Assembly: GCA_964187785.1 (NCBI GenBank)
Contig: OZ076409.1
Location: forward strand, 2,232,001 to 2,296,000
DNA length: 64,000 nucleotides
Source: Amphiscolops sp. MND2022
Taxonomy: Eukaryota
Direction of reading: 5' to 3'
This document shows, piece after piece, positions 1 to 64,000 of the stretch. The first letter of the stretch is position 1. Each line of letters begins with the position of its first letter. Below the pieces are notes generated by a model. That model was not told the origin of the DNA. It saw nothing but the letters and a program-made list of their open reading frames with translations, and searched no databases. The translations under genes were made by a program, and so were the position numbers.

Positions 1-230
1 ACCTCAAGACTCAGTTGCAGTTTTCTGCGTGGCCCGCCACACAATAGAGGAAAGTCCCGTAGATGGTGAGGCACTGAATATAACGTGTCTCAGCATCATA
101 TGGGTGAAAGCAGTTGCCAACACTACTGCTTCTGCAGCAGGGATGCTGGTGATGGGGGGTTTGATTTATTGGGACTCCAATTAGGTCAAAAAGCAGCTGA
201 GCCTGGGATCAATACCGAACGTTCCCATGA
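1..230. repeat. Diverged direct duplicate of 3641-3850
   Basis: acctcaagactc...gcagctgagcctg aligns with 3641 onward with scattered substitutions. Confidence 0.8.
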
Positions 231-1146
231 GGTAAGGTGTAAAATGACCGATCACTTTTCCACATTGAGAACTTTGTGAGAAACTGTGAGTACCAAAGTC
301 TAGTCAAGGAAACGAAAGGATACTGAAGTAAGACTTCTCAAACTTCTTTCAGGATCGAAAACATTTCTGAATTTTTGCGGCCACTTGATAGTGAAATTTC
401 AGCATTTTTTTGAAAGACAGCTAGAATCAAAGAGAGTTGCAATGGTTTCGATGAAAATGAGAGCTGATGGTAGTATGACATCTGATGTTGAGTCAATGTC
501 TTGAGCAAGGAATAGCATGTAGTGCTTACACTAAAACATTGGTTCAATTTCGTTTTTGTATCAAAGTCCTCAAATCTATCGTTTAACTGGAAGGGTTTCT
601 CACAGTGTCAAAAACGATGAATATTTTGTGACAAACTGCATTTTTGCACGAAGATTGAAAAATTGGAAAAAGGGCGTCACATTCAGCTTTTTTGGATATT
701 GACGAGGGCCCGTTCTAGTTTTTTTGACTGTCCACTAGAATATCAAGTATCCAAGAGTCACCAAAAATTCCTATTTTGAAAGTTTTGCATCTTGGTTAGT
801 CATTAAATCATTCAGCGGCTTTTGCTTCCCTTCTCAATTTCCTTCCACTTTCTTAGCTGTTTTTTGCCCGCTGCGTCTCGCCTAGTTTTTCTGAGTCACA
901 GGCTTTAATACCGAAGTTATTCATTTCACAAGTTAAACAGGCGACGCATTAAGAGCCAAAAGAACCCGAATGTTACAGTTACTAAGTTTTTTACAGTCGA
1001 CGTTTCCCGAGAAAAAGCACGGCTCTTGCAATGATCAAGTTTTTCTCCAGTTGGGCTCAATGTAAATGTTCATTGTGCTCAGAATTGTTTTTTCTGTTAA
1101 CTAATCATTATTATTAAGTGTTATGGAATTTGGGCAATAAATTTAA

Positions 1147-1586
1147 TCCTAATTGACCTGGGAATTTTTGCAAAAAATCAAAAATTCGGATTGAAAATTT
1201 TTAATAATTAATATCTCCACAACTACGCGTACCAGAGAAACGAACCATAGTGCGTTTGAAAGGTCTGGTATTGGGCTTTCATTTTGGTCAGGTGTTTGTT
1301 GTGCAAGTGTAGGGTTGTTTTTGGTATGGGTCAAGATTTTTTGAGAAAACTGGATTTCGCCAAAAACTGAAATTTAGAAAAAAGTAACAATTTTTTTGCA
1401 AAAAAACTTGATTTTCTCAGTTTTGGAGACATATTTACTCTTCCTAATGCTTGCTCCATCCAAATCAGTCTATGTACCAATGAACTGTTGAGTACAAATT
1501 GTGCTAAAGAATATGGGCTGCTGGCAAAAGGAATCAGAAATTGAAAAATGGTAGGCTGCTTTAAAGTACCACCAGGTTAATTCGGG
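1147..1586. mobile_element. piggyBac-like MITE
   Basis: TTAA on both sides; imperfect TIRs tcctaattgacctgg / ccaggttaattcggg; paralogue at 14832-15375. Confidence 0.6.
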
Positions 1587-2297
1587 TTAACTCTCTGCGT
1601 GAGAGATGTCCACCTTTCAACAATATGAAATTTCTATGGTATAGGTTCCAGTAACAATTTTTTGTGGCTTCCCAAAATTTTTATGGCGTACATCAACAGC
1701 TTCTTTGAACTACAAATAAACTTTAACACACATTGTTTTTGAACATGAGTCATCGTTATTCTCAATAGGTGTCTGATTTTTACACATTTACTTCACTTGC
1801 GGCCATACCTTTCTGGGCATTAGACCATGCACGAGTATTGCCTTATTCATTGACATCGAACATTGTTTCCGAGTGATAGAACGAAACGAGGAGAATGATG
1901 TCAAACGAGTCAAAGAATTCAGATATGCGAAAACAACAGTCATGCACTCTTGGAGGAAACTTGAGTTTTTCTCAACAAAAAGACATAGATTTGGGCGATT
2001 TGACATCCACAGTACCACCTAGGAGAGTTGTGGAACAAAGCAGCGAACCGCCATCAAAACCAATTATCAAACCCTCTGAAAAGAAACATAGCACTCTGAG
2101 AAGTCACATTTTATCACCATCGATGGCACCACCCATTTCATCAAAAAAGTTGTGAAATTTCGAAGAAATCAAGTGTAAGTTCAATGGGGTAGCATATTTG
2201 AGGCCCGAAAAATTCAGTGACTATTAGCGTCGAAGACATTTCGTACAAAATTAAAATGAACAGATTTGCCAAATAGGTCTCAAAAAACAGAATTACT

Positions 2298-2490
2298 AGC
2301 TTTTAGTGCTGTTACAGCCAATATGTATGAAACTTGATTCAATTGAAGAGGTTAGCATATATGTTGTATGGCTTCGCTCCCTTCGCCACGTAGCAACATT
2401 GAGGCATGGATATGGCACGTTGCTCCGCTTCGCTTCGCTCCTTTTAGGGCACTAGGGGTATATGAATATAGCTGACTACGTTATAATATT
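2298..2490. repeat. Dispersed repeat, inverted copy of ~13000-13180 plus 14171 onward; carries the empty site of the hAT at 13181
   Basis: tgttacagccaatatgt is the reverse complement of acatATTGGCTGtaaca with a single TSD copy. Confidence 0.75.
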
Positions 2491-5400
2491 AAGTTCAACA
2501 AAATTTCGGGCCTCGGATAATATTTCATTATCGAGCTTCAGTTTATCGGGCCTAAATAAACGTTCCCATTCAATGCAAACAAATACCAGACCAAAAAACC
2601 CTGGTCAAATTTGCCATCCATGTAAGTCAAAAGCAGCAGTCAGGCCAAACAACAGCAATCCAACATCTCCACTTGAACCCCCCGCTTCTAACGCTGAGAT
2701 TCCGCAGTCCGAGGACACAGTATTGGACCCAAGTTCACATCATGTCTTTGGCAAAATCATAAGTGCATTTAGTGATTTGGTTCCCTTTGATAGGAACTAT
2801 TTATTCGACTTGGAAGCTACTTCGGAGGTGGTTTTGCAAAACTTCAACAGTGCGGTTGCCTTATCTGCTGAAAAAGTTGGCCATCAAACCCAACCATCAA
2901 TTGACTAATCCAACCATCAAGTAGAAACATCAGTTGACCAATCGAACCGTCGAATCGATTCAACAGAAGGGCGGAACATTTCGTCAAAAACTTACAAATC
3001 TGATTCATCGTCAGAACGCGAGGGCTCGTCCGAGCGTGAGGAGTCTCTGTTTGTAGCTGACCCCAATGGGAGAGCAGACAAAAGAACCTTTCGGAAGCCC
3101 AAACGACCCGATATTTATTTTTGTTTGATATGCAAAAGAGCTTGTTGATAAGATGATAAATCACTTGAACAACTCACACAACCTCCAGAATGACCCCAGG
3201 ATCAAGCGCTTCATTGGCACTGCACTTACTATTCGACACTGTTAACAAAGAAATGCTATCAATGTCTATTATGTATGGAACGAATGGGATTAAAACAAAC
3301 CCACATCATAAACTTGATTGTATGTTTGATCGACAGAATGTGAAGCTTTTCCCTATTGATATACATCTTTCTCTCAAAAAGTCTAGTGAAGCTAGTGCTA
3401 TTCAATTTGAAGAAGTCGTACATCAGTTTGATCAACACATGCAGGGATTAGCTTACAGCACCCGTAATTCAGGTTCGATTCTCACTTTCTGCTTGATTGC
3501 ATCTTTTAATACAAAAATGCAATCGTGGAATGTAAAGTGGAAAATGTAATCGGTGCAGTGATAACAGACATAGCCATGCCAATGGTGGAATTCAACGATG
3601 CTGACTTCTCGGATGCGGGGAGGAAACTGCATTTATTAGGACCTCAAGACTCTGCTGCAGTTTTCTGCTTGGCCCGCCACACAATAGAGGAGATTCCCGT
3701 TGATGATGGGGCACTGAATATAATGTGTCTCAGCATCATATGGATGAAAGCATTTGCCAACACTACTGCTTCTGCAGCCGGGGATGCTGGCGATGGGGGG
3801 TTGATTTATTGGGACTCCAATTAGGTCAAAATGCAGCTGAGCCTGAGATCCAAGGGGAGCTAAGAGAAGAGGACGAGGAGGGGGAGTAGACCCAGAAGGC
3901 CCAGGAAAACCGCTTGCCAGTCCGGGGGAGTTACCAGGTGGACTAGGGGATGTTCAACACACAGTAAATAATGTGTTGAGAGCTTGGGCCATGTATATCA
4001 GAGACACTCCCACCCTTGTCGCTTTCAATAGTGATGACCAATTTCCTGGCTCGCGCATTCACCTGCGTATGGCAGTTTTTGCAAGTGTGCTACCATACGG
4101 TATCTCTCGAGGGAATGCCCCGGAGCGGATGGCCAGGGGGTAACAGATGCCATACAGGCATAAGCTGCTTCAGCATCAGGCATTTTTGCAATCGAGGGAG
4201 CACGTCTTCACCATGATGACTGCAATTAGGGTCCACCATGGTCGACTTGGATGGGACGCAGTTATGGTTCTCTTCTCTGAACGCGTGGCCCCAGAAGGAC
4301 ATTTAGACAGTCTTGGACAATCTTCACTAAATCCCGGGTCGCGACACCACGATATAGAGAGGGCTTTTGACTTCTTTAAACTTTTAAGTATTTGCCGACA
4401 AATTGTGACTTACTGTTTGGGTTTTATTGATTGAAAAACAATGATCTTTCAGACTTTGTTCACAAGGCTTGGGTAGCTTAGTTGTAGTTGTGATAAATCA
4501 CCAGTCATTCTCACCAGTCTCTCTTGAACATACCTTTCCACCTTGTTGCGAAGTCCCGTATGGTAGAACGGAGAAAGTTGCCATAAATGAACAGTTCAGA
4601 TGTTTCGAAAAAAAACTGACGAAAAGTCATGACTATAGTCGCTCTTTTCTAAAGAAAATCGCCGACTAAAAAGAAAACGAGCGTCTGATTACAATGTTGA
4701 TTACCAACTTTCGATGACAAAAATGACAACTAGAAAAGAATCAATTCCACCCGTTCTTTCAAACCAACGGTCCTTTTTGCGTTCTGAGGTAAAGTGAGAG
4801 TTTTAGAAAGACCAGATTAGTCATTCTATCAAAGACCAATCAAACTATAACAACTCAATACAAGTTTCATCATAGCATAACATGTCATTGAACTCTCAGT
4901 TATGGCATTCAAACATGTCACAGTCGATTAGGAAACCTTTAGAAACATTTTAATCGTTTTTTGTACAGCTTTTGGGATCGAAGACTTCAATCGGAATTCA
5001 AGCCAAATTCAATGCCAGCCGGTTTTCGAACATTTTGAGGATGACACAATATCAGAATGTACATGTCTCATGAGAGAGAAGACCCACTTCAGACAAGCAA
5101 AAGATGGCAATGGCTAAAAGCTCTCCTTCATTAATATTTATCCGAAAAACAATGACTATTTCAAAACACAACCCGGAAATAGCCTTGTTTTTGGATAGTT
5201 CTAAAACCTTTAAAACACATCGTTATGAAAAATGCCAACTCTGAACTGATGCGTAAAAGTTCCAGTTTTCTGCTTTATATGACTTTTTTTTAGTAGTATA
5301 ACTGCTTAAAATGTCTCACTTTTATAGTTTATGGTGTAATTTTTTTCTTTATCACAGCACCATTACAAAATTAGCTTTATAGTTGGCTGAGAAGATCTAA

Positions 5401-5507
5401 TAAAACTTGCGACGAGTTTTCTTATGTCTATTTTTCCCAGCTAAATAAATTAGGTTGAAAAAAACGAACTTCAGAAAACTTTTCGAAGGACGCAAATTGA
5501 TATATTA

Positions 5508-6829
5508 ACAAGCCGGGATCGACCCAAGTCGGCGCCATATCTAAGGCTCAAAAATACCAAAAGGACTTCAAAATGTCAAAGTATTGGTGAATTGGGGACC
5601 TTTTATGGAATTTTTTTCGCAAAAAGTCTCACAATGCCGAAAAAACTGAAAGGGGGGACCATTTGGGATTTTTCAAAATCCATTCTGTCCAAAAATATCA
5701 AAAAATTGAAGGTGGGACCCTTCGGTGAAAAAAATTTTTCGAAAAAAAGTCTCACAGAGCCGAAAATACTCTTTGGCCCCCTTGAGTTTCTTAAATGATA
5801 TAAAAATACTACTTCGTAAGCTAAGAATTGTAAGAAATTGAGAAATTGTAAGATTGTAAGAATTGTAAGAAAAGTGGACCATTCGAGTGAGATTGTCAGC
5901 AAAAAAAGAAAAAAAAACAAGCCGGGAACAGCCCAAGTCGGCGCCATATCCAAGGCTCAAAAATAGCAAAAAGACTTCCAAGTGTCAAGTATTCGTTTAC
6001 AGTAGTCGAAAATCAAAAAATTTTCGAAAATTTTTTTTTGAAAAAATTACATACTAAAAAAACGGACCGAGTGGCGCGCTAACGTCTCACAATGCCGAAA
6101 AACTGAAAGGGGGGACCCTTTGAGGTTTTTCAACATCCATTCTGTCGCAAAACATCAAAAAAATGCAGGAGGGAGTCTTTGAGGAAAAAAAATTTCGAAA
6201 AAAAATCCGAAAAAAAATGTCTCGCAGTGCCGAAAAAAATTGAAAGGGGGACTCTTTGGTCTCGCCCGGTATGATATGTTACGCGGAAAAACAGGTAAAA
6301 CCATTTTGGTCCAGTTCGCTAGGCCAAATGGTGCTATTTGACACCATAATATTTTGTAGAACTTTTAAGAACTATTTTGGTCAGTTCGTGTGGATAGAAA
6401 AAAAAAGAGTCACTATAATAGTCGCGTTTCACTTCATGAAGCGCCGACCAAAAAAACAAGCCGGGAACAGCCCAAGTCGGCGCCATATCTAAGGCTCAAA
6501 AAGACTCGAAAACCACTTTTTCTACAACTGGAGACAACAAAAGCTCTCAAAAAACTAAAAATTGAGAAAAAAAATCCGAATTTTTTTGAATTTTTTTCCG
6601 AAGTTTCCGGTAAGTCGCATAGTGCCGAAAAATGTAAAAGGGGGGACGCTTTTTATCTCATGTTAGACGCTTTGGATGCGTTGAAAATGAAGTACTAAGT
6701 ACATATGGTAAAAGTTGGTAAATGTGCATTAATTGCATTAATGCACAAAAAGTGGACGTTACGCGTTGAACTGACGAAAAAAAACTAGCCACTGTAAGAG
6801 TCGGGATTTTCTTCGAAAACGCCGACTAA
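5508..6829. mobile_element. Three head-to-tail Helentron-like non-autonomous elements (HINE family A): 5508-~5915 (truncated), 5917-6449, 6456-6829
   Basis: Each starts acaagccggga...aagtcggcgcc inside an A run; the second and third end in a hairpin agtcg...cgccgac(t/c)a; no TSD. Confidence 0.75.
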
Positions 6830-6927
6830 AATCTACCCACTGTAATAGCCGGGCTTTTTTCCTGGAGAGAAAAGGCACAGACTAAAAAAATGAACCTTGA
6901 TCGTAGTGAGTTAATAATATTATTAAC

Positions 6928-7180
6928 CTGGCGTGGGTGACCACAACTGGGAGTCCGTGGTCCAGACCCAACACGGACAAGTGCAGGAAGAGGGGGATAT
7001 GGGGGGTCCAGTCGAAGCCAAACTCGGTGATGAGGAGGTGACTGCAGAGGATGACGCTGGCGAAGCACCGCTGGAGGGCATACATGCCGAACGCGTAGTT
7101 GTTGCCCACTGTCGGGAAGGACAGAGACCCACCACCCCCACCGCCATTCAAGGGCTCTGCTGTGGAAGAGGAGGAGCTAG
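6928..7180 (-). CDS. fry: furry exon (SSSSSTAEP...LQRCFASVIL...DWTPHIPLFLHLSVLGLDHGLPVVVTHA)
   Basis: Acceptor ctttgcag, donor AG|GTTAAT; strong FRY-like DW..HLP..LH...LGLDH motif. Confidence 0.9.
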
Positions 7181-7372
7181 CTGCAAAGAAACAACAACCA
7201 GCTCTCATTATATATCACGCTCGCATAAACACGTCGTCGGAAACAGGTTTGAGTAGAGCTTTGTAAAAAATTCATGTAATAAAGCAACGTATACAAAATA
7301 TTGAAAAATATGAAATTCATTAGACGTCATAACTGAAAACTATAGAATTTCATTCGATTGTCTATGATCGTT

Positions 7373-8160
7373 TTTAGCGGCGCTTTTAGAATAGAAAAGC
7401 AGGACTATAACAGTCACTCGTTTTTATGTTTTTCTTTAAGACAGACTCGAATGCGACGAAATTTTTGTTCAACTAAACGAATATCTCTGAAACGCATCTA
7501 AGTTACTGCAAATGGTCCCCCTTTCATTTTCTCCTCTTTAAACGTAACATACAAAACCGGACGAGACTAAAGGGTCCCCTCCGATCGATTTTTTTTCGGC
7601 ACTGTGAGACTTTTTCGAAGATTTTTCATGTCTCCAAAGGATCCCCTTCAATTTTTTTAAAAAAGTTGCAAGAAATTGGATGTTAAAATAATAATATTAA
7701 TACTTCAATTTATCAGAGGGCATAAATAACAGACGATAAATTAAATCAAACAAAACGAATTTACAAAGAAGCCCTTGAAAAGGACCCCTAAAAGCACTAG
7801 GTCCCCTTTTTACATTTTTGGCACTGTGAGAGGGTGGGTTTCAAAATTCTCATTTTTCATCTGATATTAGGTTTTCTATTGCACCAATAATTTTTTCAAC
7901 ACTATTCGAATTTTTGATATTATATCCGAAGTGAAGCCCTATATCCGAATTTTTGAAGTTACATCCGAACTATAATGCGTTTTACTGAAAAGCACGCGGA
8001 AGTTCGAAAACAAGCGAACTCATTCATCCCAGCACGAAATTTTGGGATGCTTCGACACGTTTGTGCGAGTTTTTCATTGAAAAATACTTCAGCATACTTC
8101 AAACACTTTGCGCTTTTCGAGCCTTAAGTGGGGCGCCGACTTGAGACGTTCCTGTCTTGT
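7373..8160. mobile_element. HINE family A copy (opposite orientation) with a ~110-bp foreign insert near 7688-7800
   Basis: tttagcggcgctt... hairpin to ...ggcgccgacttgagacgttcctgtcttgt. Confidence 0.7.
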
Positions 8161-8649
8161 TATTTTTACAATCTCTTTAAAACAAAAGTTCATATTCGTA
8201 TAGGAGTTTCGAAGTAGAATGACAGCAAATTATGCAAAACGAACGATCTTTGTCAACAACAATGAACATTGAACATTAAGCAAGGCCTTTTTAGGGTTAT
8301 TTTTAACGAATTCAAAGAATATCTAGATATTTCCAAAATATGAAAGATTTTGACGTTTCCGGGATTCGAACCACTTCTAACGGAGTCCTAAACTAGCGGT
8401 CTAACCCTTCGGTTTAGCGGTTTCTATTTGCTTCAAATTTTATTCCTTCTAATTATGCCAACAATAACAATTGAAAAATTTTCATTGAAGGGACATCACT
8501 GAATTCATTCAAAAAGGCTCCTCGCTTTTGTTTTTGGACAAGAGTATCACATCGACGAAAACAAGAGATTCTGTGTTTATCATGTCTCCATCAGGGAAGT
8601 GTAACTAGCGAATATTTCTGGAACTCCGTTAGTGGAACTAACTGGAAAC

Positions 8650-10960
8650 CTAGACATGACTCGCTCGTAAATTTTAGTCATGTCACATGGCAAACAAATA
8701 CCGACTGCGTCACAGAGACGAAGAAACAAATTGCAGAAGTACCAGACTCTCCTGGTTATTTGACCATAACAAACAATTCCTCTTCGAACCCTGGTCCCTC
8801 AGGGGGAGTTCTTTTAGTTCTCGATGTCAACATCAAGCCGAGCGTTTTCAATCTTCAAATCGAATCGAAAACCAGCATTCGACTTGGGCAATTTGTAACG
8901 TTTCGAGCAAAAGCATTCTAGTAGGGGGTTTACTGCCGTCCAAATAGTATAGAAGAAATGAGAAGAGTTCTCTATGAAATTAGATTAGCGATAAAAAAAA
9001 TTTGGGCGTGTCCAATTTTCTTCTTGGCGGCTTCAATGCAAGGCATCCAAGCTGGGGCGACAAAAGCAATGCGCAAGGGGAAATCTTGAACGATTTCCGA
9101 CAACAAGAGACATCATAGCTCTTAATGATGGGGAGCCCACATTCACATGCACAAATGGAAAAAGCGTAATCGACTCGGTTATATGCAACGCCAATCTACA
9201 CAGGCTTTTTGCGGCCTCGGAATAGACTATTACACTGAAATGTTCACTGGCGACCCAAACAGAGGCCAATACCCAGTTATTGCCACATTTGATATCGCAG
9301 GAAACGGCACATCCACTCATGTAAAAGACCTCAAGAAAACCGATTGAGAAAATGGAGGGAAACACTGGAAAATTGCGTTCAATCGCGATGGCTTAAAATT
9401 GACGAATGCCATGATGCTACATGTTTATGGGGCATCTTGCTGCAATGTATCAGCGAAGCAGCCAACCTCACTATATTTCTCAAGCAAATCACTTTACAAT
9501 CAAAACCATACTTTAATGAAGAGTTGAAAATGCTTTAATTTCAACACCGAAAAGACAGGAAAATAATGAAACTCAGACCGGACCCCTTAAACACCTTCAA
9601 TTATGAAACCCTCAAACAAGAATTTCCGACTACCTCGATGAAATCCAAAGCTGAGCATTATAAAACTTGTGCAGAAACCCTGAACGTCAGCAACGGCTCA
9701 GATTTCTGAAAAGCCAGAAAATTTGTTGACTCGTACCAGAGATACAATACCAATGGTATGTCTTATTTCAAATGGCAAAGTTCCAGTAACGCTGATAAAT
9801 TTGAACATCTTTACGTTTTTCTCCGACAGTCGCCTCCACAGAAATATGTTTGATGAATCTTGGCTGAGGAATGTCGAAGACAAACTCACGGCAAATCTAC
9901 ATCAGTATTATGTGCAACCACTGAGCATACAGATAAGCGAAGAAGAGCTTGACAACGCTCTGAAGGAATCGCAAACAAGCAAGAAGTCCTACGATCCAGA
10001 TGGCATACATCCACTCATGCTCCGTCACACCGGAACTTTCTTTAAAATTGCCTGTCTCATGCTTTTTAACCTCTGTTTACATGCAGGCACCTACAATTGG
10101 AATTTAAATCAAGTCATTTTCCTCCGAAAACCTCACAAAGAAGACTACAATATCGCAAACACTTACAGACGAATTACACTCACTTCATACGTAGGAAAGC
10201 TGTTTGAACGCATTATAGAGAGACGATTGGGAAATGACTTGGAGGCGAAAGGGCTGATCGATGACAGCCAAGAAGGATTCAGAAAGCGGAGATGCACTGG
10301 TAGATGCATTTACAAACTCGTAGATAATATTCAAATATTATTGAGCAAGGAAAAGTAGCGGCTGCCCTTTTCATCGACCTCGAGAAAGCATTCGACTCGA
10401 TTTGGATTGACGGTCTCATGTATAAACTCCGTGAAGCAGGAATAAACAGCTACATTCTGAACATCATTGACCATTATCTCCGAAACAGAAACGTCTACAT
10501 CGAAACAGGCGAAAACCGATCAGAAAGCTTCAAGCCAAAAGTTGGCCTCCCTCAAGGAACCATTCCTTCTCCAATTTTCGTTTATCTTCTACATTGCAGA
10601 AATTTTCCAAGAATGCAAAGGTAAAACTGAAAAGTACGCTGATGACGCCACACATGTTTCAGCAGGTGACTCGATGGAAGAAGCTCTTTCGCATCTCCAA
10701 AAAGATTGCGAGGAAATCACAAAACGGATTGGAAAGTGCCGTCTTAACATCTCGGGGCCGAAAACAAAAGTTGTCATCTCATCTTTTCAAATATCTGTGA
10801 AGAAATCCGAGAATCTACAAAGAATATAGTGTTGCAAGGAAACACGATAAATTTCACGACAGAGTCAACAGCGCTCCGTATCACAATCGGTAACGAATTG
10901 AATTTTCGAGAAATGTTCAAGAAAAGCAGAAAAAGCCATGGGAGTTTTGGAACCTCATGT
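8650..10960 (+). mobile_element. Decayed non-LTR retrotransposon (LINE) ORF2: AP-endonuclease and RT remnants
   Basis: GGFNARHPSWG (EN); SYDPDGI, YRRITLTSYVGKLFERII, QEGFRK, FIDLEKAFDSIW, GLPQG, KYADD (RT); many stops and frameshifts; boundaries approximate. Confidence 0.88.
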
Positions 10961-11119
10961 ATACTGAGAATACATGAGTATCTGCAGTACTGCAGTCGAG
11001 AGGCCTGTTCAGTTCAGTTCAACTCAGGGATGGGAGCATTTAAATGTTTTGCTACCATTTCGGCCCAAGCTTCACCTTATTTGGTATAGAGGAGATAGAA
11101 GCTCTAGGCCACGTTTTTT

Positions 11120-11601
11120 TTAGTCGGAGCTTCATGAAGTGAAACGCGAACATGATAGTGACTTTTTTCAATCCACACGAACTGTCCAAAATAGATCTTA
11201 AAAGTTCTACCAAATTGTATGGTGTCAAATTGAACCACTTGGGCTGGGGAACTGACCACAAAGGTTGCTTTTTTTTCAGCGTAACATACAATACCGGGCG
11301 AGACTGAAGAGTCCCTCGTCCAGTTTTTTTTCGAAAAAAATATTTCCAGAGGGTCCCTTCAATTTTTTTGATGTTTTGCGACAGAATGGTTATTGAGAAA
11401 TCCGAAAGGGTCCCTTTTTCAGCGCGCCAGGGGCCCGTGCTAACGGGAAACGCGCGCGCCAGTTCGGTCGTTTGGGTTTTTCGAAAGTGTTTGGAAACTT
11501 TTTTGTAAGTTGGAAACTTTCGAGTTTTTTTGACTCTTTAATGTCCTTTTGCTATTTTTGAGCCTTGGATATGGCACCAACTTATGCCGTTCCCGATTTG
11601 T
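11120..11601. mobile_element. HINE family A copy
   Basis: tagtcggagcttcatgaagtgaaacgcg hairpin to ...ccgttcccgatttgt. Confidence 0.7.
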
Positions 11602-11650
11602 TCTAGTTTATCTTGAAGCGTTCATCATGTGACAAAGGTTGATAGCTGAC

Positions 11651-11845
11651 CTTGAAGGTTGTTTTGTTGGGTGTGAAGGCCGGTTGTGTTTGGGTTGGGT
11701 GGGGGGCCGAGCACGATGCTGGCGGCCAGGGGACAGAAGAAGAGGTTGTCTGGCAGGGGGAGGGGCTTGGCCTGGTGCTCGTTGCACCTGTTGAAACACA
11801 TCTTCCACACCAGCAGCCACGAGTTGATGTCGGACACCGGAGAAA
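11651..11845 (-). CDS. fry: furry exon (SPVSDINSWLLVWKMC...KPLPLPDNLFFCPL...NNLQ)
   Basis: Acceptor ttttag, donor G|GTCAGC; PLP.P...F..PL motif. Confidence 0.85.
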
Positions 11846-11989
11846 CTAAAGTGACAACAGCAAACCAAACAAACTAGAGGGTAGTGTAGAAGAACAACTA
11901 TGGATCTTAAACCATTGCAAATTAAAATAAACAAACAAACAAACAAACAAACACTGAGAAAATTGTCATTGAATGCGTGTGATTTTCGG

Positions 11990-12405
11990 GTGTCAGGACA
12001 TCTCAACCTATGCAATTTCACCGTTGCCATTTCAATCTATTGCATTTTCAACCGTCCGCAATTTCAACCTAAAGTAATTTTGGCTAATGGATCCTAATTA
12101 GTTACATAATTATTTTGGTGGTTTTAACTTTCATACATTTCTAAATTCAAATATGCTAATTTTCACACCAGTTTTGATATGTTTTGGCTTTTTCATCAAT
12201 AATTACCAATAATTAGGGATGTTTGATTCATTAGTAATTATGGTACTGAAATAATAGCTCAACTGAATGAAGACTATATAGCCAAAATTAGTTTAGGTCG
12301 AAATTGCTGACAGTTGAAAATGCAATAGGTTGAAACTGTGAGCGGTTGAAATGGCAACGGTTGAAATTGCATAGGCTGAAAGTGTATAGGACGAAATGTC
12401 ATGTA
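11990..12405. mobile_element. Foldback-type MITE with long TIRs built of short tandem units (ggttgaaa); partial copy at ~20375-20490
   Basis: gacatctcaacctatgcaatttc... mirrored by ...gaaattgcataggctgaaa...gaaatgtc; TSD not resolved. Confidence 0.55.
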
Positions 12406-13180
12406 TTATTTCGCCATGATTTGTATTACTTTGGATGAAAAACGAGGGACTACACTGCTAAATTGAATCAGCCGCAATTTTCTACCATCTGGTTTCTCAA
12501 GATCGGTGCTCTTTGCGTTGCGTGAACTGAACTGAAGTATTACGTAACAAATATTTCATCGAATAGAAGCCGCAGCTTATAGCTTCAACTTTCCATTGAA
12601 ACTGCCGCTCAAACTGAGGGCTGCTTCTATTCAGGGGTGATCTTTATTCGGGGACGACTTCTATTGAAAGAAGTCCATACGGTATCCATGTTGAAGCCGA
12701 ACTTTAAGAATGAAGAGCAGAAATGGATGATGAAGAATGTATTAGCAACTAGATAGCAATGTGAAAGGCAACAGCAAATGAATATCTGAACTTTATCGAT
12801 GTCTAGCAATTTTGACAGGTGTTAGTAAATAAACTGTTCACACTTATGCGTTTTGTCTAGCACTAAGGTTAACTTTCAATGTCAATCTATCACAATCGGT
12901 GGTTTCCCAAATGACATAAATGCAAATAACATAAAAATAAATTAATTCCCAGAAAACATAAAAGTACATGAATTCCCATTTAACATAAAAATAAAATATT
13001 ATTATAACGTAGTCAGATATGTTCACATACCCCTAGTGCCCTAAATGCAGGAGCGAAGCGGAGCGACGTGCCATATGGCCACGCCTCAATGTTGCTACTT
13101 GGCGAAGGGAGCGAAGCGACCGAGCCATACAACAAATATGCAAACCTTTTCAAATAACTCAAGTTCCAACATATTGGCTG

Positions 13181-14162
13181 CAGGGGTGCCCAAAAATTAA
13201 TTGCAATTAATTGCTGCCACTTCAACGATGAAAATCAATTAATTTTAATTGCTCTTCTGAAAAATTAATTAACTGCAATTAATTGCAATTAATTGTATCT
13301 CTACTCTACTAAATAACAACACAAATAGTAATCACAATAATGAATTCAAGCAACAATTGATGCAACAATTTGTTCGTTCCAAAATCTTTGATTTATCTTC
13401 AGGAAAAGTTGCATCTCCAAATTCATTGGTAGCAGACTTTGACGCAAATCACCGAATGAATATGTAGCCGAACTGAAGAATCTTTCCACCAAATTAGATG
13501 TGGGCAATATGAATTTGACGTTCATATATTGCGATCCAGCTTTTTCAATTTTTCGTTATCGAAATTGGCTGTAGTCGTGAAAATTCCCGCGTCAGGGGGT
13601 CTTCAACGAATTCAAATGGCTTCATGCCCACACAAATCCATCTAATCCATGCGTAAATATTGTCTCCTTTCTTGCATGATGATGGGGCTAACGCAAAACA
13701 TGAGCTAATGCTCGGCTGAGATCCACTGGACGCGTATTCAGGATGTTGAGATTTGATATGATTGAAAAGATAGGTAAAACCAGTGTTCTTTTTCTGCGAT
13801 AAAACCTTCCCATACGAACATTTCCACAGGTTATCAGCTTCTTGTACGAAATAACGCATAACAATATCTTTTGACGCTGGCATATTTACTAATCGCAGGC
13901 ACAATGCAATCTGAAAAGCTCACACTATTTGTTTACTATGTCAACAGAAACTCATTGCCTCATTTCAAGTCAAATTGCGTCATCGGCTGCAACCGATTCA
14001 TTTGCAAGTTGCAAATGCATGAAATACATGTATTACACCAATTAATTGCAATTAATTGGAACGAAAAAATTAATTAATTTTAATTGCAAATTCTAGCAAT
14101 CAATTAATTTCTAGCAATTAATTGCAATTAATTTTCAATCAATTAATTTTTGGGCAGCCCTG
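13181..14162 (-). mobile_element. Internally deleted hAT transposon
   Basis: TIR CAGGG(G/C)TGCCCAAAAATTAATTG; 8-bp TSD ATTGGCTG (13173-13180, 14163-14170); degenerate BED finger (WKCSYG...FNHIKSQH) near a C-terminal dimerisation remnant (ILPTSNLVERFFS...NLEMQLFLK). Confidence 0.92.
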
Positions 14163-14415
14163 ATTGGCTGTAACAATGATTCACCGCAAGCGAGAAAATA
14201 ACGCAATGTTGAATTTCAATTTTCAACCAATCAGAAGCGTTTAATTGTTTTATGTTTTTTGATTTATTTTTATGTTATTTGCATTTATGTCATTTGCATT
14301 TATGTCATTTGGGACGTAATCTCACAATCCACTCCCACGACTTAAATTTCGAAACTTCGGAAATCATTCGAGACCATCTAAATCAAACAAACACGAGAAG
14401 GCAGAAGATAGGTAC

Positions 14416-14690
14416 CTGGATTGTTGTTGGCACTGAAATTAGCAAAAGAAGTGGGTCTGGAAGATGCCCTGGATCCAATGCCTGCTGCTGCTCCTCCTCC
14501 TCCCGCCCCCTTCAGAGCCCCTTTTCCCGCCACCCTCTCAGAGTTGGAGCCCGCGTCCTCCTTCTCTGACTCATTGCCCCCTGTGTTGACGGAAGCAACC
14601 CCGCCCCCGCCCGGGGAAGAAGTAGAGGCGACTGCAGACATTGCTGTGGTGACAGCTGCTAAGGGGATACTGTTTGTCTTCTGGTGGTGT
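14416..14690 (-). CDS. fry: furry exon (HHQKTNSIPL...FSANNNP)
   Basis: Acceptor tgttgcag, donor G|GTACCT; phases 2/1 fit; Gly/Ala/Ser-rich. Confidence 0.8.
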
Positions 14691-14831
14691 CTGCAACATA
14701 GAAAAAAATGAAACAAATTTTATCATGCTCTATTCAACGACTGTTCACAGAAGCAAATGATAATAGAGAGAAGTCTGGAAAGAACAGACGTGGCTGGTTT
14801 CTTTAACAACCAGCGCACGCAGAAATATTAT

Positions 14832-15375
14832 CCCTTATTGACCAGGGCGTTTTGCAAGTTTTCAAAAATTCTGATAAAAAGTTTTAAATCATTAATATTT
14901 CCACAATTACGCGTACCAGAAAAACGAGCTATAGCGCGTTTGAAAGGTCTGGTATTGGGCTTTCAGTTTGGTCAGGTGAGCCCCTGTCGCCGCGCCCCCG
15001 TGAGCCCCTGTCCCCCTCCATAATTTTAGTTTCTTTTGCTTGTAGTAACAAAAGCATCTTATTGGGTTTTGTTGCACAAGGACTTGTTGTGGAAGGGTAT
15101 GGGGTGCGTTTTTATATTGGTTGAAGACTTTGGAGAAAACTGGATTTCGCAAAAAAAACTGAATTTTAAAAAAGTATAACCATTTTTTGTGCAAAAAACC
15201 TTTTCCTCAGATTTGGAGACATATTCACTTTTTCTAATGCTTGTGCCATTCAAATCAAACTAGGTACCAATGAACTGTTGAAAAAAACTGCTAGAAAATA
15301 TGGGCTGCTGGCAAAAGGAATCAGATATTGAAAAAATGGTTTGGCTGCTTTAAAGTACCACTAGGTTAATTAGAG
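14832..15375. mobile_element. piggyBac-like MITE, paralogue of 1147-1586
   Basis: Colinear similarity to 1147-1586; degenerate TTAA flanks (ttat/ttac). Confidence 0.55.
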
Positions 15376-15488
15376 TTACGCTTCGAAATTTTCTCTTATT
15401 TCCCCAATTCTGCGGGGTGGAAGCCGTATGAGCAGTTCCACCCTTTTAAGTCGGCTACAACAGGTAGGTTTCATTCGATCTTTATAAT

Positions 15489-18400
15489 CAGGGGCGGTAA
15501 TATTACACGGACATGACAACTGAAAAAGCACGGAAAATTTCACGAACAAATACACTCTTGAAGGTTACCACAAATTAGTAACCTGTAATAGGTCTGACGG
15601 AAATAGAGGGGGAGTGGGACTCTTTATTGATAAAAGGTTTGCCTACCAAGTACAACTGAAAGATACTGTTCATGAATGGTTGATAGTGAAAATTATGTAT
15701 CCCTTCGAAGCAATCATTTGCGTCACCTACCGCAGAGACAAAAAGTTTTCAAAGTCTCAATATTGTGAATGGTTAGAACTTGAATTAACAAGATTGCGAG
15801 CGATCAAGGGCAACGTTTTCGTCTGCGGAGATTTCAATATCGACCTTCTAGTCCCAATTATTCACTCGACAGAATTACAGGACATTATGAGAATCAATAA
15901 TCTTGAACTCAGAAGTCCTTTAGAAGTGACAAGAGCTCAAGAGAATTCAAAAGCTTGCTTGGACCACATCTATTCGGATAATCCTGTCAATGAGAATCAT
16001 GTTTATCATAGTACAATCACTGATCATTTCATGGTTTGGGTCAAGTTCGAAAAACGACTCTTTTCCCCCGGGAAGAATAATTGTCTCTCGTAACTTGAAG
16101 AAGCTCGCGAAATATCCAATCTTGGGAAAATTTAAGAGTCACATAGAATCGAATCTGCACTCAGTGAACTGGGAATGTATTGAAATAAACGATGAAGTGG
16201 AATTATTGCAAACAACCATTTTAGCTGCACTGGATCATTTTGCTCCGGAGAGGCCGGTTATTAAAAAACACAAGTCATGGGTCGACAACAGTATCAAACA
16301 ATTAATCTGGCAACGTGATAAGTTGTATAAGAAAGTATGCCGCCCACCTGATGATGAAGTTTTGAAACAGCGATTTAGAGACTTGAGAAATCGAACTAAG
16401 TTGATAATTAGAAAAAAGAAAACATGATTTCATCAAGGAAAAGTTCAAGATCATTGGATCGGATAGCAAAGCAATCCATAGTCACTTGAATGGAGTACTT
16501 GGTAAAAGAAATGAATCAACAATGCCGTTGCTGTCGAGGGAAAAAAGATTAGATGATTTTAACAATTATTTTGCAGCAGTTGGCTTAAACAATCAAAAGA
16601 CGATTGACGTGAATAAAATGAGTTTCCCACTCTCCCCGAGTGTTCAATCGATGTTTCTTCTACCAGTTAATTGTTTGGAACTTTGTAATATTATACAAAA
16701 ACTCAAGAATAAGAATTCGTTTGGCCCCGATGGAATCAGTAACAAGGTACTCAAACTCTGCTTCAACTCAATTATTGAACCTCTGCAAATACTAATCAAC
16801 CGATGCATGTGCGAAAGAAGTTTCGCGAAAAACCTAAATATAGCTAAAGTGGTTCCAATCGACAAAGACGGAGACAAAAGTAAATTTGACAACTTTAGAC
16901 GACCTATCTCTGTTGTCTGGATTGGCGAAAATTTTTGAACGAGTGATTTATAATCGCATGGTTTCGTTTTTGCATACCTTTTGTTTGCTTGATGAAAATC
17001 AATTCGGATTTAGACGAAAAAGGCAAACAATCGATGCCCTTGCATGTGTAATAGAATCAATCATATCATCAATAAGTTTAAAGGAAAATGTGTGTTGTAT
17101 CTTCTTGGATCTGAAAAAAGCATTTGATACAAAAGACCACCGGCTTTTTTTGGAGAAGTTGTACAACTTAGGTTTCAGGGGCCCTGTTAACAAACTGATA
17201 CTTTCTTATTCGAATGACCGATTTCAATTCATGCAGATTGGAATTGAATTTTCGGAAACAGTGGCAGTCACTTGTGGGGTACCACAGGGTTAGGTATTGG
17301 GACCTCTTCTTTTCTTGCTTTTTGTGAATGACCTTCCGTATCGCATTAGCGCCAAAGTGACGATGTTTGCCGATGACACAAATGTTTTAGTCAGTCAGAT
17401 CAATTATCTTTGAACAACTCACTTCACACGATTGATGAATGGATGAAGTACAATAAACTAAAATGCAATCTTGATAAGTCAAAGGCGGTAATCTTCGGTA
17501 ACAAAGAACACGTACTTGAAAGCTTGAAGTCCGAAAGGATTGTATTGAAAGAAGCCTCAATTGTGAAATATCTGGGTGTTCTAGTTGATGAAGAACTAAC
17601 ATTTAAGGATCACGTTGAATTGGTCAAGAAAAAAGTGAACAAATGTTTCTATGCTGTGTTGAAGGCACGTCAAGTGCTGACGCAATCTCAGACGTTGGTC
17701 TACTATAAAACCCATGTCAAACCAGAAATTCAGTATGGAGTGCTCATATATGGAGGAACCATGTATTCGAATTTGCAGTCCATTTTGAAGATGCAAAAAA
17801 AGATAGTTAGATGTATCTTTCACCTAAGCTTCTCAACTAGTGTCAAGGAAGTGATGAACAGTAATAAAATTCATACTGTTTATGAACTTTATTTGTATGA
17901 AATTACAAAAATCATGCTGAAATGCCTGAAAAATGAACATTGCATTGAGTTTCTTATTTCGATGATAACCCAAAAACTACGTCTTGTTATGAACTACGGG
18001 TGGCAGAAAGAGCACATGTTTCAATAACCCGTAACAAGCATTGTAAGAATTTTTTATCACACAGAGTGCCGAAGTTTTTCAATAAACTGAATTCTTGGGG
18101 AGTCCTTCCGAATAAAACTTCACACGAATCAATGACTAATGGTATGATTGATACTTACTGTCATAATTTCATGGATTCTTACATTTTAGGAAACCAAGAC
18201 CTAGTTGATTTTCTCTTTGACTTGAACAAATGAGTGCCACTGCGGGCTGGAAAGGGGAAAATACTTTCAATTGATCACATTTTGAATTTATTGAGTCCGG
18301 AATAGCTTTTTATTTTAAAAAAACGGAGTCGTTTTATAACTTGAAACCATCGTAATGTATTTGTATGGTTGGTGGTGGTGAATCCACCCATCAAAAATTC

Positions 18401-19097
18401 CCGAGAGTTTAAAACGGTTAAAACGGTTGCATCCATTTTGTAAAGAAATGGTGTTCAACCGTCTCTACTTTTCGCATGCATTTCTCCCTGCCTCTGCTCA
18501 GTTGGACGGTCCATGTCCGATGTAGCCCTTTCTGAGGGTTACTTAGGTACATTCCGCGGTAAGTAGAGGGGAGAAGTGTATGTGGAGAGGTAAAGGAATT
18601 ACAATTGAAGCCAATTGTAGAAAATTCCGGGAAAGATAAAAACTCCCGTTTTTGGCCGATTTCTCAACCAATTCAATTCTTCAAAGAGAGCCTTGCACAC
18701 TACGTCAAAGTTAAACGTTTAAACTGAAGGCTGTACAGAAATGTCCTCACAAGATTCAAGAAATGTCTCCTGTTGAGGCCTTTTAAGGAAATTTTTTCCC
18801 TCAGAACTCCATCTTAGCGACATCCTATAACTTTACATCAGTCTTACAACATTTATTGAAATACGAGAATGTTCGCTCTTCTGACGCAGAAGACGCCGGG
18901 AAGAAATAAATTAGGTAATAAGTAATTAAATTAGTATGTATTAACGATAAAAGGGGTATACGATGGCGGTAATTGTGTTATTTTACACGCTATTTTACTT
19001 ATTGAGCTGTTTTTCATGCTAAATCACGTCGTGATCTGATTAGTCGAATTACATGGAAATTCACGCGATTTCACTCTGTGCTTTATTTCCGCCCCTG
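15489..19097. mobile_element. Non-autonomous hAT-type element carrying a LINE
   Basis: TIR CAGGGGCGG(T/A)AATA; 8-bp TSD TTTATAAT (15481-15488, 19098-19105). Confidence 0.8.
15590..18233 (+). mobile_element. Decayed CR1/L2-group LINE ORF2 (EN + RT); 3' UTR probably extends to ~18750
   Basis: GGVGLFI, CGDFNIDLL, CLDHIYS, TDHF (EN); GPDGI, AKVVPI, QFGFR, FLDLKKAFDT, GVPQG*VLGPLLF, MFADDT, KYLGV (RT); frameshifts. Confidence 0.92.
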
Positions 19098-19254
19098 TTT
19101 ATAATTGAACGATGTGTACCCTCTGCAGAGATAGTTCATCAATGATGTTCGCAGTCAGTAGTACTAAACTGGCACCTCTTGCAACGTGTCCTTCCCATAG
19201 CTCTTTTACTTACTTAATTTTACTTACTAATGTTTTCCATGGTTGTAGTTTTAC

Positions 19255-19480
19255 CTTTCAGTTGTCTGGTAGAAGTCCGGAGGCAGGGTCGCGTGTTTCT
19301 CCCTGTTGGCTCTGGGGACTGGAGGGGAACTGAGATCTACAATATTGGACACAGCCTGACTCGCAGTCGATTTCGTCACCGTAGCAGTAGAAGGCATGTT
19401 TAATGAAGCAATTTGATTGGCTGACGACGGCTCTGACGACTTGCTTCGACCACCCGAAGCGCTGCTTGAAGTGCTCGAAC
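19255..19480 (-). CDS. fry: furry exon (Ser-rich: SSTSSSASGGRSK...LPPDFYQTTE)
   Basis: Acceptor tttttag, donor AG|GTAAAA; open frame, phases 1/2 fit. Confidence 0.8.
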
Positions 19481-20591
19481 CTAAAAAGTTAAATTAAACT
19501 TTTTGAGAAAATCGACCAGTTCTTTATATCATTTTTTGGTAGACGCTTCTTGCTTCCGACTTTTGGTCTAGCGGTTAACGCGGATTTCTAGTCCTGGTGA
19601 CAGGGCCTGAGAAGCAGAAGTACGTGGTTTCGGGTCACGCACTAAACCGAAGTTAGTATGCTTGTAAAGGTTGAGGAAAAACCAAAAGGTCCACCTTTGG
19701 GTTTTTCAGGCACTGAGCGACATTTTTCCAAATTTCTTACAGAAGCCCCCCCCCCTCAATTTATATTGGAAGCAAAGCGTTTTGCGAGAATAAGGGGGCC
19801 CGTAAGGTTTTTCGGCATTATGCGACTTACCTAAGATTTTTGAAAAAATTCATTTAAAAATTTATTCAGATTTTTTATCGTAATTACTGATTTTTTTTCA
19901 GATTTTCAGTCAAAGAAAACCGCTTTCCGAGCCTTCATGGTGACCTCTTCGATGATTTTTTGGCCCTGTGCGACTGATGAAAGTTTTCTCAATAATTGTG
20001 GAAAAGACAACAATTTATTCGAAACTATTTTCATTCGATAAAAAGGTACCCATTCACTTAAAAGTTTTCGTAATGGCGTTTTACGAACTTTGCTCGACTT
20101 ATGGGTATCTCTTAGGGTATTTTTTGGCACTGTAAGTTTCATAAACAATTTCACAATAGGGTCCCTTTGCATAGCTATAACACTTTACTCTGTTTGAACC
20201 CTTTGAAATACGCAGAGGCGGTATTTCGAGAAAATTGTCAAAAACCCCACTGCTGAAAATTAAAGGCGCGTCCCTTCGATCGCATGCATTTTTAGTCGGC
20301 GCTTTTCTCAAGAGAAAAGTGCCCGACTATTATAGTGGCTAGTATTTTTCGTCCGACCACAGAGCTCACACTGTATTAAGAGTAACTAGTAGCCAAAATT
20401 AGCATAGGTCGAAATTGCGAAAGGTTGAAAATGCAAAGGTTGAAATTGTCAACGGTTGAAATGGGGCAACAGTTGAAATTGCATAGATAGTTTCTAGGAC
20501 AGTATCTAGGAAACGTTCTTTGTTTCAATTTCTTGAACACTGGAACGATTTTTAAAAACTTCTTTTTGACCCCCTCCCCCCCCTTACTGAC

Positions 20592-20702
20592 CTGGGATGA
20601 CCCTGAAGAAAGGAGCGGAGGCCCACTTCTTGACCACACTGGGCAAGGCCTCTATGCTGGACAGCTCACCCAGCAGAAATGACGTCACGTGCTCCTTGCT
20701 TC
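20592..20702 (-). CDS. fry: furry exon (SKEHVTSFLLGELSSIEALPSVVKKWASAPFFRVIP)
   Basis: Acceptor gatgcag, donor G|GTCAGT; not in the ORF track, read by hand. Confidence 0.85.
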
Positions 20703-20805
20703 CTGCATCCAGACAACACAACACAACTCACACACTCACTCTTCTCACTTAACATTACAAATATTCAAATATTGAAACAATGTCTAAAACAATATTGAAA
20801 CAAAG

Positions 20806-21130
20806 GGATCTCTTTCACTATACCCCCCCCCCTACAGCAAAAGGGGGGACAGAGTGAAACGCTATTAAATGCATGTAGTGCACATTCTAATAGCGCAGAT
20901 CTGCTCTTATCTAACAACGCTTCTGATTGGCTGAGGGGGGATTTTGATAAAAAGAACCAATAAAAAGTGTCGTTAGTTATGACGACATCAATTGATTGAC
21001 AGAATAGCATGAGAGATTAACCAATAGGAGATAAATATAAATGAGCCACAAACATTTATTTTCTCTAGGGGGGACATAGTGTAATACACGAGTGATATAG
21101 GGGGGGGGGGGGGCATAGTGAAAGAGATCC
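20806..21130. mobile_element. Merlin-like MITE
   Basis: TIR GGATCTCTTTCACTAT; 8-bp TSD AAACAAAG; second copy 62915-63228. Confidence 0.8.
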
Positions 21131-21552
21131 AAACAAAGTAAATCTCCCAATTCCAGAGAAATTTATTTTCAACGTTTTTCGAATTTTGCAAAAGGAGTTC
21201 AAACTTAGGAAGTTTCACTAAAAGCAACTAGATTCCGGACTTTAGGCTTTGCTACTCGAATAAATACAAAGATTACGCATTCCAGTGAAGAAGAATTTTA
21301 GCAGTAAGTCATAATCGCATTTGAAAAGTAATCACTCCTTTGAATGTCACTAAGCTTTCAGCGAACTATCAACTAACAACCAACTCAACTCTTGCTCGCT
21401 TGCTGTCAATAATATCGAATTGACAAGCTGCAATTGGCACTGACAATAGACCAGCTTTTCGCGCGACTGAAAAAAATAACCTCATTGTGTTTTCAATAGT
21501 ATTTCAGCTCACTCGGTAGAGGTGTACCTGACATCAAGTCCGGTCTGGTAAC

Positions 21553-24500
21553 CAATGTATTATGCGCTTTAAGCTTTAAGCATTTTTTACATAAGCGCAA
21601 TAAGCGGGAAAAAACTAAATTTTCTGTCGCTTATTGTTACATGTATTAAAAATGCATTAAAATGCGTATTACGTGTTTTAATTGCGAGGGAATTCACACG
21701 TATGCAGTTTTAAATGCTGTTTACATGTATTAAAATAGGCCCCTCCGGGGCTCAGTACTATTTCTGCTTTAATCTTTATTTTTTTAAAACAAAAAATCAT
21801 CAATAAAAGAATCATATCTGGAATACCAATACACTCCTGTTTAATCATTACTTAGAGCACAATTAATCACTGTACAAGTTTACACCGCCTTTAATTCTTC
21901 TCGGACTAAAGAAAATATAACTAAGCGTAGACGAAGTTTCGCATTCGCATTTGAATGCAGGCGAAGCTCTCAACGAACGAATAATTAACACTCATTCGCT
22001 TCATCTCAATGACGTCAGCATACGAATGGATAATTACCACTCGCTCGTTCTATCGCACTAGAATTGAATTGTTGTCGGCAGCTTTCCCACGCTTACACTC
22101 ACTGCCGAACAAAATATCTGAATTATTCAGTAGGACGAAATTTGACGACTGAAAAAAAAGGACCAACTTTGAGGTTACAATAACATTCCTGCTAAAGCAG
22201 AAATATTAAAAATGCGAGGGAAATTTCATTCCAACATACATGTATTCTCTCAACTGCATCATAAAATGTGAACAAGCGACCTAACTTATTACAGTCACGA
22301 GCATATTCTATTTCGTCCACTCTCATGAAGCTGCGCAATACAAAATAACACTTTGACACATTAATACAGATTTGAACCCGCCGATTTCGAATTTCACCTT
22401 CATTCTTCATTGCAATAAAAATTAATCACAATTTTTGAAATAAAAATTCTTTTTGCAGCCTTATTTTATAGATTTTAAGGTATCCGCTCTTTGAATTCTT
22501 CGGATTATTCATGAAAATTACTAAGATTGAATTCAATAATTACTTTTAGCATAGATTATTATAATTATAAATTATTGCGATTATTTTTTCAGATTCGCAA
22601 TGGTTCTCGATTATGCGAAATATTGTATTAATTAATTAATTGTATTAACTGGCTCGAACCTTGAAACAACAGCGCCACCGTTCACAAAGCAAGGAAAAAT
22701 AACGGAATCAGTGATTGATAAGTTGATTGGGCGGGGTGGTTTACCTGTTACTCTGACTACCAAGAAATGGTTTATTGATTTTATGGCAGATGTGGAGCTT
22801 CGTTATTCATGCCCCACGTATTCGAACATTATTCAAAACGTGCAGAAAAAAAGTGATGCTATTCGTGCTAATTTGGTGGAAAACATAACATTACAGTGCA
22901 CAGGAAGCTTTTTGCTGCTTTTCGTGGAATCCGGGACACGAAAATTGAGAAAAGTCGTGGAATCCAGGACAAAATTTCTCTTTGATGTTAAGCGTGTCTT
23001 GGATTCCACGACAGTGCGTGTCCTGGATTCCACGCCAATACTGCTGCAATAATGACACTTTTGCCGCTGCTCTCTGATTGGTCCGCTGATTTTGAGTAAT
23101 CATTTTAAATTAATTCTAAAATTTATATTAAGTTTATATCAAAGGAAATTGTTTCGATTGACACGAAAAATCCAAGAAGTACGAATAGAGATACTCGTGA
23201 CTGGTACCAAAAATGAAGCATGTCATCAAATAATGGCAGATTGTGATGTTTCTCCAAGAATTGCTACACGGGCGTACTGCGGCTGATTTGAACCTGGTAA
23301 TTCGGAATAAGATGGATCTACTGGGAGTTCGGAAAGTTCCCTACTCTTTTTCGACGGACAACTGCAGTGTTATAAAAAAGCATTTCAGAATATTGTGAAA
23401 AATGATTTTCTCCCTTTTTTTTCATGAAAATTCGGAGGAAGAAGATGTGGATTTTTGTGAGGACTGTTTTTTTGTTGAACATCAATTTGATATACCACCC
23501 CGGAATTTGTTGAATGGCTTGGTTGTGCAGCGCATATTCTACAGCTTTGCGTGGGCGATGGACTGAAACAAGTGGGCGACTACATGAGGTTGAATTCTGC
23601 TGTTGTTAAGTGCTCCAAAATTGCTCAGCATGATCACAGGGCCAGAAAATTTCATGCAAGACTTAATCGACGGAGAAAAATAAAGAACGATGTTCGCTGG
23701 AACTCAACAGTGACCATGATAAATTCAGTTTTGAATAATTTTGACACTATTAAAACGGCGTTGATGGAAGAACAGCTTTTGGAATTTGTGATTTCAAATG
23801 AAGAAAAAACTTTTGACAAATTTGGCAGACCTTATGTTTTTCTTTGATGCAACAAACGTACTCCAAAAAGACGGTGTAGTAACTATCAAAAAGGTAATAC
23901 CATTGCTTATACTTTTAGAACGCGGTCTAGTGTCAATGCCTCGAACGCAGCCTTCATTAAATGCTGTAAAGGAGGCCTTATTGAACAGTATTCGCAAACG
24001 ATTCAATTCTATGAAAACATCTGAAATTCATATCATAGCTACTATGCTTGATCCCTGTGCCAAACTGACATTCTGTGGAAATTTGAGTACACATTTTTAT
24101 TTTGATATCACGCGATGTCGGGACATTTTCATACGTAAACTTCGCGACTGTGATCTGACAAATACCAATATAGTGGATGATGCACCTATAAGCATTCCAT
24201 CTGGGTCCAGAAAAGGGCTTTTTGATTTTGCTGATACAATCCCCCAGCCTGTTTCTACATTAGAGAGTCGAGCCACTGCATATTTGTCGTCAGAGACGGT
24301 ACCTGCCTGCAATGTGGTCGAGTTTTGGAAAAATTATCCAGCACCTTTTCAAAAGATGTGCAGCCAAATTTTGGGATCTTCGCCCGACACAAGCACCGTT
24401 GAGCGACTGTTTTGAAGTGCTGGTGGCTTACTTACTAAGATGCGAAATCAGCTCAAATCAGACACTTTGGAAAATTTGCTTCTGTTGAATGTTTTAAAAT

Positions 24501-24624
24501 GAATTAAAAATTAAATTTTTTCGTCATTATTTTTTGTCATAAGCGACACCGCTTAAGCGATAAGCGGCATTTCAATAAACGCAATAAGCGACAAGAGCGT
24601 CCTTCATAAGCGCATAATACACTG
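21553..24624 (+). mobile_element. Decayed hAT transposon with transposase pseudogene (~22700-24500)
   Basis: TIR CA(A/G)TGTATTATGCGCTT; 8-bp TSD CTGGTAAC (21545-21552, 24625-24632); motifs TDN, WLGCAAHILQL, DVRWNST, ATMLDP, STVERLF*SAG. Confidence 0.92.
21733..22207. mobile_element. HINE family B copy nested in the hAT
   Basis: aaataggcccctccggggc stem-loop + subTIR tatttctgcttta; other end hairpin attcctgctaaagcagaaatatt. Confidence 0.7.
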
Positions 24625-24966
24625 CTGGTAACCGGCCGGACTTCGGAAAAATGTCTGGTCGAAAAAAATATCTGAGCAAATGATCGCATATCTCAGATTA
24701 AAACCTGGAATTCGACAATCATGCAGTTATTGCCACTTTTGAACATTCATTTCTCAACGACAGTCAAAAGTTTCGGCATTTTGAAGTTGAAGAAAAATGT
24801 AAAATAATATTTTCTCACTTTTTGGAGCAAACTATTAATTTGCTTTTGGTCATATTCATTGCCCAATTCTGAAAACAGTCTTTCATCGCTTACAGTCCAG
24901 GATAATGTCCGGTCTGAATCCGGCCTAATTTTGTACTGAGGTGCACCTTCAACTCAGAAATATCAA

Positions 24967-25236
24967 ACAAGACGCCCGCTCAGCACCGGGATATTTTCCG
25001 CTAAAATGTAACGCATCAGCACGGGTTCGAACCCAAGACCTCGTGTCTGTCAGGCAGACGCACTACATACTGCGCCGCCATGATGACTAGAATCTATTAA
25101 CTAAATGAAGTAACAAGTAACTAAAATAGTCAAGTGGATGGAGACAGAGGAGATTTGGCAGAATTTGGAAAAAGACGCAACACAGATTATGATTTTCCTC
25201 CCCCATTCACAAATAAATTTGTGGGGCGGAAAATAA
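24967..25236. mobile_element. HINE family D copy containing a tRNA-derived segment (~25020-25082, minus)
   Basis: acaagacgcccgc...atattttccgc start; end hairpin ttttcctcccca...tggggcggaaaa; B-box GGTTCGAACCC. Confidence 0.6.
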
Positions 25237-25299
25237 AAAGTGGGAGTTATCTTAAATTGCATGAATTATATTGCATGAAATTTTATTGCAATTGTATTA

Positions 25300-25595
25300 C
25301 ACCGTTTCTAATTTAGATTTGATGTGTTTACCTTATGCAACTGCTGCTTGATTCTGCCTTTCATTCTATTCAAGTAAATTGTAATTTTATTCAATCAAAG
25401 TGACAATTAAGAATGAGTCTGTTTTAATTGGCTGCCGAGTTTTGTTAGCATTCTTGTTTATTCAACTAAAATTAGCTTTCGTTCATCTGAATTGGAATTG
25501 TGATAGCATTGATTTATTTTGATTGTGATTGGTGGAATTAAGAAGCACGGCGTTCAACTAAGTTGAAATTTTGTTCATCTAAATTAGAAACGGTG
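25300..25595. mobile_element. MITE with TA flanks
   Basis: TIR CACCGTTTCTAATTTAGAT, TA on both sides. Confidence 0.75.
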
Positions 25596-25612
25596 TAAAT
25601 GACTTTGTTATA

Positions 25613-25780
25613 CAGTCAAACTCGGATAAAAGAAACTCATTGGGCGGTGAGAAAAGGGTTTCTTTTATCCATAGTTTCTTTTATCAGTTGTCTATTAACG
25701 TAGAAAGTTTGACTTGCATAAAATCGGAGGAGTGAAAACGTTTCTTATATCCGACTGTTTCTTTTATCCGAGTTCGACTG
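25613..25780. mobile_element. Tc1/pogo-type MITE
   Basis: TIR CAGTC(A/G)AACTCGGATAAAAGAAAC, TA TSD. Confidence 0.85.
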
Positions 25781-25835
25781 TATGACGAGTGAGTGAGTGA
25801 GTGATAGATAGTAGGTGTGAGTGGTGGTGGCGTGC

Positions 25836-26002
25836 CTTTGGCGACATAAGCGACGACGCTCTTGGCAGCGGCCAGCAGTTTGGGACAGCGGAAGGAGATG
25901 GCGCTCATCTGGAGCATGAAGCGGAGGATGATGGCACAGTTGTCATGGAAACTGTTGCACAGACATTGCCACACTTTCTTCAGCGAGTCCCCGTGGTCAC
26001 AA
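25836..26002 (-). CDS. fry: furry exon (CDHGDSLKKVWQCLC...SVVAYVAK-G), GC donor
   Basis: Acceptor ggtgtag; phase-1 end at AAG|GCACGC joins GA-AGC of next exon. Confidence 0.85.
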
Positions 26003-26814
26003 CTACACCACTCATCATGCTACTACTCATGCTCAAAATCTAATTATTTCTGTTTTCATTAATGTTGCTTGCTGGCCTGTTTCAGACAATTACATTCACT
26101 GAGATTTAAGACATGATGAAGACATAATGAATGATCAAAACTTCCTTTTTGATCAAATTAGGTAAGGTAATCAAGAAAAATTGGTAGGTCGCGGGTTGGA
26201 TCCCAGATAGCGACCAATTTTTTTTTCAATTATAACCCTATAACTAGCATCGCGGTACATATTTGCACCACTTAAGATCTGCGAACTTCTGAAGGCACCA
26301 GCCCACCGTATGGTAAAGAAACTCTTGAATAAGATTTTCAGACAAAACAAGATAGAATTGCACACATTTTCACGGATTGTTGACTTGATGTCTCCAAAAT
26401 CAGAAAAACGGGACCAAAAACTCTATAATACTGGGGACAAGATTATGTCAAAGGGGCCCTAGCAAATTTTGAAACAAGCTGAACTGCAGCCAGAGACACC
26501 ACGCGTGCAAAGTTTTCGTGGAAAGTCCGGAGCCAGTGCAGCGAAGCGGGCCCACAGCCCAGCAGTTTAAAAATTGATTTGAAAGCCCCGATGCTCCTCT
26601 TTCGAACGCTGTATAAATCGTTTGTCGAACTTGAATAGTTTTGGAGATATTGCGGTTTAAAGTTTGAGCACCAGATTTTTGGATGCATCCAGAAAATTCC
26701 ACCTCCATTCCGGGTTAAAGAGTTTTCGTCATTATTATAGATTTCATTCATTTTTGCAACGAATTATATTTTTTTAATGATTGATAAAAAATTCGAGAAG
26801 CAAGATGAGCGTTC

Positions 26815-26979
26815 CTGAAGTGGACGGTGATGTAGAAGAGGTTGTTGAGGATGCAATCGGTGGCCAGAGTACAGCCCCAGCCGGTGGCCCAGCTGAGAGG
26901 GGTCAAGTGGAGGGTGGGGTCACGGCAACATCCAGAGGACCCACTGGTCGCAGCTACAGTGCCGCCCCGAGGCATGAAA
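26815..26979 (-). CDS. fry: furry exon (FMPRGG...GWGCTLATDCILNNLFYITVHF-S), probable GA donor
   Basis: Acceptor ccaccag; GWG...LNNL.Y.T motif; phase-2 end at CAG|GAACGC. Confidence 0.82.
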
Positions 26980-27431
26980 CTGGTGGAAACACGGTCACAC
27001 AGACATTATCAAACACGACCGACTAACCAACTTTACGTCATTCATGCGAAATGAAAATAACAGTTTTTACAGAACAAAATTGCCACCAATTCTAGAGAAT
27101 AGTTAGAAAGCATCTTTTATAAAGATAGTCTTGAAAGTTGAGAAAAAAAACTTCACGCATAGAAACATCGCAGGCATAGCTAAGTTTGTAATCCCTAGAC
27201 ATTCTTCTGTCACGCTTGGATCTCCGAATCTCTTCACTGACATTTCCCCCGTGTCAGGTGCTAACTTTGAATTTTGTCAACACGTGGGATTCCATTTAGA
27301 TAATTGTTACAAAGACTGGATCAATCTGGCTATGATGCTTGGATTTTCAATTTTAAAAAAACCTCAAAAAAGAATCTCAATTGATGAAATCTGTAAACAA
27401 AAAGAATTCACTGGTAAGTTTTATACCTTTT

Positions 27432-27655
27432 CGGGTTGGGGACGATTCGTCCCAAGCGACAATTTGTCCCAAAGTTGAAAAAGCGACAATTCGTCCCAAG
27501 AGGCAGTTCCTCACATTTAGAAAAGGCGATTTTTCAAATGTATTAATTGACAATTAAATTGAGGACGAATTGTCACCTTTTGAAAAATGGGACGAAGACC
27601 CTTGGGATGAATTGTCACTTTTTGGAATTTGAGACGAATCGTCGCTTGGGACACC
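27432..27655. repeat. Foldback-like inverted repeat of gcgacaatt(t/c)gtccc units
   Basis: Tandem units on the left, inverted units on the right; TSD not resolved. Confidence 0.55.
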
Positions 27656-27741
27656 AAAAGTGACACTTTAAATCTAAAGGTCGCAACCACAGCCAAACGA
27701 GGTGGTGTGAAAAGGAGCGAGTTGGTATTGAATGATAATGC

Positions 27742-27937
27742 CTGGTGGTAGCCGAATACTGTTGGTGATTAGGGGGAGGGGAGTTTTTGCCCCCGCTGAC
27801 TGCGATGGGGGAGTTCGGTGTGGGCTGGGGCATGAACGAGGGCTCTGTCAGTTCTATGTTCTCCATCCAGGGCAGCAGACACTTGAGCAGAATCTCTCTG
27901 CCCGCCACTGACGTGTTTTGGAATCTGCAAGAGGCCT
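27742..27937 (-). CDS. fry: furry exon (EASCRFQNTSVAGREILLKCLLPWMENIEL...); 3' end ambiguous (27742 with GC donor or 27760 with GT donor)
   Basis: Acceptor tttttcag; LLPW..NIEL motif; both candidate donors are phase 2 as required. Confidence 0.8.
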
Positions 27938-28748
27938 CTGAAAAACAAAACATGCAAGCACTTAAAAATCAATCATTTCAAGTTCATTAACTTTTGTATG
28001 GTGGATACAAATACAAATCTCGGAAACTAAAATTATTCCGGTGTTCCGACTTTGAAAAATTACGCAATCGGTTGTTTCAAGATCTTTGGACACGCTGTTC
28101 ATAGACTATTTTCAATACATAGGGAACTTTCTGTCATTGATTTCTGTTTAGTGAAGACAAAAAGATATGTCAATGCAATTCGACTGATTACAATGTTCGA
28201 AATTCACAATTTCTCAATCTCGGCTCCATACACGTTCGTTAAGTGTTTGCCATGTCTCTTGATTTGAGAATAACAACGAGGGCAATTTTCGCTGTTTTTT
28301 GGAGTTCGCAGACATTCTGCTGTTAAAACTTGTATGCATGCTGTCAGCATCATCTGTAAATTTCACTTTTCCAGGCTGACAGCAGTGAGAGTGAAGCAAT
28401 TGTTCCTTTGGAGGCGGAGACTTTTGCGCACTACATGGAGCGGCTGATGAAATAGATAGGCAGTAGGACACAGTCAACTAGAGTTTTGACACCGCTAATC
28501 ACCGATGTGGCGAATTAGCGACCGCGCAGAATTATTTCAACGATTCCATTAGCGATTCAAATTAGCGGTAACTAATGGATTGTCCCAATTCAAAGTTTCG
28601 TCAAAATCTTACACGGGGGATTTCAAAAATTTTTTCTTTCCAAGTCTTTTTTTCTGGCAAAAACCAATTTACGTTTACAAAAATAATAAACAGTTACAAG
28701 TTACGAGAGGAGGAAGTTAGTGAACGTATGACAAGACACTTTACCAAC

Positions 28749-28933
28749 CAGAGAAGATTCCGAGAGTGAGTTCGGGTCTGGCGCGACTGAGTTCTTTGGA
28801 GAGGTGGCGCTGGGTCTTGTAGTAGGCAGCCGGAGTGGCAGCCAGGAATGACTCATCTATATCCAGGGCCCCCGAACTGCGCACATCCGAAGCGATGTCT
28901 TCACGCTCTTCGTTCTCGCCCTCTCGCAAATCA
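28749..28933 (-). CDS. fry: furry exon (DLREGENEE...LSKELSRARPELTLGIFS)
   Basis: Acceptor gttccag, donor G|GTTGGT; PELTL.FSE motif spans the junction. Confidence 0.9.
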
Positions 28934-29128
28934 CTGGAACACAAACTACAAGAGTTACCGCTGAAAACTCAAGGCTTATACTCCACCACTACTCAATTGG
29001 ATATTTCAGAACTTTTTTGATTAAATAAATATATCCAATTAGGGCGCAAAATGAGTGTTTCCACTCTTCTAAGTTTGCGTCCTTGAGAACCAAATTTATG
29101 TGCCTTGCTCAATTTCGAGATAATTTAA

Positions 29129-29793
29129 ACAAGCCGGGACCGGCCCAAGTCGGCGCCATACCCAAGGCTCAAAAATAGCAAAAGAACTTCCAAGTGTCAA
29201 TTTACAGTACTCGAAAATCGAAAAGCCAAAAAAAATGGACCGAGTGGCGCGCTAGAAATTGTCAACATTTTTGTCGCAGTTGAAGGGGGGACCCTTTGGA
29301 GAAAAAACAAAATTTCTGAAAGTCTCACAATGCCGAAAAACAAAGGGGACCCTTTGGGAATTTTAAACACCCATTCTGTTGTAAATATCAAACAAACTGA
29401 AGGGGGACCCTTTGGAGAGAAAAGTTTTAGAAAAAAAGTCTCACAATGCCGAAAAGCTGAAAGGGGGATCCTTTGGGGTTTTCCAACATCCATTCTGTCG
29501 CAAAACAGCAAAAAAAATGAAGGGGGAGCCATTTGGGGAAAAAATCGAAAAAAAGTCTCGCAGTGCCGAAAAAAATGAAAAGGGGGACCCTTTGGTCTCG
29601 CCCGGTATGGTATGTTACGGGAAAACCGGTAAAAAACAGTAAAAACCTTTTTGGTTCAGTTCGCTAGGCCAAATAGTGCAATTTGGTGCAATAATATTTT
29701 GTAGAACTTTTAAGAACTATTTTGGTCAATTCGTGTGGATAAAAAAAATAGTCACTATAATAGTCGCGTTTCACTTCATGAAGCGCCGACTAA
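29129..29793. mobile_element. HINE family A copy
   Basis: acaagccgggacc...aagtcggcgcc to agtcgcgtttcacttcatgaagcgccgactaaaa. Confidence 0.78.
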
Positions 29794-31171
29794 AACATTG
29801 AATAGATTTTTGTAGTCTACTATATAGAATTATGAGACGTAAATTGTAAAACTTACGATGGGCCACTTTTAGCCAAATTTAGGACAAAATTGAGGTTTTT
29901 TCCCACTTTTGATATACTTTTGATAAAATTTTTTGAGAAATTTTTTGTTCAATGACTCCCTCTCATTTTACGAAAGCCCTTGATATGTTTGATTCAGAAA
30001 TCATTCTAAAACCGTGAAAAATAAGATGTAAAATTAGGCTTTTCGAAAAAACAAAAGATACGATTTTGAAATTTAACAAGTCAAAAACTTACAACTAAAA
30101 CAATGATGTTTTGGATCGCTCTTTACCAATGAAATGAGCGCGTGAAACGTTTATTAGCCAATGACAATTGTTTATTTGCTCTCTTTCCGCGTGCTATGAT
30201 GCGTTTAATATTATCATTACTTTATAGCTTCGTCAATGTCACGATATACTCGTTGACAGTTATTAGATCATACCTGAACTATTATAATGACGGCAATACT
30301 GTGGACATATATAGAAATTCTATAATAGAATTCTATTATCCGCGACAGTGATTTCGTCCTCAAATGAGGAGCGCGATTTTTTTTGGCATCTAATAGAAAA
30401 TTACTAAACGGAAAAAGCTCATAGGAAAACGAAAATTTGTCTCTTTTATCGACAATCTATTGGACTATCCGGGGTGGATTGTTATTTGTGTCAATTTAAT
30501 TTTTTTACGAGCCACCGGCAAAAAAGTAACTGGAAAAAGTCAAAATTTGAAAAAAATACATTCAAGAAAATTTACTTTTTCTCAATACCTGAGCAACAGT
30601 TTACTTTACAACTGTTTACTTAAGTTACTGTCCCACTCTTAAGTAACACAAAAGACCACCATCGAAAAAGCACGTATAAGGTTTTTCAATGAAGCTTCAG
30701 TTTTGAGTTCGAATGGCATTTGAAAGGCCCGGCAAAGCCGGGGTGGAGCTCTCACACCAACAAGTGGCACCAACTCCCAGTCTAGTGGTTATTGAAAGCT
30801 TAGGTAAAGGGCTTTCAGGAACAGAAAACCGATTTGAGCTGCGGCCATTATTCGTGGAGAAAATAAGCTTTGAAAAAAATATCAAATTTTGTCAAGTTCT
30901 CAACTTTTCGGTGTACTGTCGAGGTTTATAGCCGCAATTATTGAAATGCGTTTGTCCCAAATGCCTTCTTGTCCCAAATTGCAAAGGTGTTGTTGATTGC
31001 TATCTATGCTACCTAGTTCATCATGTTCACTAATTTTCAATAGAATGTTTCGAATTCAGTTTTCCCACAAAAGACAAAATGATTTTGTTCTGAAAGTTAT
31101 AATCTTACTATTATCAAAATTTAAAGCTATGATTATAGTATACGCCATAATAAATTCTATAACCAATGATT

Positions 31172-32137
31172 AAAATAGGCCCCTCCGGGGCACACTATTA
31201 TTTCTACTTTAATCTTTCATTAATAAAATCATATCTGGAATACCAATACACTCCTGTTTATTCATTATTCAGTGCAAAATTGATCACTGCACCAGTTTAT
31301 ACCGCCTTCAATCTTCCTCGGACTATAGCATATATAACTACTAAGCGTATACGAAGTTTCGCATTCGCATTTGAATGCAGGCGAAGCTCTCGGCGAACGA
31401 ATACTAACACTCGTTCGCTTCATCTCAATAACTCGGCGTACGAAAGCATAAATACCACTCGCTCGCTTAATCGCACGAGAATTGAATTGTCGTCGGCAGC
31501 TTAAAAAAAATTTAAATCTCACTGTCGAAAAATATCTGAATTATTCAGTATCGCGACAAGAATTGTACTGAAAAAAGTAGAATTCTTGAGGTTTCAATAA
31601 TATTTCTGCAATCGTAGAATAATAAAAGATACGCCCTCTGGGGCACACCATTATTTCTACTTTAATCTTTCATTAATAATTTTCATCTTTCATCATATCT
31701 GGAATATCAATACACCCCAGTTTAATCATTATTAGGCGCACAATTAAACACTGTACATGTTTACACCGCCTTTAATTCTTCTCGGACAAAAGTAAATAAC
31801 TACTAAGCGTAGACGAAGTAAGTTTCGCATTCGCATTTGAATGCAGGCGAAGCTCTCAGCGAACGAATAATCGCTTCATCTCAATAACGAGAAAGCACAA
31901 TTACGAACATTCGCTCGCTTCATCTCAATGACGTCAGCATACGAATGGATAATTACCACTCGCTCGTTTCATCACACGAGAATTGAATTGTCGTCGGCAG
32001 CTTGAGAAATTTAATTCTCACGCTTATACTCACTGCCGAACAAATTATCTGAATTTGTCAGCACCACGACAAAAATTGTACTGAAAAAAGTTGAAATCTT
32101 GAGATTCCAATAAAATTCCTGCTGTCGCAGGAATATT
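31172..32137. mobile_element. Two tandem HINE family B copies (31172-~31624, ~31625-32137)
   Basis: Head-to-tail repeats of the family B unit with terminal hairpins. Confidence 0.72.
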
Positions 32138-32228
32138 AATAATGGGGTCATCTTTGCTTGCTTCTAGCGATAAGCACCTTCAGAAAACATGATCACCAGA
32201 GTAAACAGATTTGTGTAATGAAACGCAC

Positions 32229-32472
32229 TTGTAGTCTTTTACGAGGTTGTTTCCGTCATGAGCGAGAGCGGCTACGTCTATTGCACTGAGGAGTTTGTTG
32301 CCCAGAAAATACAGCAGTTGCAGTGCCATCTCGCGGATACAGAGGTCACTGCTGTCGGAGAAGAAGAGAGCCAGAAGAACCAGAGAAGCCGCATTTGTGT
32401 CCAGACATTGCAGCTCGTAGCAGTCCATGAGGGAACACACGTTGATGATTGTTTTGAAGCAGGCGTGACTCA
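32229..32472 (-). CDS. fry: furry exon (SHACFKTII...IREMALQLLYFL...VKDY)
   Basis: Acceptor ctttccag, donor AA|GTGCGT; phases 1/2 fit. Confidence 0.88.
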
Positions 32473-32505
32473 CTGGAAAGAAAAATGTTTTTTAGTCTTT
32501 TTTTT

Positions 32506-32928
32506 TAGTCGCGCTTTTCTAGGGAAAAGTGCCTGACTCTTCAGTGGCTAGTTTTTTTTCTTTTTTTTCGTCAGACTACAATCTCACTCTGACACTTTTC
32601 TTACAATCGAAACTACTAAAACTACTACCATAAGGCCAGTCCGGTCAGCGGAAATTAGTACAAAAGGGTCCCCCCTTTCATTTTTTTCGGCATTGTGCGA
32701 CTTTTTTTGAAAATTTTTTAATTGGGTGTTTGTCCCCCTTTCGAGTTTTTTGATATTTTGCAACAGAATATATGTTAATAAAGCCCAAAGGGTCCCTTTT
32801 ACATTTTTCGGCACTATGCGACATTTTCTGAAAGAAAAAAAATCAAAAATTTCAGGTTTTTTTTCAAAAAAAGTCTTGCGCTTTTCGAGCCTTAGATATA
32901 GCGCCGACTTTAGACGTTCCCGTCTTGT
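32506..32928. mobile_element. HINE family A copy
   Basis: tagtcgcgcttttc... to ...gcgccgactttagacgttcccgtcttgt. Confidence 0.72.
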
Positions 32929-33913
32929 TCAACTTTCTTGTGCCAAATTCGTCTTAAAAAGTATATAAATTTATACAGTATCCGACCTAAGACAAAGTTA
33001 AAATATCCCCCGTCGAACTCCCATACATTTATTTTTTGCAAGAATCTTGCAGAAGTGGTACATATCAGATTCTGGCAGATCAGACACTTCTTGCAGATTC
33101 AGACGTTTCTTGCAAGATTCTTGCAGGTCCAGACATTTCTTGCAAAATCAGACATTATCTTCCAAGATACCTGCGAGAATAATGCATTGTCTTCCAAGAT
33201 CTTGGAAGTGAAATCTTTCGCCAGCCAATTTAACTAGCGTTGTCGTTTCATTGCAGGAATTATTTCGAAGTGTATACTATATTCTAGTAGAATGACTTCA
33301 AAATACGAATCGTTTTCATTTTATTTTTATACGAAAAAAAAACGGAAACACGCCGAAACTTGATAAAAGTTTCTTTAAACCAATCAATGAACGGTGTAGG
33401 AATTTTAGTTGCAACCACGGGAAACAATGAGGCTGGTTTAAATTTTGGCCACTGGCTGTGCCTTTGTCAAAGGTATAATTTAGACAATAAAATTTTCATT
33501 TTCTGCCCATATTTCTATATGAGGAAGGATAATTACTGATTGTGCCGCTTTTTTATAAATTTGCCATGTTCCAAGTTTATACCCAAATTACAGTTTCTGC
33601 CATAGAATTAAATTACCAACAATACCCAAATAGTTAAAACGAAACAATCAACTATTCAGTACACTTTTTTCAAGAAAGACCTCAAAATTACCGTAAAAAC
33701 CAAAAATCCGATTTTTGACAATTTACACGCAACTTTTGCATAGTTTCTGAATGTTTTGGTGGGTTGGAATATCCAAACTACTCAAAAAGGAGAGGCTTCA
33801 CAAACAACAAAGTTTTTCAAAAACAACAAAGTCAAGAATCCATTATTTTTTGGCCCTTTTTCCTGTCGCATAAAATGAAATTTTCAAGAAATGTTTTTCT
33901 CTTTTTCTCTCAC

Positions 33914-34136
33914 CAGCCAACGAGTGGAGGTCGAAGCTCTGGGCGAGGAGCCACTTGAAGAGGATAACGTTGGAGGAGTTCTTCCGGAACAGCTTCTCGA
34001 TCGTGCAACAGCCCAGCTCGTACACCTGGCAGTTCTTGGAAGCCAGCATGTAGCTGAGCCAGGTGTAGATGTAGCTGTCTTCACATAAGAACGTGTTCCG
34101 GTCATCCGGCTCGCTTCCCGCCACAGAACACATGGC
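33914..34136 (-). CDS. fry: furry exon (AMCSVAG...YIYTWLSYMLASKNCQVYELGC...FDLHSLA)
   Basis: Acceptor ttgcag, donor G|GTGAGA; FRY-like motif. Confidence 0.9.
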
Positions 34137-34159
34137 CTGCAAATACATATGACAGTTGG

Positions 34160-35397
34160 TACACAAAAAAAATTTCGAAAAAAAGTCTCACAATGCCGAA
34201 AAACTGAAAGGGGGACCCTTGAGTCTCGCCCGGTATTGTGAGATACGCTGAAAAAAGGAATAACTTTTATAGTCCAGTTTCTTGGACCAAATAGTCCACC
34301 TTTCACCTTAAATTTTGTAGAACTATTTTAGTCAGTTCATGTGGATTGAAAAAAGAGTCACTAGTATAGTCGCGTTTCGCTTCATGAAGCGCTGACTAAA
34401 AAATAACAAGACGAGAACGTCCCAGGTCGGTCCAAAAAGCACAAAGTCTCAAATAAACCCTAGTCGAGATTGCTTGAACTTTTTACATGCTGCATGGAAA
34501 CATGCAGGCTAATTTTTATAGAACATGGAAAATTCCGGGACCGTGCATGGAAACATTTTGTAGGATTACAATGCAGCCTTCACTATTTGAATTAAAACTG
34601 AAAACATTTCCACTTCTTCACCGCAGCGATCACTTTGTTTTCACGCGTAAGTTTCTCATGTAAGTACCTTATGTAATCACCGTTAGCCAGATAGCACGCT
34701 GAATATGACGCTACTTTGAAACTTATAATGTGACTGAAATTTGTTTGCATTGAAAGCGCGGTAAAATTGATGACGGCCTCAGCTGCTTTCAAAATTAGAA
34801 CGGCGTCTTTATGAAACCTGCAAAACGTCGCGGCGCAGAATTGCCGCCAAATTTAAGATGCATTTTATAGACAGCTTGATGTAATTAAATCGAATCAGTG
34901 AAGATTTAATGCATGGACATTTCTTTGAGAATTTTATAAAATCATGGAAAATTAGCTTGGTAACCTACAAAAACATGTAAAAAGTTCAAGCAGTTCCAAC
35001 CAGGGAACTCAGAGTCGCTTCACGCAAACTCTCATAAATTTCATAGATCGAAAAATCCTCATGGACTTCCTGTGGCCTCAAAATACGCTGTTCTCAGATT
35101 CAAATCAAACAATAAATCCAATTTGGTGAAAGAAAACCTTTTTACGAAAAAAGTCGCACAATGCCGAAAACTCAACGTGGGACCCTTTGCTACTTTTTAG
35201 CCTTGTTGATGTTTCCAGTTAGTGGTCGTCTCAGATTTGAAATGGCCCTAGATACGTTTTAGACTTGGTTCATGGGGATATGAAGTCACTGAAGATGAAC
35301 AAATTGAACAAAAAAAGTGGATCAATCAGTGTGATCACTGACAAAAAACTTGCCACTGTAAGGGTCGGGCACTTTTTGTTACAAAAACCGACGACTA
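34160..35397. mobile_element. Two HINE family A copies (partial 34160-34399; 34406-35397, interrupted by a MITE)
   Basis: Terminal hairpins at 34368-34399 and ~35363-35397; acaagacgag start at 34406. Confidence 0.6.
34458..35005. mobile_element. MITE with CCC...GGG termini (CMC/EnSpm-like?) nested in a HINE
   Basis: Imperfect ~32-bp TIR ccctagtcgagattgcttgaactttttacatg / catgtaaaaagttcaagcagttccaaccaggg; AA on both sides. Confidence 0.6.
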
Positions 35398-36164
35398 ATC
35401 AAAAAGTCACTGGCTCCGATGCTCAAAAAGGGGACCAGTTATGAGTATTATAAATAAAATAATGTATTTTTTGTCAAATTCTTCTACCAGTTTTTCAAAA
35501 AGAGCCATACAGTAATTCAATTCAAAACTAAAAGACGTATTATTTTTGGCGTTTAAAGATGAAGAAAACTCAGGTACGGTATAAAATGCATTATTCGGTT
35601 CTGATCACTGGTTCGCTGGATAATCCAAGTTTAATTTTCTCGTCTTCTCTCAAATCATGAAACTTTCGAATATGCGCCAAATTCAAACTTTAGTACAAGT
35701 TTGGCACCACAAGTTAGCTAGTGAGCGGCGCAAGAAACTTCCAGCTATTTATTTCATCGTTTCGAATAAGCGGCAACCCAAACATGAGAAAGAAAGACAA
35801 AGCCAAATGCATTCCGCAAAACTCACAATTTTTCCTTTCATACGAACCGCAAATTCGCGAAAAAAATAATTTCATCTCCAAACAGTAGTAGTGATGTCCA
35901 TTTCACGGCGAGCAACATTGATATTAATGCAGTAATTTGAAAATTCTTTTCCACTTGCCAAACTTTTCAGTATTTATTTTATAGATACGGGGACCGTTAG
36001 AGACACTGCAATGAGGATCTCTTCAACTCTTTCCGATTCGACCTCCTTCTAACAACGGGCTCCTTTCGTATTTGTCCTTTCGTATTCGAAACAGGTTCTT
36101 GATCAGCATTAAAAAAGGGGAAATATAAAACTGATTAGTAGTAGTAGTAGTACTAGTTAGTTAC

Positions 36165-36422
36165 CTGTAGTGCAGCCAGCTCCACGTCCGAGTACTGGGG
36201 CTGTTCGACGGAGGGCGGGGCCTTGCCGTTGGCTATCCTGCCGAGGGTGCCGCTCCAGGTGCTGGTGAGGTCGAACAGGGTCCTCTGGATCTCGGAGCTG
36301 AGGGTGCGCCCCGAGACACTGCCCCTGTGCTGCTCGGGGGGCGCCGTGCTGCTGATCATGAAGTGGATCATCTGGGAGAAACACATCTTCATATCTCGCA
36401 GCCCACTCTCCGTCATCTCCGC
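36165..36422 (-). CDS. fry: furry exon (AEMTESGLRDMKMCFSQMI...DVELAALQ)
   Basis: Acceptor aaacag, donor CAG|GTAACT; 86 codons, phase 0/0. Confidence 0.88.
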
Positions 36423-37153
36423 CTGTTTGTTACAATCAACAGAAGACAAATCACTTAGTGAAAGGTGTTGTTTGTCAACAAACTACCACCGCCACAAGAG
36501 ACAAATCTTTCAACTGTACTGGTGTCGGGTGAAATGCCCAATAGAAAAAAAAGCAACTGTAAGGCTGCGGCATTTTTGTAATTAATTCTGACAACGGATT
36601 CCAACTCCGGATTCCAACGGATATAATAATTAGGCCTATTTCGTGCTTTTTGAGTCAGAAATGGCGGCATAATGGTAGATGTTATAACTTATAAAAGGTT
36701 ACGTCACACTATAACAAGTGCCGTTATAACCGACTCACATCGTAATTCTAGTCCGTCCAGTGTTTTGAAAACTGAATCGTGACGCCAAAACACGATACAA
36801 CACCAGTGAACAAGGTTTTACCAAAAACCGCACTTATCGTTTGTTTCGCATATGACTGGCCCTCTAACGCTTAAGCGGCGCTTTTTGGAAGAAAATTTTG
36901 ACTAAGCGAATTTAAGTTTTCAACAGCTCCAATTTTACATTTCGAACTTTTGGAATTTTCGATCGGTTACTCCTTTTTCTCAACTAAGAGGGGCACTTTT
37001 GTTACCAGAATAGCAAAAATTTCTGACCTATCAGATAAGCGCAATTTTCAGTAGTCGTTTTCGCTGTCGACGCTTATTCGGATATTACGTTGCTTTCGCT
37101 TCTTTTGCACTTTCGCTTACAAACGACCTAATACACAGGTTTGACGCACAGAC

Positions 37154-37608
37154 CAGAGATTTGACGCTAATCGCTAATAGCGCCGCTTTAGTGTTAGCGA
37201 AGGATTACATTAGCGGAAATTAGTTAGCGTAATACATATTATTTAGCGACCGCTCAGCGATGGCGTTTTCCTATTGGTAAATTCTCTATAACAACGCTTG
37301 ATTTTGCATCAAACATTACATACATATCACAAATTGTCTCTACATATACTGATTCCTCCCAAAAACTGTTATATATTATCATCTTTATGTACCTTACTAT
37401 GTCTTAAACATATTTTTACACAGTAAACAGTAATGAATTATTTTTCAGATCGATTTTTAAACTTAATGTGAATTAAACTTTTCACTCTAGATTTTAATTA
37501 GCGTTAGCGATTAGCGACTATCAATTAGCGAAGTTGGCGATTAGTGATATATAATTAGCGTTAGTTAGCGATCGATTAGCGAAAAAAAATTAGCGAGTCA
37601 AATCTCTG
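37154..37608. mobile_element. hAT-like MITE rich in ttagcg/cgctaa motifs; related fragments near 28480-28620 and 55645-56102
   Basis: TIR CAGAGATTTGAC; no matching 8-bp TSD. Confidence 0.5.
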
Positions 37609-37658
37609 CAACACCCTAATTCTGATTTTGGGTATTTATGGATACATGTGCAACTGAC

Positions 37659-37923
37659 CTGTGCATGTTCCAAACACTGTTTGTACGAGTCTATGAAGTC
37701 ATGGAAGAAGATGGCCACTGAACTGACGACCCCATTGCTGCCCCTGGTGGCCGAGGTCAACTCGGGGTCAAACAGACACTGGGAGATGACCCCTCGCTCG
37801 GAGATCTTGGCCAGGATGCGCACCAACATCAGTCGCATCTCGGCGCGCTTCTTCACGCGTCTCTTGTCGGGGCGTCTGTCTGTCACTTCACGCACGAGCG
37901 ACGTGAATTCATCAACTGCGTCT
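37659..37923 (-). CDS. fry: furry exon (DAVDEFTSLVREVTDRRPDKRR...CLEHAQ)
   Basis: Acceptor tgtgacag, donor CAG|GTCAGT; conserved RRP..KRR..LR..L.RI motif. Confidence 0.9.
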
Positions 37924-37959
37924 CTGTCACAAAATAATACTCTGCTTAGCTTACAAAAA

Positions 37960-38476
37960 ACAAGCCGGGAACGGCCCAAGTCGGCGCCATATCTAAGGCT
38001 CAAAAATAGCAAAAGGACTTCAAAGTGTCAAGTACTCTCCTCTACAGTACCCAAAAAAAATTCCAAAATTTTTTTGAATTTTTTTGAAGTTTCTGGTAAG
38101 TCGCATTGTACCGAAAAATGTAAAAGGGGCCCTTTGGCTGTTTTTCAACATCCATTCTTTTGCAAAATAGGAAAAAAATGAAGGGTGGACCCTTCGGAGA
38201 CATTAAAAAAATTGCGAAAAAAAGTCTCACAAAGCCGAAAAAAATCTACACAAAAAAATTGGTCAAGGGCGGGACTCGAACCCATGTCCTTCCGCTTGGC
38301 AGACCTCAAAAAGCCGTAACCTCATGCCAGTGTGGTTTAGTGTTAGTGCCAGACAATGTTAGTGCCAGACAGCAGTGTTAGTGCTTACTTATAAAATTTA
38401 TAAAATCTGTCAGTTCGTTGGTCTTAAAAAAAGTCACTACTATAGTCTGCGTTTTTCTTCGAAAAGCGCCGACTAA
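37960..38476. mobile_element. HINE family A copy with tRNA-like B-box segment (~38265-38300)
   Basis: acaagccgggaacgg... to agtctgcgtttttcttcgaaaagcgccgactaaaa. Confidence 0.72.
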
Positions 38477-38847
38477 AAATAACGGACCTGTGTATCGAAA
38501 AAACTTGTGTTGAAAAGGGACTTTGCACTTTAACTACGTCGTCAGTAGACTAGAGGAGATTCATAGGAAAAGTTACTGTAGCTTCTCCTGAATTCGGTCT
38601 CTGGGTTTTCAATATTCCGCTTAGTTTTGTTCTCTGGCTATATTGCTGTCACGAAACTAGGATCATTCAGAAAAAAAACTTTTTAGAAAAGCGAAAACAT
38701 ATTAGACACAACTCAAGTTCTGTTGCGTGTGTTGAGTCTTGCATGGAGCGAGCTTGTGTCTTTGGAAGTCTCTTATGTTGAAATTTGTTTCATGTATTTC
38801 TTTCACCGAAATTATCGCTCATATCATTCAACAGAAAAATTAAATTA

Positions 38848-39228
38848 TGATTTTCCGACCCCACATTTTATAAATGGGGGAGGAAAATCATGATCTGTGA
38901 CGCGTTTTTTTTCCAAATTTTGCCAAATCTCCACAATCACCTTTTGATTACTTGACTATTTTATATAGCTACTAGTAACTAAAATAGTCAAGTAACTAAA
39001 ATAGCATACAGGGGGAATAATATCTAAAGTTAAAAAAAGGAATAAGATCTAAAGGGAATAAGATCTAAAATTTCAGGGCGGGAATAAGATCTAAAAGGAA
39101 TAAGATCTAAAATCACTAAATTTTAGATCTTATTCTTTAGATCATATTCCCCCTCCATAAATAGCTATAACTCAGTTCGTGAAGGCGAACAGGGCGGAAA
39201 ATATCCCGGTGCTTAGCAGGCGTCTTGT
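38848..39228. mobile_element. HINE family D copy with a small inverted-repeat insert of ggaataagatctaaa units (~39008-39158)
   Basis: Reverse orientation relative to 24967-25236; ends ggcggaaaatatcccggtgcttagcaggcgtcttgtt. Confidence 0.6.
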
Positions 39229-39927
39229 TAATGTTTGACGTTTGAAACCAAATGTAAGAAGCTAGTTAACTGTAATGCTGATTGTTAGAGGCTTTTAAAA
39301 GAAGAGTTTAAATATCAGTTTTGACTTGTAAGCAAAAAATGAATGAACAAAAATTAGATATATTATCCAATCAAACTATGGCAGGAAGTTTCTATAAATT
39401 TCGGGCAAAACTTTTCTAAATTTTGCAATTTGTTGGAAGACCTAATTGTAATTCATCGGCTGGTCTAGCTTATTAAGATTTGGGTTAACGTAGTCATCTG
39501 TGCGTATCGTTCGGCTCTAAAGTGATTGCACACCAAAAGATGGCTCCCAACTTGGCTCTAATGACAGGTAGCGACGAAATTACACATGGGAAATTACTGA
39601 AGGCAACGGACGGCGTCTTCTTTATTAAAGATTGATTAAAGACTGATATCATTTCTCTCACTGCAATCGATGCTTATACGTCCGGAATGTTTGTGTGAGG
39701 GTACTAGAACTGGTCTTGCAACGGCAGGGTTGCCCCGCTATTTCTTCCACGGCGTTAATAGTAAGTTGTTTTAATTGGTAGCTACGAAAACATAGAGTAG
39801 TCCTCAAAATATTTGATAAAAGTTTTCAATTTTAGCAAGTTTTCAACACAGAGGCGAAGCCGTGCTTCGCAAACACTTGCGAACTTTTGAAGAAAACCAA
39901 ATAAGCAATATCATACGGAAAACCAAG

Positions 39928-41980
39928 TGTAAGAAAATTTAGCTACTTGGGTCGGAGAGAAATCCCAAGGCTCAACTCTTAACAGAAAGGTTTTGATTTT
40001 GGTGAGTAAGTTTCGTTCTTGCTTCTGCTCATAGGACTAGCTTGACACTAGTTTCTCTCCAAATTGCTCTATCGGCTCTATATTCGCAATGAGACTGTAG
40101 GTTAGAATGATCGAGTTAAGAAATTGATATAAAATCACAGAACACGATGAAAACAATCTTCCAATTGATTTCTCAGCGAATATCTATATATCACGATCCA
40201 GCCAACTGAATCAAACAATCGTCAAGTCCCGGACTTGTACAATTTCTGTCACTGACTCCCGGAGTTAACGACGACCAGTTACTCCAGCTAGTTCGAATCT
40301 CTTGCCCCCGCCCTGAAGCTCAACTGAATTCTAGCTCTCTAACTCGGTTGTCGAGAAGCGCGAGTGTTAATCCGAAGAAGTATCTTGTCTCCGCGAGACT
40401 CAACTTGCTCCCAGCCTTCTAACTCGGTTCTGCCTATTCCATTATGTTCTAATTCCGCCTCAATTATATTTGTTCGTCGCACGTGTTTCTGGTCATCTCA
40501 TCTTGACTTTCTATCATACTTGACATTTTCGTTACATACGGGGCGTTGGCGTCCTAAATCTGCATGAGTCTACCTTCACGTTTACTATTCCTTTTATGGC
40601 ATGGTGAACGCGTCTAATTATACTTCGACTAAACATTCTTTGCCACCAACGATAAATAATTCACGTCTTGTCCGAAGTCCACATTTCAATAATAATTCAA
40701 GTCGCCCGAGATATTTCTAATATCGAGACGATTGCTCAATAACCTTCAACTACATGGTTTACATGTTCTCTACGTGTAAGGGGTACTTTTTCGTCCTTTT
40801 AGGCGCAATGCATCGCGAATCGTTCCGCCTGACTGAAATGCATAAATTATCACTTAAAGATACTGATTTACATGTTTTATCGTAAGTTTCTCTATATGTT
40901 CCGGGGTCACATCTAAAATGACCTTGAGATCCGTCAATGACCTTGAAGTTATTTGCCATCATCCAAAGTTGCTACATGCCAATTTATATCGTCCTAGGGT
41001 TAATGGTTCCCGAGTTACACGCTATGCGTATCGTTTGTTTACTTAAGGCGGCTACCCCCGCATGGGTTATAAATACGGTTTCATTCACGTTATAAATCGA
41101 CTACATTCATCATTCCGGTTCGTTTGATATATTACAAGCCAAGGTCAAATGTCATTTATCGGTCGGGCCCGCGCGTCCGGTCCCGCGTGCCTTAAACAAA
41201 CATTACTCCGCGCGTGGTGGACCGATCAATGTATCTTTCATGTAAATTACTTAGGGTTACTAGGTGAACATCTTGGGTAAGTTTCATGATCTTCGGGTCA
41301 TCCGGTGGCTATTTACACAACGTTCCGGGTTTATTTACTTAGGGTCCGTGCTCCTCTTACACGCGTCGTGGGTGTCCGAAAATGTGCGCAAACGGCTTAA
41401 TATCATATGGGCTATCGATCCTATATATAATACGACTTATCCCGTGCTTGGCCGACGAGTTCGTAGGGGGGTCGACCTAGGTCACTTCCGGTGCTAATAG
41501 CCCGGGACTGGGGGTTCCCGGCTCGGTTTCGTTTTTATGGATCAGTAGCATAACAGCTCAGGTATACGTGTGCCAAATTTCAAGTCCCTACGATAAATAG
41601 TCTTTGAGAAAAACCGTTTGGGGGGGGGTTTAAAGATTTGTGATGTTTGGTTTTTCATAGTGTATCTTAGAATATTTTCGCTTGGAAGTGGGACTTAGTA
41701 AAATTCGCTCCAAGTGATCAATTTTGACTTAGTCGATTCGAATCATTTCATCGCTGACGTCACTCGCTAACTTATTAATTTTACCTAAGACGTTTCGTTT
41801 ACTAAGTAAATACCTAATTTGCCAAATTAGCCATATCGATGCACGCTATTGTCAGCCTTTTCAGCTGTGTTCAGTGTTCCGACGGTTTAAAAACGAGATT
41901 AACATAGTTCCATCTATGTTTTAAGCTTCGCGCAAAAGGGATGGGATCTTTCTAAAACACCAAAATCTAAAATTTCCACA
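39928..41980 (-). repeat. 3' LTR
   Basis: Near-identical to 45481-47533; adjacent to PPT. Confidence 0.95.
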
Positions 41981-41992
41981 CTCTTCCCTTCT
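41981..41992 (-). promoter_or_regulatory. Polypurine tract AGAAGGGAAGAG
   Basis: All-purine 12-mer directly abutting the 3' LTR on the minus strand. Confidence 0.85.
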
Positions 41993-42316
41993 GGACTTTT
42001 ATTCTCCCGAATAAACTTAACGGTATTATCGTTGGCTGAATCGTGGGATCTAGGTTAAATATATACCATAGGGTAGATGAGGGGGGGGTTGGTTGAGGAA
42101 TCCATAGCACCGCTGGCTACTCATCTACAATAATGATGAACTAGTATAACATCCAATAAATTAAAAAAAATTAAAGTAGGCAATTTAAACATCATAGAAA
42201 CGGGGTCTATATATAAAACAACTATGACAGTCATGTTGGACAACTCGTCCTCGACCAATTTTTCAGAGCTACTTTCCGTTCATTGATGCACTAGGGGGGG
42301 TCGCAAGAAGTCGCTC

Positions 42317-42699
42317 ATGTATTCGATCAAACTTATGACATCCTCAATTTCTGGATACGTGAAAGCAATGATGCATGAGAATATCCTAATACGAATGCAA
42401 TGGGCTTCCCTCTACTATCGGAGGGTTATCTCTACACAGAACATGAGTGTCGACGGAGGTTACGACATAAGAATATTACTGGAAGGAGGGGGGCAGCTTT
42501 TGCTAGAATATCTGTCGCCTGGCTGGGTCGAGTTTACCCTATTTTTGCTGAATCTCCCTATTCCAGGGGAAAGGGTCGAGGGTCAGACGTTTCGACTCCG
42601 ATTGGCCCGAGGAACGCTTCAAAGAGCCTTCAAAAAGACATCGCCTCCGGACTTCTTATCCTGAATCCATTTGTACAAAAACTATCGTTTTCATCCTAA
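42317..42699 (+). CDS. Possible antisense ORF(s) in the LTR element's 3' internal region; unknown product
   Basis: Two overlapping open frames (42317-42664, 115 aa; 42400-42699, 99 aa); TATA-like TATATATAAAA at ~42208; no recognised domain. Confidence 0.3.
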
Positions 42700-43239
42700 T
42701 TATTTTCATCCTAATTTCATCCCTAATAACCTACTAAAATAATTTATTGCATCTTTTCTTTTTGGCAATGCGCAAAGGACGAGTTCAACTGATCCTAATT
42801 TGAATATTCGAGGATAAGTTTGGATTGTTTGGGGCTAGTTATCGCGCCTAACAAAACAACAAGGAGAGTAGCACTAGGGTAGGGGTCGCGAGAGGGGGGT
42901 GTGTGTGTATGTTCATAGGCGCTTTCATAAATGTAATCTGTTAGGGTCAGGGTTGGGTCTTGATACATTGAAGTGAATATAAACACAAGAATTGGGCTCC
43001 TCGATGTTCGGCCTCTGAAAAGTTACTCATCAAAAAAAAATTACATACAATTTCATCGTCTTGCAAAAAAAACTACGGTCGGCGGAACCTCGATTTGCCT
43101 GGACAACAAGAAGTATACTGACTTCACGAAAAAGAATAATTTAAAACCTTGATGATAAAAAAAATCAGTTTTGGCGAAATTGATACTTAGGTGTTCGGTG
43201 AGTGGAGTTTCACATACATCGCAGCATCGTATCGCCTCG

Positions 43240-44487
43240 TTAGACACTGCATCGATTTACAGACTTCCACCTTGATCTCTTCCTTCGGCTGCTCCAGCGT
43301 CGGGTCCCTTCCGGTCTCGGAAGCATTGGCAGCGGGGGCATCACCATTTCGTCGGGTTTCCATCTGCCATGCTTTCGGTGGGTCGGCCAGCACAGCCCAC
43401 GTAAGCCCATCTGCTGTCGCTCATGTTTCCATCTACCATGCTTTCGGTGGGATACCCACAATCGCCTTCTGTGGCAGAGGGTTGGGCGCTGCTGGGTTAC
43501 TTCGACGGGAATAAGATTGTTTGGTCGCTCAAAACGCCCAGTCAAGTGAGAGCGTTTTGATCCGCACCTCCCCTCTGCTTCCATCGTAGCTTCTGAGCTG
43601 CTGGCCCCATTGTCCTCATTGATACTTTCGGCTGACACATCGGGGTTCGCACGGAGTTCATTTCCTTCTATTTTGGCAATCAACTCGATTCGTTCGTACC
43701 CGACTGGGAACGCAATTTCGAGTTCCAGTTCTCGCAACAGAGCATCAATCATCGCTTCATCGTCCTCAGACAATTCATGCGGTTTGTCAAGCTCTTCCAG
43801 TTCTTTCAACAGCTCATCAATCATTTCATCATCTCGGTCACCCTGAGCAAATGTTGAAATTCGAGTCTCATTAGCTTTTATCCGCGCCTGTGGTTCGATC
43901 TTCTCCTCACTCAATTGCCTTTCTCGTTGCGAAAGCTTGGCCGTAGTGATTCCTACTTGACTTGGACCAATTGATTCGAAACCCTCAGTCGCTGGAGTAT
44001 ACGTCGTCACAGCTACCGGATGCACATGCTTCCCTTCTGGATTAATGCCACCCAGTTGGGACCATGGAACAATAGGGTTTTCGAGGCTAGCAGCAGCTCC
44101 ATTGTCAGTTGTGACGGCAGCGGTGTAAATCTCTCCGAAAGAGTTCACATGCTTTGGTGCACCTCCCAAAGCGCTGTCAAATTCTTGCCCGCTCGTCATC
44201 ATTTTCTCACGCACTGTTCGGAGTTGGTCCGCCTGCATCGCAATGATACCAGGCTGCTGGGCACTGCTGTTGCTGGGCAGTACTTCTCGGGCCACTCCAA
44301 TTGTTTCTACTTTCATCTGTTCGCTTCGTGGAATCTCACTGGTACATTCTTGGCGAACCTTTTGTGTAGCTATCCTTGACGCTGCCGCTTTCACAATGTC
44401 TTCTGCTTGCTGTTGCGATAACGTAGCTTCTGGTGCGGCCGGGAAAACTTTCTCTTGTGACGGTCTCCCGGCCCTCACAAGTTTAAA
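43240..44487 (-). CDS. ORF2 of the LTR element, reached by -1 frameshift from gag; unknown acidic/low-complexity protein, not Pol
   Basis: Open for >400 codons in the -1 frame (KLVRAGRPSQEK...); no D(T/S)G, YxDD or integrase motifs seen. Confidence 0.65.
   Translation of the reverse strand, partial: FKLVRAGRPSQEKVFPAAPEATLSQQQAEDIVKAAASRIATQKVRQECTSEIPRSEQMKVETIGVAREVLPSNSSAQQPGIIAMQADQLRTVREKMMTSGQEFDSALGGAPKHVNSFGEIYTAAVTTDNGAAASLENPIVPWSQLGGINPEGKHVHPVAVTTYTPATEGFESIGPSQVGITTAKLSQRERQLSEEKIEPQARIKANETRISTFAQGDRDDEMIDELLKELEELDKPHELSEDDEAMIDALLRELELEIAFPVGYERIELIAKIEGNELRANPDVSAESINEDNGASSSEATMEAEGRCGSKRSHLTGRFERPNNLIPVEVTQQRPTLCHRRRLWVSHRKHGRWKHERQQMGLRGLCWPTHRKHGRWKPDEMVMPPLPMLPRPEGTRRWSSRRKRSRWKSVNRCSV
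44437..44487 (-). promoter_or_regulatory. -1 programmed ribosomal frameshift signal
   Basis: In-frame slippery heptamer T TTA AAC (44487-44481), 7-nt spacer, 10-bp stem GGCCGGGAGA/TTTCCCGGCC. Confidence 0.8.
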
Positions 44488-45347
44488 GGATTCCTGATGA
44501 GTCGACAAACTTCTGCAGGGTGACCATTTTCGCTGCACACATCGCATCGACGGACACTGACCACTGTAGAAACAAATTGGCCCACCATATTCGTCAGACT
44601 ACTCAATGCCCTAGTCATTTCATCCAACTGCTGCTTCATCTCCGTCACTGCAGTTTGATCTTCAGCCGCAACAGCTGACTCCTGTGCAAGCCTGGCGTAA
44701 GCAACTCGTCTGCTCGGCCTAGTTCTCGCTGAGTTGGCAATAGCTTCCAACTCCACCGCTCTATCCACAGTACCAACAAATCCACGCGTTCGTTCTCGTA
44801 GCAAAACTTCTAGCAGGTCTGAATCTGATAGTCCATCTAAAAAACGTTCACGGAACAATTCGTCTCGCTGATCTGCTTCCTGATGACCAAAGACCAGCAG
44901 TCCCAAATTGCGAACGCGACGTGCAAACTCCCTCAAGGGTTCGCTCTCCTTCTGAACCAAACATTTGAATTCGTTGCGCCCTGCTCTATCGTTTCTTGTG
45001 ACTCCCATCAATTGGTCCAAGTGCTCAAAGAGTGCTCGTAAAGTAGGTGCCCGTCGATTCACTACCTGAGTCTTCAGTTCCCGGGGTGCTGCCTGAAACT
45101 CTTCTAATGCATGTCCACTCAAACACACTGGCAGTGCACCGATAGCCTCTGGGTCTGTCCACCTATTCGCTTCGGCCACTGCGATAAAGTGGGTGTTCCA
45201 TTGAACCCAATCGGCAAACGAACTCGACGGAAACCTATCCGGTCGAATGGTTCCGCAATTGAAGATTCGATTCTGATTGCCATTCACTGCTCTTCCAAAG
45301 GCCTGCATCGCAAACTCAAGCAGCTCACGTTTTGCGTCTTGATCCAT
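44475..45347 (-). CDS. gag: Gag protein (290 aa) with CCHC zinc knuckle
   Basis: Capsid-like FADWVQW..HF..VAEANRW and Q..SEPLREFARRV (MHR-like); CDVCSENGHPAEVC knuckle; intact frame just after PBS. Confidence 0.9.
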   Translation of the reverse strand: MDQDAKRELLEFAMQAFGRAVNGNQNRIFNCGTIRPDRFPSSSFADWVQWNTHFIAVAEANRWTDPEAIGALPVCLSGHALEEFQAAPRELKTQVVNRRAPTLRALFEHLDQLMGVTRNDRAGRNEFKCLVQKESEPLREFARRVRNLGLLVFGHQEADQRDELFRERFLDGLSDSDLLEVLLRERTRGFVGTVDRAVELEAIANSARTRPSRRVAYARLAQESAVAAEDQTAVTEMKQQLDEMTRALSSLTNMVGQFVSTVVSVRRCDVCSENGHPAEVCRLIRNPLNL

Positions 45348-45460
45348 AATGAAATCCTTGTATAATATCCAACTCTACGAATATACATTCAAGTTGGAAT
45401 CCAGAACTCGAAAAAAAATGTTGTAAAACGTAACCAGTAAAAGAAAGCAAAGCAAAGCAA

Positions 45461-45479
45461 AGCCCACCCAGGAGCGCCA
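45461..45479 (-). promoter_or_regulatory. Primer-binding site TGGCGCTCCTGGGTGGGCT (tRNA-Asn-like)
   Basis: Starts with TGG 1 nt after the 5' LTR; complement AGCCCACCCAGGAGCGCCA resembles the 3' end of animal tRNA-Asn(GUU). Confidence 0.8.
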
Positions 45480-45480
45480 C

Positions 45481-47533
45481 TGTAAGAAAATTTAGCTACT
45501 TGGGTCGGAGAGAAATCCCAAGGCTCAACTCTTAACAGAAAGGTTTTGATTTTGGTGAGTAAGTTTCGTTCTTGCTTCTGCTCATAGGACTAGCTTGACA
45601 CTAGTTTCTCTCCAAATTGCTCTATCGGCTCTATATTCGCAATGAGACTGTAGGTTAGAATGATCGAGTTAAGAAATTGATATAAAATCACAGAACACGA
45701 TGAAAACAATCTTCCAATTGATTTCTCAGCGAATAACTATATATCACGATCCAGCCAACTGAATCAAACAATCGTCAAGTCCCGGACTTGTACAATTTCT
45801 GTCACTGACTCCCGGAGTTAACGACGACCAGTTACTCCAGCTAGTTCGAATCTCTTGCCCCCGCCCTGAAGCTCAACTGAATTCTAGCTCTCTAACTCGG
45901 TTGTCGAGAAGCGCGAGTGTTAATCCGAAGAAGTATCTTGTCTCCGCGAGACTCAACTTGCTCCCAGCCTTCTAACTCGGTTCTGCCTATTCCATTATGT
46001 TCTAATTCCGCCTCAATTATATTTGTTCGTCGCACGTGTTTCTGGTCATCTCATCTTGACTTTCTATCATACTTGACATTTTCGTTACATACGGGGCGTC
46101 GGCGTCCTAAATCTGCATGAGTCTACCTTCACGTTTACTATTCCTTTTATGGCATGGTGAACGCGTCTAATTATACTTCGACTAAACATTCTTTGCCAAC
46201 AACGATAAAAAATTCACGTCTTGTCCGAAGTCCACATTTCAATAATAATTCAAGTCGCCCGAGATATTTCTAATATCGAGACGATTGCTCAATAACCTTC
46301 AACTACATGGTTTACATGTTCTCTACGTGTAAGGGGTACTTTTTCGTCCTTTTGGGCGCAATGCATCGCGAATCGTTCCGCCTGACTGAAATGCATAAAT
46401 TATCACTTAAAGATACTGATTTACATGTTTTATCGTAAGTTTCTCTATATGTTCCGGGGTCACATCTAAAATGACCTTGAGATCCGTCAATGACCTTGAA
46501 GTTATTTGCCATCATCCAAAGTTGCTACATGCCAATTTATATCGTCCTAGGGTTAATGGTTCCCGAGTTACACGCTATGCGTATCGTTTGTTTACTTAAG
46601 GCGGCTACCCCCGCATGGGTTATAAATACGGTTTCATTCAGGTTATAAATCGACTACATTCATCATTCCGGTTCGTTTGATATATTACAAGCCAAGGTCA
46701 AATGTCATTTATCGGTCGGGCCCGCGCGTCCGGTCCCGCGTGCCTTAAACAAACATTACTCCGCGCGTGGTGGACCGATCAATGTATCTTTCATGTATAT
46801 TACTTAGGGTTGTTAGGTGAACATCTTGGGTAAGTTTCATGATCTTCGGGTCATCCGGTGGCTATTTACACAACGTTCCGGGTTTATTTACTTAGGGTCC
46901 GTGCTCCTCTTACACGCGTCGTGGGTGTCCGAAAATGTGCGCAAACGGCTTAATATCATATGGGCTATCGATCCTATATATAATACGACTTATCCCGTGC
47001 TTGGCCGACGAGTTCGTAGGGGGGTCGACCTAGGTCACTTCCGGTGCTAATAGCCCGGGACTGGGGGTTCCCGGCTCGGTTTCGTTTTTATGGATCAGTA
47101 GCATAACAGCTCAGGTATACGTGTGCCAAATTTCAAGTCCCTACGATAAATAGTCTTTGAGAAAAACCGTTTGGGGGGGGGTTTAAAGATTTGTGATGTT
47201 TGGTTTTTCATAGTGTATCTTAGAATATTTTCGCTTGGAAGTGGGACTTAGTAAAATTCGCTCCAAGTGATCAATTTTGACTTAGTCGATTCGAATCATT
47301 TCATCGCTGACGTCACTCGCTAACTTATTAATGTTACCTAAGACGTTTCGTTTACTAAGTAAATACCTAATTTGCCAAATTAGCCATATCGATGCACGCT
47401 ATTGTCAGCCTTTTCAGCTGTGTTCAGTGTTCCGACGGTTTAAAAACGAGATTAACATAGTTCCATCTATGTTTTAAGCTTCGCGCAAAAGGGATGGGAT
47501 CTTTCTAAAACACCAAAATCTAAAATTTCCACA
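45481..47533 (-). repeat. 5' LTR
   Basis: Near-identical to 39928-41980; adjacent to PBS. Confidence 0.95.
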
Positions 47534-48628
47534 CCAAGGCTAAAAGGAGATTAAAATTTCATCAATTTTACAGCGCCAAAAAATACCCGAAGGGATACGC
47601 GTAAGCCTCGAAAACCATTCTCCCCCAACTGAAAACAGCAAAAAACCCATTCTTTCTCAACGGAAAACCTTAAACAGAAAATAGAAGAAAAAAAATTCAA
47701 AATTTTTCGAAAACATTTTTGATGGTCTCCGGTAAGTCGCAAAGCCTTGAGGAGTCCTCTCGCAAAACGTTTCGTTTCTTGTAAACATTGAGCAGGGGCT
47801 TCGGTGAAAACAAATTTTAAAAAAGTCGCATAGAAAAAAGATCGGTCTTTAAAAAAACGGTCTTTTAAAACTAAAAATTGAGAAAAAAATTTCCGTTTTT
47901 TTTGAAGTTTCCGCTAAGTCGCATAGTGCCAAAAAATGTGAAAAAGGGACCCTTTAGGATTTTATAACATTCGTTCTGTTGCAAGATATCCAAAAAGTGA
48001 AAGGAGGACGCTTTGGGGACATTAAAAAATTTTAAAAAATAAGGGAGTCTAAAAAATTTTTGAAAAAAAATTAGAATTTTGAACAGTCTCATAGTGCCGA
48101 AAATTCTGAAAAAAAGGACCCTCTGGGATTTTTTAACATTCGTTCTCTTGCAAAATATCAAAAAAATTGAAAGGAGGACTCTTTTGGGATTTTTAAAAAA
48201 TTTCGAAAAAAAAGTCTCACAAAGCCGAAAAAGTCTCACAAAGCCGAAAAGTCTCATAGTGCCGAAAAAAGTCAGAACCTTCTGCTTCGGAATACTTGTA
48301 AAAAAATTAGCGCATACCCACGGCTTCGAACACGAAACCTCTGGGTTGAAAAGCAAGCATCTTACCACTAGACCACGAACGCGTGAAACGTGCGAGTTGC
48401 CGCGTGAAATCAGAGAGTTGTCGCGCGGAAAAAAAAAGCACCCGCACTTTCCCATAACACTTGCTTATCGCAAGTGTAATCAAGTTCCATTCGTTATAGG
48501 TGTTATTGGACAATGAAATTGAAGCGAGTGGTAAACAGGTAGTGTGATTTCAGTGAATTCAACTCGATCTTTTCTGTTAATCCCCCACCCCACTTAAGTG
48601 GTCAAGCGAAATTATCATTGAATTAATA

Positions 48629-48801
48629 CAGTGGATCCCGGATATAAGAAACTCGCTTATAAGAAAGACCCGCTTAAAGTCAATCCGTATCTTGGCCCTG
48701 ACTGGCAATTCTATTCCTTTTAAAACCCGGATATAAGAAAGTTCGATTATGAGAAACACCACTGTCGTTCCCCTGACGTTGATTATATCCGGGATCCACT
48801 G
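48629..48801. mobile_element. Tc1/pogo-type MITE
   Basis: TIR CAGTGGATCCCGGATATAA, TA TSD. Confidence 0.85.
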
Positions 48802-48935
48802 TAGTAACATGCAGTATTTTATAACTCTAACTGCAACTGAAACTTATCGCTGATACTAGGGGGGGGGGATTAAAACGTTCGCGCTTACTGTGGGGGGGAT
48901 TAACAGAAAAGAAATATTAATTCAATTCAATTAAC

Positions 48936-49094
48936 CTGAGGGCATGTGCACTGGTGAACCCGATAGCCTGGACCGACACCTCCTTCAGGTCCGAGTGCTC
49001 TCCCCGCAGAATGGGGATGATGGTGTGACGTAACAGCTGCCCTATGCTCTCCCTCTTCTCCACCACAGCCGCTGTCGAAGTACCTGTACCCCCA
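48936..49094 (-). CDS. fry: furry exon (GGTGTST...IIPILRGEHSDLKEVSVQAIGFTSAHAL)
   Basis: Acceptor ttggcag, donor AG|GTTAAT; FRY-like motif. Confidence 0.88.
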
Positions 49095-49137
49095 CTGCCA
49101 ACACAACACATTCATCAACACAAACCGAAGTCAATTA

Positions 49138-49873
49138 CAGTAGCGTTCTAAAATATCAACTCCATTGCTTCAAATTGCTAATTTCAAATCCAAATATCTT
49201 GAAAACTGTCACGAATACGAAAAATTGTCAGCTAGGAAAGTTTCTTCGAATTTTATCTAGTTTAGAAAGATGTTTGTTTGAAATTTCTGCGACGAAAATA
49301 CCAAAGTTAGAAATTGTAAATTTCATCAAATTTGCACTTTTCTTGATTTTCACAAAGTTGAAAAGATATTTTTGAAAAAATTTCCAGTCAAAGATTTGCC
49401 CCGAAATCTGAGGATGCTGATATGATTGAAAAACTTTTTCGATTTCAAATAAAAATCATCAATTTTTTTAATAGAATTCTTATAGCCTATCTTAATACAT
49501 GTACTTTAGTGCTCATAAACACAAAAAATAATGCATTTTTTCTGATTCGAAAAAATTCTCGATCAAAACAGTTCACTAAGTTCGGGAGACTATAGGGAGT
49601 CTCCGAATGAAAAAAAGTCCAAAAATTATAATTCTAAGCTACTCAATTTTCGAAAAAAAAACACAATTCAATTAAAATTTTCTAAAATTTGCTTTTTGTA
49701 ACTTTTTCAGTAAGAGTCGTAGAAATTTCAAACAAACATTTTTGTAAACTATATAAAATTCTAAGAAACTTTCCTAGCTGGCGAATTTTTGTTTTCGTAA
49801 CAGTTTATGAGATACTTGGTTCTGAATTTTGCCATTTTAAGCAATGAGGTTGCGATATTTTAGAACGCTACCG
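49138..49873. mobile_element. Tc1/mariner-type MITE with long imperfect TIRs
   Basis: TIR C(A/G)GTAGCGTTCTAAAATATC continuing imperfectly inward; TA TSD. Confidence 0.8.
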
Positions 49874-49982
49874 TACACTGGCATTGTACTGTGTTATTAT
49901 TGTTAGAGCGCAACACTCAGTCCCATTAAAAAAAAACAAAATGTGTTATACTATAAATTCGTAGCTTTTCCTGCAAAATTTG

Positions 49983-50986
49983 ACACAGAGGCGAAGCCGT
50001 GCTTCGCAAACGCTTGCGAACTTTTGAAGAAAACCAAATAAGCGATATCATAAGGAGAACCCAAGGGTAAAAGGACATTAAAAATTCATCAATTTTACAA
50101 TATACAGCGCCAAAACATACCCGAAAGGATACGCATAAGTCTCGAATACCATTCTTCCCCCAACTGAAAACAGCAAAAAACCCATCTTTCTCAACGAAAA
50201 ACCTTTAAAAAACAGAAAATTGAGGGAAAAAAATTCAAAATTTTTCGAAAATATTTTTGATGGTCTCCGGTAAGTCGCATAGTGCCGAAAACCTTGAGGA
50301 GTCCTTAACTCTCGCAAAACGTTTCGTTTCTGGCAAAAATTGAGGAGGGGCTTCGGTGAAACAAATTTTTTAAAAAAGTCGCATAGAAAAAAGCATAGAA
50401 AAAACACCGGTCTTTTAAAACAACAAAAATCGGATATTGCGTGCCGGACCCGAGAAAACCTAATTTTAACACGAAAATTATTCCTTTTGAAAAATGTCAC
50501 AATGCCGGAAACTGTGAAAAAGGGGACCCTTTGAGATTTTTAACATCCATTCTGTTCAAAATTTCAAAAAATTGAAGGGGGACTCTTTGGAGACTTCAAT
50601 AAAAAATTTTCGAAAAACAAAAAAATGAGAAATTTTAAGGGCAGTCTCATAGTGCCGAAAAATCTTAAAAAAGGGACCCTTTGGGATTTCTTAACATTCG
50701 TTCTGTTGCAAAATATCAAAAAATTGAAAGGACTCTTTGGGGAAGTTTCAAAAAATCGAAAAAAATGTCTCACAAAGCCGATAAGTCTCATAGTGCCGAA
50801 AAAAAAGAACCTTCTGCTTCGGAATACTTGTAAAAAAAACAAGCGCATACCCACGGGTTCGAACACGAAACCTCTGGGTTGAAAAGCAAGCATCTTACCA
50901 CTAGACCACGAACGCGTGAAATGAGAGAGTTGTCGCGAGGAAAAAAGCACCCACACTTTCCCATAACACTTGCTTATCGCACGTGT
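49983..50986. mobile_element. HINE family C copy with tRNA-derived segment (~50846-50913, minus)
   Basis: Same termini as 39846/48477; TGGTCTAGTGG A-box and GTTCGAACCC B-box-like. Confidence 0.7.
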
Positions 50987-51283
50987 AACAAAAGACAAAA
51001 TGGGACAAAAGATATAGTTCAAAAAGCACTCAAAATTTCAAACGTTGAGACCTCAAAACAAGCTACAATTTTAATATAAAAACTAACTTCATTGTAAGCT
51101 ACATGAAATTTCAAAAACCGTTTGTCTACCTCTTTCAACAAACTTCAGAATTTTTCGAGTTTTCATGCTTTTCAATTCAAATCATTTTGCTTGATGTCTG
51201 TTTTTTTCAACAGAAAGTGTAGTTGTGTAAGTGTCAGATGGGTGATCATGTTTACCATACATGCCATGCCCAACCATACATAC

Positions 51284-51417
51284 CTGTTGGGGGGACTGGA
51301 AGTGGACGCACAAAGGGCAGAAGAGTTGCATGACGTCATCAGCAGGGCGGGGTCTTCGTTGCAGGGGCCACCCACACCCACACCCCCACTCGCAGGTACT
51401 CTAGCAGGTCCCCCTGT
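51284..51417 (-). CDS. fry: furry exon (TGGPARVP...STSSPPN)
   Basis: Acceptor ccacag, donor AG|GTATGT; phases 0/2 fit; low-complexity linker. Confidence 0.75.
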
Positions 51418-51515
51418 CTGTGGCGAACAAAGAAAGATGATTGAACAGACTCGCTCATTCAAGTTTTAATTTTCAAAAAAATAATGACGGCAATTTAAAA
51501 AAAACAATATATATA

Positions 51516-52943
51516 ACAAGCCGGGATCGGCACAAGTAGGCGCCCCACTCAAGCGCCCAAGGTTTTTTAAATATGCTACGAAACACTAATGTGAAAATTT
51601 TCAAATTTACTGTGCCAAAAAATACCCGAGAGGATACCCATAAGACTTGAAAACCACTTTTCTAAAACTGGAATTAACAAAAAACCCATTTCTTTAAAAA
51701 ATTTTTATTCGGAAAAAGGCTCATAGTGCCGAAAATGAAGCTTTAAAAGAGCACACTACTGAGAAAGCTTCTATCAAATTTACAGTACCAGAAATACCCG
51801 AAGGGATACCCATAAGACTCGGAAACCGCGTTTTCCGTGACTCGAAAAATCCGTGACATTTTTTCATTTTAATTGTTTTCTGAAAAAGTCTCGGCGTCGA
51901 AAAACCCAGAAAAACCCTCGAGTTAGCAAAACTCTTTTTCAAGCTGTCAACATTCATGAAAGTGAAGGGGGTGGGGTACACTTTGACCAAACACTTTTTT
52001 CGAAGTCGCGCAGTCCAAAAACAGTAGGTCATTTCCACAATAATTGAGAAAAGTTTACTCAGTTCCACAGGGTCAAAAATATTCCACGAGGTTACCCTTT
52101 GGACTCCGAAAAGTGTTTTCCCCCCAGAAAACCTCAAAAAAAAACAAGAAATTTGAGGCCAAAATCTTTTGGATAATTCTTCTCCGCAAAATATTTTTAA
52201 ATCTCCGTAAGTCGCATTGTGCCGAAAAAAACCGAACTTGGCCTCTAAGCACGCTTCTTACAAAAAGTCAATGAAAGTCGAAAAAGTGCTTCCTTACAAA
52301 CTATTTTAACAAGTTTTTCAGTTGGCGGCGCTTTTCGAAGAAAGGAACCGCCGACTATAGCGCCTATGGCTATTTTGAGACGAGCGATTTCGGCTCGGAA
52401 AAAAGTAGTTTTGCGAGTTGGAAGCTCTTTTTCAGCACAGATTTTTTAGTCGGCGCTTTTGTTAGTGAAAAGAGCCCGACTATTACAGTGGCTAGTTTTT
52501 TTTTAACTTTTTTTCGTCAGACCACAGACCTCATCGCGTATGTACCACTTTTTACAGAAACTGATAAAACTACTCAGACTACTCAGGCCAAGTCCAGCCA
52601 ATGCAAACTTAGTGCAAAGGGTCCCCCCTTTCATTTTTAACCTTTTTTACGTAACCTACAAAACCAGAAGAGACTAAAGGGTCTTCCCTTTCAATTTTTT
52701 TCGGCACTGTGCGACTTTTTTCGAAAATTTTTAATGTCTCAAAAGAGTCCCCCTTTCGAGTTTTCGATATTTTGCAACAGAATATATGTTAATAAAGCCC
52801 AAAGGGTCCCCCTTTTACATTTTTCGGCACTATGTGACATTTTCTGAAAGAAAAAAATCAAAATTTCCAAGTTTTTTTAAAAAAAGTCTTTTGCGCTTTT
52901 TGAGCCTTAGATATAGCGCCGACTTTAGACGTTCCCGTCTTGT
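51516..52943. mobile_element. Two HINE family A copies in opposite orientation (51516-~52357; 52444-52943)
   Basis: acaagccgggatc start; ttttagtcggcgc hairpin; ...cccgtcttgt end. Confidence 0.65.
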
Positions 52944-52993
52944 TAATTATTGAATGGACTCAATGTACATTTTGCAACTGAAAAGAACTGGTC

Positions 52994-53099
<106 letters not shown>

Positions 53100-53102
53100 T
53101 AC

Positions 53103-53401
53103 TTGAGGTGGGCCAGAGGAGCTGGCGGCGGCGGCGGCCGGTGTGACGGAGGTTGAGAGGGTGGCCTCTAGGGTGCTGTTTCTGCTCACACACGAGGAGG
53201 ACGTCCAGGCCCCACACGCCACTGTGAGGTAGTTGCGCCACAGTCCCAGGTAGTACTCATGAATGGGAGAGGGCCGCTTCGGGGTCCGTCTCAGGGTGGC
53301 AGCTGTCACTTCCTGTGGGTTTGTCTGGTCAATGAGAATGCTCATGAGGTTGATTCTGGTGCTCACGAAATTCCACGCGTGGTTCACCGCGTCCACACAT
53401 C
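53103..53401 (-). CDS. fry: furry exon (CVDAVNHAWNFVSTRINL...LGLWRNYLTVACG...GPPQ)
   Basis: Acceptor cctttttag, donor CAA|GTATGT; strong FRY-like motifs. Confidence 0.9.
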
Positions 53402-53680
53402 CTAAAAAGGAAACAAAGGAATTAGTCTGTCGTCTATTGAAGTCAAGTCTGTCTCTGAGACAAAACTTGATAGCAACACCTCAAACGTTAGACCATTTGT
53501 TTGAAAACAAAACGCTTCGTGTAAAGATTTTTCTGCCAGCTGCAGACTGCAAAGCCTCATTGCAAAATCAATGACGGTTCCATGGAAGAATGGGAAAACT
53601 TCAGCACCAAAGGGCTGATCTAGAAAACAAAACAACAAAATGCATGACATCAAGATCATCACAAATGAATTGGTGATAAA

Positions 53681-54192
53681 TAGTGTTGTTAGATAAAAAT
53701 CAATTGATAAATATCAATGATAAAAATCAAGATAATTATCAAGCTCAGTTTTCATTATCACTGATTAAAATCAAATTCGACGCTTGCAGGCCTGATCGGG
53801 TCTAGCTCAATTAGGCGATCGGTCAGCTAACCGATTGATAAATTGGAAGACTATCAGCTTTTTTATAAATTCATTAGTTTATTCAACTTCGCTCACGGTG
53901 GTATGGATTATAGCCGAACGACATTAAAGACGAATGGTATTTTTGAGTTTTCAATCATTACCTTACGTAATCTTCCAACTGAGCATCGAAGAGTGTGTTG
54001 ACAAAGCGGGAAAACTTTGTTTCAAGATTCTGAATAAATAACGAATTTGCTATTTTGTCACTGGCTTACACGTAATTCAATTGTTTCTGCCCAACCCTAT
54101 TTTTATCGAATTTTTTTGATAATTATCCGATTCTCAAAAAAAATCGAATATTTTTGATTTTTTAAATAAAATCAAGATTTTTAACAACACTA
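53681..54192. mobile_element. hAT-type MITE
   Basis: TIR TAGTGTTGTTA; 8-bp TSD GTGATAAA (53673-53680, 54193-54200). Confidence 0.82.
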
Positions 54193-54535
54193 GTGATAAA
54201 CTACCATCATAAACTATGTTTATTGGCATGTCATGAACTACCACGGCCTTGCCTTTCCTCGTGTGCAATAGTCGCAAGAGATGGATTCACTTCTAACTGA
54301 CTACGAGTGTATAGCACAGAGCTTCGAATGAGAACGCAGCTAATTTTGCACGTTCTGTGGCAATCGCGTCCTTTCTCCGAGATCTTAAGGGCTGGCTACC
54401 CGTGACATTAAATTGTTTGAGGCTAGAGGTCCTGGGCATGTATTACAAGAGAAGACCAATGGATTGAAAGTGTTCTGTCTTATTTTCGTGCAGTATCAAT
54501 TAAAAAGACGGCAAATTAAAAAAGGCAAAAAGAAA

Positions 54536-54772
54536 ACAAGACGCCCGCGGACCAGCGGGATATTTTCCGCCCCAAATCATTTGAGCAACAAAATCGTTTT
54601 AAGTCCAAAAATCTTTACAAATACATATCGCATGGAACTAAAATTATGTCAGTTGAATTCTGTGAATGTACTTCTTCATATTACGTAAACAATAATTCTT
54701 GGCAAATTATGTAAAAAAACCCGTTTGATTTAAATATTTTCCTTTCCCATATGGAATATGGGCGGAAAATAA
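54536..54772. mobile_element. HINE family D copy
   Basis: acaagacgcccgc...tattttccgccc; end hairpin ...cccatatggaatatgggcggaaaa. Confidence 0.6.
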
Positions 54773-56211
54773 AAAACTATTTCCAATGTCTCAAAAGTGT
54801 ATTGAGCGTTTTGTTTGTTTTCAAGTCAACCAAGTTCCTGATTTGCTTCAAATTTTGAGATTGAGATTATGAAAAGATTCCAAAACGTAATTCAGAACAG
54901 TGTATTGTCGTATACTGAGTTCCTCTTATAACATGTAATCGTATTGTCGAACGTTTCGTATATCGTATATTCGTATAATTGGCCCTCTTATACCGTATAA
55001 AGGCATGAAACATAATTTTTGGATCATTTTTCTATCGGAAAGTGTTGATTACCTCAGGAAAGGTGATTGCAATAGTCCCCTTTCCGTATTCCATGTAGCC
55101 TATTTCCATTTTAGGATGCATTTCATTTGAAATTCATAACAAAATTTTCATATTTTCCAAAAACTTCCTTGCCCGTTACGGCAAAATCGACGCAAAACGA
55201 CTGAAAAACGATTCTCCGTATAACTCGTATAATAATTGGCATCTCCGTATAACATGTAATTCGTATAGAAAATAGTGGGTTTCGTATAATTTTTCGTATA
55301 ATCGTATATCTTGTACAATAGACTGATTCAGAAGTATAAAAAACTTTAGAACACACCTCGTGATTTTGTTCGAATTTTCTGTTTGATCTTTTTGCAGCCT
55401 CAAGACATGTTTCTCGCCTAAAGAGGCCGCCTTTTTCAGACATCTACCGAAATTTTTTTTTCTAATTTGGTCGAATTTTCGCCGAACTTTTCTTGAATCA
55501 ATTTTGATATTCTCTGTCTAAAAATTGATCTTTAACTCATCGACGTTTCTGTCAACAGACACTACACTAGTGAAAGGTAAAAAACACAAAAACATCTAGT
55601 TTTGGCAAGGAATTGTCTGAGCGTGTATTTTGGGGTATGACTTTTGATCTAGCGAATTAGCGACCGTGCATGAATTGTTCAGCGATTTCATCAGCGATTC
55701 AAACAAATGGTAACTAATGGAATGTCCGAAATCAAATTTTTCTCAGATTATACTCGGATATTCAAAATGAACTTCAAAAATCCAACTCTTACCACTGTAA
55801 AACCTCGACAGTATAAAAAATTCCAGTCTGTTTGGGCTCAGAGATTATTTAAGCATGTCCACAACTTTAGCAGCTGCAGAACTATTTAGCGATCTTCGAG
55901 CGGGCATATATTTGACATGAAAATGTACCGGGACTTCAATTTTAGTTTCTTTTCCTTTTTAGTTTTCAAATTGATTCTTGAAAGATGCTCCAAGTTAGTA
56001 AACAGCTAATAGTTTGGAGAAAAACCTTTCTGTAGAGAAGAAGCGATTTTTGAATTAGCGTTTTAACGATTAGCGGAAAAACTTAGCGATGTCAAAACCG
56101 TGCCGACAATGTACTTGAATTAACTAAGTAGGGTAAACATCATTCTAACTCAGGAAATGAATCTCATTTCACTTTGTTCATTAATAGTAGAAAGAAAAGT
56201 ATCATAGATCG

Positions 56212-56712
56212 AAAAATGGGCGCCTCCGGGGCACACTAGTCTTCCATTAATAATAGAATCATATCTGGAATACAAATACTTTTGTGTTTAATCATTATTT
56301 AGCGCATAATTAATCACTGTACCAATTTATACCGCCTTTAAATCTCGGACTAAAGCAAATATAACTACTAAGCGTAGACGAAGTTTCGCATTCGCATTTG
56401 AATGCAGGCGAAGCTCTCGGCCAATGAACAATTAACACTCATTCGCTTGATCTCAATTACTCGGCGTACAAAAAAAAATAACGAACATTCGCTCGCTTCA
56501 TCTCAATGACGTCAGCCTACGAATGCATAATTACCACTCGCTCGCTCCATCGCACGAAGATTGAAATGTCGTCGGCAGCTTGAGAAAATTAATTCTCACG
56601 CTTACACTCACTGCCGAACAAAACATCTGAATTTTTCAGTGAATACAAACAAAAATTTTACTGGAAAAAAGTAAAACTTTCAGATTTCCATAGTATTCCT
56701 GCTTTGCAGAAT
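56212..56712. mobile_element. HINE family B copy
   Basis: Colinear with 21733-22207 and 59165-59680. Confidence 0.72.
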
Positions 56713-56788
56713 AATAATAATAATAATAATGCTGATAGAGTGGGTTTCCAGCTTTTGCAAGAGGGGGGGGGGCGAAAGTAGTACTTTC

Positions 56789-57098
56789 CTGGCACCATGA
56801 GACAGTAGGGACTGTTGATGAGGTGGATGATGCAATAGAACCAGGGGTCGAAAGTGTCTCTGAGGTTGCACGCCGCGCTCTCCTTCAACACACAGTAGTT
56901 GCCGCCACTGTCCCCCGCTCCTGTTGCTGCTGCTGAGGATGATGACGTCACAACTGATGACGTCACGGGCACAGTGGAGGAGGAGGAGTTGGTGGCACAC
57001 TCGAAAGGCAGGTCGTAGCTGGCATTGACACACCACATGGGAGAGGTCTTCTCACAGAGCCAGTTCAAATCCGGGGCAGCTGCCGTCGCTGCCCAGAA
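56789..57098 (-). CDS. fry: furry exon (FWAATAAAPDLNWL...FDPWFYCIIHLINSPYCLMVP-G), probable GA donor
   Basis: Acceptor gtttgtag phase 0; next exon needs phase 1, given by CAG|GAAAGT; DPW motif. Confidence 0.8.
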
Positions 57099-58028
57099 CT
57101 ACAAACACGCAGACAGCAAGGAAAGGATGAGACAAGGACCATGTTTCTATGTTTCTTAAACCCCAAATATTACCCCCCCCCACCCCAACACGAAATCTTG
57201 AAAAAAGTTCTTGCACGAATAAAAGAAATTTATATGGTTAGAAATACTTCAAGAATTGTCTCTAAGGATGCTTCGACACTTCCAGCAAAGAATTACCCTA
57301 TATTTTTAAATTTATTAAGCTAAAATTGTGTAAAAAGTCCCTAATTTAACGTATACTTTCTCCGCCATAAAATAAAGTGAGCCACTTTTGACTGTGAATC
57401 AATGTGGAGGATGATACGATTATGTTGACATCAATTATTTTATCGGACCGAAAATTCAAAGCTAACTGCCGACATAATGACATTAGAACCTTGCTTTTTA
57501 TCCCACCGTGGCCACATTAAAATGCAATAAACTGGCAAATTCTTACTCAGAGTCCCAGATTTTGGATTTTAATGCATTATTCTGCCGGGTAACTTGCAAG
57601 ATCTTGGTAGCTTTTACCTGATCTTGCAGAGTTGGTCCAAAAATCTTGCAAAATATGTTTGATCTTGTTGCAAGAAATTCATGACAAAAAAACAAAACTT
57701 TGCCAAAATTGAAGCGTTTCTCAATCCAAAAGCGAAGAGCATTGGGTCACAAAATGTTCGTTTGATCAAACTTCACGTGAAACGTAATCCCATCTCACAT
57801 AAACATCAAGTAAAGATTGGGGGGGGGGAGAGGCTACGTCATAGAACATGATAGTCAATATATTATTCTATCATCGCGTGCTGCCAACTTGAAAGGAGAA
57901 TTGGGCGAATTGTTACAGAAGAGTATTAAAACAGAGCATAGTACCTGATAATGAACATGGTCATTTTGCTGAGAAAAAAAAACAAAACGTTTCTCATTTT
58001 TGAAAAAAAACGACCCTTCAGAGCAATT

Positions 58029-58386
58029 TTTAGTTGGCGTTTTTCGTAGAAAAACGCAGACTATAGTAGTGGCTTTTCTTTTTTTAAGACCAACGAAGTG
58101 ACAGATTTTATAAGCTGGCTTGAACAAACACTAAATGCCACACTACCTCTACTGGCACTTGAGATAGAGGTTAATTAGGCTTTTTTGAGGTCCTCTTGTA
58201 CATTTTTCAGCACTATGCGACTTATCGGAGGCCAAAAAATTTTTGAAAAAAACTTCGAAAAAAATGGGATTTTTTTCTATTTTTTCCTCATGCGGGTACT
58301 GTAGAAGAGAATACTTGACACTTTGAAGTCCTTTTGCTAGTTTTGAGCCTTAGATATGGCGCCGACTTGGGCCGTTCCCGGCTTGT
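58029..58386. mobile_element. HINE family A copy
   Basis: ttagttggcgtttttcgtagaaaaacgcagacta to ...gccgttcccggcttgt. Confidence 0.72.
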
Positions 58387-58454
58387 TGTCTTTTAAACGA
58401 GCTGCAGTTATTGGAGAAGAACAGTTTTAATAGCTGGCAAGAAGTGTTGCTCAC

Positions 58455-58608
58455 CCGTTCGTTGGCGGATAGTTTGGGCAGCATCTGTTCCAGCACCGAG
58501 GGCAGTGCCCGGTCCATCCTGGCCACAGCTGGCACGAAGCCCATCGTCTGGGGCAGCCTCAAGTCACAAGCCAGCATGTGCGCCTCCTTCAGCAGCACAA
58601 CCGCCAGT
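58455..58608 (-). CDS. fry: furry exon (LAVVLLKEAHML...KLSANER)
   Basis: Acceptor ttgccag, donor CGG|GTGAGC; phases 2/0 fit neighbours. Confidence 0.85.
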
Positions 58609-59164
58609 CTGGCAAGAAAACAAACAACGGGAGCTTAAACCAGATTCGCATGTGCGGTAAGGGAGTCGGAAACGGATTGAAACATTGAAAAACAAATTAC
58701 CTACTTTATTGTCATTCGGTCATTTTTGGACTAATTTTGACTGTATTTCTCAGATCCCAGTCATATAATTATGATGTCATTGCGCATGCAGTATGAACAA
58801 AATCGTATGGAGAGTTTTTGAGAAATTTGAAAGGTCGGGAGAAAAAAAGGCACGAGTGCATAAGTAGTCTAAAATTTTTCCGACTCCTAAAAATTACAAC
58901 TTCGTTAAATGCGCCATGTTACATTGGATCTATTGGATAAACGCATGGCGTGTACAGACAAAAGCGCCCCAATGCAAAACGTCTCACTCATTTTCGAGTT
59001 GATATCACCGCCTCTAATTAAGGCACCTGAATTAAGGTGTTCGAAGATAAGGTTAACTCCCTGGTAATGCAAGATTTGACATTCTCTCACCTTACAAATC
59101 TGAATTGAAAACGACTTAAAGTGCAAATTTTGGTATTTGTGAACAAACTGTATCAATTTATAAA

Positions 59165-59680
59165 AAATAGGCCCCTCCGGGGCTCAGTACTATTTCTGCT
59201 TTAATCTTTTTTTGAAACAAAAAATTCATTAATAAAAGAATCATATTTGGAATACCAATACTCTTGTTTAATCATTATTTAGCGCACAATTAATCACTGT
59301 ACAAGTTTACACCGCCTTTAATTCTTCTCGGACTAAAAAAAAATATAACTACTAAGCGTAGACGAAGTTTCGCATTCGTATTTGAATGCAGGCGAAGCTC
59401 TCCGAGAACGAATAATTAACACTCATTCGCTTCATCTCAATAACTCGGGGCAACGAAAGCACAATTACGAATATTCGCTCGCTTCATCTCAATGACGTCA
59501 GCATACGAATGGATAATTACCACTCGCTCGTTCCATCGCACTAGAACTGAATTTAAATCTCTCGCTTACACTCACTGCCGAACAAAATATCTGAATTATT
59601 CAGATCGTCCGAAAAATTGTTCTGAAAAAAAGTAGACGCTTCCAGATTTCAATAATATTCCTGCTAAAGCAGAAATATTA
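59165..59680. mobile_element. HINE family B copy
   Basis: Both termini intact. Confidence 0.75.
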
Positions 59681-59919
59681 ATGAATCAAAATGTCGATGC
59701 ACTGGTTTAAACATGAAAAACTGATAATTATTCAATAGAAGTGAGGAACTTGAAGTTAGCGATGAAAAAAGTCAGCAATTTCTCTGTAGTCATTGATTGG
59801 GGCGCTTTTGTCTGGTAACCACAGATGGACAGCCCCACAGTCGATCCTTCTCAGCGTATTCTGGAATGGTCTTGTGTTACATAGCCTCAGATGAATAATT
59901 TCTTGTTTTCAGTGCCCGT

Positions 59920-60395
59920 TTTTAGTCGGTGCTTTATCCTTTGGAGGAAAAATGCCCGACTATAGCAGTAACCTTTTTTTTCTTCAGACTACAATCCTCA
60001 CACTGATCGGTCCACTTTTCAGAAACAATCCTGAAACCACCTAAGGCGCCAAGTCGGGCCAATGCAACCTTAGTGCAAAGGGTCCCCCTTTCGTTTTTTA
60101 CTTTTTCAAGGTAACCCAAAACCGGACGGGACTAAAGAGTCCTTCCTTTCGATTTTTTTTTCGGCACTGTGCGACTTTTTTTCGAAAATTTTTTTATGTC
60201 CCAAGGGGTCCCCCCTTTGAGTTTTTTGTTATTTTGCAACAATGCATGTTTATAAGTCAAAAAGGGTCCCCCTTTTACATTTTTCGGCACTGTGCGACAT
60301 TTTCCGAAAGAGAAAAATTGTTTTTCCGAAAAAAAAAATGTTTTGCGCTTTTTGAGCCTTAGATATAGCGCCGACTTTAGACGTTCTCGTCTTGT
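59920..60395. mobile_element. HINE family A copy
   Basis: ttttagtcggtgc... to ...agacgttctcgtcttgt. Confidence 0.72.
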
Positions 60396-60885
60396 TTCTT
60401 CCCATCAAGACATACTTTAAAAATCTGTTCATAACATTGGTTCGTGAACAACTTCCATTTCAATTCAAGTAAACAAACTCAGGAAATCGGGTGTGTGTTC
60501 TCTTAATATATCTTATCATATCATATAGGATCAAAAAAATGTTATCAACTAATTATTGAAATGGTGATAAAATTGTTAGATAATACATTATACATGATAT
60601 TCAGTAATTATAATATCATTAGAACTCTTATCATGATATTACCACTTCAAAAAACAAGCACTTTGATTGCTTAATGCCTTCATATAGTTGACCGTTCGTA
60701 TTTTCAATAAAAAACTTTAGTACAGGACGCGAACCCATGAACTCCTGCTTCTGAAGTTGCGTTTCCTGGAAATCGGAGTAAACCAGTAGGCCAAATTTAA
60801 AAATTTTTGACCCATGCAAAATTTATAAAAAGACGCTTCGAAGTGACTGAAGAAAAAAATTGCCATTATAAGAGTCGTGCACTTT

Positions 60886-61212
60886 TTTGTCGGCGCTTTT
60901 CGTAGAAAACGCAGACTATAGCAGTGACTCTTTTAGGACCAACGAAGTGACTTGCACTAACACTAACTGCCACACTACTTCTACTGGCACTTGAGATAGA
61001 GGTTAATTAGGCTTTTTTGAGGTCCCCTTTTACATTTCTCGGCACTATGGCACTTACCGGACACCAAAAAATTGAAAAAAAATATAAAGTTTCGACAATT
61101 TTTTTTCAATTTTTTCCTCATGCGGGTACTGTAGAAGAGAATACTTGGAAGTCCTTTTGCTATTTTTGAGCCTTAGATATGGCGCCGACTTAGACCGTTC
61201 CCGGCTGGCTTG
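60886..61212. mobile_element. HINE family A copy (same subfamily as 58029-58386)
   Basis: Shared internal sequence and termini. Confidence 0.7.
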
Positions 61213-61240
61213 TTTCAAAAAGCACCGACTAAAAACCAAC

Positions 61241-61427
61241 CGTCGAGTGTTTGGTCTCAAATGGCAGAGAGTGCAAAGAGACAAGCCCTCCACTCTCCTC
61301 AGGGCACTGATGCACTGCTCGTTGTCGTCCTTCTTGAGGCTGTTAGACTTGGATTTGGGCGTCACGTTTTCAGCCGCCACATTAGAGAACATCAGGGGGG
61401 ACGCCTTGGTCGGAATCGGCGCCGGGC
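61241..61427 (-). CDS. fry: furry exon (GPAPIPTK...VEGLSLCTLCHLRPNTR)
   Basis: Acceptor ttccag, donor CG|GTTGGT; FRY-like VEG...LC...TRR motif continues into next exon. Confidence 0.85.
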
Positions 61428-61867
61428 CTGGAATAGAAACCCAGAATGATGGAACAAAACAAAAAAGAAATAATATTCTTAGTCGCGATTGACCTATTAT
61501 AGTCACTGCCGAAGAAAATATCTGAATTTTTGAGTGTCACGACAAGAATTGTTCTGAAAAAAAGTAGAATTCTTGATGTTTCAATAATAACAAGTGAGGC
61601 AGACGTTTGAAAAGCCGAAGAAAGATAGGTATCTTCTTCCAAAACCGAAATACAGCACCTAATCTAATTCGAAAACTGGTTTCAACACATCTCGGAAAAC
61701 TTGAGATGAAAAGCATAACAAAAAATACAATGAAATACATGTTGAACATTTTTGAATACAACATTTTGATAGCTTTGTTAGGGTTTGGAATTTCTTATCA
61801 AATATTCTCATGTTTCCAGCGCAATTGCCCATACCGGCTCTGGTTGCACGTGTTGTTGTTCTATCGT

Positions 61868-62183
61868 TTTTAGTCGGCGCTTTAATGAAGTGAAGCGTGA
61901 CTATACTAGTGACTTTTTTCAATCCACACGAATTGACCAAAATAGTTCTACAAATTTCCGCGAAAATTTAAGGTGTCAAATTGTACCATTTGACACAGGG
62001 AACTGAACCACAATCTGTTCCTTCTTTTTAGCGTAACAAACAACCGGATGGGACTAAAGGGTACTATACCTTTTCGACTCATTTTCGGGTACTGTAGAAG
62101 GGAATACTTGACACTTTGAAGTCTTTGCGCTATTTTTGAGCCTTAGGTATGGCGCTGACTTATGCTGTCTGTTCCCGGCTTGT
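61868..62183. mobile_element. HINE family A copy
   Basis: tttagtcggcgctttaatgaagtgaagcgtgacta to ...ttcccggcttgt. Confidence 0.68.
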
Positions 62184-62914
62184 TAGAATTAGAAATTTTT
62201 GGACACAATCGAAGTTTGGAGTGGAATGATTTTGCTATTTTCCGCCCACATATAATGGGGGAGGAAAATCATGATCTGTGTTGCGTTTTTTTTACGAATT
62301 CGGCCAAATCTCTTCCCAGTTTCTTCATCGACCTCACTTATTACTTGACTATTTTAGTTACTTGACTATTCTAGTTTTTCTATTCGAGAAGTTATTGGCA
62401 CTGGAGTATATATAGTTGAAAACATTCAATTTTTTGCGAAATTCTTGCAATTTTGTAAGATTTGCAAATTTCAGCCGAGAATGGTACAAAAAATCCATAC
62501 AAATCTTATAAAACAAAACTCTTACAAAATTTGCATCGTACGATTTGAAGAAATATTTTTCAAAAACCGGTACCAGCCTATTAATCAGAAAAAAAATCAT
62601 GAGAGCGATAAATGATACTATCCATTTCCATACTCTCAACCTCAACTTTTCGCGACAAAAGAACCCTATCTCAGTTAAGGCCAACACTACAGTAGACAGC
62701 AGTAGCAATGGGAGGGTTAAGGGCAGGGATTTACATTTATTAAATGCATTATTAATGCATCTCGGCATTCAATAAATGTTAGTGAACAAAAAATTCATTT
62801 ATTGCATTTATTGCAATTAATGTAAAGATTATTGCATCATAAAATCATTGATTATTGTTCAAAATTTTTTGAACAGTTTCAACAGTCCAAAGCACTTTGT
62901 TCATAGCCAAAACC

Positions 62915-63228
62915 GGATCTCTTTCACTATATCCCCCCTTACAGCAAAAAGGGGGAACATAGTGAAACGCTATTAAATGCATGTATTGCACATTCTAATA
63001 GCGCAGATCTGCTCTTATTTAGCAGCGCTTCTGATTGGCTGAGAGGTGATTTTGATAAAAAGAACCAATAAAAAGTGTGGATAGTTATGACGACATCAAT
63101 TGATTGACAGAATAGCATGAGAGATTAGCCAATAGGAGATAAATATAAATGAGCCACAAACATTTATTTTCTCTAGGGGGGACATAGTGTAACGAGTGAT
63201 ATAGGGGGGGGCATAGTGAAAGAGATCC
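62915..63228. mobile_element. Merlin-like MITE (copy of 20806-21130)
   Basis: TIR GGATCTCTTTCACTAT; TSD CCAAAACC/CGAAAACC (1 mismatch). Confidence 0.78.
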
Positions 63229-63533
63229 CGAAAACCATTTGTCCTTCGAAATCTTCAGGGGCCATGGCAAATCGATCTCCCAATGTAATTTTTGCTCTAC
63301 TGAAAAAACGTTCAATCTTATTGCTGGTGGGGGAACCCAAGAAGAATTATACCGTTTTTTCTCTTCCACTGCTTTTAGGGCTCTCGCGGCAAAATCTGTT
63401 TGAATTGTGGTATTATTATTACATAAGGTTAATGTGTACATTAACTCGGTACTAACATTCATTACATGTTAATAAAGGTTCCAATGCATTAACTTAATAC
63501 ATTAAATATAATGACATTTAATGCAAACTCATT

Positions 63534-63927
63534 GGTTACATGTCAAAATCTCCTAAGTCAAAATCTCCCAAGTTAAAATCTCCTAGACCTTAATCTCCTA
63601 GGTCAAAATCTCCTAAAATTAGAATAAAAGAAACTCATCGAAAAACAACTCGCCAACTTAATTGAAGCGGAAAGCTGTTCGCTTAGGAACAAAGGCTAAC
63701 CTCAATTTTCAACCATTTTCAAACTTAATTGCAAACCTTCACTCATTAGTCAATTATGTAATAATCTTTCAATGACTGTCTCAGCTTTTAATGCTTAATC
63801 AAAGTTACTTTCACACTATGAAATTCAATTTAGGAGATTATGACCTAGGAGATTTAGGTCTAGGAGATTTTAGCCTAGGAGATTTAGGTCTAGGAGATTT
63901 TAACTTAGGAGATTTTGACCTGATACC
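63534..63927. mobile_element. Foldback-type MITE with tandem aaatctccta units in its TIRs
   Basis: GG...CC termini, 8-bp TSD AACTCATT (63526-63533, 63928-63935). Confidence 0.78.
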
Positions 63928-63973
63928 AACTCATTTAATATTTATAAATCCCTGGTTAAGGGTTATAAGTTAC

Positions 63974-64000
63974 CGGCTGAGCTGGTGGAGACGGAGGTTG
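63974..64000 (-). CDS. fry: furry exon (truncated by window edge), ...TSVSTSSA-G
   Basis: GC-rich segment ending in donor G|GTAACT; phase 1 matches next exon start GC-CCG. Confidence 0.6.

Follow-up and report, generated by a model that had tools for sequence, protein, structure and literature searches.

Almost all eukaryotes start their introns with GU. The stretch of 64,000 nucleotides analysed here (the window) carries on its minus strand the middle part of a putative Furry (FRY) homologue in which several exons end in front of GA or GC, and this raises the question of whether such sites are genuine 5' splice sites and whether tolerance at intron position +2 extends beyond this one gene. 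It seems likely to us that they are real donors of ordinary U2-type introns and that the major spliceosome of this genome accepts A, C or G at +2 ("GV-AG" introns); judged from three genes, the relaxed donors are probably both real and genome-wide.

Unusual donors in a putative Furry homologue

By chaining open reading frames in compatible phases we modelled 18 exons with their donors between positions 61427 and 6928 (Table 1), somewhat fewer than the 20 donors counted in the initial annotation. The model has 14 GT donors, two GA, one GC and one that could be GT or GC, which are the same unusual donors as had been listed at first (two GA, one GC and one possible GC, the last probably being that of exon L), and all 17 modelled acceptors are AG, as had also been claimed. 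When joined, the exons give a stop-free frame of 1262 codons, which becomes 1268 if the other end of exon L is taken, and the chain is open with these non-GT donors only. The context of the donors was likewise described correctly: the non-GT candidates are preceded by (C/A)AG in four cases out of four, and six of the 14 GT donors, including the CG/GT, CAA/GT and AA/GT types, lack an exonic AG (ACG, CGG, CAA, CTG, CAA and CTG). At the level of this predicted gene model, the relaxed-donor observation is confirmed.

Table 1. Modelled Furry exons, with positions in the window; a slash marks the exon–intron boundary
Exon	Positions	Strand	Donor	Remarks
A	61241..61427	-	ACG/GTTGGT	GT at 61240-61239; ORF and phase chain
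B	58455..58608	-	CGG/GTGAGC	
C	56789..57098	-	CAG/GAAAGT	GA at 56788-56787; phase-1
D	53103..53401	-	CAA/GTATGT	acceptor tttcctttttag/GA; donor followed by a (GTCT)n run
E	51284..51417	-	CAG/GTATGT	
F	48936..49094	-	CAG/GTTAAT	
G	37659..37923	-	CAG/GTCAGT	
H	36165..36422	-	CAG/GTAACT	
I	33914..34136	-	CTG/GTGAGA	I-J junction is the top solution with fragment P0001
J	32229..32472	-	CAA/GTGCGT	alternative CTC/GTAAAA, likewise GT
K	28749..28933	-	CTG/GTTGGT	matches P0001
L	27742..27937	-	ACA/GTATTC or CAG/GCATTA	end at 27760 (GT 27759-27758) or 27742 (GC 27741-27740)
M	26815..26892	-	CAG/GAACGC	acceptor uncertain; GA at 26814-26813; matches P0003, P0005 and P0007 up to NNLFYIT
N	25836..26002	-	AAG/GCACGC	acceptor gtggtgtag/T; GC at 25835-25834; phase fits exon O acceptor
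O	19255..19480	-	AAG/GTAAAA	
P	14416..14690	-	CAG/GTACCT	
Q	11651..11845	-	AAG/GTCAGC	
R	6928..7180	-	CAG/GTTAAT	GT at 6927-6926; gene extends past the window

Short fragments of relatives (P0001-P0007), which we take to be Furry, match exons L, M and I-K, and the exon chain presumably resembles human FRY. Searching for representatives with exon L returned only six short fragments and a search for longer relatives with exon J a single 228-aa fragment; scanning metagenomes with exon C turned up no relative. Pfam gave no useful match for the 18 single-exon ORFs, and a profile search of the genome returned a weak PF14228 (MOR2-PAG1_mid) match (E 0.2) about 35 kb further downstream, outside the window. 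No convincing further Furry exon was seen in the 61.5-64 kb part of the window, and neither the ORF listing nor a motif search brought up the piece that should lie between exons N and O.

To score the donor flanks, we built a matrix, positions +1 and +2 being omitted, on the 51 reference-mapped donors that two other genes supplied. The non-GT sites have the strongest flanks of the gene. At 8.46, the GA site that ends exon C ranks first among the 18 Furry donors, and scores of at least 8 occur at 0.008% of G positions on the window strand carrying Furry; the GA donor of exon M and the GC donor of exon N score 5.72 and 4.93, and scores of at least 5 are found at about 0.4% of G positions on that strand. 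For exons C, M and N, the competing GT sites score -2.1, -8.7 and -4.0 and are in the wrong phase. The GA donor of exon C is its sole donor in phase with the strong acceptor tttcctttttag/GA at 53401, which scores 7.89, against -10.2 for the acceptor that the GT alternative would require, and more generally the acceptors pairing with the Furry non-GT donors outscore the alternatives; exon M's own acceptor is weak (-8.15). Both GA donors of our sample lie in Furry and are placed by phase, signal scores, the relatives' short fragments and human FRY, not by a full-length reference. The GC donor of exon N, placed by its phase fit with exon O and by signal scores, may be less secure, as the 6.4-kb N-O intron may hide exons, and at exon L the fragments from three relatives do not discriminate between the GT and the GC end.

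Clathrin heavy chain and PRP8 elsewhere in the genome

The suggestion that non-GT donors spread beyond one gene was followed up by reference-guided splice mapping of two highly conserved genes outside the window, clathrin heavy chain and PRP8; RPB2 was not retained, given its very long exons (854-aa open frame). All mapped exons of both genes are open, and PRP8 matches at one locus only. In clathrin heavy chain, the 23 junctions mapped with reference P0013 comprise 21 GT, one GC and one GG donor. The latter, CAG/GGATGT, yields the peptide IEIYVQ/KVNP, and QKVNP is present in 108/108 of the homologues covering this stretch (120 homologues in total), while the best GT-AG solution yields QGLNP and scores 10 below the GG solution. 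The 33 PRP8 junctions, mapped with P0157, P0164 and P0154, have 31 GT and two GC donors. The first GC donor, CAG/GCACGT, produces QLADGLQY, as in 69 of 72 homologues (the remaining three have QLSDGLQY); its GT alternative would produce QAPDGLQY, seen in 0/72. The second, AAG/GCAAGG, gives YLKDGPY, found in 71 of 73 homologues with FLKDGPY in one more, and its GT alternative adds 14 residues.

In each of the four non-GT cases of these two genes, the junction restores peptide motifs that hardly vary among the homologues. Altogether, four of the 56 reference-mapped donors are non-GT (P = 0.015 for at least four, at an animal average of 1.7% non-GT-AG introns given in PMC7072748), an excess that bears out the claimed spread and is mainly GC (3/4), the one GG carrying the claim past GC in these two genes. 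Over the three genes, all of them long, eight of 74 donors are non-GT (two GA, one GG and four to five GC), each with an AG acceptor, and non-AG acceptors number 0/73 among those modelled; from this sample the share of GV-AG introns may be put at about 7-11%. All eight non-GT sites read AG/G. The idea that pairing on the exon side compensates for the loss of U at +2 stands in part: exonic AG precedes 8/8 non-GT and 46/61 GT donors, which is a trend only (Fisher one-sided 0.12), and A at +3 is found in 7/8 non-GT against 26/61 GT donors (p = 0.02).

Since the relaxed +2 position is not confined to Furry, annotation restricted to GT and GC donors would be expected to break many genes. An annotation of the assembly made under this restriction would cut short or break up a considerable fraction of the long genes, and with about 10% of non-GT donors most genes of 20 introns would be affected; standard gene finders would break such genes, and the GA and GG sites would be missed even by GC-aware tools.

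Spliceosomal RNAs and alternative explanations

A change in the snRNAs themselves had been proposed as the cause, and this was not borne out by their genes. Of 21 U1 genes that pass the Rfam cut-off, 13 are canonical at positions 1-10, the other eight having altered 5' ends (ATACTAACCTG in three, ATATTTAAACCTG in three, ATTCTTACCTG and ATACTTACTTG in one each), and the base opposite +2 is unchanged in all 21. The ACAGAGA box is kept in 3/3 U6 genes sampled of 19 and loop 1 in 4/4 U5 genes sampled of 48. None of the 41-45 candidates scored per family for U12, U11 and U6atac lies above the cut-off, and no U12-type donor box (consensus RTATCCTT) is present at any of the eight non-GT sites. We infer that splicing does occur at these sites and that the standard U1 5' end would still do the recognising: because they keep the exonic AG, the G at +1 and mostly the A at +3, a donor such as CAG/GAAAGT would retain seven of eight U1 pairs. 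Greater permissiveness in this genome would then come in afterwards, at those steps in which U at +2 is normally checked, possibly owing to a protein factor or to a modification of an snRNA, either of which would be invisible in snRNA gene sequences.

The most serious objection, although in our opinion a rather improbable one, is that exon boundaries were misplaced, so that the true donors would be ordinary GT, small exons would have been missed or acceptors shifted, and splicing would proceed as in other animals. Several parts of Furry have diverged too far for alignment, the relatives' fragments settle neither J-K nor L-M, the missing N-O segment leaves room for such an error, and the best score of the solver was at times a non-canonical artefact, such as CCA/GGTAGA in clathrin, which we overruled by hand; the splice sites are moreover predicted here from genome sequence, and the protein search hits included no transcript-derived protein of this species. 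However, a GT donor at exon C, M or N would combine a negative score with the wrong phase, the GT alternatives in clathrin and PRP8 would ruin motifs kept in 108/108, 72/72 and 72/73 homologues, and all eight non-GT sites read AG/G. The A, C or G at +2 might also stem from base errors of the assembly, from rare alleles that the sequenced individual happens to carry or from a gene copy in decay, as each case hangs on one base; that eight independent sites in three genes and on three contigs should all be hit at +2 of otherwise strong donors appears very unlikely, and the open state of 18/18 Furry exons and of all mapped clathrin and PRP8 exons, together with the single PRP8 locus, speaks against this reading.

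Other explanations accept the sites as donors and differ on how they are read. We give slightly less weight than to misplaced boundaries, and hence little, to dedicated variant U1 snRNAs that would read the non-GT donors in place of a generally permissive spliceosome. The eight altered U1 genes invite this idea, and PMC7072748 proposes a U1 variant for Eurytemora affinis, but in the standard register no variant here changes the base opposite +2, ATACTAACCTG would fit U at +3 instead, and the E. affinis U1 is canonical according to Robertson (PMC5714493). Least credible of all are U12-type introns, against which argue the lack of the donor box at the eight sites and of U12, U11 and U6atac hits among the 41-45 candidates scored per family, and RNA editing to GU before splicing; PMC7072748 mentions that editing might be involved, yet A-to-I conversion turns GA into GG, not GU, and by established chemistry GG is not editable to GU. 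A major spliceosome generally permissive at +2 is the explanation that we consider likely.

Comparison with known systems

To our knowledge, one copepod and the larvacean tunicates are so far the only lineages for which relaxation to GA, GC and GG has been described, so the initial description of the change as lineage-specific holds in a limited sense only, the same relaxation having already been published for those groups. It is tempting, though at present no more than a tentative proposal, to see here a further independent animal lineage, neither one of the published Eurytemora nor a tunicate, in which U at +2 is no longer required and the minor spliceosome is gone, within a 1 Gb genome rich in introns and transposons. 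The placement of this genome is not clear from clathrin, for which tblastn bit sums are near-equal across 40 references and a quick tree puts it on a long branch. By Pfam scores, mitochondrial COX1 favours translation table 5 over 9 and 4, and barely over 13; unlike that of tunicates, it reads best with the invertebrate code, at scores only 1.3 bits apart, and its AGR codons fall at what we take to be conserved serines, not at glycines, the reading that the tunicate code gives. The relaxing lineages keep canonical snRNAs, m6A having been mapped on U1 and U6 in larvaceans (PMC13326754), and a further genome would add a comparison point on what enforces U at +2; if the proposal is true, the factor that reads this position could be identified by setting three independent origins side by side.

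The GA 5' splice site of human FGFR1-3, used by the major spliceosome (Brackenridge 2003, as cited in PMC5714493 and PMC7072748), is an alternative site that depends on a canonical one six bases upstream; unlike it, the two Furry GA donors have no GT in the 3-4 exon bases read before them. The GC donors resemble ordinary animal GC-AG introns in being U2-type with strong flanks, as in AAG/GCAAGG of PRP8, but GC-AG introns make up less than 1% in animals generally (PMC7072748), whereas GC accounts for 3/56 reference-mapped donors here and is joined by GA and GG. According to the same source, only E. affinis and Oikopleura dioica have GA-AG introns at high frequency, with AG and A on their flanks. 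According to PMC7072748 and PMC13326754, O. dioica and other tunicates share with this genome the mixture of GA, GC and GG donors, the AG acceptors and the conserved U1, U5 and U6 motifs, and the fact that larvaceans have lost their minor spliceosome parallels our result for U12, U11 and U6atac; unlike in Fritillaria, non-AG acceptors are not seen among the 73 modelled here.

A close likeness is to E. affinis, in which about 12% of introns have GA or GG donors; these invariably follow an exonic AG and have A at +3, and U1 is canonical (PMC5714493). The donors of E. affinis are supported by RNA and those described here by genomic DNA only, GC is the commonest non-GT class here (4-5/8) and is called rare there (PMC5714493), and the genome of 1067 Mb, with about 39% G+C in the window, compares with 521-671 Mb and 33% in the three published Eurytemora genomes (PMC12639140). 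In both, the non-GT share is about 10-12% in long, many-exon genes (three sampled here), an exonic AG precedes every non-GT donor, A is found at +3 (7/8 here), acceptors are AG, the introns are required for a full-length protein, the U1 5' end is canonical, and automated gene models break at the non-GT sites (PMC5714493).

Donors of the putative Furry homologue

The window (C1:2232001-2296000, from an assembly of 1.07 Gb in 1929 contigs) is animal nuclear DNA, and its minus strand carries the middle portion of a large gene; when translated, its exons match protein fragments from relatives. One fragment (P0001) shows 68% identity across three exons, and six others (P0002-P0007) match the exon carrying LLKCLLPWMENIEL plus the following exon. 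Such fragments are probably Furry (FRY/Mor2) proteins; a Pfam search with 18 single-exon open reading frames of the gene matched no family. Candidate exons were each inspected codon by codon and assembled into a chain of 18 exons (A to R), from 61427 down to 6928, whose joined frame is open over 1262 codons with no stop, or over 1268, also without a stop, with the other end of exon L. The initial annotation counted 20 donors; its two extra exons were sought among the candidate exons and not found.

GT donors make up 14 of the 18, and the exceptions first reported, two GA, one GC and one site that may be GT or GC, were recovered in the rebuilt chain (Table), so that the observation of a relaxed +2 position holds for this gene. 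The acceptors are AG throughout, as had been stated, and (C/A)AG precedes every non-GT donor while AG is missing before 6 of the 14 GT donors, in agreement with the earlier remark.

Table. Non-GT donors of the Furry homologue and other located features (a slash marks the exon/intron boundary)
Feature	Position	Strand	Description	Flank score	Score of alternatives
Exon C donor	GA at 56788-56787	minus	CAG/GAAAGT, from exon chain	8.46	GT -2.1
Exon M donor	GA at 26814-26813	minus	CAG/GAACGC, from exon chain	5.72	GT -8.7; GC -3.7
Exon N donor	GC at 25835-25834	minus	AAG/GCACGC, from exon chain	4.93	GT -4.0
Exon L donor		minus	ACA/GTATTC, or CAG/GCATTA 18 bases further on; both ends score alike with three relatives' fragments
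Intron after exon D	53102-52995	minus	GTAT start, then immediately a (GTCT)n microsatellite of ~25 units
LTR retrotransposon	39928-47524		LTRs at 39928-41971 and 45481-47524
Internal ORFs of the LTR element	43240-45374	minus
Two LINE-like elements	9684-10829; 15524-18027	plus	reverse-transcriptase-like ORFs
hAT-like element	22636-24415	plus	transposase-like ORF
Short interspersed repeat	e.g. 5454-6700, 29129-29663, 37960-38400, 47550-48520, 50080-51040, 60045-60460		high copy, throughout introns
Clathrin heavy chain gene	C8:23654866-23683758		~29 kb, at least 24 exons
PRP8 gene	C4:84100663-84189100		~89 kb, at least 34 exons
U5 tandem array	G000:C6:35069340-35133981
COX1	C1929:11804-13138	minus	mitochondrial contig of 14,704 bases

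The non-GT sites were tested indirectly against misplaced boundaries, by phase and by flanking context. Exon D follows the acceptor tttcctttttag/GA, which requires one base of exon C, and only the GA site supplies that base; GT sites near the end of exon C lie in other phases or depend on a poor acceptor, aatag/A. The GC site of exon N fits the acceptor of exon O, and the neighbouring GT does not. Donor and acceptor matrices that omit +1 and +2, based on mapped sites of two other genes (51 donors and acceptors), placed the GA donor of exon C at the top of the 18 Furry donors, a score of 8 being reached by 0.008% of G positions on the same strand. The acceptors of exons D and N score 7.89 and 1.74, against -10.2 and -2.39 for their alternatives. 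The GA models also match the spacing around DPW...HAW and LNNLFYIT...VW expected from human FRY, a lead rather than a test.

The introns of this gene are rich in mobile sequences. The LTR element, in the 11-kb intron that separates exons F and G, has LTRs of ~2.04 kb each that start with TG, end with CA and differ at 15 positions or fewer, and is bordered by a 5-bp duplication, CCAAG. The LINE-like and hAT-like elements were named by eye from translation. The short interspersed repeat yields recurring ORF pieces, such as ...RPKSAPYLRLKNSKRTSKCQ..., and a 38-base piece adjoining exon L has at least 48 other genome matches at 89-97% identity.

Donors of clathrin heavy chain and PRP8

For clathrin heavy chain (reference P0013) and PRP8 (references P0157, P0164 and P0154), a junction solver tried all frame-keeping donor and acceptor positions between neighbouring tblastn matches and scored the spliced peptide against the reference protein, blind to dinucleotides. 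Clathrin gave 23 junctions: 21 GT, one GC (AAG/GCTAGA) and one GG (CAG/GGATGT), three junctions with a non-canonical top score having been assigned GT by hand, with reasons given. The GG donor yields IEIYVQ/KVNP, and QKVNP occurs in all 108 homologues holding this stretch (120 homologues in all); the best GT-AG alternative scored 10 lower, with the peptide QGLNP. PRP8 gave 33 junctions, 31 GT and two GC. Its donor CAG/GCACGT restores QLADGLQY, present in 69 of 72 homologues (the remaining three have QLSDGLQY), and with the GT alternative the peptide would read QAPDGLQY, which none of the 72 has; AAG/GCAAGG restores YLKDGPY (71 of 73 homologues, one further having FLKDGPY), and the GT alternative brings a 14-residue insertion. 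RPB2, as a further test gene, has very long exons and proved uninformative; given the open frames of 836-854 aa in RPB2-like genes beside the many exons of PRP8 and clathrin, intron density is very uneven among conserved genes.

GC donors are a low-rate class in all animals, and they account for three of the four non-GT donors among the 56 mapped in clathrin and PRP8, where no GA donor was found; both points weigh against a genome-wide relaxation. If the rate were the 1.7% non-GT-AG introns that PMC7072748 gives as the mean for animals, four or more in 56 would have a probability of 0.015. With Furry included, non-GT donors come to 8 of 74; a GT end of exon L would lower the count to 7. In these three genes pooled, exonic AG precedes 8/8 non-GT and 46/61 GT donors (one-sided Fisher 0.12), and A stands at +3 in 7/8 against 26/61 (p = 0.02). 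The excess of exonic AG is a trend; compensation by the flanks for the lost U at +2 is therefore likely, with significance for +3 only and in a small sample. On the simplest reading of these sequences, this is one of the few animal genomes in which GA, GC and GG donors would be tolerated by the major spliceosome given strong flanks, with a predicted non-GT share, from a three-gene sample of 74 donors, of roughly one intron in ten.

Spliceosomal RNAs and a possible cause of the proposed tolerance

The initial annotation had looked to a change in snRNAs or associated proteins, and altered snRNA sequence is not supported. All 21 U1 genes above the Rfam cut-off were inspected: 13 are canonical over positions 1-10, eight have variant 5' ends (ATACTAACCTG and ATATTTAAACCTG three times each, ATTCTTACCTG and ATACTTACTTG once each), and none has an altered base opposite +2. 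ACAGAGA is kept in the three U6 genes inspected of 19, and loop 1 in the four U5 genes inspected of 48. A protein factor or a modification could instead underlie such a tolerance. The variant U1 loci lie on C3, C7, C12 and C13 (L015-L017, L057, L058, L063-L065); ATACTAACCTG would pair with U at +3, T standing there in 20% of mapped donors, and the copies of ATATTTAAACCTG share the upstream sequence tttaattgaa. The U5 array holds most of the 48 scored matches, many ~680 bases apart.

For U12, U6atac and U11, 41-45 first-look candidates scored per family gave none above the Rfam cut-off (best 27.4 bits, 23.2 bits and none, respectively), and the same procedure readily found U1, U5 and U6. With so few candidates the absence is weakly supported, and the minor spliceosome may have been lost.

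Comparison with known relaxed-donor systems

COX1 holds 11 in-frame TGA and 14 AGR codons and scores 458.4 bits under code table 5, 457.1 under 13, 444.5 under 9 and 436.3 under 4. The invertebrate mitochondrial code (table 5) thus fits best, though tables 5 and 13 differ by 1.3 bits; the AGR codons fall at positions of conserved serines, so that COX1 would speak for the invertebrate over the tunicate code. In a quick clathrin tree the genome has a long branch (0.45) and falls, in a poorly fixed position, outside the clade of sampled protostomes (91% SH-aLRT).

In the copepod Eurytemora affinis, GA and GG donors occur in ~12% of introns, always with exonic AG and almost always with A at +3, in long genes, with canonical U1 and broken automated models (Robertson, PMC5714493). 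According to Frey and Pucker (PMC7072748), GA-AG is frequent among animals in E. affinis and Oikopleura dioica only. Soo et al. (PMC13326754) describe GV/AG introns in tunicates and a minor spliceosome lost in larvaceans, together with snRNA motifs under strict conservation and a changed m6A pattern on U1 and U6. The published Eurytemora genomes (PMC12639140) measure 521-671 Mb with 33% G+C, against 1067 Mb here and ~39% G+C in the window. Relaxed-donor systems are thus already published, and an independent origin would be new if this lineage proves separate from the known ones; the anatomy is the same as in the published GV-AG cases, but in Amphiscolops sp. GC is the commonest exception.

Follow-up and report, generated by a model that had tools for sequence, protein, structure and literature searches.

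The window, by which we mean the whole 64,000-nucleotide stretch of DNA analysed (on contig C1 of a 1.07-Gb assembly), covers the middle of a FRY (furry) gene on the minus strand. The first-pass annotation had called the gene FRY-like; an exon search that matched named furry proteins, and alignments to these orthologs that are collinear with the gene over ~180 kb, bear this out. None of 17 exons, scanned singly against Pfam, matched an FRY family. Our hand-built model carries 49 junctions in a single open frame of 3364 amino acids with no stop; it reaches neither the 5' nor the 3' end of the gene and is possibly one exon short after the last GC donor. One FRY intron (window 6927 leftwards into L012) is 40.6 kb long, and its position is absent from the listed metagenome loci covering it. 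Another, of 11 kb, contains an LTR-type element (window 40184-46099) whose two terminal repeats, of 363 bases each, are identical and which carries gag-like frames; this is a very young LTR insertion. The part of the gene that concerns us here is laid out as follows, a slash within a sequence marking a boundary between exon and intron.

26815..26979, minus strand: upstream FRY exon, ending ...ITVHF-AG (frame and ortholog alignment)
26003..26814, minus strand: GA-AG intron of 812 nt, phase 2 (sequence and ortholog alignment)
26809..26817, minus strand: GA donor CAG/GAACGC, matching U1 at -3, -2, -1, +1, +3 and +5; 6.6 bits without +1/+2
26233..26790, minus strand: dispersed repeat in the middle of the intron, with 80-92% identical copies on many contigs, touching neither splice site
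26003..26005, minus strand: TAG acceptor, with the fewest pyrimidines (7/20) and the most upstream AGs (5) of the 32 FRY acceptors scored
25836..26002, minus strand: downstream FRY exon (S)CDHGDSLKKVW...VAK-G, with a GC donor at its end (frame and junction scoring)

Around the junction the minus strand reads ATC ACC GTC CAC TTC AG/GAACGCTCATC ... GATGAGTGGTGTAG/T TGT GAC CAC (26003/26002). Splicing of CAG/GAACGC to GGTGTAG/T gives the peptide LNNLFYITVHFSCDHGDSLKKVW, which is gap-free over the junction when aligned with most FRY orthologs (e.g. P0125, P0127, P0132, P0134, P0140, P0144, P0145). The first-pass annotation had proposed this donor, this acceptor (ggtgtag), phase 2 and T-TGT-GAC as the start of the next exon, and had written the peptide correctly; sequence and junction scoring uphold all of these. 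Its argument from the spacing of FRY proteins also holds, for the gap-free alignments restore the ortholog spacing exactly. It had further suggested aligning the alternative junction peptides with FRY orthologs. How does the GA junction fare in such a comparison? Each possible donor was paired with each AG in a range of ~60 nt, and the pairs were scored against reference proteins; of 22, the 16 reaching across the junction were used. At 112.2 the GA junction ranks first. The best GT options reach 93.3, 91.1 and 87.0, while the best GC option, at 100.5, requires a GAG acceptor and four additional residues. The junction region is single-copy in the genome.

We built a donor matrix from 92 GT donors of the same genome; with +1 and +2 ignored, the GA donor at 26814 scores at least as high as 80 of the 92. 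The acceptor at 26003 is the weakest among the 32 scored in FRY. Instead of simple runs of pyrimidines, acceptor tracts in FRY and PRP8 (e.g. L071-L080) have sequences rich in T and G (TTGTTG, TGTG).

Does this donor stand alone in its gene? Among the 49 introns modelled, 39 begin with GT, seven with GC, two with GA and one with GG, and an exon-final AG precedes every non-GT donor (10/10). Four of these introns are the following.

53402..56788, minus strand: second GA-AG intron, CAG/GAAAGT, with the highest donor score of all, 9.0 bits; alignment by itself does not settle the junction
26980..27741, minus strand: adjacent GC-AG intron, CAG/GCATTA, whose ends are complementary; junction not covered by any ortholog
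20703..25835, minus strand: adjacent GC-AG intron, AAG/GCACGC; position in 0/27 metagenome loci listed
L022 ~8191 to 7640 (window-equivalent 92191-91640), minus strand: GG-AG intron (junction scoring and second record)

In the alignments the non-GT junction comes out on top for the GG donor, for the GA donor at 26814 and for two GC donors. Three GC donors beat the best GT option but are not ranked first in ortholog scoring, and for GA 56788, GC 27741 and the last GC donor the alignment is not decisive; GA 56788 (CCAG/GAAAGT) lies in a variable region of the protein. The best supported of FRY's non-GT donors is the GG. Its junction is top-scoring (158 versus 136), and the spliced peptide LLAISHT is also read across the site in the related proteins P0123 and P0249, as the site is in short FRY proteins that span it. 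A second assembly record, P0122, is not identical to the first and differs in its intron flanks; there the unspliced frame reads IRDHQ through the GG site, and this requires G at +2. Three phase-2 non-GT donors (window-equivalent 92191, 27741 and -53489) share the form CAG/G(G or C)AT(C or T)A without the +5 G, and are possibly a class of their own.

If FRY holds such donors, what do other genes of this animal hold? PRP8 has 31 GT and 2 GC donors in 33 introns. GLDC, MUT and glycogen phosphorylase have 24 GT and 1 GC in 25 (GLDC over its first half, two donors being read by eye). CAD, OGDH, VARS, VARS2 and DHTKD1 have 43 donors readable as GT, the far end of the intron being not placed for 8 and one further VARS2 junction being dropped. 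In all, the 101 introns outside FRY contain 3 GC and no GA or GG donors; they come from 'eight genes', a loose label for eight gene families plus paralogs (nine if OGDH/DHTKD1 and VARS/VARS2 are counted separately), with no donors from PGI or MTR and with an aconitase match left out as too distant. PGI (L128 707-2374) and the methionine synthase MTR (L129 950-4738) are intronless, against 33 introns in PRP8 and at least 49 in FRY; intron loss is strongly uneven across genes. Transcript-sized Logan contigs are available from a species whose MTR protein is 96% identical, so that relatives probably offer RNA data.

GA and GG donors make up less than 0.02% of human introns. Here they amount to 3 of 150 (95% interval 0.4-5.7%), all in FRY, a figure that may be an undercount since GT was preferred where references were weak. 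The contrast between FRY (3/49) and the other genes (0/101) has p = 0.03, a value inflated because FRY was picked for its GA donors; with the two GA donors left out, non-GT donors still number 8/47 in FRY against 3/101 elsewhere (p = 0.005). The absence of GA and GG from the 101 introns outside FRY means that a genome-wide relaxed spliceosome is not supported. An exon ending in AG (-2/-1) combined with A at +3 is found at 10 of 13 non-GT donors, including all three GA/GG donors, as against 28 of 92 GT donors (p = 0.002). At the acceptor there is no such variety: AG closes every one of the 139 introns scored.

The spliceosomal components surveyed (U1, U6, U1C and PRP8) look largely ordinary. 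A model search gave 23 U1 matches (42 candidates scored) and a structured pattern gave 18; none is changed at the base facing +2, and all 18 intact copies keep A7 there. U6 has its ACAGAGA intact, and the first 40 residues of U1C are ordinary by eye. Of 1116 conserved columns, PRP8 departs at 16 from what at least 95% of references have. One of these is Gly for Ser at human position 1524 (yeast 1596 by offset; L077 4092-4391), where 65/67 references have Ser and 1/67 has Gly. The residue lies two positions from Gln1594 of the alpha-finger, which in the available text of the structural work docks the acceptor (10.1101/212811); we treat it as a lead only. The U1 genes themselves are diverse. Three of them (L041, L047, L048) have A for T at base 6 and would pair with GTT donors; 21 of the 92 GT donors have T at +3. 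Three copies of three subtypes (L035, L042, L049) have in common one foreign 5' flank, joined to U1 at an identical base in each, an arrangement that insertion of a U1-targeting mobile element might leave; Dada-like transposons are elements of this kind. As to other small RNAs, a search of the genome gave no let-7 match (one exact 16-mer does not continue as let-7), and a miR-124 hairpin is present. In a PRP8 tree the gene falls among animals, with no closer placement. The host is a bilaterian and may be an acoel worm, a tentative assignment that draws on these markers and on similar repeats.

The two ends of the GA-AG intron are partly complementary.

26796..26811, minus strand: imperfect inverted repeat, 5' arm at +4 to +19 (duplex and repeat scoring)
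26009..26024, minus strand: 3' arm (-22 to -7), purine-rich, with extra AGs and a possible branch motif

The repeat, which we noticed after the fact, matches at 12 of 14 positions (+6..+19 against -9..-22; shuffle p = 0.007 and 0.001) and is not flush with the intron ends. The RNA duplex between the ends has p = 0.014. With 25 or 35 bases taken from each end it is the most stable of 104 introns, with 45 bases the fourth, and folding of the entire intron yields the stem in its minimum-energy and its centroid structure alike; 5 of 103 other 5' ends pair equally well with the G-rich 3' end of this intron. Across 139 introns, the top four inverted-repeat scores belong to the FRY GG intron, two FRY GC introns and the FRY GA intron at 26814. 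A score of at least 10, a threshold set after seeing the data, is reached by 4/13 non-GT and 2/126 GT introns (p = 0.0006; rank test p = 0.01). In the GG intron, 12 perfect bases run from the exon's last G and recur in inverted form 21-32 nt before the acceptor. Shuffling leaves three of the four significant, GC 25835 being largely compositional (p = 0.11 and 0.04). The GA intron at 56788 has no complementary ends and gave no inverted-repeat signal in the shuffle test. A search of the genome for further copies of the GA-intron and GG-intron ends found none, the inner repeats alone being multi-copy, so that no living introner family is supported.

What might these ends signify? Because the four best end-to-end inverted repeats of 139 introns all lie in non-GT FRY introns, we entertain a broader but speculative reading, on the whole rather unlikely: that a further animal lineage, possibly the acoel worms, has young introns whose GA, GG or GC donors might be rescued by pairing of the 5' end with the branch and acceptor region. 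Such introns would be fossils of transposon-born introns, removed by a standard spliceosome and clustered in particular genes. A stem over +4 to +11 would compete with U1 and U6 binding, which counts against the explanation of the GA intron that we favour below.

Is the position of the GA-AG intron an old one? We scanned metagenomes with ten ortholog segments and obtained at least 27 loci, several of them near-duplicates.

26819..26820, minus strand: ancestral phase-0 intron position (ITAK/F), empty here, 5 nt upstream of the GA donor (listed metagenome loci)

Nineteen of the 27 listed loci have a phase-0 intron after ITAK, 5 nt upstream of the position of the GA donor (11 complete introns, 1 with its acceptor visible, 7 with GT directly after the codon). 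Seven are intronless there, one is ambiguous, and none of the 27 has an intron at the GA site. It follows that the intron was gained or slid, and its position was probably gained or shifted in the lineage of this animal. Nearby in FRY, two well-supported ancestral positions are kept (both GT) and most others are missing; the unshared positions include that of the GC intron at 25835. The frame of one relative reads through three FRY intron sites of this gene, and that of another breaks off where the gene here is continuous. The missing ancestral introns, the unshared ones, the read-through in relatives and the intronless PGI and MTR together indicate a lineage that turns introns over.

Would a conventional pair of splice sites serve as well as the GA donor? 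The nearest candidate is this one.

26824..26825, minus strand: rival GT donor ACC/GTCCAC, with TAG 26020 or GAG 26011, rejected (alignment and donor score)

The first-pass annotation held that this donor needs a GAG acceptor. It does not: the TAG at 26020, within an AG-rich stretch, is in frame and completes a fully canonical GT-AG intron, in phase 0 like the ancestral intron, whose product YIT-HDEWCSCDH could be the sole or an alternative form. This splice, however, inserts two residues relative to all orthologs shown except P0154, and it scores 91.1 against the 112.2 of the GA junction. It also forfeits the V-x-F match to ITVKF/ITVQF, although, with p = 0.05, V-H-F downstream of the rival GT stands at the border of what chance could produce. 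Among the competing sites, at -5.7, -8.8 and -2.4 bits, the two GT rivals (-5.7, which is this donor, and -8.8) fall below all 92 GT donors, and we consider the canonical pair extremely improbable. The next phase-2 GT (26760) does add 18 codons, as had been estimated. Somewhat more weight attaches to the view, still an unlikely one, that the true base at 26813 is T and the donor CAG/GTACGC, the A having come from faulty assembly or from a rare defective allele carried by the individual sequenced. The base is covered by one record only, our search for an independent record having found none. The GA donor differs by a single base from the locally common CAG/GTACGC type and otherwise resembles a normal strong donor, an appearance that would be expected of an error or a recent mutation, and elsewhere GA and GG donors are missing from all 101 introns. 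On the other hand, one gene holds three GA/GG and seven GC donors, each after AG, the GG donor is also read in a second record, and the introns with non-GT donors tend to be those at unshared positions and with ends that pair, a pattern that errors would not make. It had been argued earlier that two independent GA donors make a single sequencing error unlikely. The second GA donor does exist, at 56788, and the GG read in P0122 strengthens the argument, but it leaves some room for an error or rare allele at 26813 itself.

A dedicated U1 variant, of the kind proposed for Eurytemora affinis in the available text of PMC7072748, or the minor (U12) spliceosome is very unlikely to be what removes the intron. 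The genome does have three U1 5' variants, but in neither set of U1 matches (23 by model, 18 by pattern) is the base facing +2 altered. U12-type donors have an ATCCTT motif after the first two bases; the donor GAACGCTC lacks it. A search of the whole genome for U12 snRNA gave no match, which is a weak test. A rival of another kind concerns origin, and as a variant of the main explanation it makes the same splicing claim: the GA donor is real and the intron reached its place by a 5-nt slide, which we regard as possible though not favoured. In a slide the ancestral donor after codon H would have become the exonic TTCAG, and the old exon start the intron end TGTAG, with F-S kept in the protein. 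Both sequences fit by eye, the ancestral intron lies 5 nt away and is absent here, and near intron pairs often arise via sliding in the available text of PMC2891723. Yet TTCAG and TGTAG are equally demanded by the protein and the local acceptor style, and a distance of 5, not being a multiple of 3, affords no stepwise path. Relatives have intron-free FRY stretches, and with most nearby ancestral introns missing and several unshared ones present, one near coincidence is expected about 1 time in 3 (a rough estimate). We lean, tentatively and at something like three to two, towards an old insertion at an AG site. Two further ideas were set aside. The first, a tandem exon duplication, fails because the read-through RNAH, which resembles the ortholog GNEH, does no better than a random intron (p = 0.19). 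The second has the target site supplying a copy that became the donor: the following exon opens with the donor's two bases in 5/13 non-GT and 19/92 GT introns, and not in the GA intron.

We conclude that the 812-nt GA-AG intron is probably real and its GA used as a splice donor; on the genomic sequence we put this at about 80%. It is likely to be constitutive and removed by the major (U2-type) spliceosome, with GA replacing GT. The first-pass annotation was right as to the GA junction, the phase and the gene, and overlooked the canonical rival, the one GG donor and the seven GC donors, the offset of 5 nt and the complementary ends. How could such a donor be used? An ordinary U1 would bind via the exonic CAG, +1, +3 and +5, the mismatch at +2 being tolerated. 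In the available structural account, G+1 pairs with the last G of the acceptor and U+2 with A51 of U6 (10.1101/212811); with G+1 retained, the former pairing would be kept and only the latter lost. Human donors with +2T>A/G can yield full-length transcript, according to the available text of PMC12805630. Less firmly, the intron may have originated long ago through insertion at an AG site, or by the 5-nt slide, and its complementary ends may be a relic of insertion or a stem that joins a weak donor to a weak acceptor.

The GA and GG donors of the copepod E. affinis have an obligate exon-final AG and an A at +3 as their signature (PMC5714493). In the available accounts (PMC5714493, PMC7072748) they resemble the FRY donor in this signature, in being needed for a full-length protein and in lying in a long multi-exon gene; they also occupy intron positions not found in other animals (here 0/27 listed loci at the GA site) and coexist with a canonical U1 5' end. 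There, however, GA and GG account for ~10-12% of introns in many genes with RNA support, whereas here they are 3/150, confined to FRY and read from DNA. Here, too, GC outnumbers GA, and the complementary intron ends are absent from the E. affinis description (PMC5714493). The FRY GA donor would function in the manner of the Eurytemora donors, but such donors do not reach here the frequency that they have across that genome. In Oikopleura dioica, with GA-AG introns (PMC7072748), and in Fritillaria, with non-canonical introns (PMC13326754), a conserved core spliceosome handles non-GT donors, as here; as far as the available text goes, those introns are genome-wide and the acceptors are altered too, whereas here the acceptors are AG in 139/139 and the housekeeping genes almost all GT.

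Introners are transposon-derived introns that have inverted ends and, in some families, GC or GA donors (PMC9860276, available text). The GA intron is like them in its new position, in the GC and GA donors of its gene, in a donor at an AG target and perhaps in its terminal inverted repeats. Introners, however, form multi-copy families (same source), while the ends of the GA and GG introns are single-copy here and the repeat arms lie inside the ends. At the target site only AG is common to both junctions of the GA intron, the same as a plain AG site, with no duplication beyond AG. The ends being single-copy, the GA intron is not classed as an introner. The GA donors of FGFR, as cited in the available text of PMC5714493, show GA to be usable by a normal spliceosome, and leaky human +2T variants (PMC12805630) join them in suggesting that GA, GG or GC with an exonic AG is usable. 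Those are partial or alternative events, as far as the available text goes, whereas the FRY GA donor would have to be constitutive. The near intron pairs of Drosophila, like the GA site, set an ancient and a new position <32 nt apart; in the available text, the 9/9 pairs assigned to sliding differ by multiples of 3 nt and one 5-nt pair is of unknown origin, the GA site being offset by 5 nt (PMC2891723).

In the literature searched, GA and GG donors are common in animals only in Eurytemora and the larvacean tunicates, and supplements of PMC7072748, PMC9860276 and PMC5714493 (File S1) may list further species; the same search, which included few subscription papers, gave no report of such donors in FRY or in acoels. 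New here are the host lineage, the concentration of such donors in a single gene, the displacement of the intron by 5 nt from an ancestral one and the complementary ends. Gene finders limited to GT and GC will break FRY here, and similar genes. The clustering in a single gene points to intron history or cis-structure and not to a changed U1. Ten non-GT donors in one conserved gene, beside housekeeping genes that are nearly canonical, provide an internal control that is missing from Eurytemora and the larvaceans.

What the first reader, a model, noticed from the sequence alone, without database searches (positions are those of the whole stretch)
53402..56788. Probable non-canonical GA-AG intron in furry (donor CAG|GAAAGT)
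Seen: the downstream exon has one natural acceptor (pyrimidine tract ending cctttttag) and starts GA-TGT-GTG, so the upstream exon must end in phase 1. The nearby GT sites fail: ATG|GT is phase 0, AA|GT is phase 2, and T|GT would create TGA. CAG|GAAAGT is phase 1, gives ...CLMVPGCVDAVNHAW and matches the U1 consensus CAG|GTAAGT at every position except +2. Established: GA-AG introns are very rare in most animals and reported as enriched only in a few lineages. Inference: this organism's spliceosome tolerates A at +2. Caveat: a weak all-canonical alternative exists (ATG|GTGCCA to an upstream gacag), but it would put the pyrimidine tract inside the exon.
Basis: partly seen in the sequence, partly recalled or inferred. 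Interest (0 to 1): 0.78.

Follow-up and report, generated by a model that had tools for sequence, protein, structure and literature searches.

The report
Probable GA-AG intron in furry
One intron of this animal's furry (cell-shape) gene appears to start with GA instead of the near-universal GT; it is a rare but known kind of exception, supported here by protein comparison but not yet by RNA.

Summary
On the minus strand an exon ends ...CTC ATG GTG CCA G at 56789 and is followed by GAAAGT. The next exon starts at 53401, after CTAAT, a pyrimidine tract and TAG. Only the junction CAG|GA...AG|GA gives a gapless fit to the one related protein that spans it (window SPYCLMVPG-CVDAVNHAW, relative SPQYLKSPGCIEAVNHAW). 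Every GT/GC alternative adds 5-12 residues and uses poor signals.

The gene is probably furry: MOR2-PAG1_N exons lie 11-31 kb upstream on the same strand.

Apart from +2, the donor is a perfect U1 match. That is rare here, since only 2 of 59 surveyed GT donors have the full consensus. This argues for a tolerated, working site rather than a random base error.

No RNA run could be listed, so splicing is inferred, not shown. An assembly error or a private allele is not excluded.

The organism-wide claim is not supported. None of 75 surveyed junctions in other genes has a convincing GA or GG donor, and none of 23 U1 genes has a compensating change. However, furry also holds a likely GG-AG intron and a GC-AG intron upstream of the window.

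Verdict: a probable new member of a known rare class, of moderate interest.

The parts
56789..57098 (-). Upstream coding exon (310 nt, ends in phase 1): FWAATAAAPDLNWLCEK...HLINSPYCLMVP + G of the split Gly codon
   Evidence: 55% identical to P0003 over residues 11-102. Acceptor tgtttgtAG at 57100-57099.
56783..56791 (-). 5' splice site CAG|GAAAGT (G = 56788, A at +2 = 56787)
   Evidence: It reaches the maximum of the flank-only donor score (8.7). It would pair with 8 of 9 positions of the common U1 5' end ACTTACCTG read.
53402..56788 (-). Inferred GA-AG intron, 3387 nt, 64% A+T
   Evidence: No Rfam family in it. No coding-like ORF in it (GC3 filter).
53421..53425 (-). Branch-point-like CTAAT, with the branch A (53422) 20 nt before the intron's last base
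   Evidence: YTNAY scan of the last 60 nt. Inferred, not tested.
53402..53420 (-). Pyrimidine tract and 3' splice site tcctttgtttcctttttAG
   Evidence: Acceptor score 8.9, against -1.9 to 0.5 for the other AGs nearby.
53103..53401 (-). Downstream coding exon: GA + CVDAVNHAWNFVSTRINLMSILIDQ...; its donor is CAA|GTATGT or a GT inside the (CTGT)n run that follows
   Evidence: 56% identical to P0003.
56794..56795 (-). Canonical GT 7 nt upstream of the GA site (ATG|GTGCCA), phase 0, out of frame with the natural acceptor
   Evidence: donor score -2.3. A possible U1 landing aid by analogy with FGFR; this is speculation.
56783..56784 (-). GT at +5/+6 of the GA site (AAA|GTACTA), phase 2; its use would shift the frame
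   Evidence: donor score -2.5. Reporter work in human cells saw shifts to such a +5 GT (PMC6280755, passages).

Best explanation
A genuine U2-type intron of 3387 nt in the furry (FRY, MOR2-PAG1) orthologue has GA instead of GT at its 5' end. It is cut at CAG|GAAAGT ... CTAAT-(Y)n-TAG|G, joining CCA G + GA TGT into Pro-Gly-Cys. The standard U1 snRNA (5' ACUUACCUG) most likely recognises the site through 8 of 9 possible pairs, with a single A-A mismatch at +2. A strong branch site, pyrimidine tract and AG at the other end support it. Efficiency is probably below that of a GT site. The GTs at -7 and +5 could compete and give out-of-frame products. Shown: the sequence, the frame logic, the collinearity with a relative, and the rarity of such a perfect flank in this genome. 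Inferred: that the RNA is cut there, and how well.
For: (1) All donor x acceptor pairs near the two exon ends were enumerated and scored against P0003. GA(56789)-AG(53401) is the best (519) and the only gapless one. The next best add 5-12 residues.
(2) In the alignment P0001 ends MVP opposite KSP, one column (G) follows, and P0002 starts CVDAV opposite CIEAV. The split codon G|GA supplies exactly that Gly.
(3) The flank-only splice score ranks the same pair first by about 11 units. The rival donors score -2.3, -2.5 and -12.3, and the rival acceptors -1.9 to 0.5.
(4) Perfect flanks are rare here. Of 59 GT donors kept from the survey, 2 have MAG|GTRAGT and the best scores 8.1, against 8.7 for the GA site. 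MAGGTRAGT occurs 0 times in the window. A random T-to-A error or mutation would seldom hit such a site. Known working GA donors share this feature: obligate exonic AG and A at +3 in E. affinis (PMC5714493, text read), and functional +2T>A/G variants that derive from strong GT sites (PMC12805630, passages).
(5) The flanking exons are intact and conserved, so the locus does not look like a decayed copy.
(6) The same gene has a junction that fits two relatives and the Pfam profile only with a CAG|GGA donor, plus a GC-AG junction.
Against: Only one relative spans the junction. It is an unnamed predicted protein from an ENA contig, whose own model may be a prediction. Its DNA could not be fetched, so it is unknown whether its intron starts GT or GA. 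No raw reads were seen, so a base error or a private allele at 56787 is not excluded. In other genes none of 75 scorable junctions has a convincing GA or GG donor (reviewed). None of 23 U1 genes has a compensating base at position 7. In human reporters GA is a weak donor that needs enhancers (PMC6280755, passages).
Confidence: 0.6

Rival explanations
1. The A at +2 is not the species' normal state. It is either a base error of the assembly or a rare (possibly heterozygous, defective or leaky) allele of the sequenced individual, and the usual donor is CAG|GTAAGT.
For: A single T-to-A change would give the textbook donor. The relative's gene model joins the same residues, which a GT-only gene finder could do only at a canonical site; this is inference about an unknown pipeline. 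No other convincing GA donor in 75 junctions. Only one copy of the site is in the assembly, so no second haplotype could be compared.
Against: A random error or mutation should hit an average donor, and only 2 of 59 GT donors here have the full consensus. A second +2 departure (GG) in the same single-copy gene would need a second independent accident in an essential, otherwise intact gene. From general knowledge, not tested here: substitution errors are rare in chromosome-scale long-read assemblies.
Confidence: 0.25
2. The intron is canonical. Either ATG|GTGCCA (exon end 56796) is joined to gacAG|ACT (exon start 53426), giving ...CLM-TNSFVSFLG-CVDAV. Or AAA|GTACTA (56785) is joined to atAG|ACG (53433), giving ...VPGK-RQTNSFVSFLG-CVDAV.
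For: Both pairs keep the frame open. Donors in this genome are often weak (median flank score 2.2). Another furry junction also has an in-frame canonical alternative with extra residues.
Against: These pairs add 6 or 10 residues that the relative lacks. Donor scores are -2.3 and -2.5 and acceptor scores -1.9 and -1.1. They would also place the CTAAT branch motif, the pyrimidine tract and the TAG inside the exon.
Confidence: 0.08
3. Something else: an unseen small exon between the two, a GC donor (TTC|GCCCCC at 56774), or a dead gene copy.
For: The GC pair scores second against P0003 (504).
Against: The GC donor scores -12.3 and adds 5 residues. The relative leaves no room for extra residues. 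The exons are intact and the locus is single-copy.
Confidence: 0.04

Closest known systems
GA-AG introns of the vertebrate FGFR1-3 genes (Brackenridge et al. 2003; paper not held, known here only through PMC7072748, PMC6280755 and PMC5714493)
   Same: A U2-type intron with a GA donor, an otherwise strong site, and a canonical GT a few bases upstream that is said to support it.
   Different: In FGFR the GT is 6 nt upstream and the two sites give in-frame isoforms. Here the GT is 7 nt upstream and out of frame. FGFR splicing is shown experimentally; here it is inferred.
GA and GG donors of the copepod Eurytemora affinis (Robertson 2017, PMC5714493, text read) and GA-AG of Oikopleura dioica (PMC7072748, passages)
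   Same: Exonic AG before the site and A at +3; both hold for CAG|GAA here and for the CAG|GGA candidate upstream. Gene models break at such sites.
   Different: In E. affinis these donors make up 10-12% of introns. Here 0 of 75 surveyed junctions are convincing cases. By my arithmetic, 0 of 75 at a true rate of 12% has probability about 7e-5.
Rare human GA donors (14 of 222,263 introns, cited in PMC5714493; ITPR1 GA-AG validated by RT-PCR, PMC4176328 passages) and functional +2T>A/G variants in ATM (PMC12805630 passages)
   Same: Isolated GA donors in a genome that otherwise uses GT. They arise from strong GT sites and still give full-length product.
   Different: Those cases have RNA proof, and many are alternative or low-efficiency sites. 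Usage here is unknown.

Membership tests
U2-type GA-AG intron | G at +1, A at +2, AG at the 3' end, in frame with both exons | tested here: met
U2-type GA-AG intron | Rest of the 5' site close to the U1 consensus (exonic AG, A at +3) | tested here: met
   CAG|GAAAGT has the maximal flank score of 8.7. The rule is taken from PMC5714493.
U2-type GA-AG intron | The intron is removed from RNA at these exact bases | not testable with these tools
U2-type GA-AG intron | Not a U12-type intron (no /RTATCCTT donor) | tested here: met
   The donor reads GAAAGTACT. The motif is recalled, not from a tool.
FGFR-type GA site | Canonical GT 6 nt upstream giving an in-frame alternative | tested here: not met
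   The GT lies 7 nt upstream in phase 0, against phase 1 for the GA site.
Lineage-wide GA/GG usage (E. affinis type) | About 10% of introns with GA or GG donors | tested here: not met
   75 scorable junctions of 76 pairs gave GT 66, GC 4, GA 4, GG 1 by the automatic rule. All 5 GA/GG picks score low, and in 4 of them the margin over the next candidate is at most 2.0. The fifth, D4-0, is the only candidate of a doubtful pair. Three have GT solutions on review. The method is blind to weak non-canonical sites.
Lineage-wide GA/GG usage (E. affinis type) | A U1 variant able to pair with +2 A | tested here: not met
   All 23 U1 matches were read and none has T at position 7.
Furry / FRY (MOR2-PAG1) gene | MOR2-PAG1_N domain in the same transcription unit | tested here: met
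   Four PF14222 exon matches at C1:2307326-2326982, minus strand, 11-31 kb upstream of the window end. P0005 and P0006 match PF14222. That all these exons form one transcript is inferred.
Furry / FRY (MOR2-PAG1) gene | MOR2-PAG1_mid domain | tested here: inconclusive
   PF14228 gave no match in the genome, and its controls rang nowhere. 13 window ORFs gave no MOR2 hit.

The most novel reading that the evidence does not exclude
This animal has loosened and diversified 5' splice-site recognition. After an exonic AG|G, any base may stand at +2: GC in 4 of 75 surveyed junctions, and GC, GA and GG all within furry. A third of its GT donors have T at +3, and they are matched by U1 genes with A at position 6. 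That would make it a further animal lineage, besides E. affinis and O. dioica, in which G rather than GT is the only fixed donor base.
Probability: 0.15. Interest if true: 0.7.

Novelty: new member of a known kind. Interest (0 to 1): 0.4.

Why it matters
Gene finders that allow only GT or GC donors will break or frameshift the roughly 3000-residue furry model at this point. The fragmentary models of the relatives (225-327 aa) suggest this already happens in the group. If RNA confirms the junction, it is a natural, constitutive GA donor in an essential conserved gene. It would show how far perfect U1 pairing can make up for +2, and give a reason to annotate this genome with non-canonical sites allowed.

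Tried and rejected
- **RNA evidence.** The look-up of sequencing runs (kind rna, 3996-base stretch) listed no RNA holder.
- **Relatives' DNA.** The metagenome-contig scan with VNHAWNF and YYL[GC][LV]WRN matched 216 stretches, none a relative. A first alignment was unusable.
- **Homologue searches.** P0001 and P0003 against longer proteins found none. The library search gave 2 hits, one of them an unrelated repeat protein, P0004. The 'near' length range was never searched for the two junction exons.
- **Other searches.** PDB: no furry structure. Pfam on 13 window ORFs: only a sub-threshold PH_PLEKHM2 hit (19.1 against a cut-off of 22), taken as chance.
- **Earlier scan notes.** Nothing on this genome or sequence. 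The word search returned unrelated cases.
- **Readings rejected.**
  - A U12-type intron: the donor lacks the motif.
  - A-to-I editing: it would make GG, not GT.
  - A GC donor at 56774: score -12.3.
  - A small hidden exon: no room in the alignment.
- Brackenridge 2003 (PMC152907) is not held.
- **Literature string search.** ACUAACCUG never occurs in the held library. Its DNA form ACTAACCTG occurs in 136 papers, and none of the 10 listed concerns U1.

Full report
**What is in the sequence.**
- On the minus strand an exon opens after tgtttgtAG at 57098 and stays in one frame to ...CCC TAC TGT CTC ATG GTG CCA G (last base 56789). It is followed by GAAAGTACT.
- The next coding stretch starts at 53401 (GA TGT GTG GAC GCG...). 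It is preceded by gacagaCTAATtcctttgtttcctttttAG.
ATG|GT is phase 0, AA|GT is phase 2, T|GT gives TGA, and CAG|GA is phase 1 and fits the acceptor.
- The inferred intron is 3387 nt and 64% A+T. A YTNAY-type CTAAT places its branch A 20 nt from the 3' end.
- It holds no Rfam family and no coding-like ORF.

**Is the gene furry?**
- Pfam found nothing in 13 minus-strand ORFs of the window. PF14228 found nothing in the genome, although its controls rang nowhere.
- PF14222 (MOR2-PAG1_N) matches four exons at C1:2307326-2326982 on the minus strand. That is 11-31 kb upstream of the window (C1:2232001-2296000) in the direction of transcription.
- Two unnamed relatives of those exons, P0005 (98% identical) and P0006 (79%), carry the same domain.
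- So the identity is well supported. That all these exons form one transcript is inferred.

**Where is the junction?**
- A search of 1.84 billion representative proteins with the upstream exon gave two hits. P0004 is an unrelated repeat protein.
- P0003 (225 aa, an ENA-derived prediction with no name) covers both exons and the next one.
- The window reads SPYCLMVP-G-CVDAVNHAWNFVSTR and P0003 reads SPQYLKSP-G-CIEAVNHAWNFVSTR, with no gap. The single Gly column is supplied by the split codon G|GA.
- I enumerated every GT, GC, AT or GA donor within about 60 nt of the exon end against every AG or AC within about 120 nt of the downstream exon start.
  - GA(56789)-AG(53401) scores best against P0003 (519) and is the only gapless solution.
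  - The best GC-AG pair (504) adds 5 residues. The GT-AG pairs (497) add 6 or 10.
- A score of the flanking positions only (my own recalled metazoan weights, ignoring +1/+2) ranks the same pair first: 8.7 + 8.9, against 6.5 or less for the rest.
- The rival donors score -2.3 (ATG|GTGCCA), -2.5 (AAA|GTACTA) and -12.3 (TTC|GCCCCC). The rival acceptors score -1.9 to 0.5.

**Is the site a random accident?** I sampled other genes of the same genome, using Pfam exon matches with abutting profile coordinates.

| Family | Matches used |
|---|---|
| Myosin head | 53 of 69 |
| Cpn60/TCP1 | 38 of 43 |

- An automatic rule scored donor flanks plus acceptor, minus the deviation from profile length.
- It was applied to 76 exon pairs. 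75 had candidates: GT 66, GC 4, GA 4, GG 1.
- All five GA/GG picks are weak.
  - In four of them the margin over the next candidate is at most 2.0.
  - The fifth, D4-0, is the sole candidate of a doubtful pair.
  - On review, M8-0, T1-5 and D10-2 have good GT solutions at another length. D3-0 and D4-0 stay unresolved.
- So 0 of 75 is a convincing GA or GG donor. By my arithmetic the rate is below about 4% at 95% confidence, far from the 10-12% of Eurytemora affinis (PMC5714493).
- The method would miss weak non-canonical sites.
- Of the 59 GT donors kept, only 2 have the full MAG|GTRAGT, 39 have exonic AG, and 12 have AG plus A at +3. The best flank score is 8.1.
- The GA site has the maximum, 8.7.
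- A random T-to-A error or mutation would therefore rarely land on such a site. Working GA donors are reported to need exactly this context (PMC5714493; PMC12805630 passages; PMC6280755 passages, which used CAG|NNAAGT reporters).

**How is it recognised?**
- All 23 U1 matches in the genome were read.
  - Eight start ATACTTACCTG.
  - Six have ...ACCTT.
  - Three have ATACTAACCTG.
  - Three have ATATTTAAACCTG.
  - Three are other forms.
- None has a change at position 7, which pairs with +2.
- The likeliest mechanism is therefore ordinary U1 pairing with one mismatch, 8 of 9 pairs. This is inferred.
- In human reporters GA ranks low (GC > TT > AT > GA > GG > CT). Cutting can also shift to a GT at +5 (PMC6280755), which here would break the frame.
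- The FGFR GA site is said to lean on a GT 6 nt upstream (PMC7072748, PMC6280755). Here a weak GT lies 7 nt upstream. The original FGFR paper is not held.

**More departures in the same gene, outside the window.**
- P0005 and P0006 both read FPLVTCLLAISHTKFF. P0005 aligns to PF14222 with no net indel, 290 residues for 290 profile positions.
- In this genome that junction (C1:2324192 | 2323639) needs the donor CAG|GGATCA. The best canonical pair (TTT|GTAATT) adds 8 residues and scores lower against both relatives: 829 and 679, against 852 and 702.
- The junction two introns further on, N4 to N5 (C1:2307317 | 2304550), fits P0005 exactly as GC-AG, AAG|GCTAGT.
- Both sites are single-copy in the assembly.
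- Two +2 departures in one intact, conserved gene are hard to explain as two accidents. However, the contrast with 0 of 75 elsewhere is unexplained.

**What remains open.**
- No RNA run was listed and no reads were seen.
- The relatives' DNA could not be fetched.
- Only one relative spans the GA junction.

**Odds.**

| Reading | Odds |
|---|---|
| Real, working GA-AG intron | about 0.6 |
| Base error or private allele | about 0.25 |
| Canonical alternative with extra residues | about 0.08 |
| Anything else | about 0.04 |

**Comparison and verdict.**
- The site has the features of known U2-type GA-AG introns: exonic AG, A at +3, and an otherwise strong site.
- It is not of the FGFR arrangement. 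The genome does not show E. affinis-like frequencies.
- It is a probable new member of a known rare class.

Noticed in passing
L043:7639-8192 (G000 C1:2323639-2324192, minus strand; outside the window): The furry N-domain junction fits two relatives (…CLLAISHTKFF…) and the Pfam profile only with a GG donor, CAG|GGATCA. The best canonical pair (TTT|GTAATT) adds 8 residues.
   Followed up: partly
L042:1317 to L041:8550 (G000 C1:2307317 | 2304550, minus strand): A GC-AG intron in furry (AAG|GCTAGT) that fits P0005 exactly. GC donors were also chosen at 4 of 75 surveyed junctions (two GCTAGT on contig C1383, AAG|GCAAGG on C3, and a weak one on C8). By my recollection that is more than the roughly 1% usual in animals.
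   Followed up: partly
L051, L057, L058 (U1 genes); donors in loci L014-L050: Three of 23 U1 genes begin ATACTAACCTG (A at position 6, which pairs with +3), and 20 of 59 surveyed GT donors have T at +3 (GTTAGT, GTTAGA...). This may be a matched second donor class. Three further U1 genes begin ATATTTAAACCTG. ACUAACCUG never occurs in the held library; its DNA form occurs in 136 papers, and none of the 10 listed concerns U1.
   Followed up: partly
window 52996-53102, minus strand: A (CTGT)n microsatellite starts at the donor of the downstream exon and keeps the frame open. The junction to the next exon (about 49083-49094) cannot be placed, because CAA|GTATGT (phase 0) has no phase-0 AG partner there. 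A GT inside the repeat may be the real donor.
   Followed up: partly
window 10328-10621 (+) and 15524-16090 (+): Fragments of non-LTR retrotransposons on the strand opposite to furry, and so presumably within its introns (no furry gene model was built for this part of the window): RVT_1 (E 4.7e-11) and an Exo_endo_phos endonuclease (E 6.3e-7).
   Followed up: yes
window, e.g. 5454-5795, 6369-6695, 11055-11537, 47874-48464, 50081-50539, 52641-52950, 60045-60404, 61057-61536: A dispersed repeat family with recurring pseudo-peptides (…PKSAPYLRLKN…, …FFGTMRLF…) fills much of the intron space on both strands.
   Followed up: no
contigs C908, C1383, C1751 of G000: Several CCT-family genes lie on small contigs (137-164 kb for C908 and C1383) rather than chromosomes. 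These could be haplotigs or foreign DNA. Two of the GC-AG cases come from C1383.
   Followed up: no
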